Virus record (IMG/VR): IMGVR_UViG_3300040786_000061
DNA: 64,000 nt
Reading direction: 5' to 3' (one strand)
Source: a virus
Part shown: positions 1 to 64,000 of the stretch, in pieces
How the letters are laid out: every line of letters begins with the position of its first letter
How positions within the stretch are numbered: the first letter of the stretch is position 1
Notes under the pieces: model-generated
What the model was told of the DNA's origin: nothing
The model's database searches: none
The model's input: the letters and a program-made list of their open reading frames with translations, nothing else
Position numbers and translations under genes: made by a program

Positions 1-250
1 CTTCCGCAAGTGGTAGATATAAACCTCTTGTATATCAATACCATACTATCAGTAACTGATTTAAATACATCATGTGTAAGTGGACGTGTAGACTTAATAT
101 CTTCTAATTGAGTGCTATTCTTTGCACTGATGCTTTATAATAATTGGTATTTTTACCTTACCTTTTCTTTCGGACAATACAAGTATATACGAACCCATCT
201 GATCTTGACTATATGATAATCCTAAAATTTTTACTTCTTTTCTTTTCATT

Positions 251-590
251 TTATTTTTTTAATAGTTTATTTATTTTAAAATGTCTTCGATAATTTTCGT
301 TAAATGCGTTGTTTTTAATTATTAAAATAAATAATTCAGCATTATTAGTAATTTTATATTCATCTATTTTATTTTTTATTAATTTTAACAAAAGTAATTA
401 TTTTTACCTTCACAAAATCTGTATATTATATAGAAATTAATATAGCGATAAATGAATATAAACTTTCGGTATGTAGTCCGTCTCGATTCGATTGTACATT
501 TGATTGTATCTCTTTACTAGTTTCTTTTGGTATATCATAAAATGAGTGATTCCAACCAATTTATATAATTGATTTGAATTTAGTACCATA
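251..590 (-). CDS. hypothetical protein with C-terminal RxxKIxxLL tail
   Basis: Hand translation of the minus strand ends ...ENYRRHFKINKLLKK*; frameshifted, start approximate. Confidence 0.45.
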
Positions 591-646
591 ATTTAAATTT
601 CTACTTCTTTTTTGATATATAAAATAATTCCTCCTGTGTAGATGTC

Positions 647-1278
647 TTATTTTAAAAGCAGATCGGCAGCATTTGATGCGGCGAAACTCATTGGCTTACC
701 CCAAACTCTAAATCCAAGACCTCTTAACCAAGGAACATAACTTCTATATGCAATATAAGACTTATTTCTGTTAGAACTACCTGGAAATAGTTAAAATCTA
801 TGTGCAAATCAACTAATTTGAAATCCATTTTATCATCACCGGTAAGTATTAAATTCTTCATAACATCATCTTCTAAATGCCTCTCAACATGTTCATATTC
901 ACCTATAGATTTAAGTAAGTGATATTTATATCTCTTTCTTTCTAAATCAGTTAAATCTATTCTTTTATAAAATTTTGATAATTCATCATTAACATAAACA
1001 CCAACATCATGTAGTATTGTGCTTCTTTATAAAGTCTGGATTGTGTATCTCTAATTTTAGCACAAGACTCTCTAAAGAAAACAACATGAGCACCTTTTTT
1101 AATATCAGTATTATATAACATTATAGTTATTGCATGGGTTGTTTTCTACGCATTTGTACAGAGTCACAACCAATTGTAATAGTTGCTGTTGGATCTTTTT
1201 CTAAAAGTTTTTTAAGTACTCTATTATATCTGGTATCATTTCTCCACCAAATTTTTTAAACATGTTTTTATAAATCAT
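647..1278 (-). CDS. YkuK/DUF458-family RNase H-like protein (frameshifted)
   Basis: Stitched translation has ITIGCDS, 'SRLYKEA', 'DLHIDFN' and C-terminal 'KPMSFAASNAADLLLK', matching the YkuK motif order (GxDS...HxD...KP...AAS.xAD). Confidence 0.7.
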
Positions 1279-1529
1279 TCTATTATTCTTTTATTTATTC
1301 TTAATATCGATTTTTGTACTATATCTGGTGGGAAAACTATAAATTCATCATCGCAAGTTAAATCAAATCCTGCATTTCCGTTATAAAACTTTTTGATATG
1401 TTTATAACATTATGATAAACTTCTTCGGAGACTATTGTTTTCTACCCTCAAACACACCAAGTTCATTAATAATCACCATTTGAATTTCTATCTCCATCAA
1501 TTATATATAATAATATAAGTTTGTTTAGT

Positions 1530-1837
1530 TTAATTTAATAATTGTTTAATTTTTAAATCTCTCTCATCTACAACCGAAGGTAATCAATATAAATAATAGA
1601 ATCTCTATAAAAATATCCAATTTTTATTGTTGGTTTCTTTTTATCTGAATCATACACAAAGTTAAACTTTTTTGTAATATAATTATTAACGACTTGCAAT
1701 CTCAAAATGGTGTCAATTGAATACTCAGATAAATCAATTTCATAATACTCAGATAACCTCTATTTTGTATGGTTTTATCATATGACTTTATAAATTCACC
1801 ATCATTTATACTAATATTCATTCTTAATTCAATCATG
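1530..1837 (-). CDS. hypothetical protein with C-terminal RDxKI tail
   Basis: Starts MIELRMNIS, ends VDERDLKIKQLLN*. Confidence 0.55.
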
Positions 1838-1848
1838 TATCTATATTT

Positions 1849-1875
1849 AAAAGGGTATCTATTAGATACCCTTTT
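1849..1875. terminator. intrinsic terminator
   Basis: AAAAGGGTATCT-ATT-AGATACCCTTTT perfect hairpin just downstream of the MoxR gene. Confidence 0.8.
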
Positions 1876-1888
1876 GATTACTAAACTA

Positions 1889-3017
1889 CTATTTAGCAGT
1901 TGGTTTGTTTATCTTCTTGATAGTTTTCAATAGGTCAGAAAATTCAAGTAAAAACTTTTCAATTTTGGGTTACCCACATCTGCAATATTATCTAAGATGT
2001 AAAGTAAGTATCCAGTCTTTTCATCATCACCTACTGTCTTTACGAATTTAACTGCATTTGCAATTTGCTTGTCAGTAAGAGTTGTGATATCAATCTCTTT
2101 CAAACTTTGAAGCAACTCAGAGTTTTTATCACGATTGTACTTCTCAAGGTCTTTCTTAACACCATCATAGTTATTAAGAACATCATTGATGTTGATATTT
2201 AACATATCATCACAGTATTGAACAAACTTCATCCCTGAGTTTCCAATATAACCTGATACAACTTCTCTCAATAAGGCAAGAACTCACGAGGTGATGCGTT
2301 TTCACCGTAGTTACAGATGATAAACTCTGATAACATAGTCCAAGAACGTGGTGTTGCATATCCCTTACAATCATCTGACTTCTTATACATTTGCTCAGGG
2401 TGTGTCTTAATATAAGAAGTAATCATTGGGTGACAATTTTCTTCTGCATAATCTCCTAACCACTCTTGAACATCTAATGTGTGATTGATATGTATCAAAC
2501 GGTTGTTCAATGCGCTATCAAATTCTTCAACATCTGTTCCATCTTCATCACCTAAGTTACCAGAAGACATCATAAGTACATTATCATTAAACTTAAATGC
2601 AGTTCCAATTTCTCTCTAACAAGATTTGAAGTGCCGCATTACGAACTTGTTGACTTGCTCTATTCAACTCTTCAAAGTGAATAATAGTTGGTCGTTTATT
2701 TGCTTCAACTGCCCAACGAGGCACAACGAAATCCAAACATTTAACCATTTCACCATCCATATCAATTTCTGACAAACTTGGGTATAAACCAACATCAGTT
2801 TCATCTACCATCGACAAACGAATATCTGAATATGCAAATCCATTTTATCTGCGATAGAACGACCAATTGCAGACTTAGCAACACCTGGCTTAGAAGTGAT
2901 ATTAAGAACACCGTATTTAGCCCACATAACGGAAAAATACTTTCTTTCTTTTGCAGTTAGTTTAACTAAATTCTCTAACATTTCGCTCGGTAACTGTTTT
3001 GACTTTTTCTCTGACAT
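1889..3017 (-). CDS. MoxR/AAA_5-type AAA+ ATPase (one gene split into 4 ORF fragments by indels)
   Basis: Walker A SKPGVAKS, Walker B IIHFEELNRA, 'NAALQILLER', 'SSGN', 'SALNNRL', 'ATPRSW'. Confidence 0.88.
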
Positions 3018-3055
3018 ATTAATTTTATTTTTTTAGATTTTTTTTATTTCTTCTA

Positions 3056-3085
3056 CAAAGATACACTCTTTTATTTGATAATCAA
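3056..3085 (-). promoter_or_regulatory. Bacteroidota primary-sigma promoter (-33 TTG / -7 TAnnTTTG)
   Basis: Minus strand TTG-N19-TATCTTTG upstream of the MoxR start. Confidence 0.75.
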
Positions 3086-3309
3086 CTTTATTTACTTATT
3101 ATTTTTCTATTTTTTCTGATAACGATTTAAAACCTTATCATCATTAAATGATTCTAACAGTACTAATATATTCTTTAATCGACTAGAATCACCTGATTCT
3201 ATAATTTCATTAACTCTACCATCAATTAGTATACACTTATCATTGAGTGTAGTAGAAAGTGACCAATTCTAAGTCACTTTCTAACAAATCTACTTTATTC
3301 TCTCTCATA

Positions 3310-3926
3310 TTATCCTTTAACAATCTCAACATTTTAAGTGCAACAACTGGTCTTACTGACTCAATCATTTCTTGAACATCACCATACTTTTGAAGTTATC
3401 AATAGTACCTTTTGCAACAGAGTAACTTGTTACTGCTTTGATTATTTTCTCACGGTCTCTCTCTGCAATCTCAGCACACTCTTCAATCATACGTGAAAGA
3501 ACTTCACCATACTTCTCAATCATTTCGTTATCAAAGAGAAAGTAGTTTTTCTTCAACGATATCTTCACCATATGCTTCTTGTAACTCTTCTGCTCTTGAA
3601 GCAGTGATAGTAATATACTTATCAGTAGGAACGAACATTAATTGAGCAGTATCATCATTCTCTTTGATATACTCTAGCATCACAGAACCTGGATTCTTAC
3701 CATTTTTTCGTATAACTTTGCCCACTCAGTTTTACCAAGGTCACGCAATTCGTCAGAAATCATATCCGCTTTAGCCTTATCTCTTTCATTGCATCTTGTA
3801 AAGATTCTAGTTTTTCGATTCTATCGAAAAATGTAGCATCTTGAATAGAAATTCTTGTTTTCTCATCTTTCCTTTTGCTGTTTTGCTGGTGCTGATGTCT
3901 TTGCTTTTGCGAATAAATTTGCCATA
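3310..3926 (-). CDS. conserved phage hypothetical protein (frameshifted)
   Basis: MANLFAKAKTSAPA... joins ORFs 3531-3725 and 3365-3571 and ends ...PVVALKNVEIVKG*. Confidence 0.65.
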
Positions 3927-3965
3927 GTGATATATTTTTTGAGTTAGATTAGTTTGTTTCTTCTA

Positions 3966-4085
3966 CAAAGATAAGGATAATTATTTGTTTTACAATCTTT
4001 TATTTTTAATTTATTTTTAAGATTATAAGAGTAAATATGTCCCTCATTTGTTTTACAAAGATAAGGATAAATATTAGTTTTACAA
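3966..4085 (-). promoter_or_regulatory. two tandem, near-identical Bacteroidota-type promoters
   Basis: TTG-taaaac.aata.ttatcct-TATCTTTG at 3966-3995 and 4056-4085, both with a 19-nt spacer. Confidence 0.75.
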
Positions 4086-4734
4086 CCATATCAATACGTT
4101 TATTGCATTTTTTTATCATCCAACAAGTTTTTTTTCGATTCTTTGAAGTTACTTTTAGTTTCATCTGATAAGTTAAACCTATCTACTTTTGTGTAAATAA
4201 TTTTTCTTCCACCCCAAGTACTATAATCATAAGTCTTTTAGTTTTAAAGAAGTTCAAAGTACAACTATTAATTTTTAAGTAAGCAGTGAAATACTCAATA
4301 CTATTATCAACTTCATTTAGAAAGTATTCTCTTCTCTTTTAGTAAATTACCAAACTTACAATTGTCTAACCCAATCTCTTTGAACTTTCTTAGTATATCA
4401 TGTTTTTTACTATTTTCAATTGTCCATGATGGATTTTTGCTAAAACATCATCACTTTCTACATACTTTTTTATAAATAGAAATAAATGAAATCATATTAG
4501 TATATTCATCACTTTCATCTAAAAGTACTGTTAGTTGCATATCTCTTTCTTTCTGTTTCTGTATTCCGGTAACAAATTCTTTTAAGTCAACTACTTGATA
4601 ATTCATATACAAGTACTGGATTATTTGAATATCCACTGTTAAAATTGTTAAATTTTTAATTATTTTTTCTTCGGTATAGGCTTTACCATCATAGAGATAT
4701 ATCTTACTCATTACTATATTTTTAACAATATAAC

Positions 4735-4762
4735 AAAAATCCACTTTTAAGTGGATTTTTTT
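4735..4762. terminator. intrinsic terminator
   Basis: AAAAATCCACTT-TT-AAGTGGATTTTT hairpin after the CAP gene. Confidence 0.7.
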
Positions 4763-4763
4763 A

Positions 4764-5246
4764 TTAAAATATAAATATATTAGTGTAGTATTTTCGTCCT
4801 GTGCTATCTTCTCTTATTGATAGTCCTAAGTGTGTAAAATTACCTTCTATATTCTCTTTATGTTTTACATCTTTAACCAAGCATCTAAAGTTGATTGTGG
4901 TGTTTTGAAATTATATGCAACATTTTCACCAACACTTTTACAACCGGTAACTGCTATTATGTTCTCAGACCTTTCTACAAAGCCATTATGACTTGGAGCA
5001 CCTACTTTAATCATTTCAATGTTGTGTTCTTCACATTTATAAGATACGTGGTTTATAAGACCTAACTTGTTTAAATCAATACTAACTCTATAATCATTAA
5101 TTATTCTAATTAATTCTAATTCTTCCGAAGAATAATTATAATCCATCTTAGGTGGAATTATAACTATAACCTCTTTTTTCTACCTTTAATATATAAGTAT
5201 ATTCCTAATATACTTAATAAAACTACTATTACTACTATCATATCAT
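4764..5246 (-). CDS. CAP/SCP-domain protein with N-terminal membrane anchor
   Basis: 'INDYR', 'SHNGF', 'VGENVAYN', 'AWL.S..H..NI.G.FTHLGLS', 'YYTNIF'; hydrophobic N-terminus MIVVIVVLLSILGIYLY. Confidence 0.85.
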
Positions 5247-6106
5247 ATTATCTTTTTTCTAAATTGTAAATCATATTCTTGATTAAATGCATCTAAACCT
5301 CCTATATCAGATATAGTATTCTTTTTCCATTCCTCGTCTCGTCCATCAACTTCCCACCAGTAAGTTCTTATACTCTTGTATATATTCTTTTAGGATCGTT
5401 ATCTTTGCGTTCAGAATTTATTAAAAGTTCATAAAATTTATTTATTCCATTTGGTTGTGATTGTATTGATATTCTAGAATTCACCTTCTCGGTCATTTTA
5501 ATAAATTCTGAATCATATTTTAATAAATTTGAGGGATATATGAAAATCTAAATAGGATAATATATCAGTATTCTCTAAATCAACATTTTGGAATTTGATT
5601 TTGTATATAATGAAGAACCATTAGAAAACTCTATTTTATTCATATTGTGTAAACGTATGCCAGGTTTTAAAACCAAGGTAATATTAGATACACCTTATAT
5701 AACTTACTTAGAAATTCTTGACCAATATCGGATCTAAAACAAACTATTGATATTCTCTTATCTATATTAAAAATAAGATAGTGTAAATATACAAGTGACA
5801 TAACTTGTTGATATCCTACTTGACGAGATATACAAAAAATATTAAATCTATTGTCTATAAAACTTGATACCCATTCTTTTGATACGATCTTAATTCAATA
5901 TTACAATATTTTTTCAATGAAATAATAAATATCATTTGAACATTTAGAATATTCTGAAAGTTCTTGATGTGTTAACAAAACCATTAATTTAGAATCTAAG
6001 GTTCCTTCTAAACCTCTGTAAAATATCTTATCTGTTCGTTTTACTTTTTATTCCATTTTTATAATCAGTTACTATTTTTAGTATCTCTTTGTCGTAATTG
6101 TCTCAT
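5243..6106 (-). CDS. terminase large subunit-like, ATPase domain only, degenerate Walker A
   Basis: 'EYSKCSNDIYYFIEKY', 'YQKEW...NRFNIFCISRQVGYQQ', 'LPWFLKPG', 'IEFSNGS', 'QSQPNGINKFY', 'WWEVDGRDEEWK', 'FNQEYDLQF' follow the order of the T4 gp17 N-terminal domain; stops before any nuclease domain. Confidence 0.75.
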
Positions 6107-6175
6107 ATATGTATATAAATTTAATATATATATTAAATTATAATCTTTCCTTTTAAATTTGTCGTTTTTCGACAA

Positions 6176-6622
6176 CTAAGCAACAAGGTCTTTAAGAGAC
6201 TTTACATAATTTACTAGATTAACAATTGGTTTACAACCGTGACATTTTTTTATATATTTATATATTCCTAAGTTGGCATACTCTATTAAAATATCCACAT
6301 CATCTTGCTCTGAAATAACTATTACATTTAAACCTTTTTAATTTCTTTAATAGTTTTAAGTGTTTCTACCCATTAATACCAGGTAGATAGTGATCAAGTA
6401 TTATAACATCAGGATTCCAAGATAAACTATTCAAACATTCTTCTCCTGAGTAAACACATCTCACTGATAATTCATTACACTCCTTAAATACTTGATTCAA
6501 TAACAAAGAATATAATTTATTATCTTCAACAATTAGAATCTTATATTTTATACAGCAAGACTCACTAACTCTACTTTTAAAAGAGACTTTATTCTTAAAA
6601 TATAGGAAAATACACTATTCAT
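6176..6622 (-). CDS. stand-alone response-regulator receiver (CheY-like) protein
   Basis: 'KILIVEDN', 'SGEECL', 'PDVIILDHYLPGING', 'VVVISEQ', 'YIKK'. Confidence 0.85.
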
Positions 6623-6698
6623 TTTAATTTAGTTAGTTTTTGTATTATAATATATATATTTAACTTTTAAAATGACTTTTGTAAATTAAAGTGTTGTT

Positions 6699-7152
6699 TT
6701 ACAGCAGTATATCTAAAACTTTATCAACATTATCAAATCCAATAATTGGATCTACTTTTACGACATTACACTTAGGTATAGTTGTAATAATATCATTAAT
6801 TTGATCATCTATTACTACATAATTTGTAACATAGTCATTTTCGTCTAACCAACTTTTAATTTCTTCTCCTCTATTTAAACCAATTTCAGTTTTCCAATGA
6901 CTTCTGCAATTATACCTCTTTTTTTAAATATAGAGTTTAGTTCAATAATAGATAAATGAATCCTCCAAGAAGAGGTAACAACAATTTTGCATGAGTTAAT
7001 GAAGTGATGTAGTTTATATCATTAACTGAATTTTTCGAAAATAGTCTATCAGTTCTTTTAAATATAGGCGTGTTTAACTTTTCAGACCATTCTGAATCAC
7101 TTTTATGTGTTCTTAACACACCATCAATATCTAAGAAAATTATATCAGACAT
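6699..7152 (-). CDS. HAD-family phosphatase (HAD_SAK_2-like), copy 1
   Basis: FLDIDGVL, 'TSSWR', 'RGEEIKSWL', 'YVVIDD'. Confidence 0.8.
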
Positions 7153-7544
7153 TTTAATTTTTTTACAAAGATAATTTTTTTAATTTTAAATCCTATTATT
7201 TTCAATTATGTATCTATTAAAGTCAACTAATGGATCACATTTGTATTTTTATAAAGTAGATTACCTATTTCAAAAGTATTTATATGAGAATAAATGACTC
7301 CATATAAGTCTACATAAAGATAGTCGTTATCAATTTCTATATAATTAACTAACACAGATAATCTATCATCATTTATATCATTAAGTATATACTTTTAGTT
7401 TCGACTTCTACTAATTTAAGATATCTGGAAAATCCAAAATCACTTGGAGAGAAATTTATATTACTATTTATATCTAAGTAACTTATCCACTCCTTTTCAT
7501 ATTTAATACCATCAAAATAACTTACTATTATTTTGCATTATATT

Positions 7545-8530
7545 TATTTTATATAAAGTCTTGTATAGATACCATCTTCTCTATCTTCATCAACATCATA
7601 ATAATGTTCGATAATCCATTTTCACCTTAGCCCATATTAAATCTTCATAATCATCATCATCAGTATAACCTTCTTCTGATAATTCTGGTATCTTTTCATT
7701 GTGTTTTTTAAGTATTGACATATCAGCACACATCCATCGCCAAACACTTAGACTTATGCTGCCCAAGTGATTAAACCCATCATATTCATATTGACTATCA
7801 CTATTAGAAACTTCATCATATTTATAAGAATTTGTAAATAATACCTCAGTTCCGTCAGTTTTCTTCCAAACCTCTAAACTCATGTTACCCATCTGTCCAT
7901 ATGTCCATATTTGCTAAGTATTTACCAAGGTTTATTCTACCAAGTAAACTATTTATATCACCATTATATCCTGGTGTATCATAAATTTCTTTTCACGAAA
8001 GAAATTTGCTATAACTAAATCACCAGTAGGTAAGTTTATTTCAGTTACAATTCTATCTTTTATATTTTCTTTAACTAGCTCACATTCTGGAATATCTTTA
8101 ACATCAATATGGTCTTTAGAACTCTTATCAATTAAATCATAATATTTATTCATAGAAATAAAAGATACTTCATTATAAGATTTTAAAATCGGTATAAGTC
8201 GATCATTACATCCCCAACAATATCTTTCTGGTAAGGATAGTAACAATGATAAAGACTGACCTGGGTTAAACTTCATCTGCATTTCTTCTAAATATAATTC
8301 TTGAAGATTTTTAGACTTTGGTCTATCAATAGCACTTTTATATGTTCTAATACTTTAGTAAAATATTCCTTATGTTTTTTAAGTTGTGCGTTTTCATTAT
8401 ATTCAAATCATTATGACCCTCCATATTAACTTTTACTACCAGATAAAACACCATCACAAACTTCTTTTAATTGTAAGACCTTCACTTATGCCTTCTAAAA
8501 TAAATTCATTTCTTTTTTAATATGTTTCAT
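7545..8530 (-). CDS. hypothetical protein with MKHIKKRNEFILE leader
   Basis: ATG at 8530; joins ORFs 7953-8282 and 7596-7892 across indels. Confidence 0.55.
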
Positions 8531-8559
8531 TTCTATTCTTTATTTTTAAATATGATTCT

Positions 8560-8941
8560 TATATATGATTCTGAAAATTACCATTAGTATCATTTATGCG
8601 TTTAAATTGTACTTTCATTTCTTTATACTTAATCTTAACTTTTCAATACAATATTTTATTTCTTCGTAAAATTCAGCAATATCTTTTGCATTTTCTATAA
8701 ATTTATTTATATTATTATCAGATCTGATGCTAGGTTCAGTTATTGACATTTCAATTGAGTAATGTGGACTATCTATGAAATCTTCTACAAATACACCCTC
8801 TTCACCTTCTCCCATTCTATCATAAAATTCAATAAAGCAATCTTTGATATAATCTTTAATAATTTTATCATTATATTGTTTTTTTTTAAGTAGTTTCTCA
8901 TTTTCTTCAAAACCTTCGTTACACCTTTTTAAATGTTTCAT
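8560..8941 (-). CDS. leader-tagged family A protein (MKHLK..NE...YIKDCFIEF...FY.EI...IEK)
   Basis: Same motif blocks as the 59-63 kb array members. Confidence 0.7.
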
Positions 8942-9478
8942 TTATTTTTTAAATTATTTTTAAATATGATTCTTATAGCAATTCTATTTCTTTTTAACTC
9001 CTTCACAATAGTCTTTATATTCATATAAATCAATAAAAGAATCTTCTAATTGAATCATTGTATATTCTGGTTTATAAAATTTAGATTATATATATATAGA
9101 AATAAGTTAATTCTTATAGCAAAACCCATCGCTTTAGATGTTCCAAACAATTCAGGTGAACTTTGATAGTATTTTTCTACAAGTTCTTTTGCTTCTTTTC
9201 TAGCACTCATTATTTATGTTTTTAGTATTCATAATCTTCATCACTTTCATCTTCATCAAAATCATCATTATCTTCTATCTCACCAAAAAACGTCATATCG
9301 GTCAAATAAATCTATTAGTTTGTCAATATCTTTATCTTCTAAATCTATATCTGTAAGTTTAAGTATATCACCATTAAAGGAGTATTCTACTTTACCTTCA
9401 TCTTTATAAGATTCCAGTCTTTTTACAATAATCTATCGATACATTCATCAAGGTTGTAATATGTATATAATTCCATTT

Positions 9479-10201
9479 TATTCATTTTTTTTTAATATTT
9501 TATTTATTTCAGTTTCTGGTAACCTTGATAATTCCTGGTCTACTGAATACTTTGTAACTATCAAAACTTTTCACCTTCTGGTAAATACTTTATATCCATA
9601 AAATAACCATCACAACTAACTTTCATAATAGAGTTTGATATTTTAATAGGCACAACTTCTTCTGTTGAGTCAAGGTCATAGTTCTCTATTCTTTTACAAA
9701 GTTCAATTATTGTTCTTATAAAATTCTTGCCTAAAAGTTTTAAAAATTTACCTTTTCCATAACTTGATTCTTTCTAACTCCAAATACATCTTTATACTTA
9801 AACCCTATAGTAATGTGTAAATCTTTTTTAATTCAAATCTAGTTCTAATCGCATCTAACTTTCGCTATTACAAACAATAAAGTATGCTCTGTTCTCGTTT
9901 CTTGTTGCAGTTCCTATTCCATTAACTTCAAATCATCAATCTCATACTTAAATACTCTTGTGAGAGAGTTTGTAAATACATCCATACCCATATCATTAGA
10001 TAGTTTATTATACTCAGCAACATTAATTACCGTTATATGATAATCACCATTGTCTCTTCTTTGTTGATTCTCAGTAAATAAATTATAATCATCATATCTT
10101 CTTTCAATTCATTAAAAGTAGTTGTATAGAACCATTTGGAATATTTACTCCAGATAATTATTACCTAGTATATCTTTTATATAATTTATATAATATGTCA
10201 T
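9479..10201 (-). CDS. 2H phosphoesterase (Swiss-army-knife RNA-repair type), not in the ORF track
   Basis: Two HxT motifs from hand translation: 'QQRRDNGDYHITVIN' (~10030-10070) and 'DLHITIGFKYKDVFGVRK' (~9775-9825). Confidence 0.8.
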
Positions 10202-10206
10202 TAGTT

Positions 10207-10581
10207 TTAAATTTCTTTTATTAGTTTCTCTATATATTCTTTTTTATATCCAATTGGTAACTTTCCTTTTTTAAACGAAGAATGTCCACCTTCTGGAACT
10301 TCCCAATCTAAATTATCTTCCAATATAGGAACATAAAGTTCGAAATTAGATAGATTTTGATCGCCAAACCTTTTCGTTTCTAATGATATTGATTTACAAG
10401 TAACTACTTCATTTCTAAATTTATAATAAAAATCATGCACTGGCCCCAATTTCATATTCTCACATGCCTTTATAAGATCAATTGTAACTACTTTAGTCAT
10501 TTTATATTCACCATAAATTGGTGAATTAACATCAATAGTTTTATCAAAATCTCCTATATGTATATATTTATCTAATTTCAT
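10207..10581 (-). CDS. hypothetical protein
   Basis: Intact 124-aa ORF, co-oriented with its neighbours. Confidence 0.6.
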   Translation of the reverse strand: MKLDKYIHIGDFDKTIDVNSPIYGEYKMTKVVTIDLIKACENMKLGPVHDFYYKFRNEVVTCKSISLETKRFGDQNLSNFELYVPILEDNLDWEVPEGGHSSFKKGKLPIGYKKEYIEKLIKEI

Positions 10582-10619
10582 AAATCTATTTTATTTATAC
10601 GAAAATTATTTTTCTATTT

Positions 10620-11528
10620 TTTATAATAATCTATGTACACAGGAAACCCTTCATCGGTTGATTTAATTTCATCTTTAAAATCATTCTCTAAAATATTTAG
10701 AATATGTGTTATATTCAGTTGGCTCCATTCCATATTGCCCAAATCCTGATTTTGTAATTTAGAACCCGCAGAATCACCTTCAGTAGGAAATGACCAAACT
10801 TTCTCCCAATAACGACCTTCTATATATGAATTATCAATAATAAAATTATATAAAGAGTGTCAGCGATACCATATTTATCATTAATATACTTTTCGATATC
10901 TGAAAGATAATAAACTCCATTAGGTCTATCCATATCACCTACTATATTATACTTATGTGTGATAATCCATACCAACCAATGATCATAACTTGCATCCTTG
11001 GGCATCCAAACTCTTAATTTACCATCTTTATAGTGTGAACTTAACTTATCATGAATTATTTTAAGTGCAGGGTTAACTTAATCCAATCATTACTACCAAA
11101 TTTAACATTTTTTCTATATCACTTTCAAACTTATCATCTTCTTTGTTTATATGGTTCTCATCATATCCAATAACTTTTCATTGATGATGCTTTAAATGTT
11201 GCATTAGCAAATCATCTTTGAATCATGTAACTCAGGAATTAACAATACCGACTCACCAAATATAAATTTATTATATCTCGAATCTGATTCTCCTTTACCC
11301 CAACCGTCAGAATCTTTCATATTTGAAAAACGACATTTTTCTGAGAACAATGTTCAAAGAAAAAATCTTGCACTACTTCTTTTACCTTTTACCAATTCAT
11401 GTGGATTAAGACCTGCTTCTTCAAGAATATCATAGATATCCCCAGCTAATAGCAGGTTCAGTAGGGAACTTCTTAGTAGGTTTTAAACCTGCTTCTTCAA
11501 ATACTTTATACGATTTTATATGTTTCAT
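10620..11528 (-). CDS. hypothetical protein with MKHIKSYKVFEE leader
   Basis: ATG at 11528; fragments including ORF 10820-11005. Confidence 0.5.
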
Positions 11529-11542
11529 CTATTTTCTTTTTT

Positions 11543-13005
11543 TTAATATTCAAATCTTTCATCACCATCTAATATATCATCAAAATCTTCACGATTATCC
11601 ATATTGGATATAAGTTCGCTAACTAATATATCAGAATCTATGTGATTATCTAATATATATTTTAATATATCGATAATCTCTTCGGTTGATTTACTTTCTA
11701 GTTCTCTATCAATTCTTGATAAGTTCATTACCTCAGATGCGCCTTTATCATGATATGAATATTCACCAAATCTTTTAATTGCATTATTTAGTTCAGATAT
11801 AATATCTTCTCCAATTTTATTTGACTTTGATACATTTTCATATAACTTCTTAAAATTCTCAGACTCGAGGTCTTTTTATTTCTAATCTAATTCTCGACCT
11901 TTTATACCCTTATCCATAAGCACTTTAGAAGACACAGATGGTCTGTAATCAACAAATTTAGTTATCATGGGTTCGTCTATCGAATTAACTTTTAACCACT
12001 CTATTATAGTAGAATCACTTATACCACATTGTATTTTACTTTTGTGTATATCAAAAACTTCTTCTACATTAAAGGTTAATAGTTTCAATAAAATACTACT
12101 TTTTTAGCAGTATCAGATTCAATCTTATATGACTGAACTAATTTATCTTCTAATCTATCAGTTGATTCATTTTTAAATAAATTTGCAATAACAACTACAA
12201 AATCTTTAGAATCTACAAAATTAGTGTTTATTTTAGAACCTGGGAATATCTGATCCCACATTTTGTATTTAGTAAAAAAACCTAAATATCTATTAAAATC
12301 TTTGCTTGTTCCCAACTTTTGTTTATCTCATCCCAGATTCTTTCAGTAGAAACATCTTCTTCTAAACTTATACCGATTAGTCTATTATCATCTTTTATTG
12401 CATTTGAGTTGTGAGATCTATTTCACCACCTGTTCTTGCTGCAAATCGAAACACCTCATTATACGAAGTCTATCTTCAGCAAACCTTTCACTTGGTATAC
12501 CAACTGCACGTATGATGTTATTTTTAATATCATCAACACCACCAACTAAATCTATAATCTCTTTGTTACAATATTGTAGAATAATGCATTAACGGTTAAA
12601 TCTCTTCTTTAACATCATCTTCGATGGTAATATGCTTACCCATTTCAACTTTTGTTCATCACCTTTGGTATCTCTACCTTTAGAAATATCTTTTCTATAT
12701 GATGCAATTTCATGTCCAGCAGGCTCATCTTTGTGAAGACTCTTAACACACCAAAGTTTTACCTTGCTCATCAGAGACATTAAATCCTTTTAATATTTCT
12801 TTAGACTCATTTGGTAAAGCATTTGTAACTAAATCATAATCATGTGGAGTTTTCCCTGCAAAGTCACGTATAGCACCTCCTACGACAAAATATCATATCC
12901 AGATTTTCTGTATGCGTTTGCAATTTCTAAAATATCATTAGGGAATTGGAATATCTACTGATATCTTATTCTCTAATATAAACTCTTTGTATTTTTTAAT
13001 TTCAT
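11543..13005 (-). CDS. cca: CCA-adding tRNA nucleotidyltransferase / poly(A) polymerase family, with N-terminal leader and C-terminal extension
   Basis: 'VVGGAIRD', '[10 protein letters not shown]', 'EIASYRKD', '[13 protein letters not shown]', 'DLVGGVDD', '[17 protein letters not shown]', 'VSTERIWDE'; reads through KKLYENVSK... in frame into ORF 11543-11728. Confidence 0.88.
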
Positions 13006-13019
13006 GTTACAAATATAGT

Positions 13020-13778
13020 CTTTTATATTGATTTATATAACTTATTCACACTTGATGTTTTATAAAGTTACCAATATCTCCAATTTCTATATCATCACCA
13101 TATTTAAGCCAAGGAAAGTCAAGAGAATTTAAATTTTCTATAAATAAATCTTTATTTTTATATCTGAATATGCCATAGATAATCAATTGGTACATCTGAA
13201 AATAATTTAACTAAAAGTTTTTTTAAGTTAACTCCAGACTCTCTACCAATAAATCCAAAATCATATATTATAATCGAAATCATTATATGTATCTATCTCA
13301 GTAAAGTATAAAACCCTTCTTCATTTACTTTATATCTATATAGATATTTTCACCTGCAAATTCATATTATCCTATAGGTGCTATCTAGGTAGTCTGTATC
13401 CATTGACTTATTTAGGTATTCTATAGTTGCTTCTCTACATTCAGCATCAACAGGTATAAAGAAGTTTCTATTCTTAGTACACCATCACCATGATTTTCAA
13501 GTTCTCCTATATTATCCATAAACCAGTAATCGTCAATAAATAGTTTAAGATGATAATTTTCTCGTAAATCTGAGTTACCTGCTAGGAAAGTACCATACTT
13601 GGCATATAAATTTATATCACTTTCCATTTTTCTTATATTATTATCTTCTCTAACTTTGTTACTATATTCGCCTAATTTACGTGATCTATTAAGATGTCCA
13701 ATTTCCGCTAATTTATTAGAGGCACTTTTATAAGTAGATGGATATAATTCTTCGTTGAACTTTTTTTAAATGTTTCAT
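13020..13778 (-). CDS. leader-tagged family C protein
   Basis: MKHLKKFNEELYPSTYKSASNKLAEIGHLNRS... Confidence 0.6.
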
Positions 13779-13779
13779 T

Positions 13780-14502
13780 TTAGTTTTGATATAATTTATT
13801 TAGAGAAATGCTATTTATAAATTTAGCAACATCATCTAATGAGAAGCCAAAGTCTGATGATATTTCAGTTTCTATTATTGAGTTATTTATACTTTCATAT
13901 AATGATCCATATAAATCGGTATGATCGGGATATTCTTTACTAGTAAACAAACTTATTAAAAGTTTTTTGAAATTATAGGCAGTTCTTCTATCCACTATTT
14001 CCACTAAATCATCAGAATTATAAATATTTACATCTTTAATATAACTAGCGTATTTATTTGTACCAATATTTATTTTTATTTCCCATGCATTTTCTAAATA
14101 ATCACTCTCATAAATATTTTTGTTTTATCATAGTTTAACAAGGTTTCATCAGTCTTTATAAGAAACACATTTAAATTCATATTAAAGTTACTATTCTCTG
14201 TTATATTAGTATTTAGAATTTATCTCTATCAAAGATTATCATAATATGATAATCTTCTTATTTCGACCCTTTTTATTCTGAATTTGAACTTTCCGAAACG
14301 AGTATTTATCTATCAAAGATTGCCATTTTTTAAATTCTTTATCTTTCCTTGTTTCTTCGTCCTTTGCAATTTCTATTTCACGAACCTCAGCACCTTTTCA
14401 TCAAATCGTTATACCTCTTAGGATGTCTAGTACTACCTAAACCATCTGCTGCACTATAATAAGTATCGACTTCAGTTCATTAAATTTTCTAATATGTTTC
14501 AT
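13780..14502 (-). CDS. leader-tagged family C protein (tandem paralog)
   Basis: MKHIRKFNELKSDTYYSAADGL..TRHPKR...; shares the TY.SA...L...H..R block with the downstream gene. Confidence 0.6.
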
Positions 14503-14530
14503 AAATCTATATAAAAATAATATATAGATT

Positions 14531-15390
14531 ATGAAAATATATAACAATATTCAGAGTCTTGACTTTTATAAATACTAAAATATTAATACTATCTATCTTA
14601 CTAATATTATTATCTATTTGCGGATACAAGTCAATAACATCATCATTAGATAGAAATAGTTACTTGGTAGAACAAGTGGTTATAAATGATGTAAAGCAGT
14701 TAAAATAGCATCAATTAATTATCAAATAACTAAGAAAAATAATGAGATTCTATCAAACTGCTTGAATAGAGAAGAAAAGTATAATACACTTATAAAGAAA
14801 CATGTCTGTTATTATAAAACTAAAGAATGAACTTAAAATAGATAGTTTAAGTTCCAATAGAATTGATTCTTTTTGCAGAGAAATCTATTGTTTTTTAAAA
14901 AAATTGCAAATTCGATGTTCATAGGGTCGATGTGACTGAAGTATTAAAGTCAGATACAATAAGAGTTGTTACAAAGAGTACCACACAAGGACTTTTAGAA
15001 CTAAAGTAGAGTATAATACAATTACACGAAATTATTCTACTTTAAATAAAAAATTATTTAAAGATGTTTCTAATAAGACAAATTTAAAAAACTCATTAGA
15101 ACTAAATAGGTTAATAAAAGAAAATAATGAGTTAAACCTAAATATCTATTTAATAACAAATAAATATTCAATTGATATGTTTAATAAAAAATTTATTTGA
15201 ATACAGGAATATAACAAGTAAGATACACGATAATCTAATTAATTATCTTATAGTAACAACAATAATAATGTTAGCATCCGGACTAGTTATATACCTATTA
15301 CTATCAGATATATTAAAAAGAAAAAGTCAGAATCAAGATATCGTCAAATGATTTCAATGATGATTGAAAATAATGATAAAAAATATGAAA
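14531..15390 (+). CDS. membrane-anchored coiled-coil protein(s), one or two genes
   Basis: N-terminal hydrophobic stretch ILKILILSILLILLSICG, a coiled-coil middle and a C-terminal TM-like IIMLASGLVIYLLL; heavily frameshifted. Confidence 0.4.
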
Positions 15391-15637
15391 CACATTAAAC
15401 TATTTGAAGATTTTAGAAACAATAATGCAGATGGATCTCAATCACATCGGATGATATAAAAATTGTATCAAAGCAGGAGGTGTATTATACGCAACTATTA
15501 TTAAAGACTTTGCTGATAATGACCCCGAAGAACCATTGACACCGGTTAGTATAGACGAAGACGGTTTAGTAACGGTTCAATATGATAACAAACAATATGA
15601 GGTTAGCTTGAAGAATATAGAATCAATTGAATATTAA
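15385..15637 (+). CDS. small leader-tagged protein (MKHIKLFEDF)
   Basis: Hand translation ...DPEEPLTPVSIDEDGLVTVQYDNKQYEVSLKNIESIEY*. Confidence 0.6.
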
Positions 15638-15653
15638 AAAAAAAGATAATAAT

Positions 15654-16240
15654 ATGATTATAAATAGATTTAACGAAGCAAATGAGTATACATTATTAGA
15701 AAGAGTAAAAGATACTTTTACTAATTTAATAGATGAGCATAAAGGTTACTATTATAAAAGCACTGGTAATACAATCAAGGTTAATATACCAGGAATTGTC
15801 GGAAATTATGACAGGAAAGGGAATAAAAGAACAAACCCTAAGTATACTTTTGACGACCTTTATTTTACAAATACTTGGAATGAAATTTTATTAAGTTATT
15901 ATTAAATATTTAAGCACTCTCGAAATAATGCATAAGTTAGAATATTCTATTGATTATAGACATATTAAAATATTATTCTTTATAAATACTGAAATTTCTA
16001 ATATTGCAAATGAAGGTTAATCCCAAAAGTATTATTATATCTAAGAGTAGTTTACTGAGAGAGTGTAATCTTACAACAGAAGATATAGATTCTACTGACA
16101 TAGATAGCGATAGATACGGTAATATATCAATGATATTTAAATATGAGATAACAGAAGAACAGTTACGTAAGATAGAAGAAGTGTTTTTAAAATACGGAAT
16201 TACCACACATACAGAAAATATCCATCATTTCCTTCATTAA
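15654..16240 (+). CDS. leader-tagged hypothetical protein (MIINRFNE)
   Basis: ORFs 15627-15905 and 16004-16240 probably joined. Confidence 0.5.
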
Positions 16241-16335
16241 GACAGTTACAGATAAATTTTAGCTCTAATTCCGTAAGAAGAACCATTCGTTTTATAGAAT
16301 AATAAAAATGAAATATAATGAAATATTTAATAACT

Positions 16336-16364
16336 AAAAAGTCTATTTAAAAATAGACTTTTTT
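16336..16364. terminator. bidirectional terminator between convergent genes
   Basis: AAAAAGTCTATTT-AA-AAATAGACTTTTT. Confidence 0.7.
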
Positions 16365-16871
16365 AAAATATTTCCATATTTTAAGAACTAAATTAACTTG
16401 TCTCATATTCTCAAAAGGATACATAAATCTACCAATTGGTTCTACCGTAGTAAACATTGTTCTAGTAAAGAATCCATCATCAAAGAACCTAGAAGAACAA
16501 GGTTCTAATATTTCTACACAATCTTCTTCTGATGTGATTAAACCACATAGCCAAAATTTCTTTTTTTTTCTAGTAAAATATAAGGATGTTGAAAGATAGG
16601 ATGCATCAATACATCACCTTTTTATATACCGTTGGTACATTCTTTTTGGAGTCAATTCAGGAACTCCTAACTCTTTAACACCAGGTTTTGACATATCAGA
16701 TAGAATTTTACTCAACTCTTCTCTTGATATACCTTTTTTTAACCATTGGTTGTAAGTATGCTCTTTCTTCTTTTGGTAAAGACGCACATAACTTTAAACC
16801 TCTTTCAGTTGTAAACTCTTTATCATCATTTACTGATTTTATAAGATTTTCTATTGCTGGATGTAATATCA

Positions 16872-17447
16872 TTATTTTAAAAATTTAATTAGTTTATCTT
16901 TTATACCAGACTCTTTATTCCTTCACTTTTCTTTTAGTATGTACAAAGTTACTTAGTCCTGTTATAACTTCACCATCTTTAATTTTCTCAATCATATCTA
17001 TATCATCAACTGCAACCCAATGTGTAACTTCGGGATTAAGTGTCAACCATTTTCTTATCTCAAATGACCTTTCTTCATCAAAACAACTATATTCTCCAAA
17101 CTTATCAAAATCATCAACTTGAAGTGTAGGTGTATAATCAATTGGTTCTTTAACAACACCATACTTTCTAAATAATTCTTTCATTTCATCTAACGTACAA
17201 CTGAATCTCCAATCAGATGATACAACAATTTCTACATCAGTTTCAATTAGTATTTGATTCAATACTTTTAATGCTTTTTTTATTAAAATTATCAAAACGG
17301 TATTCAACATTCATTTTATCAAAGTCATTAGTAATTAGAACTTGATTATCAGGGTTTAGTTTATTCCAAACTTTTGTTTATTGAAACGACCCCACTCAGA
17401 GTCTAAACACATCACGCCATCAAAATCTAAAAACAATACCTTTTCAT
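16872..17447 (-). CDS. HAD-family phosphatase (HAD_SAK_2-like), copy 2
   Basis: MKKVLFLDFDGV, 'IVVSSDWR', 'RSFEIRKWL', 'WVAVDD'. Confidence 0.85.
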
Positions 17448-17504
17448 AAACACAAATATACAAAGAATAAGTAACAAAATCAAATATTAATGAAATATCT
17501 ATAT

Positions 17505-17532
17505 AAAAAAACCCAGCCAATTGGCTGGGTTT
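17505..17532. terminator. intrinsic terminator
   Basis: AAACCCAGCCAATTGGCTGGGTTT GC-rich hairpin downstream of the VWA gene. Confidence 0.8.
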
Positions 17533-17606
17533 AAGTAAAGCGACTTTTACAAAAGTTAATAATAAATTTTCTAGAATATTTATTAAATCGTTAGCCTTTA
17601 CTTTTA

Positions 17607-19039
17607 TTATTCATTCGATTCAAGAACGATTTGTTTTACTTTTCCGTTTGTGCGTTTGATTGGACACTTAACACCAACTGATATAATCAACAACTTACCT
17701 TTTAGTTTAGAACAATCTAAATTGTCTGTATAACCATCAGTTAAGAAAACAGAGTTACAATTGTTGTGGTGCTCTACAATGTAATCAATCATTGTGCAAG
17801 TTCCACCAAGACCTTTAATGGGAATACTTTCAAGTTTTCTTGCACTCTTAATCTTTTGAACCCAATTCACTTGTGTATCAGATTCCATAAAGTTAATCTC
17901 AATATCATTACGATATACATAAGATAGAACTCTTTCAAATGTACCTTGACCACCCATAGAACCAGAAGTATCAAGTCCAACATTAATCATAGTCTTAACT
18001 TTACGATTACCTTTAAGACCAGAGATTTGTCGTCTATTTGGCTTAACAATCGTTTTTGCTTAGTTGTTCCAAAAAATCATATTAGAGACTGCTCTTTTAA
18101 TCTCTTTAAGATAATCTTTACGTTTTTACGTAGTTTATTAAGAGTAGTTTCTATACTACCAGCAGAAAGTCCTCTTGCAGAAAGTCTATCCATAACGTCT
18201 CTAACCATCGCTTCTCTCATTTCATCAGGAACAGAATCACCGATGTGCTTATCAAGATACTCACCAGTACCATTCTCTAAATCATCTAAAATTTGTTCAG
18301 TCGACCAAGTATCTATAGTTCCCTCACCTTTTGGACTTTTACCATAAGGACCATAAGATGGTTTTCCTGACGAGTCTTTACCTGGTTCGTTACCACTTCC
18401 CTCACAAGAGTCACAAGGCTCACCTTCGCCTTGACCTTCGCCTTGACCTTCGCCTTGACCCTTCGCCTTTTCTTCACTTTTCCTTTACCTTCGCCTTTTC
18501 TTCTTCTTTCTTACCAGAACCACCACAAGACTTACATTTTGATTTCTCTTTTGTCTTTTTTATGCTCTTCTTTTTCTCGTTCATCCACTCATACAACTCT
18601 TCAAAGATAAGTTTACCTGTATATTCTTTAGGTACAAAAGTGCCATATTTTTACCATCTTTCGATTTAGGTATCTCAATAAAAGTATGTGAAATATCTTC
18701 CCATATAACATGGTTGATAATCATATCTTGTACGATGTTAGAAAGTTTGTGGTCATATTGACCTGTAACTGTTCTTTGTGGGTGATTAAAAGTAAGTGAA
18801 AATCCTCATGTAAAATGATGAAGTTTACTTCTTTTTGTGATAAGTCTTCTAAAACTTAGGAGAGTAGAAAAGTTCATACCTTTGGAGTAACGTTTACTGC
18901 ACAAGTTCCGATTGATTCTGATTCGACAAAACTAATATGTAGATTAAATTCTCCATAATAAGGCATATTAACTTTCGTATCAATGAGCATTGCTTGAATA
19001 CCATCAGTAATTTTCGTGTAAATCTTTTTTAACTATCAT
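17607..19039 (-). CDS. DUF2201-type metallopeptidase (HExxH) plus VWA-like domain protein, typical MoxR partner
   Basis: N-terminal 'ILHEDFHLLFNHP', 'NIVQDMIIN'; C-terminal MIDAS 'LDTSGSM', 'GLGGT', 'FLTDGY'. Confidence 0.85.
18423..18470 (-). repeat. 12-bp tandem repeat encoding a GEGQ low-complexity linker
   Basis: (CCTTCGCCTTGA)x3 and variants inside the DUF2201 gene. Confidence 0.8.
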
Positions 19040-19158
19040 ATATTATTTATTAGTTTCGTTATTTATTTTACAAAGATATGTATAAAAGTTTAATATAAAA
19101 ATAAATATTAAATTATCTCAATATACTATAATAGGGAGTTTGTTCTTTAATATATATT

Positions 19159-20818
19159 ATGATAATAGATAAAAAAATAGAAGTAAAGATAGATAGAAGA
19201 AATATAGAACATTATTCTTTATTTTATAAAGGTATTAAATTAAAGGATATAATTGAGATTAATACTGAATTACATTTACAAAAGGAAGCAACATTAAAAT
19301 AAATGTTAGTTGTGATATTTGCAATATAGAAAGATATATAAAATATCAAGCATATACAAAAAATATAAATTCTTGTAAAGATTATCCTATCTACACTTGT
19401 GATAAATGTTCACATATTAAATTAAAAACTATAATATTAAGAAATACGGGTAGAGTATTATTCACAACATCAGATAGAAATGATAAAGTAAAGAAAACAT
19501 GTTTAAATAAATATGGGGTCGAACATTTCTCTAAATCTGAATTATTTAATGAAAAGTACATAAAACAAATTTAGAGAAATTCGGTTATATAAATCCGTTT
19601 ATGGACACTGAACGAATTAAAGGAATTTTAAAAGAAAATATGGAGTAGAACACCCGGCTCAATTTGAGAAATTTAATAATAAGATAAAGGAAACCAATTT
19701 AGAAAGATATGGATATAAATGTGTACTATCATCACCAATAATAAGAGAGGAAATTAAAAGACAAACATTATTAGATATGGTTATACATCATCTATGAAAT
19801 CGAATCTTATTAGAATTAAAACAAAAATAGGATCAGATGAAAACTATCTATTATATTTAGACAATTATATATCATCATTTAACTGTGATAAAGGACACAT
19901 CTTTAATATTTCTTCAAGTGAGTATCATAACAGAATAAGATCAAGTATACCTCTTTGTACTATATGTTATCCTATTGCTGAAAATCGTTCTATAAAAGAA
20001 AGGAATTATTAGAATTTATTAAATCTATATACCGGTGAGATAGTTTCATCATATAGGATTCATTGGAAATTGATATTTACTTACCTGAGTTGAAATTAGA
20101 TTCGAATTTAATGGATTATACTGGCATTCTAATAAATTTAAAGAAAAGAACTACCATTTAAATAAAACTGATTGGTTTAAAGAAAAGGTATACGCATCAT
20201 ACACATATGGGAAGATGATTGGATATTAAGAAGAGAAATAGTAGAGTCTCAAATTAAAAATTCGATTGGTTTAAATACGAATAGAATTTTGCTAGAAAAT
20301 ATTAAAGAAGTTGACGTTAAAATTGCACGGAAATTTTTAAATGAAACCACATACAAGGATTTGTTAATTCTTCTAACAAGTTAGGACTTTATTACAATGA
20401 AGATTTAGTTTCTATTATGACATTTGATAATAATGAGGGTAGGAAAAGATGGAGCTATTTGGTTATAATTTAAATAGATTTTGTAACAAAAAAAGGAATT
20501 AATGTTATCGGGGTGCATCTAAATTACTTTCACATTTTATTAAAAATTTTAATGCTACTAGAATAGTAAGTTATGCAGATAAAGATTGGTCTATAGGAGA
20601 TTTGTACTACAAATTGGGGTTTATAAATGTTGGCGGAAATGGACCAGATTATAAATATATTGTTGATAATAAAAGAGTTCATAAGTCAAGATATAAAAAT
20701 CAAAACTAAATACAACATTAACCGAAAGTAAACAAATGGAAAAGATGGATTTCTTAAAATACATGATTGTGGTAAATTAAAATTTGAATTAAAAATAATA
20801 AAAAAGTCATACAATTAA
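19159..20818 (+). mobile_element. Hef-like free-standing homing endonuclease gene (KYGVE repeats, Vsr/DUF559-like nuclease, C-terminal domain)
   Basis: KYGVE/ERYGY repeats, 'CDKGH...CTICYP', 'EIDIYLPELK..FEFNGLYWHS', 'IHIWEDDW', 'FLNENHIQG', 'GASKLL', 'SYAD', 'IHDCG'; lies opposite to the flanking genes. Confidence 0.8.
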
Positions 20819-20829
20819 GTATGACTTTT
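20801..20829. terminator. bidirectional terminator
   Basis: AAAAGTCATAC-AATTAA-GTATGACTTTT between convergent genes. Confidence 0.75.
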
Positions 20830-20843
20830 ATATATTATATAAA

Positions 20844-22696
20844 TTATTTCATTATTTCATCAATTTTCAAATCTCTTATCACATCATCAGGTAATTTACC
20901 ATCTTCCATTTGAATTACTGTTGTTCCTTCTGGTAAAATTAATGATACCTCAACAGAATCTTCAAATTGGTGAGCAATATAATCGCTTAAATCAAAATCA
21001 GTACTAAAATCACCATCCTCTGTCTTTACAAAAACACCAATTGTCCCTTTGAAATTAGATAAGAATAGACAGTCAATAGCATTAAAAGTATCCTCCCATT
21101 ATCAGTTTGACTTGCTAACCAACTCTTATATTCATCAAGTTCCATAATAGTCAAAACCATCAGATTCGGCATTTAATTTTTTGAATTTTATTACCAATAT
21201 AAACATCATATGCGGTATAATCATCCGTTATTTGTAAATCACAATCATCATCTACCATAGTACCAACAATAACTAAGTTAGTTTCTTTGTCAAAAGTTTT
21301 TAAATCTTTACATCCATTATAATCTCTATCAAACTCCTGAACTGCACTCTCTTCTTCATATTCAGGTGTTCTATATTCTGGTCCAGATAAGTCAACAACA
21401 TTTGAATTTCCTTGTGATAAATGAATATCAAGACTCTCTTTAAGGTTGTTCATTTCACCAGACAAATCTTTTCTCGAATATAAGAATTTGACCTGACTCT
21501 CTATCAAATTGAGGATCTTGTTCAAATCCTTTTCTCAAAACTTTCCAACAAGTTGGTGCCAAGTTAAATCACCTCTATATTCAAATATGTTTTCTTTTGA
21601 AGAGTTTGTATTCATTGTAAATTTACCAAGAACATCAATACTTAATATTTTTTCTGAGATTTCATCACTAAGTGTGAAATCTTTTAAATCATCTTTTAGC
21701 AACTTTAATTTTATAGAATGAACTTGTTAGATGTTCAAAGAGAACATCTTTTAAGACCCATTAAATCTGCAATTTTATCAGCAATTGATTTTGTTGAATC
21801 ATCAATACCTGTTTCTACTTTTGTTCTTCTGATACAAAAAATACATAACCATTAGGCTCATCAATAGGAGATAATGATTCGAGTCTTGATTGTAAAATAC
21901 TAAGTTTAGAATTAACTTCACTCACTCTTGCCTCAGTTTGTTTAATCTCATTATTATACTTTCTAATATCTTTTCAGAATCTTCAATACGTGATTTTAAC
22001 TCAACAATCTTATCTTCGTTCATTTTCTTAAAAACTTCTTCTAAGTGTGTTTTAGTTGTTGTTTCTTTATCATCTACGGTTGTGATACTTCTTTCTTGTT
22101 CATCTTCAACTTCTAAGTCACTAACTTCTGACTCTTCATCTAATGAATCTCCAAACAAACTATCAAGAAAATCCATTCCTTTATCAGAAAGTTTTCAGGT
22201 TCTGCGAATAAAGATCTAAATTTATCAATTGGTTTTAAATTATCTACTTCAAGATAACATCTAAGTCCATCAATATCATTAAATTCAAGATTTGCGACAA
22301 TAAACTTTGTGTATAACCAGTAACATCATTTGAGTCGATGTCGTCAATTAGTCTTTGTCTCATTGCTTTGTCTGATATATTCGTATCGACTTCTTCAAAG
22401 TCAATTGTTCCTTCATCACAAATTGTTATTTTAAATATAACTCCTTCTAACATACCTGATAGTTTATCACCTTTTAGAAAAGCAATATCTCTAATGAAAC
22501 GAACTCTCGCTCCATTAACACCAGATATAAAATTTAAAAATTTTCTTTTAGGTTTGAACTCACCAAGGTTTACTTTAACCTCTTCTACTAAATCTGAAAC
22601 TACCATACCTTCATCAGTAGCAGTTACTTTACCGATACCGAGATTTCTTGCCATTTCATTAATTGAATCCATCATTCCTTTACCTTCTTTACTCAT
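20844..22696 (-). CDS. large acidic/coiled-coil hypothetical protein with C-terminal RDLKIDEIM tail
   Basis: ORFs 22244-22696, 21922-22176 and 21160-21525 join across indels; ends DDVIRDLKIDEIMK*. Confidence 0.6.
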
Positions 22697-22739
22697 ACTA
22701 TTTATTTTTTACAAATATACTAAATTAAATTTATTCTAC

Positions 22740-23146
22740 CTACTTTTCAGTAATAATATCTATCTTCATATCTCTAACCACATCTTTACTTAATGGTTCT
22801 ATAAGAGATTACCATATTTATCGCAGATATTTTAGTGTCAATATATTTATAACCTGTTTCTTTAATTAATTTTTTTAATAACCTTATTATTTACTAATTT
22901 ATCATCTTGTAGATTATAAATTTCTTGAATATAATACTCATTTTCACAACGTAAATTATTGCTTACAGTAGAGTTATAATCATCTTCTTCCACATGTTTA
23001 TCCAAACATAATGTTAGCAATAAGTAAAGTTCTCGATCACTTAGTTTCATCATTTTATCAATTTGACTACTTACGTTGAAATTTTCATAAATCTCAACAA
23101 ATAAATCAGTGACTGCTATTTTTTTTTGTAAATTTTCTTCTTCCAT
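22740..23146 (-). CDS. hypothetical protein with C-terminal RDMKIDII tail
   Basis: MEEENLQKK... ends KDVVRDMKIDIITEK*. Confidence 0.6.
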
Positions 23147-23202
23147 AATTAATTTTATAAATTTAGTGATATATATTATATATGTGATAGTAAACAGTAA
23201 AT

Positions 23203-23491
23203 TATATACCTAATTTTTTGTAGTTTATATTCACGATAATCCTGTTTAGATACAGTACCTAACTCATATGCTCTTTGAAAGAATACTTCAAATATAAGTT
23301 CTTGGTTCATCTCTTTGCAACGTTAGCTCTGTTTATTGCCTTCCACTCGTCTTTATAAGACGAGCCTGAGTCTGCGACAATCTAACTATTTTATCCTCAT
23401 CACCTAAACTCTTAGTTATAATATCATTAACTCTTTTAAAGTTCTTTTGATACTCTGCCTTTGTTTGTCCGTTATATTGACCTTTATACAT
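23203..23491 (-). CDS. hypothetical protein with C-terminal REYKL tail
   Basis: MYKGQYNGQTKAEYQKN... DYREYKLQK(LGI*). Confidence 0.55.
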
Positions 23492-23539
23492 ATTATTTTA
23501 TCATTTAACATGACAAAGATAGTTTAAATTTTTATAAAA

Positions 23540-24338
23540 CTAAGATAAAATATTATTAATTCTATCATTTCTGCTATATGTTAAGTCCTTGTCCATTTTA
23601 TATAAAATGAATTATCATAACTAACAACCGATGATAAACTATCTGTTAGTATCTTACTTAGTTTATATTTTTATACTATAAATTTTATTATAATTATCAT
23701 ATATATAATCCAATATTATAAATTCAACACTATTATCCTCTTTCATACAAACAACATCACCTATTCTATGACTTAATAATACTATTATTGCCTTTTCATC
23801 AAAGCCATAAATCAATTTAAAGTATGCAATAGTATCATCTAAATATTTTTTATACAAGAAAACTGAAGATGCGTATCCAGATAAATTATACTCAAAACGA
23901 GTAAATTCTTTATCATATAATATATGATTGGTTGTTTTTTTGACTTTATTACATTCTCATTGAATATAAATTCCTTTAATACCTCTTCATCATAATATCT
24001 ATTACTAATAACTGATTCTGATATAAATTTAAATATATTATAAAATTCATCAATAAATTCACTTTGTATAGAAAATAAAGTAGATATCTCAATCTCAGGC
24101 TCTTTTATTTTATCTGTAGTATTTTTACTTGCATAATCTCTTGCATAATCTTTATATACAAATCATCAGGATAATAGTCGTTGTTAAAACTGTTTGATCT
24201 AGGTATATTATAAAACGCAAGTGCTGTATAAGGTGAATGATTCTCATAACAAGGTCTAACAAAAAACAAATACTTATTCGTATCATTTTCTAATAGTTTG
24301 TTAAGTTCGTTAATATCGGTATCAGTAAATCTATTCAT
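23540..24338 (-). CDS. hypothetical protein with C-terminal RNDRINNIL tail
   Basis: Fragments 24105-24338 and 23663-23857; ends YSRNDRINNILS*. Confidence 0.5.
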
Positions 24339-24592
24339 TTAGTATATTATTTATTTTTTATCTCTTGCTTCTTCTATTGTCATGAAATACATTTCAAATT
24401 CTTTTTATTTGTTGGAGCATAGTAACTAAGTGTCTCTGTTTCTATATAAATAAATATATAGAAGCCTCGATATCACTATTTACTGGCTTAGTTTCATATA
24501 TCTTATTCTTTTCCCATTTCACTCTTTTATTCCAATACTCAGGAAGTTGATTGGCTTCATAAAACAGGTTCTCTTACAATATACTTTTTCAT
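24331..24592 (-). CDS. small hypothetical protein with C-terminal RDKKINNIL tail
   Basis: ...KKEFEMYFMTIEEARDKKINNILNE*; same architecture as 30309-30560. Confidence 0.55.
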
Positions 24593-25393
24593 CTAATTCG
24601 CTTATTCTTTTTTCCAAAATCTATATACTCTTTTTGTAATTCAAATCCTATATAATTTCTATTTAGTTCTTTTGAAACTAATCCAGTAGTACCTGTACCC
24701 ATAAATGGATCTAATACTAAATCACCTTCATTTGTAGAACCCATTATAAAGTATTTTATAAGTGCGGTTGGATATACAGCAACATGACTATCTGCAATCT
24801 TTTTAGATTGAGATGATATATTTATCAATGTAGTTGGCAATGCACCCTTTGGATTTGGTGCCCAATCTTTATATTCTAATTTACTATCATCCTCGCCTCT
24901 TGAATATCTTTTCTTTAATGGCTTTTCATTCTTTTTAATAGAAACTGGTGAGTACTCTGTTCTCATTTCATCAATATTAAACTTAAAATTTTTATCTTTT
25001 ACAAACCAAAATAAAACTCAATTCTATCACCAAATCTACTTCTATTAGGCAATCCTTTCATTTTATTCCAGAACAACCTCTCAAACATTTTTAGACCTGT
25101 TTCTTTATGTAGTCTTGATATTAGGTCGAATACATAAGGATGTCTGAATCCACCTTCTACTTTATCATTTATATTAAGGATAAATGAACCCGTAGGTTTT
25201 ATAACTCTTTCTATTTCAATACAATATGGTATAAACCAATCAACGTAATCATCAGCAGAAATACCTTCATCATCAATATATTTTTCATTGTAGAATATGG
25301 TGGTGAAGTTATAACTAAATCAACTGAGTTATCAGGCAATTCTTTAATAAGTTCTAGTGAGTCTCCTAGATATATTTTGTTTAATTCCATCAT
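24589..25393 (-). CDS. orphan DNA methyltransferase, N4-C/N6-A (beta class)
   Basis: '[11 protein letters not shown]', 'HVAVYP', '[11 protein letters not shown]', 'YIGFEL'. Confidence 0.9.
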
Positions 25394-25394
25394 A

Positions 25395-25995
25395 TTTATA
25401 TTCCTTTACTAGTTTTATCAAGAAATTCTCTCTCTTGTTCAGTTAGTGATTTAATCCCATTTTAGATATTTTATCTAATAATACATCTATATCATATGAT
25501 TCAGAATACTCATCACCATTATCATAATCTGTATCAATATCATCTTCTCTTATTATCTTCACCGATACAACTGATGGATCAATTGGTGGATTGAATCTAT
25601 TACAGACTGGTCTTTATAAAACTCGCCTTCCATCATCATCTTAACTTTGGTTAACTCTTTTACAATATTTGTTATTTGCTCTGGTATAACATCTAGTCTA
25701 TTAATTAATGTGAAGATCCTATACTAATATCAACATCTACTCTAACCTTTGACAACTCAAATTCAACACGTTCGTCATATAACATTGATTTTACTCTATC
25801 ATACATATCAATATATTTATTGGCTCTTTCTTGATCATCATTTGACTTTTTTATAAAAATCCATATGTATAGTATATTTCTACTTGTGGAATCTATCTCT
25901 TTTTCAAAATTTTAGAATGGATTGTCTTTACCCACTTTTTATATGTGGAAATTCTTTGTAAGTATCTTCTGTTTTATATGTTTAATGTGTACATA
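25395..25995 (-). CDS. hypothetical protein with C-terminal DUF6576-like motif
   Basis: Ends ...[26 protein letters not shown]. Confidence 0.45.
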
Positions 25996-26053
25996 TATAA
26001 TTATTAGGTTTACTATTTTATATAAAACTACTAAAAGTTTAATATATAAATTC

Positions 26054-26650
26054 ATGAAATATATAATGAGATTCAACGAGTCTAAAAAAGAAAGATACTT
26101 TCTATCACATGAAGGTGTGAAGATAAATATGATTGTATTACTGGATCAGATATAAAAGATAAGTGGGATATTTCTAATGAAAGTGATAAAGGTATAACCT
26201 TATTAGATTATATCGAAGATGCTGAGATAGGTGATAGATGGATATTAGGAACAAGTAACATAACTCGTATTCAAAAGTTTAGTTCAAATATAAGTTATGC
26301 AAATATTAAAAAAATTTCAGAAGAATATTTAATATATCTAACCGATGTAGGATTTACTTTAAATATAATAGAACCTATATTTCGATTTACGGATAATCCT
26401 AGCTATCTTATAGAGATATCTAAAGCAGGAGTATTAAGTGAATTTAATTGGGAAGATATTAAATATGACTTTATACCTTTTATAGAATTTATATCCAAAA
26501 CTATATAATAGATAGTAATATAGTTTTATTTTAGGTAATCGTTCTTTTCTAAGAGCGTTTTAATTGATGATATATTAAATGATAATATTAGAGTTGATTA
26601 TCTATTAACAACAATAAAGATCAGAGTAAGATAGATTATACATCTAATAG
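26054..26650 (+). CDS. leader-tagged family B protein
   Basis: MKYIMRFNE...; 'FSEEYLIYLTDVGF', 'FNWEDIKYDFIPF'. Confidence 0.6.
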
Positions 26651-27152
26651 TATTAAATTATAATCTCTTCTAATTCTCTTAATACTCAGCCAATTTTTTA
26701 TCCTGTTTTCAACAAGTGTGTGTAAATTACCTCTGATTTATTTTTAATATTATAAAAATCTCCAATATTATCGTTAAATAATTCAATAATATCAGAAGGC
26801 GTACAAAGCCTAAGATGTTTATTATTTAATAAAATAATAAAGTATAAAATTTCTTTAATTTCGTTATAAGTTTTTCATCAACTCTCCATTTTGATATCCA
26901 ATCTCTTGCTATACTATCATTGGTTTTATCTGCACTAGGTGGAATAAATATTATAGAGTAATAGGATAAATCTTTAGATTTAGGTATTACACCAATATAT
27001 TTTCCCACTTTTCCATAATATAAGTTGGATCGATATCTATTAAATCAACATCCATATTGTTATGTAAGTTAAAAGAGAATCTTATTAAATTGTCTAATTG
27101 TGTTTTCATAACAACAAATATACAATTTTAATATATAAAAATAAAAGTTTTA

Positions 27153-28030
27153 ATGAAAACTAAACATAAATTAACACAAGACTTTCAATTCTTATCTGAT
27201 GATAAGAAAATATATGTACTAAAAAAGGAACAATTTTAGAAGAATATTTTATAAATTTAAAGACATATCTTAAAAATAGACAAAGATATTATTGATAATA
27301 ATCCGTTATACTTTGAACTAATAGATTGGAAAACTGAACTTTTTTATATATAAAACATCTAAACTACCAACACCATCAGTTCTTACTAAAAGTTAATTCC
27401 ATTCATAGAAGATATGATATTATCATCTATACAACAAGTAAGTACATCTGTACCCTTATCAGACGATAAGATTCTTGAATTAGAACAAAAAGAGTCTGAT
27501 TTAAATAGAAGGATCTTAAATTAAATGATAAAGAAGAAGAAATTGAAATAAGATTAAAAAGAATTATTAAGAGAGAAGAAGATTATAAGGAAGATATTAA
27601 GTTACTAGACAATAAAGAAAATGACTTGCGTGAAAGGTTCAAAGAATTTACGGAACAAGAGTTTAGTTTATCTTGTCTATCACAAGATTTAAATGAGAGA
27701 GAAAGAAATTTAGATAAACAAATACTTGAATCTTCAAATAATTTAGATGAGAAGTATTCTGATTTGCAAGTTAAAATATCGGAAGATATTAGACTTGTTA
27801 CTGAAAGAGAAAATAACTTAGAAATTAAATTGAATGATATCAAAGATTTAGAAGTGAGTATATCTAAAAGAGAGTCAGATATTAATGACAAAGAAAGAGA
27901 TGTATCTATAAGAGAAGAAGATATAAAATTCACTGAAGTAGAATTAAGAAAATAGAAGGTGAGATTAGTGATTGGGAATCACTACATTGGAAATTCAAAG
28001 CGTCTAATAAACCACCATCTTGTTTATAAA
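27153..28030 (+). CDS. long coiled-coil protein
   Basis: Heptad-rich E/K/R sequence including ORF 27626-27955. Confidence 0.6.
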
Positions 28031-28074
28031 ATATAAAAAAAATCTTAATAAATATTTAATTTATTAAGATTTTT

Positions 28075-28461
28075 TTATCTCTTCATATTCATCTTTGTTA
28101 GTCCAATCCAACTTACACTTTACTACATTTTTTACATGAGGTTCAATATCACTTGTTTTATCATCTATAATAATCCAGTCGATACAATCTACATTTTCCA
28201 TCAACCATTGTCTTATTTCTAATCCCTATCTTCTTGGTCAAGATGTGGAGTATAATCATAAATAGGCACTTCAATACCTTGTTCGGTAAATATTTGCTGT
28301 AGTTGTTCTATAGTATGATTTGTTCTCCAAGTAGATGTTATCACAACTCTCAAGTCAAACTCTTTACAAATTTTGTTGTATAGTATTATCGCAGTTTTAC
28401 TCCATTTCTTTCTCCAATGTGGGTTTAAAACACCATCAATATCAGTAAATATAACTCTCAT
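28075..28461 (-). CDS. HAD-family phosphatase (HAD_SAK_2-like), copy 3
   Basis: FTDIDGVLN, 'ITSTWR', 'R.LEIRQWL', 'WIIIDD'. Confidence 0.85.
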
Positions 28462-28994
28462 TAAAATTTTGAATTACAGTTATGAATATTAGGTAGTATA
28501 CTATCTTTATCAGAAACTATTGCTTGTTCTAAATCTATTCCCAATCTATGTTTAAAATACTATCAAGTGTATGCCGCCTTCACTTTCTTTGTTATAATAT
28601 TGGTCGCATTTATACATAACCGTTGCTGTTTCACTCAAAACAGAGAATCCGTGTGCAAATCCTTGTGGGACTAGAAGTTGTTTATTATTTTCTGCTGTTA
28701 GTAAATGGTAAAGGACTGACCAAATGTCAGTGAATCTTTTCTCAAATCTACTGCAACATCAATAATTTTACCTTGTAGAACTCTTATTAGTTTTGTTTGT
28801 GCATAAGGAGGGTTTTGATAATGTAGTCCTCTTAATGTTCCTTTTTTAGAATGTGATTGATTGTCTTGTATGAAATCTATATTAATCCCAATTTCTTTAA
28901 GGTTTATATGATTCAAAAAATAACCTCTATCATCTTCAAATACAGAAGGTGATAGTATCAATAAATCTTTTATATTAGTTTGTTCAATTTTCAT
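28461..28994 (-). CDS. rfbC: dTDP-4-dehydrorhamnose 3,5-epimerase
   Basis: 'FEDDRGYF', 'QDNQSHSKKGTLRGLHYQ', 'DVAVDLRKDS.TFG', 'GFAHGFSVLS'. Confidence 0.92.
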
Positions 28995-30308
28995 TAATAT
29001 ACGTTATTTGAGAAACAAAAGATAAATCAATACCTCTGTTATTAATAATTTTTTTAATTCGCTCTTATTCAGTTTTAATGAAGGACAAGATACATTAAAA
29101 CTGGTGTTAATGCACTAACATTACCTTCATCTTCACCAACAGGTGTGAAGAATACATAGTCATTTTCTGACACATCAAACTCTTTCATTATTAAATTCAA
29201 CTTATCTATTAGTTGTTTAATAGATAATGGTTTTAAATTTTCTGACATTATTATATTATATATATTTTATTATCATGATGTTACATGTTTTAGATATAAC
29301 CAAGATTTCATTTTCTAAATGAAATCTCTTCTTCTTCGATAATTTCCTCTATGACATCTTCTTCTAACTCTTCTTTGGTACCAAGTAGTTCGTTTATCTT
29401 AGAATCACGTCTTTTTGCAATAATCTTAGCATTTCTTTCATCTTCTGTATCATCGCCCCAAAGAAGAATATCATAATAACCCATTATTCAGGTTTTTTGT
29501 TTGATTCATAATAATACCCTCTTGTAATTTCATTTCCTTTATATATCATAGGTATTGTGCTGACACCAACATTTACAGAATTTTCAATTGATAACTTATC
29601 TTTCAACATCATCAACTTAAAATTTGTTTAATACCAAAATTCGGAAACTTAAATCTATTATCTAAAATCCAATTAAGATCTATAATTCTTTTATTACAAT
29701 GGTTTATATAGTAGATATAATATCTAGTTCTAGAAGACTTTATCTCACACAATTCAGTAGCAAGTATTGTATCAACATCAACATCTTTGAAGTCTCTCAA
29801 TAGAACTGCTCTAAATTTTATATCTTTTGGAATACATTTTCAACAATATCTCTTAAACCTAATCCATCATCGAAAAGTTTAATTATATTTCTATCCAATA
29901 TAGACATCACGGTATCTTTTGTCATTTATTATTTATTTTATACAAATATAGTAAAATTTAGATATTATTATACTGTTTGTGTAAAATATAATTCGATTTT
30001 ACTACAAATAATCATGTATTTTTCTGCCAAAATAGGATTATTCAGTCCTATTTTATTTATTGTTTTTCTGGTGTGTTTGGGTATCTATACATATTCCCTA
30101 CACATTTGGAAACCATCTTTATAGTAAATTGAAATATCACCTGTTACTCGATAAATGCCTACACTATTTTCATTTGGATAGAAATAAATCAAAAATCATT
30201 TTCCTTCATTATGGGATAACTATGCTCATATCTATAAACTCCCTTACGAACTATTGTTTTACCGAAATCATCAATACCTTTTACTTTGGTTTGCTATACT
30301 CATTTTAA

Positions 30309-30560
30309 TTAATTTAGAATAATATTTATTTTATCTTCTCTTATTTTAGTTATATCATCAAATCTAGTATAAAATTTATCTTTTGACATTGATACAGCAC
30401 TTGAAGATATATTTACAACATAATACACTAATCCATGTTCTTCTATTACATCATAATCATAATAAATACCTTCTACAAATTCTAAATACTTTCTTTGATT
30501 TGGAAATAAATCTGGACCCAAATAAGGTGTAGTACTTGTTAACTTACATTTACACTTCAT
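30309..30560 (-). CDS. small hypothetical protein with C-terminal REDKINIIL tail
   Basis: Intact 83-aa ORF ending IREDKINIILN*. Confidence 0.7.
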   Translation of the reverse strand: MKCKCKLTSTTPYLGPDLFPNQRKYLEFVEGIYYDYDVIEEHGLVYYVVNISSSAVSMSKDKFYTRFDDITKIREDKINIILN

Positions 30561-30703
30561 TTCTTTCTTTCTCTTATAATTATAATTCTGTTACAACCAT
30601 CACAAACAATAGTTGAACTAGTCTCTGTATTAATAACCTTTTTTAAGCACTTTCCCTCACAGAATCCACTATCAGATGCTGCATATTTAGATATATCTTT
30701 CAT
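30557..30703 (-). CDS. small Cys-rich (possible Zn-binding) protein
   Basis: MKDISKYAASDSGFCEGKC...VCDGC; preceded by a TATATTTG promoter. Confidence 0.5.
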   Translation of the reverse strand: MKDISKYAASDSGFCEGKCLKKVINTETSSTIVCDGCNRIIIIRERKK

Positions 30704-30777
30704 ATCACAAATATAGTTATAATATTTGAATAAAAACAAAACTTGATATTTACTATATAAAATAAAAATAATTAATA

Positions 30778-32607
30778 ATGGGTAAGAAGAAGATTGAAGA
30801 TCAATATAAAAACTAACAGATATCGAACATGTTATTTTGAGACCTGGTATGTATATAGGATCTATTAAACCACATACAACCACAAAATGGATAGTAGATG
30901 AGGGTAAGATGATAAGTAAAGAAGTAACTTATAATCCTGGATTTCTAAAGATATTCGATGAGATAATAACAAACTCTGTTGATGAAAGTAAAAGAGAAGG
31001 ATCTAAACTAAATACCATTAAAATAACCATAAATGATAAAAGAATAGAAGTATGGGATAATGGTGGTATACCAGTTATAAAACATAAAGAATATAACGAG
31101 TGGATTCCTGAAATGATATTCTCAAATTTAAAAGCAGGATCTAATTTGATGATACCGAAGAAAGAGTTGTTGCTGGTACGAATGGAGTTGGTAGTAGTAT
31201 AACAAACATCTACTCATCTAAATTTATTATATCAACTTGTGATGGAAAGAATAAATTTTTCAAACTTTCTCGAATAATATGAGAGATAGAGTTGTTGCCA
31301 AAATAACACCATCAACTAAAAACATACTGAAATAATATTTACACCTGATTTTGAAAAGTTTGGATTAGCTGGAATCGATGAAGTACATTCTAAATTGATT
31401 GAGAAGAGATATATGATATCGCTGCTTGTAATCCAACACTAAAGATATACTTCAATGATAAATTAATAAACCTAACTCATTTGAGGATTACATTAAACTA
31501 TATGTAGGTGAATATTTCTATGAGTTTAAAAAAAGATAAAAGTGGTCGGTAGCAATAGCTCTTTCTGAAAAGGATTTCAACAAATAAGTTTTGCAAATTC
31601 AACTGAAACTTATGACGGTGGTACACATGTTGATTATGTAATGAACCAAATAATTGTACAACTAAGAGAGTTCTTCTTAAAGAAGCACAAGGTAGATGTG
31701 AAACCAAGCGAATTGCGTAATCATATGTTTTATTCTTAGATTCTACTATTGTAAATCCTTCTTTTCTTCTCAGACAAAGAAAAACTTATTACAGAGTCAA
31801 AAGAATTTGGATCAACATTTGAAATTAGTACAAAATTAGTACAATCTATATTAAAATCAGAAATTGTAAACTCTATTTTAGATTGGATAGAGCAAAAAAA
31901 CGCAGATGATAGCAAGTTACAAAGAGATATAAATAAAAACTATCTAAGATAAAAGTTGATAAGTTAATTGATGCGAAGGGTAAAGACCGTTGGAAATGTT
32001 CATTAGGTATTTTCGAGGAGATTCAGCATCTGGTGCCTTTAGAAAATATAGATCAGCAGAGACGATGGGAGCCTTCTCATTGCTAGGTAAATTTATTAAT
32101 GTATCAGATATCAATAATCAGAAGTTAATTCAAAATAAAGAAGCAGTTGGTTTAATGGGTTCAATTGGTTGAAACTTGGTAAAGAGATTACTCTTAAAGA
32201 CCTAAGATATGGTAGAATATTATTTTACACTGATGCAGACTTTGATGGTAACGCCATATCAGCACTATTAATTAATTTTCTATATAAATACTGGCCCGAT
32301 ATATTTGAAAGAAAGATGGTATATAAAGTAGAGACTCCAATTATGGTTGCAGTACCTAAGAATAAAACCAAGAAGAAAATATTGTTTTATAATCTAACCG
32401 AGTATAACTTATGGTTACCTAAGAACGATATTAAGTCATATGATATAAAATATAAAAAGGATTGGCAGCACTTGTCGATGATGAATATAAAGATATTATA
32501 AACAATCCAAAATTACACTTATAACTAAAGATGATTTTTCTAGTAAGTCACTAGAAACATGGTTTGGAAAAAGCTCAGAATTAAGAAAAATTGAACTATT
32601 AGAATAA
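30778..32607 (+). CDS. type IIA DNA topoisomerase ATPase/TOPRIM subunit (T4 gp39+gp60-like)
   Basis: 'EHVILRPGMYIGS', 'KIFDEIITNSVD', 'DNGGIP', 'GTNGVG', 'GGTHV', 'EGDSA', 'TDADFDG', 'YKKGL'. Confidence 0.93.
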
Positions 32608-33320
32608 TGAAATTAAATGAAATATACTTAGGTGACTGTTTGGATATAATGCCTAATATACCGGATGAGTCAGTTGATATGATATTAGCTGATTTACCTT
32701 TTACAACAAAGTGCAAATGGGATTCAGTAATTGATATGGAAAAACTATGGGTTCAATATGAAAGAGTTATTAAAACAAATGGTGCTATAGTTCTATTTGC
32801 ACAAACACCATTTGATAAAGTTCTTGGGTGTAGTAACCTTAAACTATTAAGATATGAGTGGATTTGGGAAAAAACACAACCTACCGGACATTTAAATGCA
32901 AAAAAAAATGCCGATGAAAGCACATGAAAATATATTAGTATTTTATAAAAAAACCAACATATAACCCACAAAAGACTTTTGATCACAAAGAAAGGTCTCA
33001 ACCACACATCACAAAGAAACTCATCAACAGGTGAAATATATGGTAAGAGTGATAGTTTTCTGACTATGATTCAACTGAAGATATCAAGAAGTGTGCAGAA
33101 TTTTCAAGTGATAGACAAAGTTAAACTTACATAGCACACAAAGCCACTGGCTTTAATTGAATATAATAAAACATATACTGATGAAGGTATGTTAATATTA
33201 GATAACGTTTCTGGTAGCGGTACTACAGGTGTAGGTTGTAAAAAAACTAAATAGAGACTTTATAATGATCGAAAAGATTTAGATTTTTATAACATTTCAT
33301 TAGAAAAGAATGAAAAATAT
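32607..33320 (+). CDS. orphan DNA adenine methyltransferase (beta class)
   Basis: 'GDCL', 'SVDMILADLPF', 'YEWIWEK', 'HSTQKP', 'LDNVSGSGTTG'. Confidence 0.88.
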
Positions 33321-34212
33321 ACATTTAGAGTAAATTATTTTGTACCTTTAATTTATGAGAAATCGAGCATTTAGAATATACAAAGAAGACTTAAAAGTAA
33401 TTAAAAGAATTAAATCTATTGAAAAGGAAAATACTATTATGGATATTTAGACATTAATAATATTTCACATTCAAACGCAATATTAAGTGATTATATTGGA
33501 TCATGTATAAATTTTAAATATAAATCACTATCGACTAAACCATCTAGTTCAAAATTTAAATCTAAATATTCATCTAACCGTAATACACAGTGTTGGTGGA
33601 CCAGAACTATTAATACTAGAGTAGGTCGTAAAGTAGAAACTTCATTACTAATAAAAGAGCATTATGCGTCACTTAATTCCTGATAGTTCAGAGAACTGGA
33701 TAATAAAAAAAACATGTTGATGTATAAAAGTATGTTAACTTACCTGTTTGTTTTATACAGAATGATATCGTATATATATTTTTAGATAATAAAATACCGA
33801 ACCAAATAATAAAACTAACTAAACATCTAATATTAAAAGAAATTAAATTTTTACCACGCCAGAATATTCTATTCCTAACACAATAATAGATAATAATAAA
33901 GTAATAAATCACTACTTATACTCATATGTAAATAAACATTTTTTTATAGGATTTAGAAAAATAGAATTTGATTTAATAAAAACTTATTAGATTGGTGTAA
34001 AAGAAGATTGTTACATACTTATAAAAGAAAATTATGATATAATTTCAGAAAAAGTTATGAGAAAAAATACTGATTTTTATACTAATAAAATTTACTACAA
34101 ATATGATGAGGAAATAAGAGACTTTTCTACATTATATAGAGAGATACAAATTAATTATATTATTGCATAAAACAAATTAACTATTATCTATATAAAATAA
34201 AAAATATATATA

Positions 34213-34543
34213 ATGTTAAATCCATTAAACTCAAACTCAACAGGCAGTACAGTACAAAATATAAGAGCAAACTCAACAAGTAATATTGTTATTGGAAATA
34301 ATACTAAAAGTATTTATAGTATTGCTGGCAGAATATAATATTTTAGGAGAGTCAGTCTCAGTTGCTGGTTATAAAGACATTAATCTTGCAGTTATTATAG
34401 CACAAATAAATATATTAGGAAAGATTACTATGATGAGTTAATTAAACAAGGGTTACATTCTCTGAAGAGATAGAAAGTATTTTAAAAGAAAATTTAAAGA
34501 GATAGAAAGAGATAGAAAGATAGATTTGATTACAAAAGATTAG
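34213..34543 (+). CDS. hypothetical protein with C-terminal RDRKIDLI tail
   Basis: MLNPLNSNSTG... IERDRKIDLITKD*. Confidence 0.55.
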
Positions 34544-34559
34544 TAATTATTTATTCTTA

Positions 34560-34980
34560 TATGCATTATTTCAACTCTGTTATTTTTTCTCTACATTTAA
34601 ATGATATCTTAATATATCATAATCTTCTAAATTATCACCTATAATATCATCTAATTTCACAAATATATCTTTCTTTAGTCCATATGCTTCGCTATTTATT
34701 TTGATAAGTAGAGAAAGGTAATATCAGAAACTATATACTTTCTAGATAGAATATCAAAAGGAATAACATCATCTCGTATATCATGCCAGTTAAAAATTTT
34801 ATAAGAATTATCAACCATTTTGTTAATTGATACACCAGTATAATAATCTTGCATTATAAATCCTGTGCTGTATAAAATATGAAACCCACCATCTATAAGA
34901 TATGCCAAATTTTCTGAACAAAATCCCTTTAAATCATCTGTGATATTCTTACCTTCATTAAATTTTCTTATATACTTCAT
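34560..34980 (-). CDS. leader-tagged family B protein
   Basis: MKYIRKFNE...FCSENLAYLIDGGF...FNWHDIRDDVIPF. Confidence 0.7.
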
Positions 34981-35373
34981 TTTCTTATATATTTTTACAT
35001 TAAAATCTATTCCTATAATTGGCATATCTTCAATTATATCGTTTATAATATCACTTAATTTTACGTGTTTACTTGCAACATAACTTCCTTTATCAGTCGT
35101 TACTATATGTTTAAGTTACTTGATGTGATATACTTTCTGGATAGAATAGTCATAAAAGGGATAAACTCATCTCTAACATCATACCAAGTAAAGTTATCTA
35201 TACGTGCTAAAATATTGTGACTATCATCTTTTAATATTAACTATAATGTTTGTGAATCCAATACTTCTATATCCTACTTTATATCCATCATCTATAAGAT
35301 ATGCTAGGTTATTATTACAAAATTCTTGTATATCAGTACTTATTGATTCATTAAATTTTCTTATATGCTTCAT
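34977..35373 (-). CDS. leader-tagged family B protein (tandem paralog)
   Basis: MKHIRKFNE...FCNNNLAYLIDDGY...FTWYDVRDEFIPF. Confidence 0.7.
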
Positions 35374-35437
35374 ATGATTCTATATATTAAACAACAAAAA
35401 TCATATACCTACATATAAATAAAAATAATAAACATAA

Positions 35438-36400
35438 ATGGGAATTGACTTAATAATAGACGGTAATTACATACTATCGAAATTAGTTTTCACACTTCAT
35501 AAACATAACTTATTATATGGTGGATTACACAAAGCACTCGAGAATAATATAAATACATATAGAAAGTGGCATCCATTTACAAATGTATATTTAGTATCAG
35601 ACTCAAAGAAAAATCTTGGAAAAGGTCTTATAGATACATATAAGGGTACAAGAAAAAGACTCTGATATTGACTGGAACTTTGTTTATACTGCATATGGTG
35701 AGTTTAAAGATAACGTACAAGGTCATATAAGAGTATTAGAAGCAAGTACAATAGAAGGAGATGATTGATAGCATATCTTACATCAAAATCAAATAAAGAA
35801 GCTAGGTCTACGATAATCGTTTCAAATGACTATGATATTAAACAATTAGTAAATTATGGAACTACACCACTATACATAAATATGATGACTAATGAGATGT
35901 ATAATAAAGAAAAATTATTCTTACCAAAGAATTATAAACCTTTATAAATATAGTATCTAAGTTACCTAATGATGATATATTTAACTTAAATGATAACTCT
36001 GAATTTTAGGACTTCTTGATAGATTCATATCTAAATATGATATACACGAAATAAATCCAATCGAATCACTTATTACTAAGATAATATCAGGTGATCAAAG
36101 TGATAATATAGGATCAGTATGGAGTGTGGTTAAAACGGAAAGAAAAGAGGAATTGGAGCAGCAGGCGCACAATTTATAATGAATATATTACTGAATTTGT
36201 GAAATAGATTTAAGAGATCCTGACTTATATGAAAATATTGCAGATTTAATCTGTGAGAAGAAGAAACTAAGCAAGACACAGATAGTAAAAATAGTTGAAA
36301 ATATGAACAGAATGTAAGATTGATAGATTTAAGAGTATCAAACTTACCAGTTGAAATCGTAAATAAAATGAATGAAGTTTATGCCAAGAATATCAAAATG
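35438..36400 (+). CDS. RNase H / 5'-3' exonuclease (T4 rnh-like, FEN fold)
   Basis: 'LIIDGNY', 'YKGTRK', 'EGDD.IA', 'IVSNDYDIKQL', 'KIISGDQSDNI'. Confidence 0.8.
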
Positions 36401-36568
36401 AGTAACTCTGGACCAACTGGTTCGAATGGAGCGATAGGAGTATCAGGAGTATCAGGAGTAGTACGAGATAGCGAATCACAAAAAAAGAAGGGAAATTATA
36501 AGAAAGTGGAGACCAATTGTCACTAATAATATTGAGTTCTTAACGAAGAAATTATTGAATATACTTCA

Positions 36569-36867
36569 TTATATTGTGAATGGTATCTAAAAATAATAGA
36601 AATAATGATGCAATTAATCTAAATGATAGATTATCTGAGATAAATAGTAGAATTAAAAATCCAATTAGAATAGATATTGTTGGTAAGTCCTATAATCCAG
36701 TATCTGGTTTGATTGAATATAAACTATCTAATGGTACTTATATCCCACTATTAGGTGGTGTTTCTAAAATTTCAGATGAGCAACTTGCCTATGTATTTGA
36801 TATAGAATTTATAAAAGAAATAGATATCCAATTATACAGAGATTTAAAAATAGATAAAATTATATAA
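36569..36867 (+). CDS. hypothetical protein with C-terminal RDLKIDKII tail
   Basis: ORF 36580-36867 ends YRDLKIDKII*. Confidence 0.6.
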
Positions 36868-36868
36868 A

Positions 36869-37259
36869 ATGGCGCTAATTGATGTTGTAAATGCACTCTT
36901 TCGTAAGAGTAATAAATGGAATGAAATATCTGATGATGAGAAGAGTTTAAACTTTTTATAATTAATAGATATATGTCTAAAAATATATAAAACAATCACA
37001 ACTTTTGAACTTAAAAAAGTATAGATAAGGTATTAGCAATGGAACTATGGTTTCACTTTATGCAAAAACAACCATATCCAACTTGGTTTTGGTCTAAAGT
37101 AGTACTCTTGATAAACCTGAGATTCCTAATAAAGATTATAAATTACTATTATCAAAGTTAAATATAAAGCCTGATGACTTAAACTACTTAATAAATAAGC
37201 ATTATGATTTTATTAAAGAAGAGTTATTGTATTATAAAAAAATAGAAAAAGGTAACTAA
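36869..37259 (+). CDS. hypothetical protein, weak resemblance to clamp-loader small subunit (gp62)
   Basis: 'FFIINRYMSK' resembles the gp62 'PFxINRxLS' block; followed by 'WF.F...YP.WFW.K'. Confidence 0.3.
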
Positions 37260-37422
37260 TGGTGAATATTTTATATGAGTTAAAATTAGTTAGATTTCTT
37301 AAAAAAGGACTATGGGTAAAAAACTTTACATAGAGGTTGGATAAGACATGAAATATACGATGCATATTTAGGATATGGATTCGATCCTATTATAATTAAA
37401 ACAGAAAAATATTAAAAAATAT

Positions 37423-37964
37423 ATGACAGCAGAAGATAAATTAACAAAGATGAAGTGGTATGTCGTTCGTACACAAAACCAGAGAGAAAAATCAGTATCA
37501 GAGAAGATAATCAAAGAAGGAGAAATAGGCGAACTAGTTGGTAAAGTAGGACAAGTTCTTGTTCCTTTAGAAAGACATTCTATCTAAAGATAATAAAAGT
37601 ACAAAGAGAAACAATATTGTTTCCTGGTTATATTTTATGCAAACAAGTTCACTAGGAGAATTGAAATATTACTTAAAAGGTATTAAGGGTACATCAGGAT
37701 TTTAACTGAGAGAAATGGTGAGATACAATCACCTCAATTAGAAATAGATAGAATGATTGGTAGCATGTAGAATCAATGAGTAAAGTTGCATATGATACTT
37801 ATATTGTTGGTGAAGAAGTTACTATCATAGATGGTCCATTCTCAACTATGAACGCCACAGTTGAATCTATTAAAGACATAAAAGTAACTCTAGCAGTATC
37901 TATATTCGGTAGAAAGACACCTGTTACATTAGAGATACATCAAATCGATAAGAAACATGGATAA
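37423..37964 (+). CDS. nusG: transcription elongation/antitermination factor NusG
   Basis: 'KWYVVRT...E', 'QVLVP', 'FPGYIF', KOW 'GEEVTIIDGPF', 'VSIFGRKTPV'. Confidence 0.92.
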
Positions 37965-38139
37965 TCAACGAAAATTGATTAGTAAAATAAACGAAGCTTC
38001 AAATTTAATACATAAAACATCACGCAGAGGATATGGTAACAACTATATCGTTAGTAAGTTAGTATATGATATTATATTTGGAGAAAGTATAAATACTGTT
38101 CGAATTAGGAAAATTAATAAATTATGGAACAGAAGTTAA
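37957..38139 (+). CDS. small protein with C-terminal RIRKINKL tail
   Basis: Intact 60-aa ORF. Confidence 0.6.
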   Translation: MDNQRKLISKINEASNLIHKTSRRGYGNNYIVSKLVYDIIFGESINTVRIRKINKLWNRS

Positions 38140-38293
38140 TAGATATTGAAGAAAAAAGTTAAGACTATTAAAGGCACTTAAAGACTGGCCTTCAAGAGAA
38201 TCAAATGTAACTATTGATTTACCATATTTATATAAGTCACTTGGAATTAGTCCAATAAATGAGATTAGAAAAATAAGATAGATAGAATAATAA

Positions 38294-38703
38294 ATGGATA
38301 AACAAGAAAATACGACATAACCTATTTAAAATGGCAACTGAGTGGTCTAAACTATCACATTGTGTTAGAAAAAAGTAGGTGCAATAATTGTAAAGAATGG
38401 TATGATTATATCTGATGGGTTCAATGGAATGCCTTCAGGTTTAGATAATTGTTGTGAGACTAATGGTGAAACAAATTGGAATGTTATTCACGCAGAAGAA
38501 AATGCAATTATAAAATGCGCCAAACACGGACAGTCTTGTGAGGGTTCTACGTTGTATCAGACACACTCACCTTGCCAGAATTGTTCTAAGTTAATATTAC
38601 AGTCTGGTATAAAAGATTAGTTTATATTGAAGATTATAAAGACATATCTGGATTAAACTTTCTAAGAGATTCAGGTATAGAAATAAGCAAAATAGATGTT
38701 TAG
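38294..38703 (+). CDS. dCMP deaminase
   Basis: 'SHCVR.KVGAII', 'GFNG', 'HAEENAI', 'SPCQNC'. Confidence 0.92.
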
Positions 38704-39170
38704 TGAGTATATAAACAATCCTAGAAAAAATGCACCAATTCTTTTCAGGATAGATGGATATAATATTGATAATATTAGTTTATTTATAAATAATTGTAAG
38801 ATGGCATTAATGATGGAATAACTGCATCATTTGATTTGAAACTTTGGATGAATGATTTTCTGAATAAGTATTATAAATATATATCATATAACTATTTGTC
38901 CTAGATTTGAGATTAATGGTATTTTATTTTCATGTAAAACCAAATTAGAAGAAGAAGAACTTGATGAATTCTTTTACTATAGGCATCGAAACTTAGCACT
39001 TTTATATGTTATAAAAAAAATATCTTTAGAAACATTTAAGATAATTTATGAAATAAGATACATAGATATAACAAGCAAAGAAGATGAAAGAGAATTTAAG
39101 TTACTTGATATATTAGAAGAGAACAATAGTTCTCTTTTTTTTTAATATAAACGAAACAATAAACTAAATT

Positions 39171-39507
39171 ATGTATGAATATAAAGCAAGTGTAATAAAG
39201 GTATACGATGGAGATACAATTACCGCACAAGTAGACTTAGGGTTTCATTTTAATTTTACTAATTCATTTAGGTTAGCTAGAATTGATTGTCCTGAGGTTA
39301 GAGGTGAATCTAGAGAAGAAGGATTAAAGAGTAGAGATAGATTAAGAGAACTAATAATGGGTAAAGATATAATAATAAAACTATTAAAGATAGAACTGAA
39401 AAGTATGGTAGATATTTAGCAGAAGTCTATATAAATATAGATGATATTGAAGTTAATATAAATGACCTTTAGTGACCGAAGGATTGGCAATCTACAAAGA
39501 TTACTAA
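39171..39507 (+). CDS. thermonuclease (SNase-like)
   Basis: 'VYDGDTI', 'RLARIDCPE', 'KYGRYLA'. Confidence 0.9.
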
Positions 39508-39529
39508 TTAAAGTAAAAATATATAAAAT

Positions 39530-40076
39530 ATGAAAATAGTAAAATTTAACGAGTTTATTAAAGAACAAATGGATGGTTTAGTAGATACTGTTGAGACCAA
39601 TTCTGAAATACTTTTAAAAGTATTAAAGTCTAAAATCGAAAAGATGTTTGATGAAGAAGAAGTTGATGAAGATGAAGTAATGACATTGAAAAAAGCAAAA
39701 GAATCCTCTAAGAATAAACAAAAGCCTACATTTAAAGAGTTTGGGATGGTGTTAGATAGCACAGAAGTATCTATGAAGAATAAAGACTCTAACAGTTAAA
39801 TTCTCAGATGATGAAAATACATATAACCTATACATAAAATAGATATTAAAGCAGTTCTACCTGAGGACGGACAAGATGACTTTACTATTGATGATGTTAA
39901 GAAATGTTATATTAAATTTAAGAATATGACCTTGATACATTTGAGGTTATAGGTCAACTTGCTAAGAATGTAGACCCTAAAGAAATAGACCAAGAGTTCA
40001 TAGTTAATTTAAAACTTGAAGTTGATGAAATGTTTGATCAGGGAGATGATGTATTTAAAATAGAAACTACAAATAA
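39530..40076 (+). CDS. leader-tagged acidic protein (MKIVKFNEFIKE)
   Basis: ORF 39530-39799 continues across an indel. Confidence 0.6.
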
Positions 40077-40079
40077 TTT

Positions 40080-40444
40080 ATGAAAAGTATAAAAACTGGA
40101 AATCTTTTAATGAGAGTGAAAGTTCCAAATTTAAAAGTTATGAATATGTTGATAGAAGTTATGATGGAAAAATTGTACAAATAGGTATGTTTGAGAAGAT
40201 AACTAAAAGATCAAATAAAATTAGGTGATAGGTTTATATGTCCTTCGTCATCAGAATATAAATCAGGAATAGTAGATAGTAATACAATGAAACCTATTCT
40301 ATTATTTTGTAAAAAAAGTAGTTCTGAGCATCATATTGGATTTTCAACTCATGAAAATAGTAAAGTGTTCCAAGTATTGCTTGGGACTTATATTTATATT
40401 AAGAAAAATTTAGTATCCGAATTTGATAAGGAAGAACATTTAAT
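40080..40444 (+). CDS. leader-tagged hypothetical protein (MKSIK.WKSFNE)
   Basis: Hand translation across indels. Confidence 0.45.
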
Positions 40445-40453
40445 AAATAATGT

Positions 40454-40949
40454 ATGATAAATATAGTAACCAACTTTCAAATATTACAAGAATTTAAAAA
40501 ATCAAGATACTTTAAAGTAAATTTAGGATTGATAGCAACTGTTGAAAAGAACGGTAAGAGAGCATTTAATAACCAAGATAAATTCTCATTCTCATATAAT
40601 ACCAACTATAATACAACAATTTTAGGACAAGGCAGTGTAGGTGATATTAAATTTTATGTAGATCACTTTATTAATGAACCAATATTTGCTGTATATACAG
40701 ATGATAATGAAGAGTTTATATTTGATATAGATATAAAAATGATACGAGAAAAAGGTATTGAATTCTACTTAGGTTTCATACTAAAACTGTTGAAGAAGAA
40801 TATAATAAGAAAGTCGAGAATGACGAACTTAAAAAGATGGAAGCCAAACCAATTGGTAATCCTGAGAACATTTTGATAATCCAGGTAATGTAAACTACGA
40901 AGACCTTAAAGAATATCTAAAGAATAAAAATAAAAATAGATATAACTAA
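40454..40949 (+). CDS. hypothetical protein
   Basis: 140-aa ORF plus a frameshifted tail. Confidence 0.6.
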
Positions 40950-41266
40950 TTATAAATACAATTCTAATATTTTATACACTTCTGCTTTTAACATCAAGTA
41001 AGTCATCAAAGTAGAAAAGGTACTCTAACTCATCATCAAAGATATAAAGGTATATCTTATCATCTACCTCGTTATATTCAATAGAATTAAAGACATCATT
41101 ACCTAAAGATATATCAACTACTATTTCGGATATATCAACACCTAAAACGTCAATTAATCTTCTAACTTTTTTATTAATTACTGTGTTAAAATTCCTTTCA
41201 TATAACTATATATTAATAATTAGTAAGTTTAAATTTTTATATATACTATAATAAAAAAAATAAAAG

Positions 41267-42516
41267 ATGAAACTAACTAGTTATAAAGAATATATTTTAG
41301 AGAAAGTTATCTACGACATGATATTAGAATCAAAGATTGTATTTTCTAAGAATTTTCTAGGAATTTTAAGTAAGATGGGAAGTAATGAGGTCGCAAAAGA
41401 ACTCGTAAAATTGTATAATAAAGATATCGACGGTGTGCAACATAACTATATCGATACTACTGATGAAAAAGACTCCGTTAGTTTTACTCAGATAGAAAAG
41501 CTATAGAACTCAATAAAGATTATGTAGAAAAATGGAAAGTAATTGCAGATAGTAGATATCTAACTCATAGTGATAAAAACGATAGAATATTTGAGAGACT
41601 TGGATACGAAAAGCGGATAGAGAAGAATGGCATCCTCAAGTAGGTACGGTAGGTATTATTATGAAAGAGACTATTGGTAGTCACGGTAAAATATACGTAC
41701 TATTTGAAAGTGATGGTAAAACAAGTGTATTAAACAAATTAGCATTAGAGAATATTGGTGAAGATAGTAGAGCATGGTCAACATCAAGAAATAATATAAA
41801 GATAGGTAGATTGGTTAGATCTATATTAAAAGTAAGTGGTGTAAGTTTTATCGAAAAGGATATTGAGACTTTGTTAATAAATATAAGGCGACATTTGACT
41901 TTTCCAAAAATATGATTAAGCAATTTGATATCGTAAAAGGAGATGATATTAAATATTGGTATAAAGGTAATAATTATGAAGGAAATGGAGGTACTTTAAA
42001 TGGATCTTGTATGAAAACTCTGATAGTGAGTTATTTGACTTATATTCTATGAATTCTAATGTCTCACTTGTTATACTTTATGATGATAATGGTTCTATAG
42101 ATGATAATGAAAATACACATCTGATAAAATTAAAGGACGTGCGATACTTTGGAAAACAGATAAAGGTATGTTTATGGATAGAATATACACCGCACATGAT
42201 TCTGATTTAAATCTATTCAAAGAGTTTGCAACTAAATCAAATTTTTGGTTTAAAACAGAGCAAGATATGGAAGTTGATACTCAGATTACAAATGGCACAG
42301 AGACTAAAAGTTAGAACTTACAGTAAGTTTAGATACTACGGATTTCTATAGATATCCATATTGTGATACAATAGCATATTTAAATAAAAGTAATAATATT
42401 TCAAACAGTGATGATGATTATGAACTTGAACTAAAAACACCGATGGTAGTGCAATGGGTGATGAAGATGATGGGTATTATGACGGTTATGATGAAGACTA
42501 TTCAGATGAAGATTAA
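41267..42516 (+). CDS. leader-tagged conserved phage protein (GSCM/GRA.LW/MDRIY/YPY.DT family)
   Basis: MKLTSYKEYILE...; 'IKIGRLV', 'GDDIKYWY', 'NGSCM', 'KGRAILW', 'FMDRIYT', 'YPYCDT'; acidic tail. Confidence 0.65.
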
Positions 42517-42521
42517 TAAAA

Positions 42522-42550
42522 AAAAAACCCAATCAAATTGATTGGGTTTT
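42522..42550. terminator. bidirectional terminator
   Basis: AAAACCCAATCA-AAT-TGATTGGGTTTT between convergent genes. Confidence 0.8.
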
Positions 42551-42556
42551 ATTTTA

Positions 42557-44420
<1,864 letters not shown>

Positions 44421-44546
44421 TTATTTTATTTTTTTGTGTTTAATATTATTCAATTTTTTATGCCAATTAAAAAAACAATTTGTCAGTTTTAATATTTAAC
44501 ATTGTCAGTTTTATATAAATTTTTTATATAAAGTTTAAATTATTTT

Positions 44547-44821
44547 ATTTATTTGAATACATTTTCAGATAGAAAGAACGATTGCTTGGTATAACTCCTA
44601 TCTCGCTATCTAAAAGATTAATAATTCTAGACCTTTCTTTACTTGAACTATACTTATCAAGTTCCTTGAAGAATGTATTTCTTCTTAATTCAAGGTCTCT
44701 ATCACCTCCAAAATAATCTGGTTTCTCTGATTCTAACCATTTCTTATACTTTGATACTAGCCTCGAATCTACTTTACCCGCTAAAGATTCATTAAAATTT
44801 AAAATTTTGTATATTTTTCAT
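44547..44821 (-). CDS. small leader-tagged protein (MKNIQNF..FNESL)
   Basis: Hand translation; TAATATATA upstream. Confidence 0.5.
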
Positions 44822-45108
44822 ATATTAATTTTATTTTTTATATATTAAAATCTACATACCATTTTCAATTATCTGATACCTACTTAGTTCTTTTCAAACT
44901 TCATATTCCTATCTATCAATATTTTTTTGAATAGTGTTTTGTAACAACAAAATTCATCTTCATCGAGGTAAAGATTCCTACTCGCTAATTTAGCAAGTGT
45001 AATTTCTTTTTCATACTTAACCGCTCTTGACCTCTCAATTTCACCTTTATAAAAAATCAAGGCTTTTACAATCTCATTTACTTCTTTTAAGTTCTTCATA
45101 TTTTTATT

Positions 45109-45357
45109 TTAAAATTCTAACAATAACACTAATTTTAAGTCACGTACTAAAGAACTCTTAATATTCATTTCATCAAAGTATTCAATAATTTTAATAATTT
45201 CTTTTTTAAAATTATCTTCTGTGGGTTCTATTGTATACTTTCCATCAGTAAAAGCCTTTTCGATATCTCTTAATTTAGATGCCATTTCATAATCTTGTAC
45301 TTGTATACTATCTTCTTTTAACTCAACTATTTTCCTAATAATTTTATTCTGTATCAT
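45109..45357 (-). CDS. UVR (UvrB/C-like) motif protein with C-terminal RDLKL tail
   Basis: 'KEDSIQVQDYEMASKLRDIEK'; ends VRDLKLVLLLEF*. Confidence 0.6.
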   Translation of the reverse strand: MIQNKIIRKIVELKEDSIQVQDYEMASKLRDIEKAFTDGKYTIEPTEDNFKKEIIKIIEYFDEMNIKSSLVRDLKLVLLLEF

Positions 45358-45359
45358 AA

Positions 45360-45704
45360 TTATATTGATTCATCAAGGTTTAATAAGTCTTTTAACTTTT
45401 GGTCTCTCTTTTCTACTAAAGTTGTGTTTGAGCCAGTCTCCCATTTTATTTTAAAATCTTCAATAAATACAATACCTTCTTCTTTTGTTTTAAATTCTTT
45501 ACCACTTCGAATAGCACTTGTAGAATCTAAATCTGAGTAAGAATTACATATCTCACCAGTCAGTTTACTTCCATATGCACTTTTAGATAAGAAACTACAA
45601 AATATCCAAAGTACTTTTTTCAGTATCGAAGACTCCATAAACACCTAACTCTGTTGAGCCAAAATCATTAATCTTGGTAGAGTACAACATTCTATTTTTT
45701 TCAT
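45360..45704 (-). CDS. hypothetical protein with C-terminal RDQKLKDLL tail
   Basis: Ends VEKRDQKLKDLLNLDESI*. Confidence 0.6.
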
Positions 45705-46966
45705 AATAATACTTTTAAATAAGGACTCTAAAGAATTAGAGTCCTGTCTAATTTTGACAACCATTCTCTTGCAATTAATAACTTGTTAGTCTCCTTAGAT
45801 AGCCAACCTTTTGCAAGTTCATATATATCACATGATTCTATTACTGATTCAAACTTTTCATATGACTCATATATTTCTAAAATTTCTTCTCTTGAAAGTT
45901 TTTTAATTCATCTGCTTTCGCTAATTGCATAACTTCACCAAAGTTAATATCTTTTTTTCTAAATTGTAATGCATATTCTTTTCTTGATCCTACATTTAAG
46001 TAGTTATCATAAGAAACATTTATATCAAATATTTTTCGAGAAATCTCAGACCTAACTATTGAAATTATCTTTCCGATTCTTTCATGTAATTCTTTTTCAT
46101 CTTCTGGTATTTGTGAGATAACATCATCAATTTCATCTTTTAAGATATAATCAATTAAGACATTTTCTTTTGTAACATCCTCTGTTAAAGGTTGTGTAAT
46201 AGAAAATACCATTCTGTTTTCAACTTAATCATAACACCATTTTCAAAGAACAATCCAACCTTCTTTGTCTATTTCTGTTTTAGACCTTTCTATCAATTCG
46301 TCTAGTGTGCCAGTTTCAAAAGGAGCAACTTTTATTGAACCTATTTTATCAAGATAATCATTTAAATCTAAGTATTCACCAGTTTTATTATCTCTCATTC
46401 TCAATAGTATTAACTCTTCTTGTAAATACCTTAACACTATTCTATTCATAGGTGATACATATTCAAAGTTGCATCTATTCCATTATCCAATGTCCAGTCA
46501 ACAAAGTTTTTTACATCTTCATTAGTGTTATAGACTCTGTTTATACCGACTGCTTGGTCAGATTCAAATGACATTTTAGATTTACCTAAAACCTTACCAT
46601 TTGGTAATTTAACAAATGATGCAACAGAACCATCTTCTTTATTGTAGATAGATTTTATTTTGAAATCTTTAACCACAGAGTATACAGAAGAAGCAACTTG
46701 GTTTAAGTTGAAGAACTTATCTAATAATATATGTCTATTGAATAAGAACCATCGGTATTAAACACGTAAGTTATTCCTCTCATTTCATATCCATTTAATT
46801 CAGAACCTTCGATTGGGTTTTCAAAGTCAGAAAATTGAGCAAGTCTATAGTTAAAAGTAGATACAGAATATCCATCGACTACGGTTTTAGATTCGTAGAA
46901 TACATCAGTTCTTGAAGATAATTCAAGTGCATCAGAATAAGATGGTATGTTATAGATTTTTTTCAT
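45701..46966 (-). CDS. T4 Rnl1-like RNA ligase
   Basis: 'FNYRLA', 'EMRGITY', 'KFFNLNQ', motif I 'KEDGS', 'NRIVLRY', 'EGWIV', 'KLKTEWY'. Confidence 0.88.
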
Positions 46967-46991
46967 AATGACAAAGATAGTGAATATAAAT

Positions 46992-47018
46992 AAAAACCCA
47001 TCATAATTGATGGGTTTT
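46992..47018. terminator. intrinsic terminator
   Basis: AAAACCCATCA-TAAT-TGATGGGTTTT. Confidence 0.75.
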
Positions 47019-47166
47019 ATTTTATATTAAAATTAAACTTTTGTGTTTAGAATTTCATCAATCTTTCTATCTCTGCGTTCTACTTTTTTTTTTGTATATC
47101 GTTTCTATATCTTTCAATAAACTTAGTATACAATTCGATATGTTTTATTTCATTCTCTTCTCTCAT

Positions 47167-47589
47167 TATACTAAACTATTTAAATTAGCATTTCTATTTA
47201 TTACTTTATCACCACCTAAGTAAGTCTTTATGTTACTAACAGTGAATTTATAAGACTTACCTGCTGAGTTTGATGCGATAACTGGATATTTTCTATTTGC
47301 TAGTTTAATCTCTGTTATTTTATAAGTACCATTTTTCCGCTAAAATTCATACCGATAACATTTTGAGTAAATCCTAATCTTTTACACATACTTAAATTCT
47401 TTGCATCAGTTACTTCTGGAACATTTTCAACTCCTTTTCCGATGGTATTAATCGTCATTGTGCTTTTATAAGAATCAGAATCATATCTACAAACACCGAA
47501 GTTTATTTTAATATTTTCTTCTTTTCGATTTGTAAAATTGCTAATTTAATCTTACGTTGAATGTCGTTTATTCTATCAGAGTTTATCAT
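47167..47589 (-). CDS. conserved phage hypothetical protein
   Basis: MINSDRINDIQRKIK...'YKITEIKLANRKYPVIA...GKSYKF'...NRNANLNSLV*; TAnnTTG promoter upstream. Confidence 0.55.
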
Positions 47590-48125
47590 ATCTTTTTTTT
47601 TGTTTTACAAGATAAGGAATAACTACATTACAAACAAGTAATATTTAGAATATTTTACTTTTATTTTATTAAAGTCTCAACAACTTTATATTGTTTATCA
47701 CTAAATATTTTTATTGACTTACCATTGTGTTCTACTCTTGTTAGATTTTTATTGGTTTTAATTGTTTTTGCAAGACAATACAAAGAGTTGTGTCCTTCAT
47801 ATAGTCTTATTGTTTTATTCAACTCTATCTTTCTATAATTTCCATAATTAATGTTTAAGAATAATTTTTACAAATATATATATTATTTGATATTCACTAT
47901 TCTTAATTTATATTTTCTCCATTAAGAGCTCTTTCTGCTAATCTAACAAAACGTGCTTCTTCAATTATATTAAAACAGGAAGTTCCATAACTTCTGGTTC
48001 TCTATTTTCTCTTTTTGCTCTACTTTCTTCAACAAGACTAAACCTTTAATTGGTTTTCTTTAATTTCTAAAACTTTGTTTTCTATATGTTCTGGAATATG
48101 TGCCATGTTTTTGTTTTTTTTTATG

Positions 48126-50255
48126 TTATGTTGTTACATCTGATGTTACTACTTGATCTAAATTATTATAATAGCTTATTCTTGTTTGATTATCAGACCT
48201 TCTAAAAGAGTTTTTTTGAATACGTTTGAAATATTGTTGCAGATGCTATATTTCAACTATGTCTCCATTTTGTGCGTATAAATTTTGAATTATTTTTCCA
48301 GTTAAAGGAAATGTTAATCAGAATAATAGAACTTTTGTCAAATGTGTTTTAATAATCTGACTAGTAATTAATGTGTTGGAATTAATAGAACTAACAGCAT
48401 TTATTCTATTATTAATAATTGCTCAAGTGATAATACATTGTTATTTATGTTAGAATCCATAGAAATTGAGTTAGAAAAAATATTTGAAGAACCTGATGGT
48501 GTTGTATTATTTATATTATTACCCCTTTCTATAACGTTATTGGTTATAGATGAAGAACCTGATACTAAATTTGTACTTATATTATTGTTTCATTTACATT
48601 CCCAGCAATAGTAGACCCATTTACTGTGTTATTAATTATGCTATTACCCTGATTTTGTCCAGCACCTTTTAAATTGTTATCTCTTATAGAGATGCAATTA
48701 CAGTGTTATTATTAATTTTATCATTATTTGTTAAAAAGTTTCCACCTATATTACCATTTTCAGTTATAGTATTACCATTAATTTGAGAAAACTTTTCTAA
48801 TGTATTAAAACGCATTTCATTATATGGTTCCAGTAGAAATCGTTGTATTATTATCCATACTAGAAAATGATGATAATTCTGCCATTTCTATTCTACTTTT
48901 TTTATATAACGTATTATTTGAAACACTACAGTTTTCGTCATATATATTCCCCTAATATAGCAATAAAATAGTCTACCTCACTTATTGTTGTATTATTGTT
49001 TATTTGGCTATTATCTGAGATTTTTATTGAAAAAATAGCTGCGTTAAAAAGTGTGTTATTAGAAATTTCACTACTATTATTGTCAATATATCCTATGTAG
49101 CCACGTCCTGTAATTAATGTATTATTTATACTTGCATAGCTATGTAACTTTACATTATAAAATAATCCACCATTCGTTAAAGAAATATTATCAAACATAG
49201 CACTACCTTGTGTTAAATCAATATTCTGATGTGTTGCCTATAAAATTTAAATTATCAAAATATGAAGCATTAATATGACAATTCGCATTTCCACCAAAAC
49301 TCGACATAATCAAAGGATTACCAAGTTGAAATACTTGTATACCAGATTCTGGCTGATTAGGTATCCAGTATGCATCTTCTGAAGTTTTGTATGGGTAAGT
49401 AACAAAATTACCCTTCTATTTCATGTCGAGTTACTATAAAATCATTTTTTATATCATATTCAATCACATCTAAAACTCTATTATAATTTATTTCATCATA
49501 AACATCTTTTTCCAATTTGTAACATCTAACAAAAATCTAGTATCAAAATCCCCAATGTTGCCAGTAAGATTTGTCCATGAATATCCTCCCAAATTGCTTT
49601 ATCACCTATAGCATAAGTTTTAATAATAACATTACTTATATTAGCAACAGCGCCACTAACATTTCCTGTTATGCTTGTAGATGCACTCAATTTCCATTTA
49701 CTGGTGAAAATGCTTACTTTCAAATATGCTATAAAAGGTACCAGTCGCTCCATTATTTGAGTGATAAGTTCATTTTATTAAATTTTCCACTTATTAATGT
49801 TACTGTCCATGTACTTTTATTAAACCATATATTATATCCGTTAATGGTTTTATTATATTTTGGATTATAAAACTCACCATGTCCAACAGATGCCAATTCT
49901 TTTATTTGTTAATGCGTGTAAGTAAATAGTGGTACCTTTATTAGTGCCATCATTATATAAATTTGGATGTACACCAGTTATTTTGTATAATACTCCTGGA
50001 ATTAATTGACTGTTTGTAATTAAAACATCTATTTCTTGTTTAGTTTTACTCACATATAATATAGCACCTGAGGGACCAGTTGCACCTACCGCACCAGAAC
50101 CACCAACATATGAAACTTCACCTGAACTATCTTTTGCAATAATGAACCCTTGGAAATCCACCTCCACCTGAATGATACGCAATAGTGACAGCATCACCTT
50201 TTGGATTATTCAAAGGTTCATGTCGATTTCTCTACCAAAAGTAATTTTACTCATT
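48126..50255 (-). CDS. fibre/adhesin-like protein with Asn-rich parallel beta-helix repeats
   Basis: MSKITFGRE..., short GATGPSG collagen-like patch, 'LITNSQLIPGVLYKIT', many 'I.NN.L...S.I' repeats; TAATATATA upstream. Confidence 0.65.
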
Positions 50256-50297
50256 ATTTCTACAATATTTTATAAAGTATATATTAAAATATTATAA

Positions 50298-50326
50298 AAA
50301 AAAAACCGAGAATATCTCGGTTTTTT
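50298..50326. terminator. intrinsic terminator after dnaJ
   Basis: AAAAAACCGAGA-ATA-TCTCGGTTTTTT. Confidence 0.8.
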
Positions 50327-51375
50327 ATTTAAATTTAAAGTTTATCGATTTTTTTAAATCTTCGAGTATTCTTTTTCTTCGCTATTTATATTATTAGGTA
50401 TTTTAACCTTTATATTTACAAATAGATCACCAAGACCTAAGTTAATATCAGGCACTCCTTTCCCAGATATTCTGATAACTTTCCCGTGTTCAGTTCCTGG
50501 TGCAATATTTACAACTTCTAATCCACGAGGGTTCTAACGAAACATTAGATCAATTATTGCATCGATAACAGATATCTCTTTCTCTACTATTAAACTACCA
50601 CCATCCCTTTTAAAATATTCTTCTTTAATCTCGTCGATTAATATGTGTAAGTCACCTGATATTCCATTTAATACTGAATTTCCATATCCTTGCATAGTTA
50701 ACTTCATTCCACTACCAACACCTGCAGGTATATTAATATCAATCAGTTCTTCTTTCACAACGGTACCGGATCCTCTACAGACACCACATTTATTAAGTAT
50801 TTGTCTACCATTTCCATTACATTCACCACAATTAACGGCTTGTCTTACTTGACCAAATGGAGTATTCTGTAATATAATTCTTTGTCCTTTTCCCTTACAA
50901 CCATTACACTCTCTTACATCACTTCCTCCTTTACCATCACAAGATTTACAAGAATCATTTTTTTATTATACTTTACTTTTTTTAGCACAACCAGTTATAA
51001 TTTCTTCTATATTTAATGATAGTCTTATATTTAAGTCTCCTCCTTTTTGTTGCCTTCTTTGTTGACCTCCAAATTGCTGACCGCCTCCAAAATATCTCAA
51101 ATTGTGAGAATATATCGTCCATGTTGAATCCAAATCCTTGTCCACCTCCAAATGGATTACCAGAAGATTTACCATCTGTTGATCCAAAACGATCATAATT
51201 ACTCTTTTATCATTGTCTGATAGAACATCATAAGCACTTGAAATCTCCTTAAATTTTCTTCTGCATTAGAATCTTTATTTACATCAGGTGATATTCTTAG
51301 ATAATTTCTATATGCTTTTTTTAGTTCATCTTGTGTTGCATTTCTATCAACCCCTAATACGTTATATAAATCCAT
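50325..51375 (-). CDS. dnaJ: molecular chaperone DnaJ (class A)
   Basis: J-domain 'LYNVLGV...KKAYR...HPD', G/F region, CxxCxGxG repeats, 'IPAGV', 'PGTEHG...I.GKG'. Confidence 0.95.
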
Positions 51376-51379
51376 AATT

Positions 51380-51781
51380 TAATTTAATATTTTATTTAAT
51401 TTGTCTTCTCTATTCTTGAAATAATTTTATTTTTTTATCGCATCTACTATAAAACTTTCTATATGCAAAAGAGCCTTCCGGTGCATTTTTTACTCGTTTC
51501 TATATCCTCTCAACTTTAACTCACCTTCTATATAACTAATATACTTACCTTTAGCATTTACTTGTAAGTAATCAACATTTTCTATGATGAATCCAATACC
51601 AATATCTACATTTACATTACCTTTATAGAATATTTCATCAACGTTAATATAAACTATACTATCTTTATTATCTCTAATAAAGTCTAAATAGAATAAATAT
51701 AAAGTTTCATTATCATATTAGCCGAATCTTTATATTTTTATATAAAAATCCCAAAATATGAATTTACAAATAATCTTTCAT
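51380..51781 (-). CDS. hypothetical protein with C-terminal REDKLNKIL tail
   Basis: Ends KNREDKLNKILN*. Confidence 0.5.
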
Positions 51782-52575
51782 TTTTGTATAACTTCTTTAA
51801 TAGTTTCTTTTATTTTCTAAAAGTATCTTATCCTTTCTATGTTAGAAGACTCTTTATTATCAATATATCCACTATCATATAAACCTACTATAATATTTGA
51901 ATAAAGAGAGTTAAAACTTAAGCGATTTATATCTTCTAGTAAAATTTCCTTATAATCTTCATTTACCCAGCAAAACCACTCCGTATGTAATCTTTATCTT
52001 CTAGGTTAGCAATCTTATCTTTATACTTCTCTATTAATTTCATTTATTTCGAAAATTTATATTACTAATTATCAAATTCTTATCTACTAACTTCTAATTG
52101 TTAAATCTCTTATCTCCTGCTCTATATTACCATTAAAGTTATATGCTCTGTCAAATAAGTTGGCAACATGATTATCAACTATTAATTGTATAGTCTCTAT
52201 TGTTCTATCAAGATATATGAATGGTCTTAAAGAGTTTTAGAATCTTGTATCATAACCACAAATACGTTAAATACTCATCTATATCAAAATAAGAAAGAAT
52301 AATCTTAATTTACTACCTTTTAATATTGTAGGTGGATCTTGATAAACTTTAATATAAAGTCTTCGTATAGAAGGTAATATTATATCCAATATATCATCTT
52401 CATCTTCATATAATTTACCTAATAACTCATCACTATCAAATAAATGTAACTTTTATCTAATACATAATCTAATATATCCTTAAAGTCAGATGAATTAACA
52501 ACACCATTACATAAAGCATCTGTTAATTCATCTCTATAACTTCTATTTTGTAAATATCAAATATGGACAAACCCA

Positions 52576-53019
52576 TTATTTACCTAAGACTATTTTAGGA
52601 TACCTAAAAATTTTACCATTAATAGAATATCCTTTACTAGCAACATCAATTATTTTAGACTCACCAATATCTAAAACACTTATAACCTCATGCTCATCTG
52701 CATCATATATCTCAGTCTGTATGCTTTCTATACCCTGTCCTTTAAGAAAATTCTCTAACTTACTGGCAATTAGTGACACACCTTTCTTAGCATCTTCATT
52801 CTCAATTGTTTTAAATGCAATTGAAATATCACTATCCATATCAAGAATAGATGATAACATCTTAGATTTAGTCTCTAAACTAAATCTCTTTCTGTTTGTT
52901 TATTCTTTTCTTATAATTTTCAAACTCCGCATAAAGTCTCAAGTACTTATCTTCGGATTCGTTTAATCTTTCTTCGATGGTTAATTCTATATTTTCTATG
53001 TTTTCTTTTCTTCTTCCAT
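52576..53019 (-). CDS. grpE: nucleotide exchange factor GrpE
   Basis: 'YLRLYAEFENYK', 'YDADEHEVIS', 'KGYSINGKIFRYPKIV'. Confidence 0.9.
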
Positions 53020-53351
53020 TAGTTTAATATTATATTTAGTTTATAATCTCTTATATCATTTTCGTGTATAAAGATACTGACGTGTTTTACTCAATTGACC
53101 ATTATACGTATAAGCGACTATCAATAAAACCAGGTACTGTATTTGTATTGATACTATATACATCTACTATTTTACTTTGAAAGATTCCAAAATTGATTTA
53201 TATAGTATTAAGTCTTTTTCTGGTATGTCCTTTATATATCATCAATAATTAAATTTAAGTAATTTCTTTACGTGATTTGAGCTATAAAACTCTGTTATAA
53301 CACCTTATCTTCTATCTGATGTACTTCTAATTTTTCTAATAAAATTTTCAT
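53020..53351 (-). CDS. hypothetical protein with C-terminal RDYKLNIIL tail
   Basis: Ends HENDIRDYKLNIILN*. Confidence 0.5.
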
Positions 53352-53807
53352 ACCATCAATATAATTTACTAAATCTTTAATCCATTTTCCCAAGCCGGAC
53401 TTGGTTCCCAATAGGAAGGAAACTTATCAAGAAATTTATCTACTGCTAAGTCAAATCCTTTTTCCTAATAAGTAACATATCTTTATCCTTACTTGACTTA
53501 TTACTAAGAAATTCAGCAACATAAGTATTAAACTTATGAATCAGATTAGTTGTTTCTATTATTTTTAAGAGCCCCATAACAAGTGCATCTCTTTCAGAGA
53601 TTTCTACCTCTGCATTTTCTTTAATATTTTTCTGCTTCTTTATCGGATCCCACTATATAGTAAGTATAAGAGTCCCATAAACCTCTTTTTTATTATTTCT
53701 TCTGCACATAATGTGATTTTCATATTTAATATATAATTTATTAATTATAACCAAAATACATAATAAGTTTACAATCACATAAACTTTAATCAAAAAAAGC
53801 AAAAAAA

Positions 53808-56800
53808 ATGGCAAATGCATATTCAGTAAAAGTCCTTAACGGTAGATTAGCAGATATAGACGGTAATATATTATTTACCGGTGGCGTAGAAACAGGTTTC
53901 ACTGGCAAAGTTTATGCTATGGACCGGCTCAGGACTAACATATGATATATTCTTTCCTGACTATTACATTAATGGAATTCTCTACATAGGAGGCAAGGAT
54001 AGATTAACTTTGAGTGCTGCCGACCCAACTAACCCTAGATTAGATACTATTGCAGTAGACAGTACAGGAGCTCTGATAATAAAAGGATTAGCGGTTGTAA
54101 ACCCAATAGTTCCAACAATAGATCCAGAAACTCAATTAGAAATAACAACTATTTTAGTAGGTTCAGGAGCAACAACACCAGTTGTCGATACTTTCGAACA
54201 AGTCTATAACGAAAATACAGAGTGGACAACAACCTCTACCGGATCCTTAGTAAACTTTTCAGCAGTAAATAACCCAATAAAAGGAATAGTAAACGCAACA
54301 ATAGGAGCAACACCAGTTAGATATTCACTATACTTTAATAATGGACTTCTAAAAAATATAATTGATTTTACTATATTTAAATTTGACATATACTTTAAGT
54401 CCAACTACGGAAAAATAGTACAATAGAGGTTAATCTTTTAAAAGCAGGAACAGTAGTGGCGACAACTAACATATCTTCTTCTAAAGATTACTTTAGCCCA
54501 GTGACATTTAACCAGTATCAGACCGTAATAACTGACATTTCATCATTTACTGCAACTGATACACAATTTGATACAATAGAAATTAAACTTTTATATAACA
54601 CATCACTAGGCTTTGACTTAGATAATGTAGCTTTAGTTGAGGCGGCATCTTCTATAACACCTAGTCCAGCACAAAGCACATTCACATCAATAGTAACAAA
54701 TAACGGATAGTTAATGCCGAAGCACCAAACGAAACTATAAGTATTTTAGGAACTGGCTCAGTACAAGTAAGTTCAATAGGTAAAGTTATAAACATTGAAG
54801 GACCAACAAACACTTCGGAACTTTTAAATAATGGCTCAGATGGATTGAATCCATTCGCAACTGTTGAGTCAGTAGCTAATAAAAGTTTACAAGATGTTAT
54901 CAATGTTAACAAGGTAGCTGATAGAGTTGATTTTAGAAAGACTTATTATAGTCAAGGTGAATTTGTACCTTCAAATGGGTATTTTGTTGATTTTGAAAAT
55001 GGTTTAAATGGATTTTATGGTAATTTTACATCTTATGATGGGGTAGTAGCTGATTCCATAATAAAATTAAACTTCGATGGTACTATAAGTAATTCTTTTA
55101 CCCAGTACTAACAATGAATAACGGTGTGTTTGGGTCATACTCTTTATTAGAAGAAATTGGTACAGAGAAGCTAATAATAAGTGGTGGACTAACAACGATT
55201 AACGGAGTGCTGATTAACAGAATAGCAAGACTTAATAGTGATGGTAGTGTTGATGCTGGTTTTAATGTAGGGACTGGATTTAATGATTACACTACTGGAC
55301 TTGCATATAATATAGATAACACTAAACTATATATAGGTGGAAATTTTACTCAATTTAATGGGACCTCTAAAATAGAATCGTTAGGTTAAATTTAGATGGT
55401 ACAGTTGATGATTCTTTAATGTAGGCGCAGGATTTACAGGAGGTGTTCTGCAATACTCCCAGCTAATGATGGAGGTGTTTTGTAACATCATACAGTCCAA
55501 CATACAAGGATTTCTAATGGTATCGTAAAGTTATTACCTAATGGAGATATCGATACATCTTTTAATGTAGGCACAGGAATCTCACCACGGCAAACTTTAA
55601 ATACCACTTAATTACAAAAGCACACGATAGTAAACTTTATGTTTACAGCTATGATATGGTTTCTTATAACGGAACAGCCGTAGGTAAAATAGTAAAACTA
55701 AACTTAGATGGCACTATAGACACGTCCTTTGTAACAGGGGTTGGTTTTCTGGGAATACACTTGAAAACCCTGTTGGAACTGGAAGAATAGTTAAAATTTC
55801 AGTGGACACTAATAACAGATTATTAGTTGTTGGTAGTTTTACAACTTACAAGGGTGTTTCCATTTATATGGTACTGCTATAGATGGAACTATAGTATTAA
55901 ATACTGATGGTAGTGTACACGCAGTACCTAAAACATCTAATGACAGCAGCATAGGGCAGAAAATGAACTTCCTAGAGCAGTTAACAAATGGTAAGTATCT
56001 TGGGTTTATTGATGGTAAATTCACTCTTCTTAACGATTTTGGAGCATCATGAAACTTTACTGCATTAACATTTAGTGAAACGACGGAAAAGCAGAATACC
56101 TTGTTGGAGGATTAGCTGAGACTACGCAAAATGAGGTACTGCCAAGAGAGATTGATACAAGAACTTATAACTAATGGAGGTATTACTATTGGATCTAGTA
56201 TAAACAGTATTCAAAAGTTAAGTTCATCTACTTCACTAATAGATAGTAACATTTCAGATAATGGAACTTTAGTAACAATAGGTAACTCTATTAGAGCTAC
56301 AAATTATGGAACAGGGACTAAAACAGGAACTGCTAGCTACGGTTTATCCGTAGATATCAATGGAAATATTATCGAAACTGCTTTAGGTGGAACTACACCT
56401 ACTTTACAACAAGTTGTAACTCAAGGTAATTCAATTTTTACTCAAATTGGTACTAACGGTGTTAATTTACAAGTAAATGAAGCAGGAACTGTAGGTTTGA
56501 ATATAACGTCTACCTTAGGTGGAATAGGTATAAAGTCTTCTTCTACTGGTGGTTCTAGTGGAGCAGAATTTACTAATTCAGGAGTTAATAGTGGTATAGA
56601 TGTGATAAATACAAGTAGTGGTAATGGTATCTTAATGATAAACCCTGGAACCGGAACAGCATTAAGAATAAGTGGAACTTCTGCGGCTAAATTATTTTCA
56701 GGTAATAATAACTTCTCAGAGACATCATATATCAAGGTAGAATTCAAGGAACATCATTCGTTAAAACAGGTGGATTATCTACTCAGTCATTAATGGCAGA

Positions 56801-57977
56801 TGGAACAACTACAATAATAGCAGTTTCAACTGCGTCAAATGGTTTAACTAAGACTGTTAATAATATAAAACTAGGTGGTGTAATGACCGACTCGACTACT
56901 AATATAGGAGCACCTGGAATACTAAGTTTTAACTTTGCATATGGAACTAATATAGGAATTATAAATCTCCCGGCTACAAAGAAGGTACTACTATAACTAC
57001 TGCAATGCCTTTATGGGACTCGACGGGTATCACTTCTACTGGAGTTAAAACATACTTTGATATTAAATCTGAACATTATGGTAGTGGAGCAGGAGAAGCA
57101 AATCAAGCGACTACTCAAATGGATAATTATGCTTTTAGTAGTGCTACTGAAACTGATGCTCACTTTGCAGTTATAGCAGACAGAAATGGTGCTTTAGATA
57201 ATAGTAAATCTTATGTGTTAACAGAAACTAAATTTAAGAGATTATCTGTTCCATTTGAAAGCCAATCAGGAACTAGACAAGAAACTTATAAAACCGGTGG
57301 TAAACTAGATACTTGGACAGAAGCTTTTGATAGCACTTTAGTAGAGTTCGAACTTCAATTGTTCAACAATCTACACAAAATGGTGCTACCGGAGTGTTAG
57401 GAACAGCAAGTATTTACTTAGAGACACTTAGTGATGCAGGTTATGTTTTGATGAAGTCAAATCTACTCAATTATTGCACAGGGTAGTAGAGAAGTTGGTG
57501 ATAACTCTGTTGGTTCATTAACTAAGTTATTACAAACTAGTAATAATGCTCTGGGTACTAGTAAAATGGAATTTGTAAACAGTAAACCTGGGAGTTTATT
57601 AAGTATAGAAATTCCTTCACTTTTACAGGTACATCTTCTACAACATTACAATTAGTGTTAATGGAACTTTCGCAGATACCGCAGGTAATATTTTACCGTT
57701 GCACTTCAAAAGTTACTGCTAATGGTTATACTGTGCTACCAACAGATGTAAGTTATACCATTTTCTTTAATAGTGTATCTGCGGTAACTGTAACTTTGAA
57801 TACGGGACTACCGCAAACTTTGAGTGTTCTTTTATAACTTAGAGCAGGTACTGTTACTTTGTTTCTGAACAGAAACACTGACACTCAGACGGTACTCAGT
57901 TACTCACTGATAAAGTAGCATCTTTAATAAGGTTCTTAGCAACCACTACTTATAAATTAAAAGGAGAACTAGTATAA
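53808..57977 (+). CDS. large tail-fibre/adhesin-like protein with delta-60 (beta-propeller) repeats
   Basis: 'AADPTNPRLD', repeated 'I.RLN.DG.VD..FNVG.GF', 'TPTLQQV', 'ASNGLT...LGG', C-terminal 'YTVLPTD...VTVTL...LKGELV*'; G/T/S/N-rich; about 10 fragments joined. Confidence 0.75.
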
Positions 57978-58441
57978 TTATAATAATGTTTTTTTAAAAT
58001 CAAATTATGTATGATAGGGTTTTATTACTATAGAATAGTCTTGTTTGTATTTAGGTTTTCGTTTGAAATCTTTTAAGAGTGCTGTGTACTTTGAGAAAGA
58101 AACAACAGAATTTTGAAGTTCAATTTCTCTCGAAATCTTCTTCTGTGATTTTATTAATTGTTCCTTAGTTATTCTACCAATGTTCATATATAATTTATTT
58201 GAGTACAAATATGAATAAATTCTATTATTATGTTCTTTTAAAGTATCACAAAATTCTTTCAATCTTTCTTTTCTAGATTCATTTCTAGGTAATTCTCCAA
58301 GTACACTATAAATTCCTGAAAGACTATTACATTTTTTAAAATTTGTGAAATGTTAGTAACTCTTGATAATTCCCAACTTTCAATAGGTTGATTAAACATA
58401 TTTTTAATTTTATAGATAAAAAAAATTTTGTTTTCTATATT

Positions 58442-58450
58442 TAATATATA
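58442..58450 (+). promoter_or_regulatory. candidate late promoter TAATATATA (representative copy)
   Basis: The same 9-mer precedes the neck, fibre, endonuclease and leader-tagged genes (14518, 19148, 26040, 27129, 53727, 59254, 61441; minus strand 6127, 35381, 44839, 50278). Confidence 0.5.
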
Positions 58451-58469
58451 AAGAAATAATACCTAAAAT

Positions 58470-59256
58470 AATATACCCTATAAATAGATTAGAGAATACG
58501 TTCCTTATCAAGGAGGTCTTACAATAGAAGAATTTATAGATAGAGTATCTTCTGAACTAACTATCTCTTGTGCATTGCCTAAATCATTACCAGATGCAAA
58601 TATACGTCAGATAATAGAAGCAAGAGCTAAGCCTTGGTTTTATAGAACTTATCAAAATGCGGTACAGAAAATATACTTTCTTATAAGAAAAGAAGCATTT
58701 TTCTCTGATGAATTTACTAAGTATAACTATGTTAACGTTCCTTGTGAAATACAATCAGTAACATATCTATATGAAGTAAAAGGCATCTTTATTTCAATTA
58801 GGATTAAACACACCCAATTTATCTGTAGGTGTAACTAACCAGCCATACTTATCAAGTTATGTAACAACCATTGGTGAATTGGGTGTTTATAAAACAATGT
58901 TAGACTCTATGTCTGATATGATGAACCAATTGAATAAATATACACTTAGATATCAATTTAATCAATTAAATCACAGACTACATATACTTACAAACATCAA
59001 ACACGATGTTATAATGGAAGCATATGCTAACATACCAGAAGAAAACTTGTTTAATGATGATTTATTCTTTAAGTATGTTGTTGATGGAGTAAAGTAAATC
59101 TTGGGAATATGTTGGGACTTTATGATTTTACTATGCCAGGTGGTATAAAATTAAATCATGGTAACTTAATATCACAAGGACAAGCAGAAGTAAAGAAGTT
59201 GAAGAAGAAATAAAATCACTTAATGCGAACTCTTGGTTCCTAATGGTGAAAGATAA
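58470..59256 (+). CDS. neck protein (T4 gp13-like)
   Basis: C-terminal 'KY...K..LG..LG.Y...MPGGIKLN...L..QG..E...VEEEI' matches the gp13 tail; start codon not visible. Confidence 0.7.
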
Positions 59257-59267
59257 TATATAAATTT

Positions 59268-59753
59268 ATGAAACATTTAAAAGTTTAACGAGAATAAGAC
59301 TGTAAGGGTATAAGACATCTAAATTGATATTAGACCATGAGTATATAAAAAATTGCTTTATAGAGTTTGTTGATAATCATAAAGTTGAACAAATTCAGAC
59401 TGAGGTTAATGATGATAGTTCTAGAGATGAAAGTGGTTATACCGTTTATAATATAGATGATAAGATTGATTATTCTGTAGATAACACTGAAATTGGTGAT
59501 GTTTTATCTTTCTTTATTATTGATATAAATGGTCCTAGTTTAGAAATAATATCTCATATTCAAGACCAACTACATCAGACAGTCCGTATAGTATAAAGAT
59601 CATATAAAGAATTTAGAGACATCTACCGAGTTTTACCTTGATATTGATAATTCAATTGATAAAGTAATGATAAAATATCCTAATATAAATTATAGAATTG
59701 GTATTTATCAAGATGATGATTATTGCCAAGTAGAATTAGCTTTTACAATTTAG
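59268..59753 (+). CDS. leader-tagged family A protein
   Basis: MKHLK.FNE...YIKNCFIEFVD...EFYLDIDNSIDKVMIKYP. Confidence 0.7.
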
Positions 59754-59773
59754 TATTAAAAAATTAGAATAAA

Positions 59774-60096
59774 ATGAAACATTTAAAAAAGTTTAATGAG
59801 AATGATAATAATTTTATGAAGATATGATAATTACATGTTTTTTCATATGTATTTGATATTGCAAAAAAGCCATGAAATATTTGAGTTCATTAGAATATGA
59901 GGGTAATGAGTACGATTGTTTATGTTGATATTGAACATAACTTTGGGATGTTTCTGATGTTAGCGATTTTAAGAATTACTTGAGTATTATAACTGAGATA
60001 GATGATGCAATAGAAAAACTCAAACAAGTATATAAAGTAGATATAATACAATTTAGTGATAACAAACACATTAATAACAATAAATATAGCAAATAA
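59774..60096 (+). CDS. leader-tagged protein (family A, divergent)
   Basis: MKHLKKFNE...ITCF...EIDDAIEKLKQVY. Confidence 0.55.
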
Positions 60097-60588
60097 ATGA
60101 AATATCTAAAAACATTCGAAGGTAAATCTAACGAGTATCGCATAATGAGTACAACACACAAAAAAATTCTGTGAGGATAATTTAGCATACTTATTAGATA
60201 GTGGATTTATATTAATAGTAGATAGAGATAGTAGAGATAGTAGCAACTATGAAATTGTAATTTTAAAGATAAACCTACTGATACATTTAGTTGGAGTGAT
60301 ATTAAATATGATTTTATTCCATTTTGAAATACTAGATATAGAGTATGATATAATAAGCGTTTCTGGATCTAGCTATAATGGTTATGATAATAGTGGTTAT
60401 GTGAAATTTACAACTAAAAGAAAAACTGGTCCGAATGAGTTTCGTTTTAAAAAAATGATATATTAAATGATAACTTGATTAATAGATATCGTGAAAAGTT
60501 AATAAAACTTGGGATAGAATCGAGTAGTAAAATGAGATATAAGAGATCTATAGATCCAGTATTCGAAAAGATAATAAAAAATTAAATA
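60097..60588 (+). CDS. leader-tagged family B protein
   Basis: MKYLKTFE...FCEDNLAYLLDSGF...FSWSDIKYDFIPF. Confidence 0.65.
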
Positions 60589-60970
60589 ATGAAATATTTA
60601 ACAAAGTTTAATGAGGCAACACAAGCAGAACACTTAAAAGCTATTGATGAAATATCCAATTATGTAGATAATTGTTTTATTGACTTAAAAGATAGTAATA
60701 ACTATTTTGGTGAATCGGTTTATAAGGAACACGTCCGGGTATAGTTGATTATAAAATAATACTACTCCACCTAAAATTGAATTCTATATTTTAGATGGTA
60801 TAGAAGAAAGAGTAGATAAATTGGACAAATTAAAGGAATTTTATTTAGACATTGAAAATGATTGATAAAGTTAAGATCCTAATTTAATATATACCCTTAA
60901 TAAGAGGCCTTTTAACCGATTTAATAAATATGATGGTATAACTATTCTAATTAAATTCTAGAACTAGTGA
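60589..60970 (+). CDS. leader-tagged family A protein
   Basis: MKYLTKFNE...YVDNCFIDLKD...EFYLDIEN..DKVK. Confidence 0.65.
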
Positions 60971-60994
60971 CAAAATAAAAAATAAAAATAAATT

Positions 60995-61454
60995 ATGTTA
61001 GGAAGTAAATCAACCTATTTTTCACAATCATTTGAAAATTAACCGTAGATAGAGCAAAAGTAAACCTTTTATTGCTTTATAAAGGATATAATCAAGAACA
61101 AGTAGATATTTATTTAAAGGCATTTGATTATTTTTCACACTCGAATTTGATGGAGCTACAGTAGTTAAAGACTTGGTAGATATACCAGGACTGGACTTAG
61201 ATGCCATGTTACATGATTATCATTATATATTTTATCGTATAAGTTCGAGTTTTAGTTTAAAATTTAAAGCAGACTGGATATATCAAAAGGACAAGAGCGA
61301 AAAGGTAAAGGACAATATAGCTCTTTCTAGGTTTATAGGATTAACAATAATAGGACTATTTTTAGTACCACTTAGGTATATTATGATAGGTAAACCATCA
61401 GCAGAAAGTAAACAAGGAATTACAAATGATTACATAAAATTAATATATAAATAA
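60995..61454 (+). CDS. DUF1353-like protein with C-terminal TM helix
   Basis: 'FDGAT', 'AMLHDYHY', 'KADWIY'; hydrophobic FIGLTIIGLFLVPL. Confidence 0.6.
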
Positions 61455-61853
61455 TGAAATATTTAAAAAAATATAATGAAAGTGTTGGTACATATTGATT
61501 ATATCAAAAATTGTTTTATTGACCTTATAGATAGTGGTGCAAAAATAAGAGAAGGTAGTGGTGATGAGAGAACAGATGATGGTGGCTATATATGCAGTGT
61601 TTCTATTGAGTTACCCATGCCTACATTTGAAGGAGATGCAATGAGTGTTAAGGAATTTATGGAGTATAATGCGAAATTAAATAAGATATATGAGGATATT
61701 GATTATTCCGTAGAGAAAGTAAACTTGAAACTCGATTATAATAGTTTTATTGAATTAAGTGAAACAAGTAACTTAACAAATACATCATATGATGAAGTAT
61801 TTACATATTTTACTGATATTTATGTAGTATTTATGAAAGAAGAAGAAGAGTAA
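61454..61853 (+). CDS. leader-tagged family A protein
   Basis: MKYLKKYNE...YIKNCFIDLID...IYEDIDYSVEKV. Confidence 0.7.
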
Positions 61854-61897
61854 TGAAACAGTGAGCAGATAAGTATCTGTTGAGATTAAAATAAGAA

Positions 61898-62168
61898 ATG
61901 CATAAAAAATAAATAGATAGTATGAAAAGTTTACAGATAAGATAAACGAATCAAGTGAAGAATTTGATTCAAAAGAATTAGAAATGGGTATTAAGATAGA
62001 AACAGAGCATAATGACATCTACGAATTTCTAATTAGCAAGTTAGAAACTTTGCCTTTAACTGAAAAAAAGAGTTCTATGAAAGAATTGCAAAGTCACATT
62101 TAAGAGAGATACCTGATTATTATACTAGATTAAAAGAAATGGAAGCTGATAGTAAACGAAATCAGTGA
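61898..62168 (+). CDS. DUF5661-like protein
   Basis: 'ELEMGIKIETEH', 'IAKSHLREIPDYYTRLKEME'. Confidence 0.7.
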
Positions 62169-62197
62169 AAAATATGGTCAGTAAAATATAGATAAAT

Positions 62198-62600
62198 ATG
62201 AAACACTTAAAGAAATATAACGAAAGTATACAGATCGATGAATTTAAAGAATATGTTAAAGACTGTTTTATCGAATTTAAAGATGATAGTAAATATAACT
62301 TTTAATAGAAACCTATTATGACATCTGACACTTCTATTATTTCAGATAATGATAATTACCTAGTGGAAATTGAAATAGATACACATCCAACCCATTAGAA
62401 CGTGATAGAAAATATTCTATATCAGGATTAGTTAAATTTAGTAAATCTTAAGCGATTTCTACTTAGACATTGAAAATAGTATCGATAAGGTTAAAATTAA
62501 ATACCCTAATATCTATGCTGAATGTGAAGAACATACTTATAAAGAAGGAAATAAATATTTGATAATTCAACTCAAAATATATAAATGGTTAAATAAATAA
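62198..62600 (+). CDS. leader-tagged family A protein
   Basis: MKHLKKYNE...YVKDCFIEFKDD...DFYLDIENSIDKVKIKYP. Confidence 0.7.
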
Positions 62601-62604
62601 TAAA

Positions 62605-62997
62605 ATGAAACACTTAAAGAAATACAACGAAACCAGACAAGATATAGAACAACTAGATTTTGAATATATTAAGTCATGCTTTATTGAATTTATAGATAAA
62701 GGTGCAATATTTGATGCAAAAAGAAGGTGTTATGGAAGATGATACTTTTGATATATGTGACATATATAAAGGAATATGTAAACCAATTAATATAAAAAAA
62801 AGGTAGTATAATGGGACCAAGCGGACCTGTAAATATTAAAAATTCTATTAAAGAAGTAGACGAAAGGTTAGAAAATTTATTAGATATAGAAAATTCTATA
62901 GAAAAAATAAGATTGAAATATCCTGATAATGTATATATAGAAATTGCAATGGAGGATAATTCAATTGAATTAAGATAATTGCAGATGATTATAATTA
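62605..62997 (+). CDS. leader-tagged family A protein
   Basis: MKHLKKYNE...YIKSCFIEFID...LLDIENSIEKIKLKYP. Confidence 0.7.
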
Positions 62998-63003
62998 ATA
63001 AAT

Positions 63004-63337
63004 ATGAAACACTTAAAGAAATATAACGAGAATAATGAAGAGTCGATTTAGGCTACATCGAAGATTGTTTTGTAGAATTTAAAGATAATCTGAATATGAT
63101 TTTAAATTAAAAAGTGGTAATATTATTAATATCTATATCAGAGCCATTAAAAAATTAAAAAGAACAAACTCTTACCGAAGTGATTAAATATGCTAACTCT
63201 ATAAATAATTTCTATTTAGATATAGAAATTGTATTGATAAGGTTAAAATTAAACACACTAATATTACTACAATTTTAAAGAGGAATTACTTCGTGAGGAA
63301 ACAATCTAGATTTATCTGCATAAGACTAAATAAATAA
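63004..63337 (+). CDS. leader-tagged family A protein
   Basis: MKHLKKYNE...YIEDCFVEFKD...NFYLDIE..IDKVKIK. Confidence 0.7.
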
Positions 63338-63344
63338 ATAAAAT

Positions 63345-63727
63345 ATGAAACACTTAAAGAAATATAACGAGAGTAATGAAGAATCTCGATTTAGGCTACA
63401 TAGAAGATTGTTTTGTAGAATTTAAAGATGATTCAAAATATCAATATGAAATTGAAGAAGATGAACATGCTGAGCCTGGATCATATATTATTGGAATAGG
63501 TGTTAATATATTACCAGGACCACCAGCAATAGAAGAAGAAGTTTCATTGCCGAACTGGTTAAATATGGCAGCTCTATAAATAATTTCTATTTAGATATAG
63601 AAAATATTGATAGGTTAAATTAAAGTACCCTATGATTACTGCAATGTGTGAAGAAGGTTCACATGCTGTTGGTTATAATAGACCTTTAGGTTCCCTATAT
63701 CTGGGTATTTAGATAACTACTTATTAA
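63345..63727 (+). CDS. leader-tagged family A protein
   Basis: MKHLKKYNE...YIEDCFVEFKDD...NFYLDIEN.ID.VK. Confidence 0.7.
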
Positions 63728-64000
63728 ATCTATTAAATGCACTCTGAGATATCTTAACATACTTAGTTTCTCTGTATATTCTAATAAAGTTAAACTATTT
63801 GTATAAGACATAACTGATTTAAATAATCACTGAAATTCTCACACCATCCATGTAAAGTATATTCAACTAAATTATTTAGATATACCTTCACCAGTCTTTA
63901 ACTCAGCTCTATTCCAATCTCGCACTTCTTTGTAGACATACCTATAGTATTTATATAAAGTTACGCCTTCTACATACAACTCTAAAGCGTTATCAACTTT

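Follow-up and report, generated by a model that had tools for sequence, protein, structure and literature searches.

A short arginine-centred peptide near the C-termini of otherwise unrelated megaphage proteins: a putative docking tag

Tag sites in the window

The window (the whole stretch of 64,000 nucleotides that was analysed, from IMG/VR record IMGVR_UViG_3300040786_000061) is a piece of a Mahaphage-type megaphage in an assembly full of indels, as judged from conserved genes that align to those of relatives in multiple pieces (DnaK in 4-5, topoisomerase II in 7-9). An alternative genetic code was rejected, readthrough of TAG or TGA lengthening the frames equally, and the breaks were attributed to indels. 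A search for a cleaner assembly of the window found none; a 130-kb contig encodes a protein 99%-identical to a window protein.

The original prediction described a tag R-[DE]-x-K-[IL]-x-x-[IL]-[IL] at or near the stop codons of about 20 proteins, with two internal copies (Table 1; positions are counted from the arginine, Arg0). A position weight matrix was built from LR745206 only, and window hits with a score of at least 9 were counted in six frames. This gave 20 hits, 19 of them at most 20 residues from a stop, against 2.7 +/- 1.4 (maximum 6) in 100 order-3 Markov shuffles; a regular-expression test gave 18 against 3.4 +/- 1.7 (maximum 9) in 100 shuffles. The shared near-stop tag is therefore real. 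Sixteen of the 19 near-stop matrix hits are sites already listed in the prediction, and the other three (39152+, 45590+ and 51905+), which begin 1-2 codons past a stop, are probably the chance share.

Among the 22 listed sites, 20 read in a single frame where stated (one, near 26645, being weak), while the tag at the remaining two (near 24331 and 38270) is legible only if the frame shifts by one base in a poly-A run, which fits the indels of the assembly. The consensus needs two amendments: N and K also occur at position +1, and G and F at position +8. The carrier lengths first given (~45 to ~600 aa) are unreliable because the window ORFs are broken.

Table 1. Tag sites and associated genes in the window, and positions of a membrane protein considered as a reader (scores are matrix scores)
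Feature	Position	Strand	Remarks
Tag	260..286	-	Stop 251-253; score 13.7; LR756502 orthologue with similar tail
Tag	1536..1562	-	Stop 1530-1532; score 18.3
Internal copy	4520..4546	-	31 residues from stop; score 8.8
Large carrier, indel-broken	20844..22588	-	Tag 20850-20876, score 18.5; tagged orthologues, 622-731 aa in relatives; no Pfam family
Tag	22749..22775	-	Stop 22740-22742; score 10.0; tagged orthologues
Tag, tail probably frame-shifted	23209..23235	-	Score 9.6; tagged orthologues
Tag	23546..23572	-	Stop 23540-23542; score 17.6; tagged orthologue
Tag over a one-base frame change	24340..24365	-	
Weak tag variant, in frame	26642..26668	-	Tagged orthologue in LR756502
Internal copy, then acidic tail	29383..29409	-	Score 20.9
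Intact 83-aa carrier	30309..30560	-	Tag 30315-30341; predicted small beta-barrel and low-confidence terminal helix
Tag	34138..34164	+	Score 15.3; tagged orthologues
Tag	34508..34534	+	Score 14.5; tagged orthologues
Tag, immediately 5' of stop	36838..36864	+	Score 19.5; tagged orthologue; no ESM Atlas match for carrier 36580-36864
60-aa mini-gene, major capsid protein piece plus tag	37957..38139	+	Tag 38101-38127, score 10.1; matches major capsid profile positions 411-439 (capsid HMM E 1.6e-4)
Tag over a one-base frame change	38267..38292	+	
Tag	39089..39115	+	18 residues from stop; score 8.1
Tag	45118..45144	-	Score 11.0; tagged homologue
Tag	45381..45407	-	Score 21.0; tagged homologues
Tag	47048..47074	-	Score 23.7
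Tag, immediately upstream of dnaJ	51385..51411	-	Score 20.3
Probable extra tag, absent from the original list	52084..52110	-	Truncated by stop or indel; score 7.6; orthologues end in complete tag
Tag, immediately upstream of grpE	53025..53051	-	Score 17.4
Membrane winged-helix protein	L033:4817-5953		
Membrane winged-helix protein	L190:2895-4016		

The peptide, its carriers and its distribution

In the closest relatives, Arg0 was found in 236 of the 246 terminal matches obtained with that position unconstrained, and Lys in none; in other relatives Lys took its place in 1 of 111 matches. At +4, 236 of 237 matches have Ile or Leu. Arg0 is retained in all 35 orthologue pairs compared (45% body identity), with an identical codon in just 20, so that the conservation lies at the peptide level, as originally claimed. 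The Arg codon roughly follows the usage of each genome (AGA 265/353 against 251 expected; 51/124 against 68 in relative G001), and the A/T-richness of the codons at +4 (Leu), +7 and +8 exceeds what gene bodies or ends account for (ATA at +7, 150/214 against 106 expected). Tag dialects are genome-specific, and a K+1/F+8 sub-type exists; Gly occupies +8 in 18-25% of the tags of the two closest complete genomes. The tag peaks 9-11 residues from the C-terminus, with 0-7 variable residues after the motif, and internal copies number 23, 29 and 8 in three genomes. Positions 0, +3, +4, +7 and +8, the presumed contacts, would share one helix face; residues 71-82 of one carrier are predicted to form a helix, with pLDDT <50 for residues 74-83. 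A PDB search with the tag profile gave 5 matches, none significant, the best of which (E 0.55), a kinase catalytic loop, was dismissed as chance because two dialects lack Asp at +1. A Pfam scan of 50 tag segments found no family common to more than one.

The carriers are otherwise unrelated: 161 of them fall into 160 clusters, which speaks against a larger shared domain, and a second set of 124 into 118. Pfam scanning of the 100 longest left 95 without any hit, and fold searches with the 83-aa carrier of the window returned weak SH3-like matches alone, none at E <= 0.001. Membrane helices are predicted in 28 carriers, many having a single N-terminal helix followed by basic residues; a putative reader would therefore be cytoplasmic and take both soluble and membrane clients. 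Two helicases carry the tag in loops: in a UvsW-like one it was inserted in a lineage-specific manner, and in a DinG-like one it lies within a lineage-specific stretch. It is also found within degenerate capsid-protein copies; fresh in-frame insertions and one decayed copy were seen. Fragments of capsid and protease/scaffold proteins are enriched among small tagged proteins (14/618, against 8/2884 untagged; odds ratio 8.3, p 2e-6), those of capsid and prohead protease making up ~2% of carriers. Identifiable pieces of any core protein occur in 16/618 tagged against 35/2745 untagged small proteins, so these counts do not establish a general bait library.

Tagged proteins are likely made early. 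A putative late promoter lies upstream of 4/493 tagged genes, 65/183 genes with the N-terminal virion tag and 332/3287 other genes; the split is weaker at the operon level, where the late motif is found upstream of 22/150, 11/139, 37/121 and 5/61 tagged genes. Both tags occur on one protein in 2 cases against 7.7 expected, and in 2 against 9.8.

The tag occurs on 6–15% of called genes in five related records. The 735-kb sister genome LR756501 has 2 tags in 1113 genes, and 84 of its proteins bear another peptide, DPYGEExW, centred on an invariant Tyr, at the same distances from the stop and on similar types of fragments, with a strong codon bias (TAC 72 against 34 expected). This lineage has lost the Arg tag and replaced it with DPYGEExW at the same place; six records carry the replacement. 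No tag was found in four cultured relatives, searching 20-kb capsid loci from other clades for motifs de novo recovered mainly orthologue signal, and a literature search found no paper on either tag.

ClpS is encoded in 21 of 51 records, among them 5/5 near-complete tag-rich and 0/6 DPYGEExW records, a pattern that depends on very few independent losses in the tree. One record (G015) has ClpS with the tag pattern at control level (5 against 7) and the tag in 0/18 genes around the matches, and two fragments (G013 and G022) have few real tags and no ClpS match. ClpS recognises N-terminal degrons, not C-terminal helices, and its co-occurrence may for this reason be incidental.

Candidate readers and alternative functions

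The original prediction offered a motif recruiting many proteins to one hub (an AAA+/VWA machine, chaperone, clamp or membrane compartment), or a degron. Conserved as a peptide on unrelated carriers and predicted to be helical, the tag is still best read as a shared docking motif. Phage DnaK, ClpC and ClpP gain no support as the universal hub, since G001, which is 98% complete and has 124 tags, lacks all three. MoxR, VWA and the clamp are present equally in the tag-less sister LR756501, so their distribution does not support them. A degron with a free C-terminus fits badly with the variable residues after the motif and the internal copies, and the fixed terminal residues with free carboxylate of ssrA-type degrons are not seen. 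The M16 peptidase (present in LR756501 too), the M28 peptidases (not in G001, yet in LR756501) and a J-domain-like protein (found in tag-free G030 as well) were rejected as readers, and a screen of LR756501 orthologues for acid-to-basic shifts made no reader stand out. DUF6576 was recognised as a separate module.

PIP boxes and T4 clamp-binding tails are short terminal motifs with hydrophobic residues, common to unrelated proteins, and the tag resembles them in its hydrophobic residues at +4, +7 and +8; unlike the PIP box it is mostly aliphatic, with invariant Arg0 and Lys+3. A sliding-clamp-binding motif, collecting early proteins on clamp-loaded phage DNA, is nevertheless an unlikely identity for it. 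The phage does have a PCNA-fold clamp (pLDDT 87; Foldseek E 2e-9), its polymerase C-tail ends in six genomes in an aliphatic-Phe pair of similar spacing, an ending like that of the K+1/F+8 sub-type, and the internal copies on two helicases would suit such a role. But this tail, the only one among the usual clamp partners to have part of the spacing, has Arg at the matching place in 3/6 genomes and Lys at +3 in none, and the termini of the clamp loader, RNase H-like exonuclease and late sigma lack the tag. LR756501 keeps clamp and polymerase tail yet has almost no tags, and the frequent Gly at +8 would delete a clamp-pocket residue. Complex prediction of clamp and tag scored 0.02 against a mark of 0.32 with controls not folded, and so does not bear on this reading either way.

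A reader in the form of an inner-membrane protein that is phage-specific and has a winged-helix domain predicted to be cytoplasmic, anchoring carriers in a membrane-bound phage centre, is a decidedly doubtful candidate. It occurs in 8/33 records, one of them with a weak, partial match; all eight are tag-rich, and both tag-bearing clades are represented. It occurs in 0/7 complete named tag-less records, and its Atlas neighbours are virus-only clusters; this profile depends on about one informative loss. Against it, its C-terminal domain looks basic and DNA-binding in the alignment, not acidic, and carriers with a membrane helix of their own need no membrane-anchoring reader.

Arg0 might instead be the residue that a modifying enzyme (e.g. 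an Arg ADP-ribosyltransferase) modifies or recognises, with the helix as the recognition sequence of that enzyme. The near-absence of Lys at Arg0 and the invariant Tyr around which the replacement tag is built agree with this, but among the genes common to tag-rich genomes and absent from LR756501 no such enzyme turned up, which makes it very unlikely.

Still less likely is a lipid-binding amphipathic helix of the MinD membrane-targeting type. Terminal location, amphipathic pattern and a mean net charge of +1.4 to +2.1 fit it, the terminal helix being the one predicted with pLDDT <50, but 19-30% of tag regions are neutral or acidic, 28 carriers have membrane helices of their own, and the basic residues are not interchangeable (Arg 236, Lys 0 of 246); strict Arg0 with strict Ile/Leu at +4 indicates a protein pocket rather than lipid.

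Early expression is by itself compatible with packaging, as the T4 internal proteins illustrate. A capsid-loading signal would have a model in the P22 scaffold, whose coat-binding C-terminal helix contacts coat through Arg293 and Lys296, as described in PMC9965877, the same i, i+3 spacing of Arg and Lys as in the tag. There one protein binds coat; here the phage's own protease/scaffold has no terminal tag (the proteins of six genomes score <0), carriers lack the late motif, rarely bear the N-terminal tag and include membrane proteins, so that this function is highly improbable. The T4 capsid-targeting sequence (CTS) of IPI-III, as presented in PMC9026906, is likewise a ten-residue portable address peptide on otherwise divergent phage proteins, but it sits at the N-terminus, where the prohead protease cleaves it, and directs packaging, whereas the present tag is C-terminal or internal, also on membrane proteins, and peaks 9-11 residues from the C-terminus instead of within the first ten residues. 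We infer that the CTS-like motif in these phages is the N-terminal one.

Tags were probably spread by DNA-level copying, as the genome-specific dialects, the fresh insertions and decayed copy, the residual codon bias of the Arg tag and the strong one of DPYGEExW in LR756501 suggest, but a DNA cassette or recombination boundary with a functionless peptide is just as improbable as capsid loading, given conserved positions that track helical spacing and not a DNA block, an Arg codon close to genome usage, and orthologues that change codons but retain residues.

Proposed docking on a partner in the host cell

Our tentative preference is that the tag docks its carriers on one shared partner in the host cytoplasm, most likely an AAA+ (Clp-type) unfoldase-protease. 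A single partner, its groove acidic and specific for Arg and its pocket a tight one for Ile/Leu, appears probable; given such a partner, its being a protease machine would fall somewhat short of an even chance. The nine-residue predicted helix would dock each likely early carrier on this partner and deliver to it the carrier with whatever its body has bound. Carrier bodies are proposed to bind host proteins, with the capsid and protease fragments luring immune sensors; immune triggering has been reported for capsid, scaffold, prohead protease and portal (PMC13728456). A tether within the phage's own helicases looks costly if the partner is a protease.

The tail of SspB docks on ClpX. An AAA+ adaptor tether would be a short helix common to unrelated binding modules, and the predicted helix of the tag on its unrelated carriers agrees with this; Clp adaptors differ in being single and dedicated, against nine residues on >100 proteins here. 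SPO1 Gp53 is described as a phage adaptor for ClpC (PMC6873191). Such phage or cellular proteins bind to an AAA+ protease and redirect its activity; for the present tag, docking of this kind is a proposal. A phage ClpS has been proposed to carry targets to host ClpAP (PMC7824862).

Among known systems the proposal most resembles, as a working analogy, the H-box on DDB1, a short helix with a key Arg and Leu that ties unrelated binding modules (HBx, SV5-V, DCAFs) to one machine, as described in PMC3928422; that machine is a eukaryotic ubiquitin ligase with few carriers per virus, and the likeness implies no sequence relation. In its fullest form, which we consider rather unlikely, the system would be an F-box/H-box counterpart: more than 100 small early binders, including decoys of the phage's own capsid, protease, portal and sheath, would share one interchangeable tag through which defence proteins of the host reach a single degradation machine, and whole lineages would have swapped both the tag (Arg-helix versus DPYGEExW) and its reader.

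In the largest phage genomes, small genes of unknown function form the majority. In this virus and its relatives, up to about one in seven of otherwise unrelated proteins end in the same short Arg-centred peptide; being on 6-15% of genes, the tag is one handle on all such carriers, and naming the hub would put more than 100 uncharacterised proteins per genome into one pathway. The second, unrelated tag at the same place in a sister lineage is a natural control, and the swap shows that address systems are replaceable wholesale. Should the hub be a protease, these nine residues would also offer a portable means of degrading chosen proteins in Bacteroidetes.

Window, relatives and the Arg tag

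The open reading frames of the window (27.5% G+C) are broken by indels, and its conserved genes align to those of relatives as several separate segments each. An alternative genetic code was rejected, as reading through TAG or TGA helped equally little; no tRNA genes were found in the window. In its dnaK region the closest relatives are LR745206, LR756502, LR756504 and LR756501, presumably Mahaphage clade genomes of Al-Shayeb et al., whose clade includes genomes of 634, 642, 636 and 735 kb with predicted Bacteroidetes hosts (PMC7162821), and the window is largely collinear with about 440-530 kb of LR745206. An opposite-strand insertion between the VWA gene and a large tagged gene looks like a homing-endonuclease-type gene; it is present in LR756502 too and absent at this place in LR745206.

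The original prediction listed 22 sites of the Arg tag (R-[DE]-x-K-[IL]-x-x-[IL]-[IL], Arg being position 0) in the window, of which 20 lie in one frame and two become readable only if the frame is shifted by one base within a poly-A run. C-terminal enrichment was recovered with a position weight matrix built from LR745206 only (19 near-stop matches against 2.7 ± 1.4 in 100 shuffles), 3 of the 19 probably being due to chance. At a score of at least 9, terminal tags were carried by 161/1044 genes of LR745206, 149/1041 of LR756502 and 65/1009 of LR756504 (about 2 expected by tail shuffling); counts were 124/1210 and 45/515 in the IMG/VR records G001 and G002, 2/1113 in LR756501 and 0/414 in LR756500 (300 of 462 kb sampled). 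Genes were called with a simple greedy ORF picker on 20-kb stretches, each taken separately; some false ORFs therefore enter the denominators, and genes at the borders of stretches are missing. Arg 0 lies 9-11 residues from the protein end in 89 matches of LR745206. In Lak-C1 and four cultured relatives the DNA pattern of the tag was at control level only, and hence no cultured model is at hand.

Carriers and conservation of the peptide

Carriers have a median length of 101-109 aa, and 95 of the 100 longest among the 177 of LR745206 have no Pfam match. They are otherwise unrelated, as had been proposed: 161 carriers gave 160 clusters after removal of the tag, which is therefore not part of one larger shared domain. 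For one intact carrier of the window (see table), one of five predicted models shows a small beta-barrel and, at low confidence, a terminal helix; the fold matches are SH3-like and not significant. Predicted membrane helices occur in 28 carriers scoring at least 10 (for scale, 544 score at least 9), and carriers include a smaller share of membrane proteins than other small proteins do.

With each tag position left free in turn, 236 of 246 terminal matches had Arg at position 0 and not one had Lys, and position +4 was Ile or Leu in 236/237. The terminal tag was retained at threshold by 37 of 48 LR756502 homologues; conservation at the peptide level with differing codons was confirmed in 35 orthologue pairs of LR745206 and LR756502 (body identity 45%), all of which kept Arg 0, only 20 with the same codon. 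One observation does not fit an explanation by the peptide alone: the Ile and Leu codons of the tag have a higher A/T content than expected from gene bodies or from gene ends, which points to copying of DNA as a further route of tag spread. Dialects hold across whole genomes, +1 being acidic or Asn in LR745206, LR756502 and G002, and Lys in LR756504 and in G001 (there often with Phe at +8); in the LR745206 group, Lys/Arg at +1 is paired with an aromatic +8 (20/27 versus 15/335, p 6e-18), a sub-type found on very small proteins.

Internal copies (23 in LR745206, 29 in LR756502, 8 in LR756504) show that a free C-terminus is dispensable. That of a UvsW-like helicase is a 14-residue insertion, decayed in LR756502, and that of a DinG-like helicase is retained in three genomes; degenerate capsid-protein copies also hold internal tags.

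Short stand-alone pieces of capsid, protease/scaffold, portal, sheath and ClpC were found in every genome by profile search, recognisable fragments being a small minority of tagged proteins. Capsid and protease/scaffold pieces make up 14/618 tagged versus 8/2884 untagged small proteins (odds ratio 8.3, for families chosen after the list was seen), and pieces of all 114 core families only 16/618 versus 35/2745. As proteins of these kinds are known to trigger immunity (PMC13728456), a decoy role of the tagged pieces is plausible. Three loci encode mini-proteins similar to the middle domain of ClpC or to the UVR motif, two of them with the tag.

Expression timing and the tag of LR756501

The sequence TAATATATA is a putative late promoter, because it is enriched upstream of large genes and of genes with the N-terminal motif M-K-x-[LI]-K-x-[FY]-x-E. 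It occurs within 60 bases upstream of 4/493 tagged genes, 65/183 N-terminal motif genes and 332/3287 other genes under 400 aa; at operon level the contrast is weaker, particularly in G001, where the sequence is found upstream of 37/121 tagged genes. The N-terminal motif, probably a capsid-targeting sequence, is borne by 31-60 proteins per genome in the four closest relatives, G001 and G002, is tied to this putative promoter, and is almost mutually exclusive with the Arg tag in LR745206 and LR756502. Several members of a paralogous family of large proteins also bear it.

LR756501 is no more distant from LR745206 than LR756504 and G001 are (capsid 51-53% identity). It bears DPYGEExW, a second, unrelated tag that is in none of the other six genomes compared, on 84 proteins; among these are capsid, protease, scaffold, portal and sheath pieces, one of them resembling an Arg-tagged scaffold piece of LR745206. 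Measured from the protein end, the start of the last copy lies at exactly 10 residues in 28/84, within 12 in 39/84 and at 30 or more in 42/84; up to four copies occur per protein, often directly after the N-terminal motif, and codon use varies between genomes. The pattern was found in 6/51 records, all of one branch. A remnant of the Arg tag, judged by eye, in a capsid-like protein of LR756501 and a few true copies in neighbouring branches indicate that the Arg tag is probably ancestral and was later replaced in this lineage, according to an approximate tree. The equivalence of the two tags is incomplete, since DPYGEExW also occurs on N-terminal motif proteins (6 observed, 2.6 expected) and is absent from 86 kb of G008, a record of the same branch. 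Several proteins of record G015, most also with the N-terminal motif, share a third kind of C-terminal ending that approximates E-[GA]-x-K-[LM]-G-L-[LM].

Features of the window and related genomes (L-numbers are loci of related genomes)
Feature	Coordinates (strand)	Remark
MoxR	window 1892-3017 (-)	conserved in relatives
VWA-metallopeptidase	window 17610-19032 (-)	conserved in relatives
DnaK	window 42560-44402 (-)	conserved in relatives
DnaJ	window 50369-51372 (-)	conserved in relatives
GrpE	window 52579-53014 (-)	conserved in relatives
NusG-like antiterminator	window 37435-37955 (+)	conserved in relatives
Opposite-strand insertion	window 19159-20809 (+)	
Intact carrier	window 30309-30560	
Large paralogous proteins	window 41267-42436 (+); L028:15547, L009:10898, L035:3271, L012:677, L025:16232	shared repeated domain, no Pfam family
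N-terminal motif, examples	window 8615-8941, 35224-35373, 60589-60744	
DUF6576 modules	window about 25419-25905 (-), module near 25481; L013:15134-15496, L029:15574-16191 and others	
Stand-alone core-protein piece	window 37957-38139	profile match
ClpC/UVR-like mini-proteins	L019:16085-16384, L053:919-1134, L020:16859-17248	
ClpC-type ATPase	L026:3224-5329	
M28-like peptidases (phrog_4191)	L015:2934, L016:6974, L018:16022, L024:6336, L025:1118	LR745206
DPYGEExW sites	LR756501 L004, L101-L104, L142-L172; records G006, G007, G009, G024, G025	
Third ending	L393 (G015), e.g. 1762-2387, 13587-15112	

Candidate partners and mode of action

Among 75 LR745206 genes common to LR756502, LR756504 and G001, 11 have no BLAST match in LR756501; the main candidates remaining after profile and tblastn searches were ClpS, a J-domain-like protein, a probable small terminase and a membrane protein for which a winged-helix domain is predicted. 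ClpS is present in 21/51 records, G015 being an exception to its link with the tag, and the membrane protein only in tag-rich records, both profiles resting on very few independent losses. The J-domain-like protein was rejected, occurring also without the tag. The shared docking motif originally proposed is the best reading, given its unrelated carriers and peptide conservation, its helix being a low-confidence prediction in one carrier. The distribution of the suggested phage hubs speaks for none of them: MoxR, VWA and clamp all persist in the nearly tag-free LR756501, and phage DnaK is lacking in G001 despite its 124 tags, as are phage ClpC and ClpP, so that these three were rejected as the universal hub. 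The clamp has a predicted PCNA fold, and the spacing of the tag recurs in part in the polymerase tail, which lacks Lys +3.

The ClpC-type ATPase lacks the usual N-domain, its AAA domain beginning at residue 85; two ClpP genes and ClpS are located elsewhere. The M28-like family has five paralogues in LR745206 and is absent from G001. DUF6576 modules are appended to 1-5 unrelated proteins per tag-rich genome, none being matched in LR756501.

With the general consensus features of PIP boxes, MinD helices, SspB and T4 promoters as background, the tag fell outside the PIP and MinD types by membership tests taken together. A degron, also suggested originally, is disfavoured in its ssrA form by the membership test and by the internal copies. 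The tag likewise differs from the T4 CTS type by its membership test (PMC9026906) and from the P22 scaffold helix by its tests taken together (PMC9965877); H-box helices (PMC3928422) offer an analogy only. No description of the Arg tag was found in the full-text literature searched (most subscription journals and all supplementary gene tables lying outside it), nor any mention in the portions of text consulted from two huge-phage surveys, supplements aside.

The tag is likely to be a helix by which carriers dock on a single partner in the cytoplasm, one that would be active before late transcription. This partner might, more tentatively, be an AAA+ protease, for which phage ClpS (PMC7824862) and SPO1 Gp53 (PMC6873191) are precedents and which would be the simplest reader of all client types, because it would accept terminal and internal sites and soluble and membrane clients, and would make decoy bodies useful.
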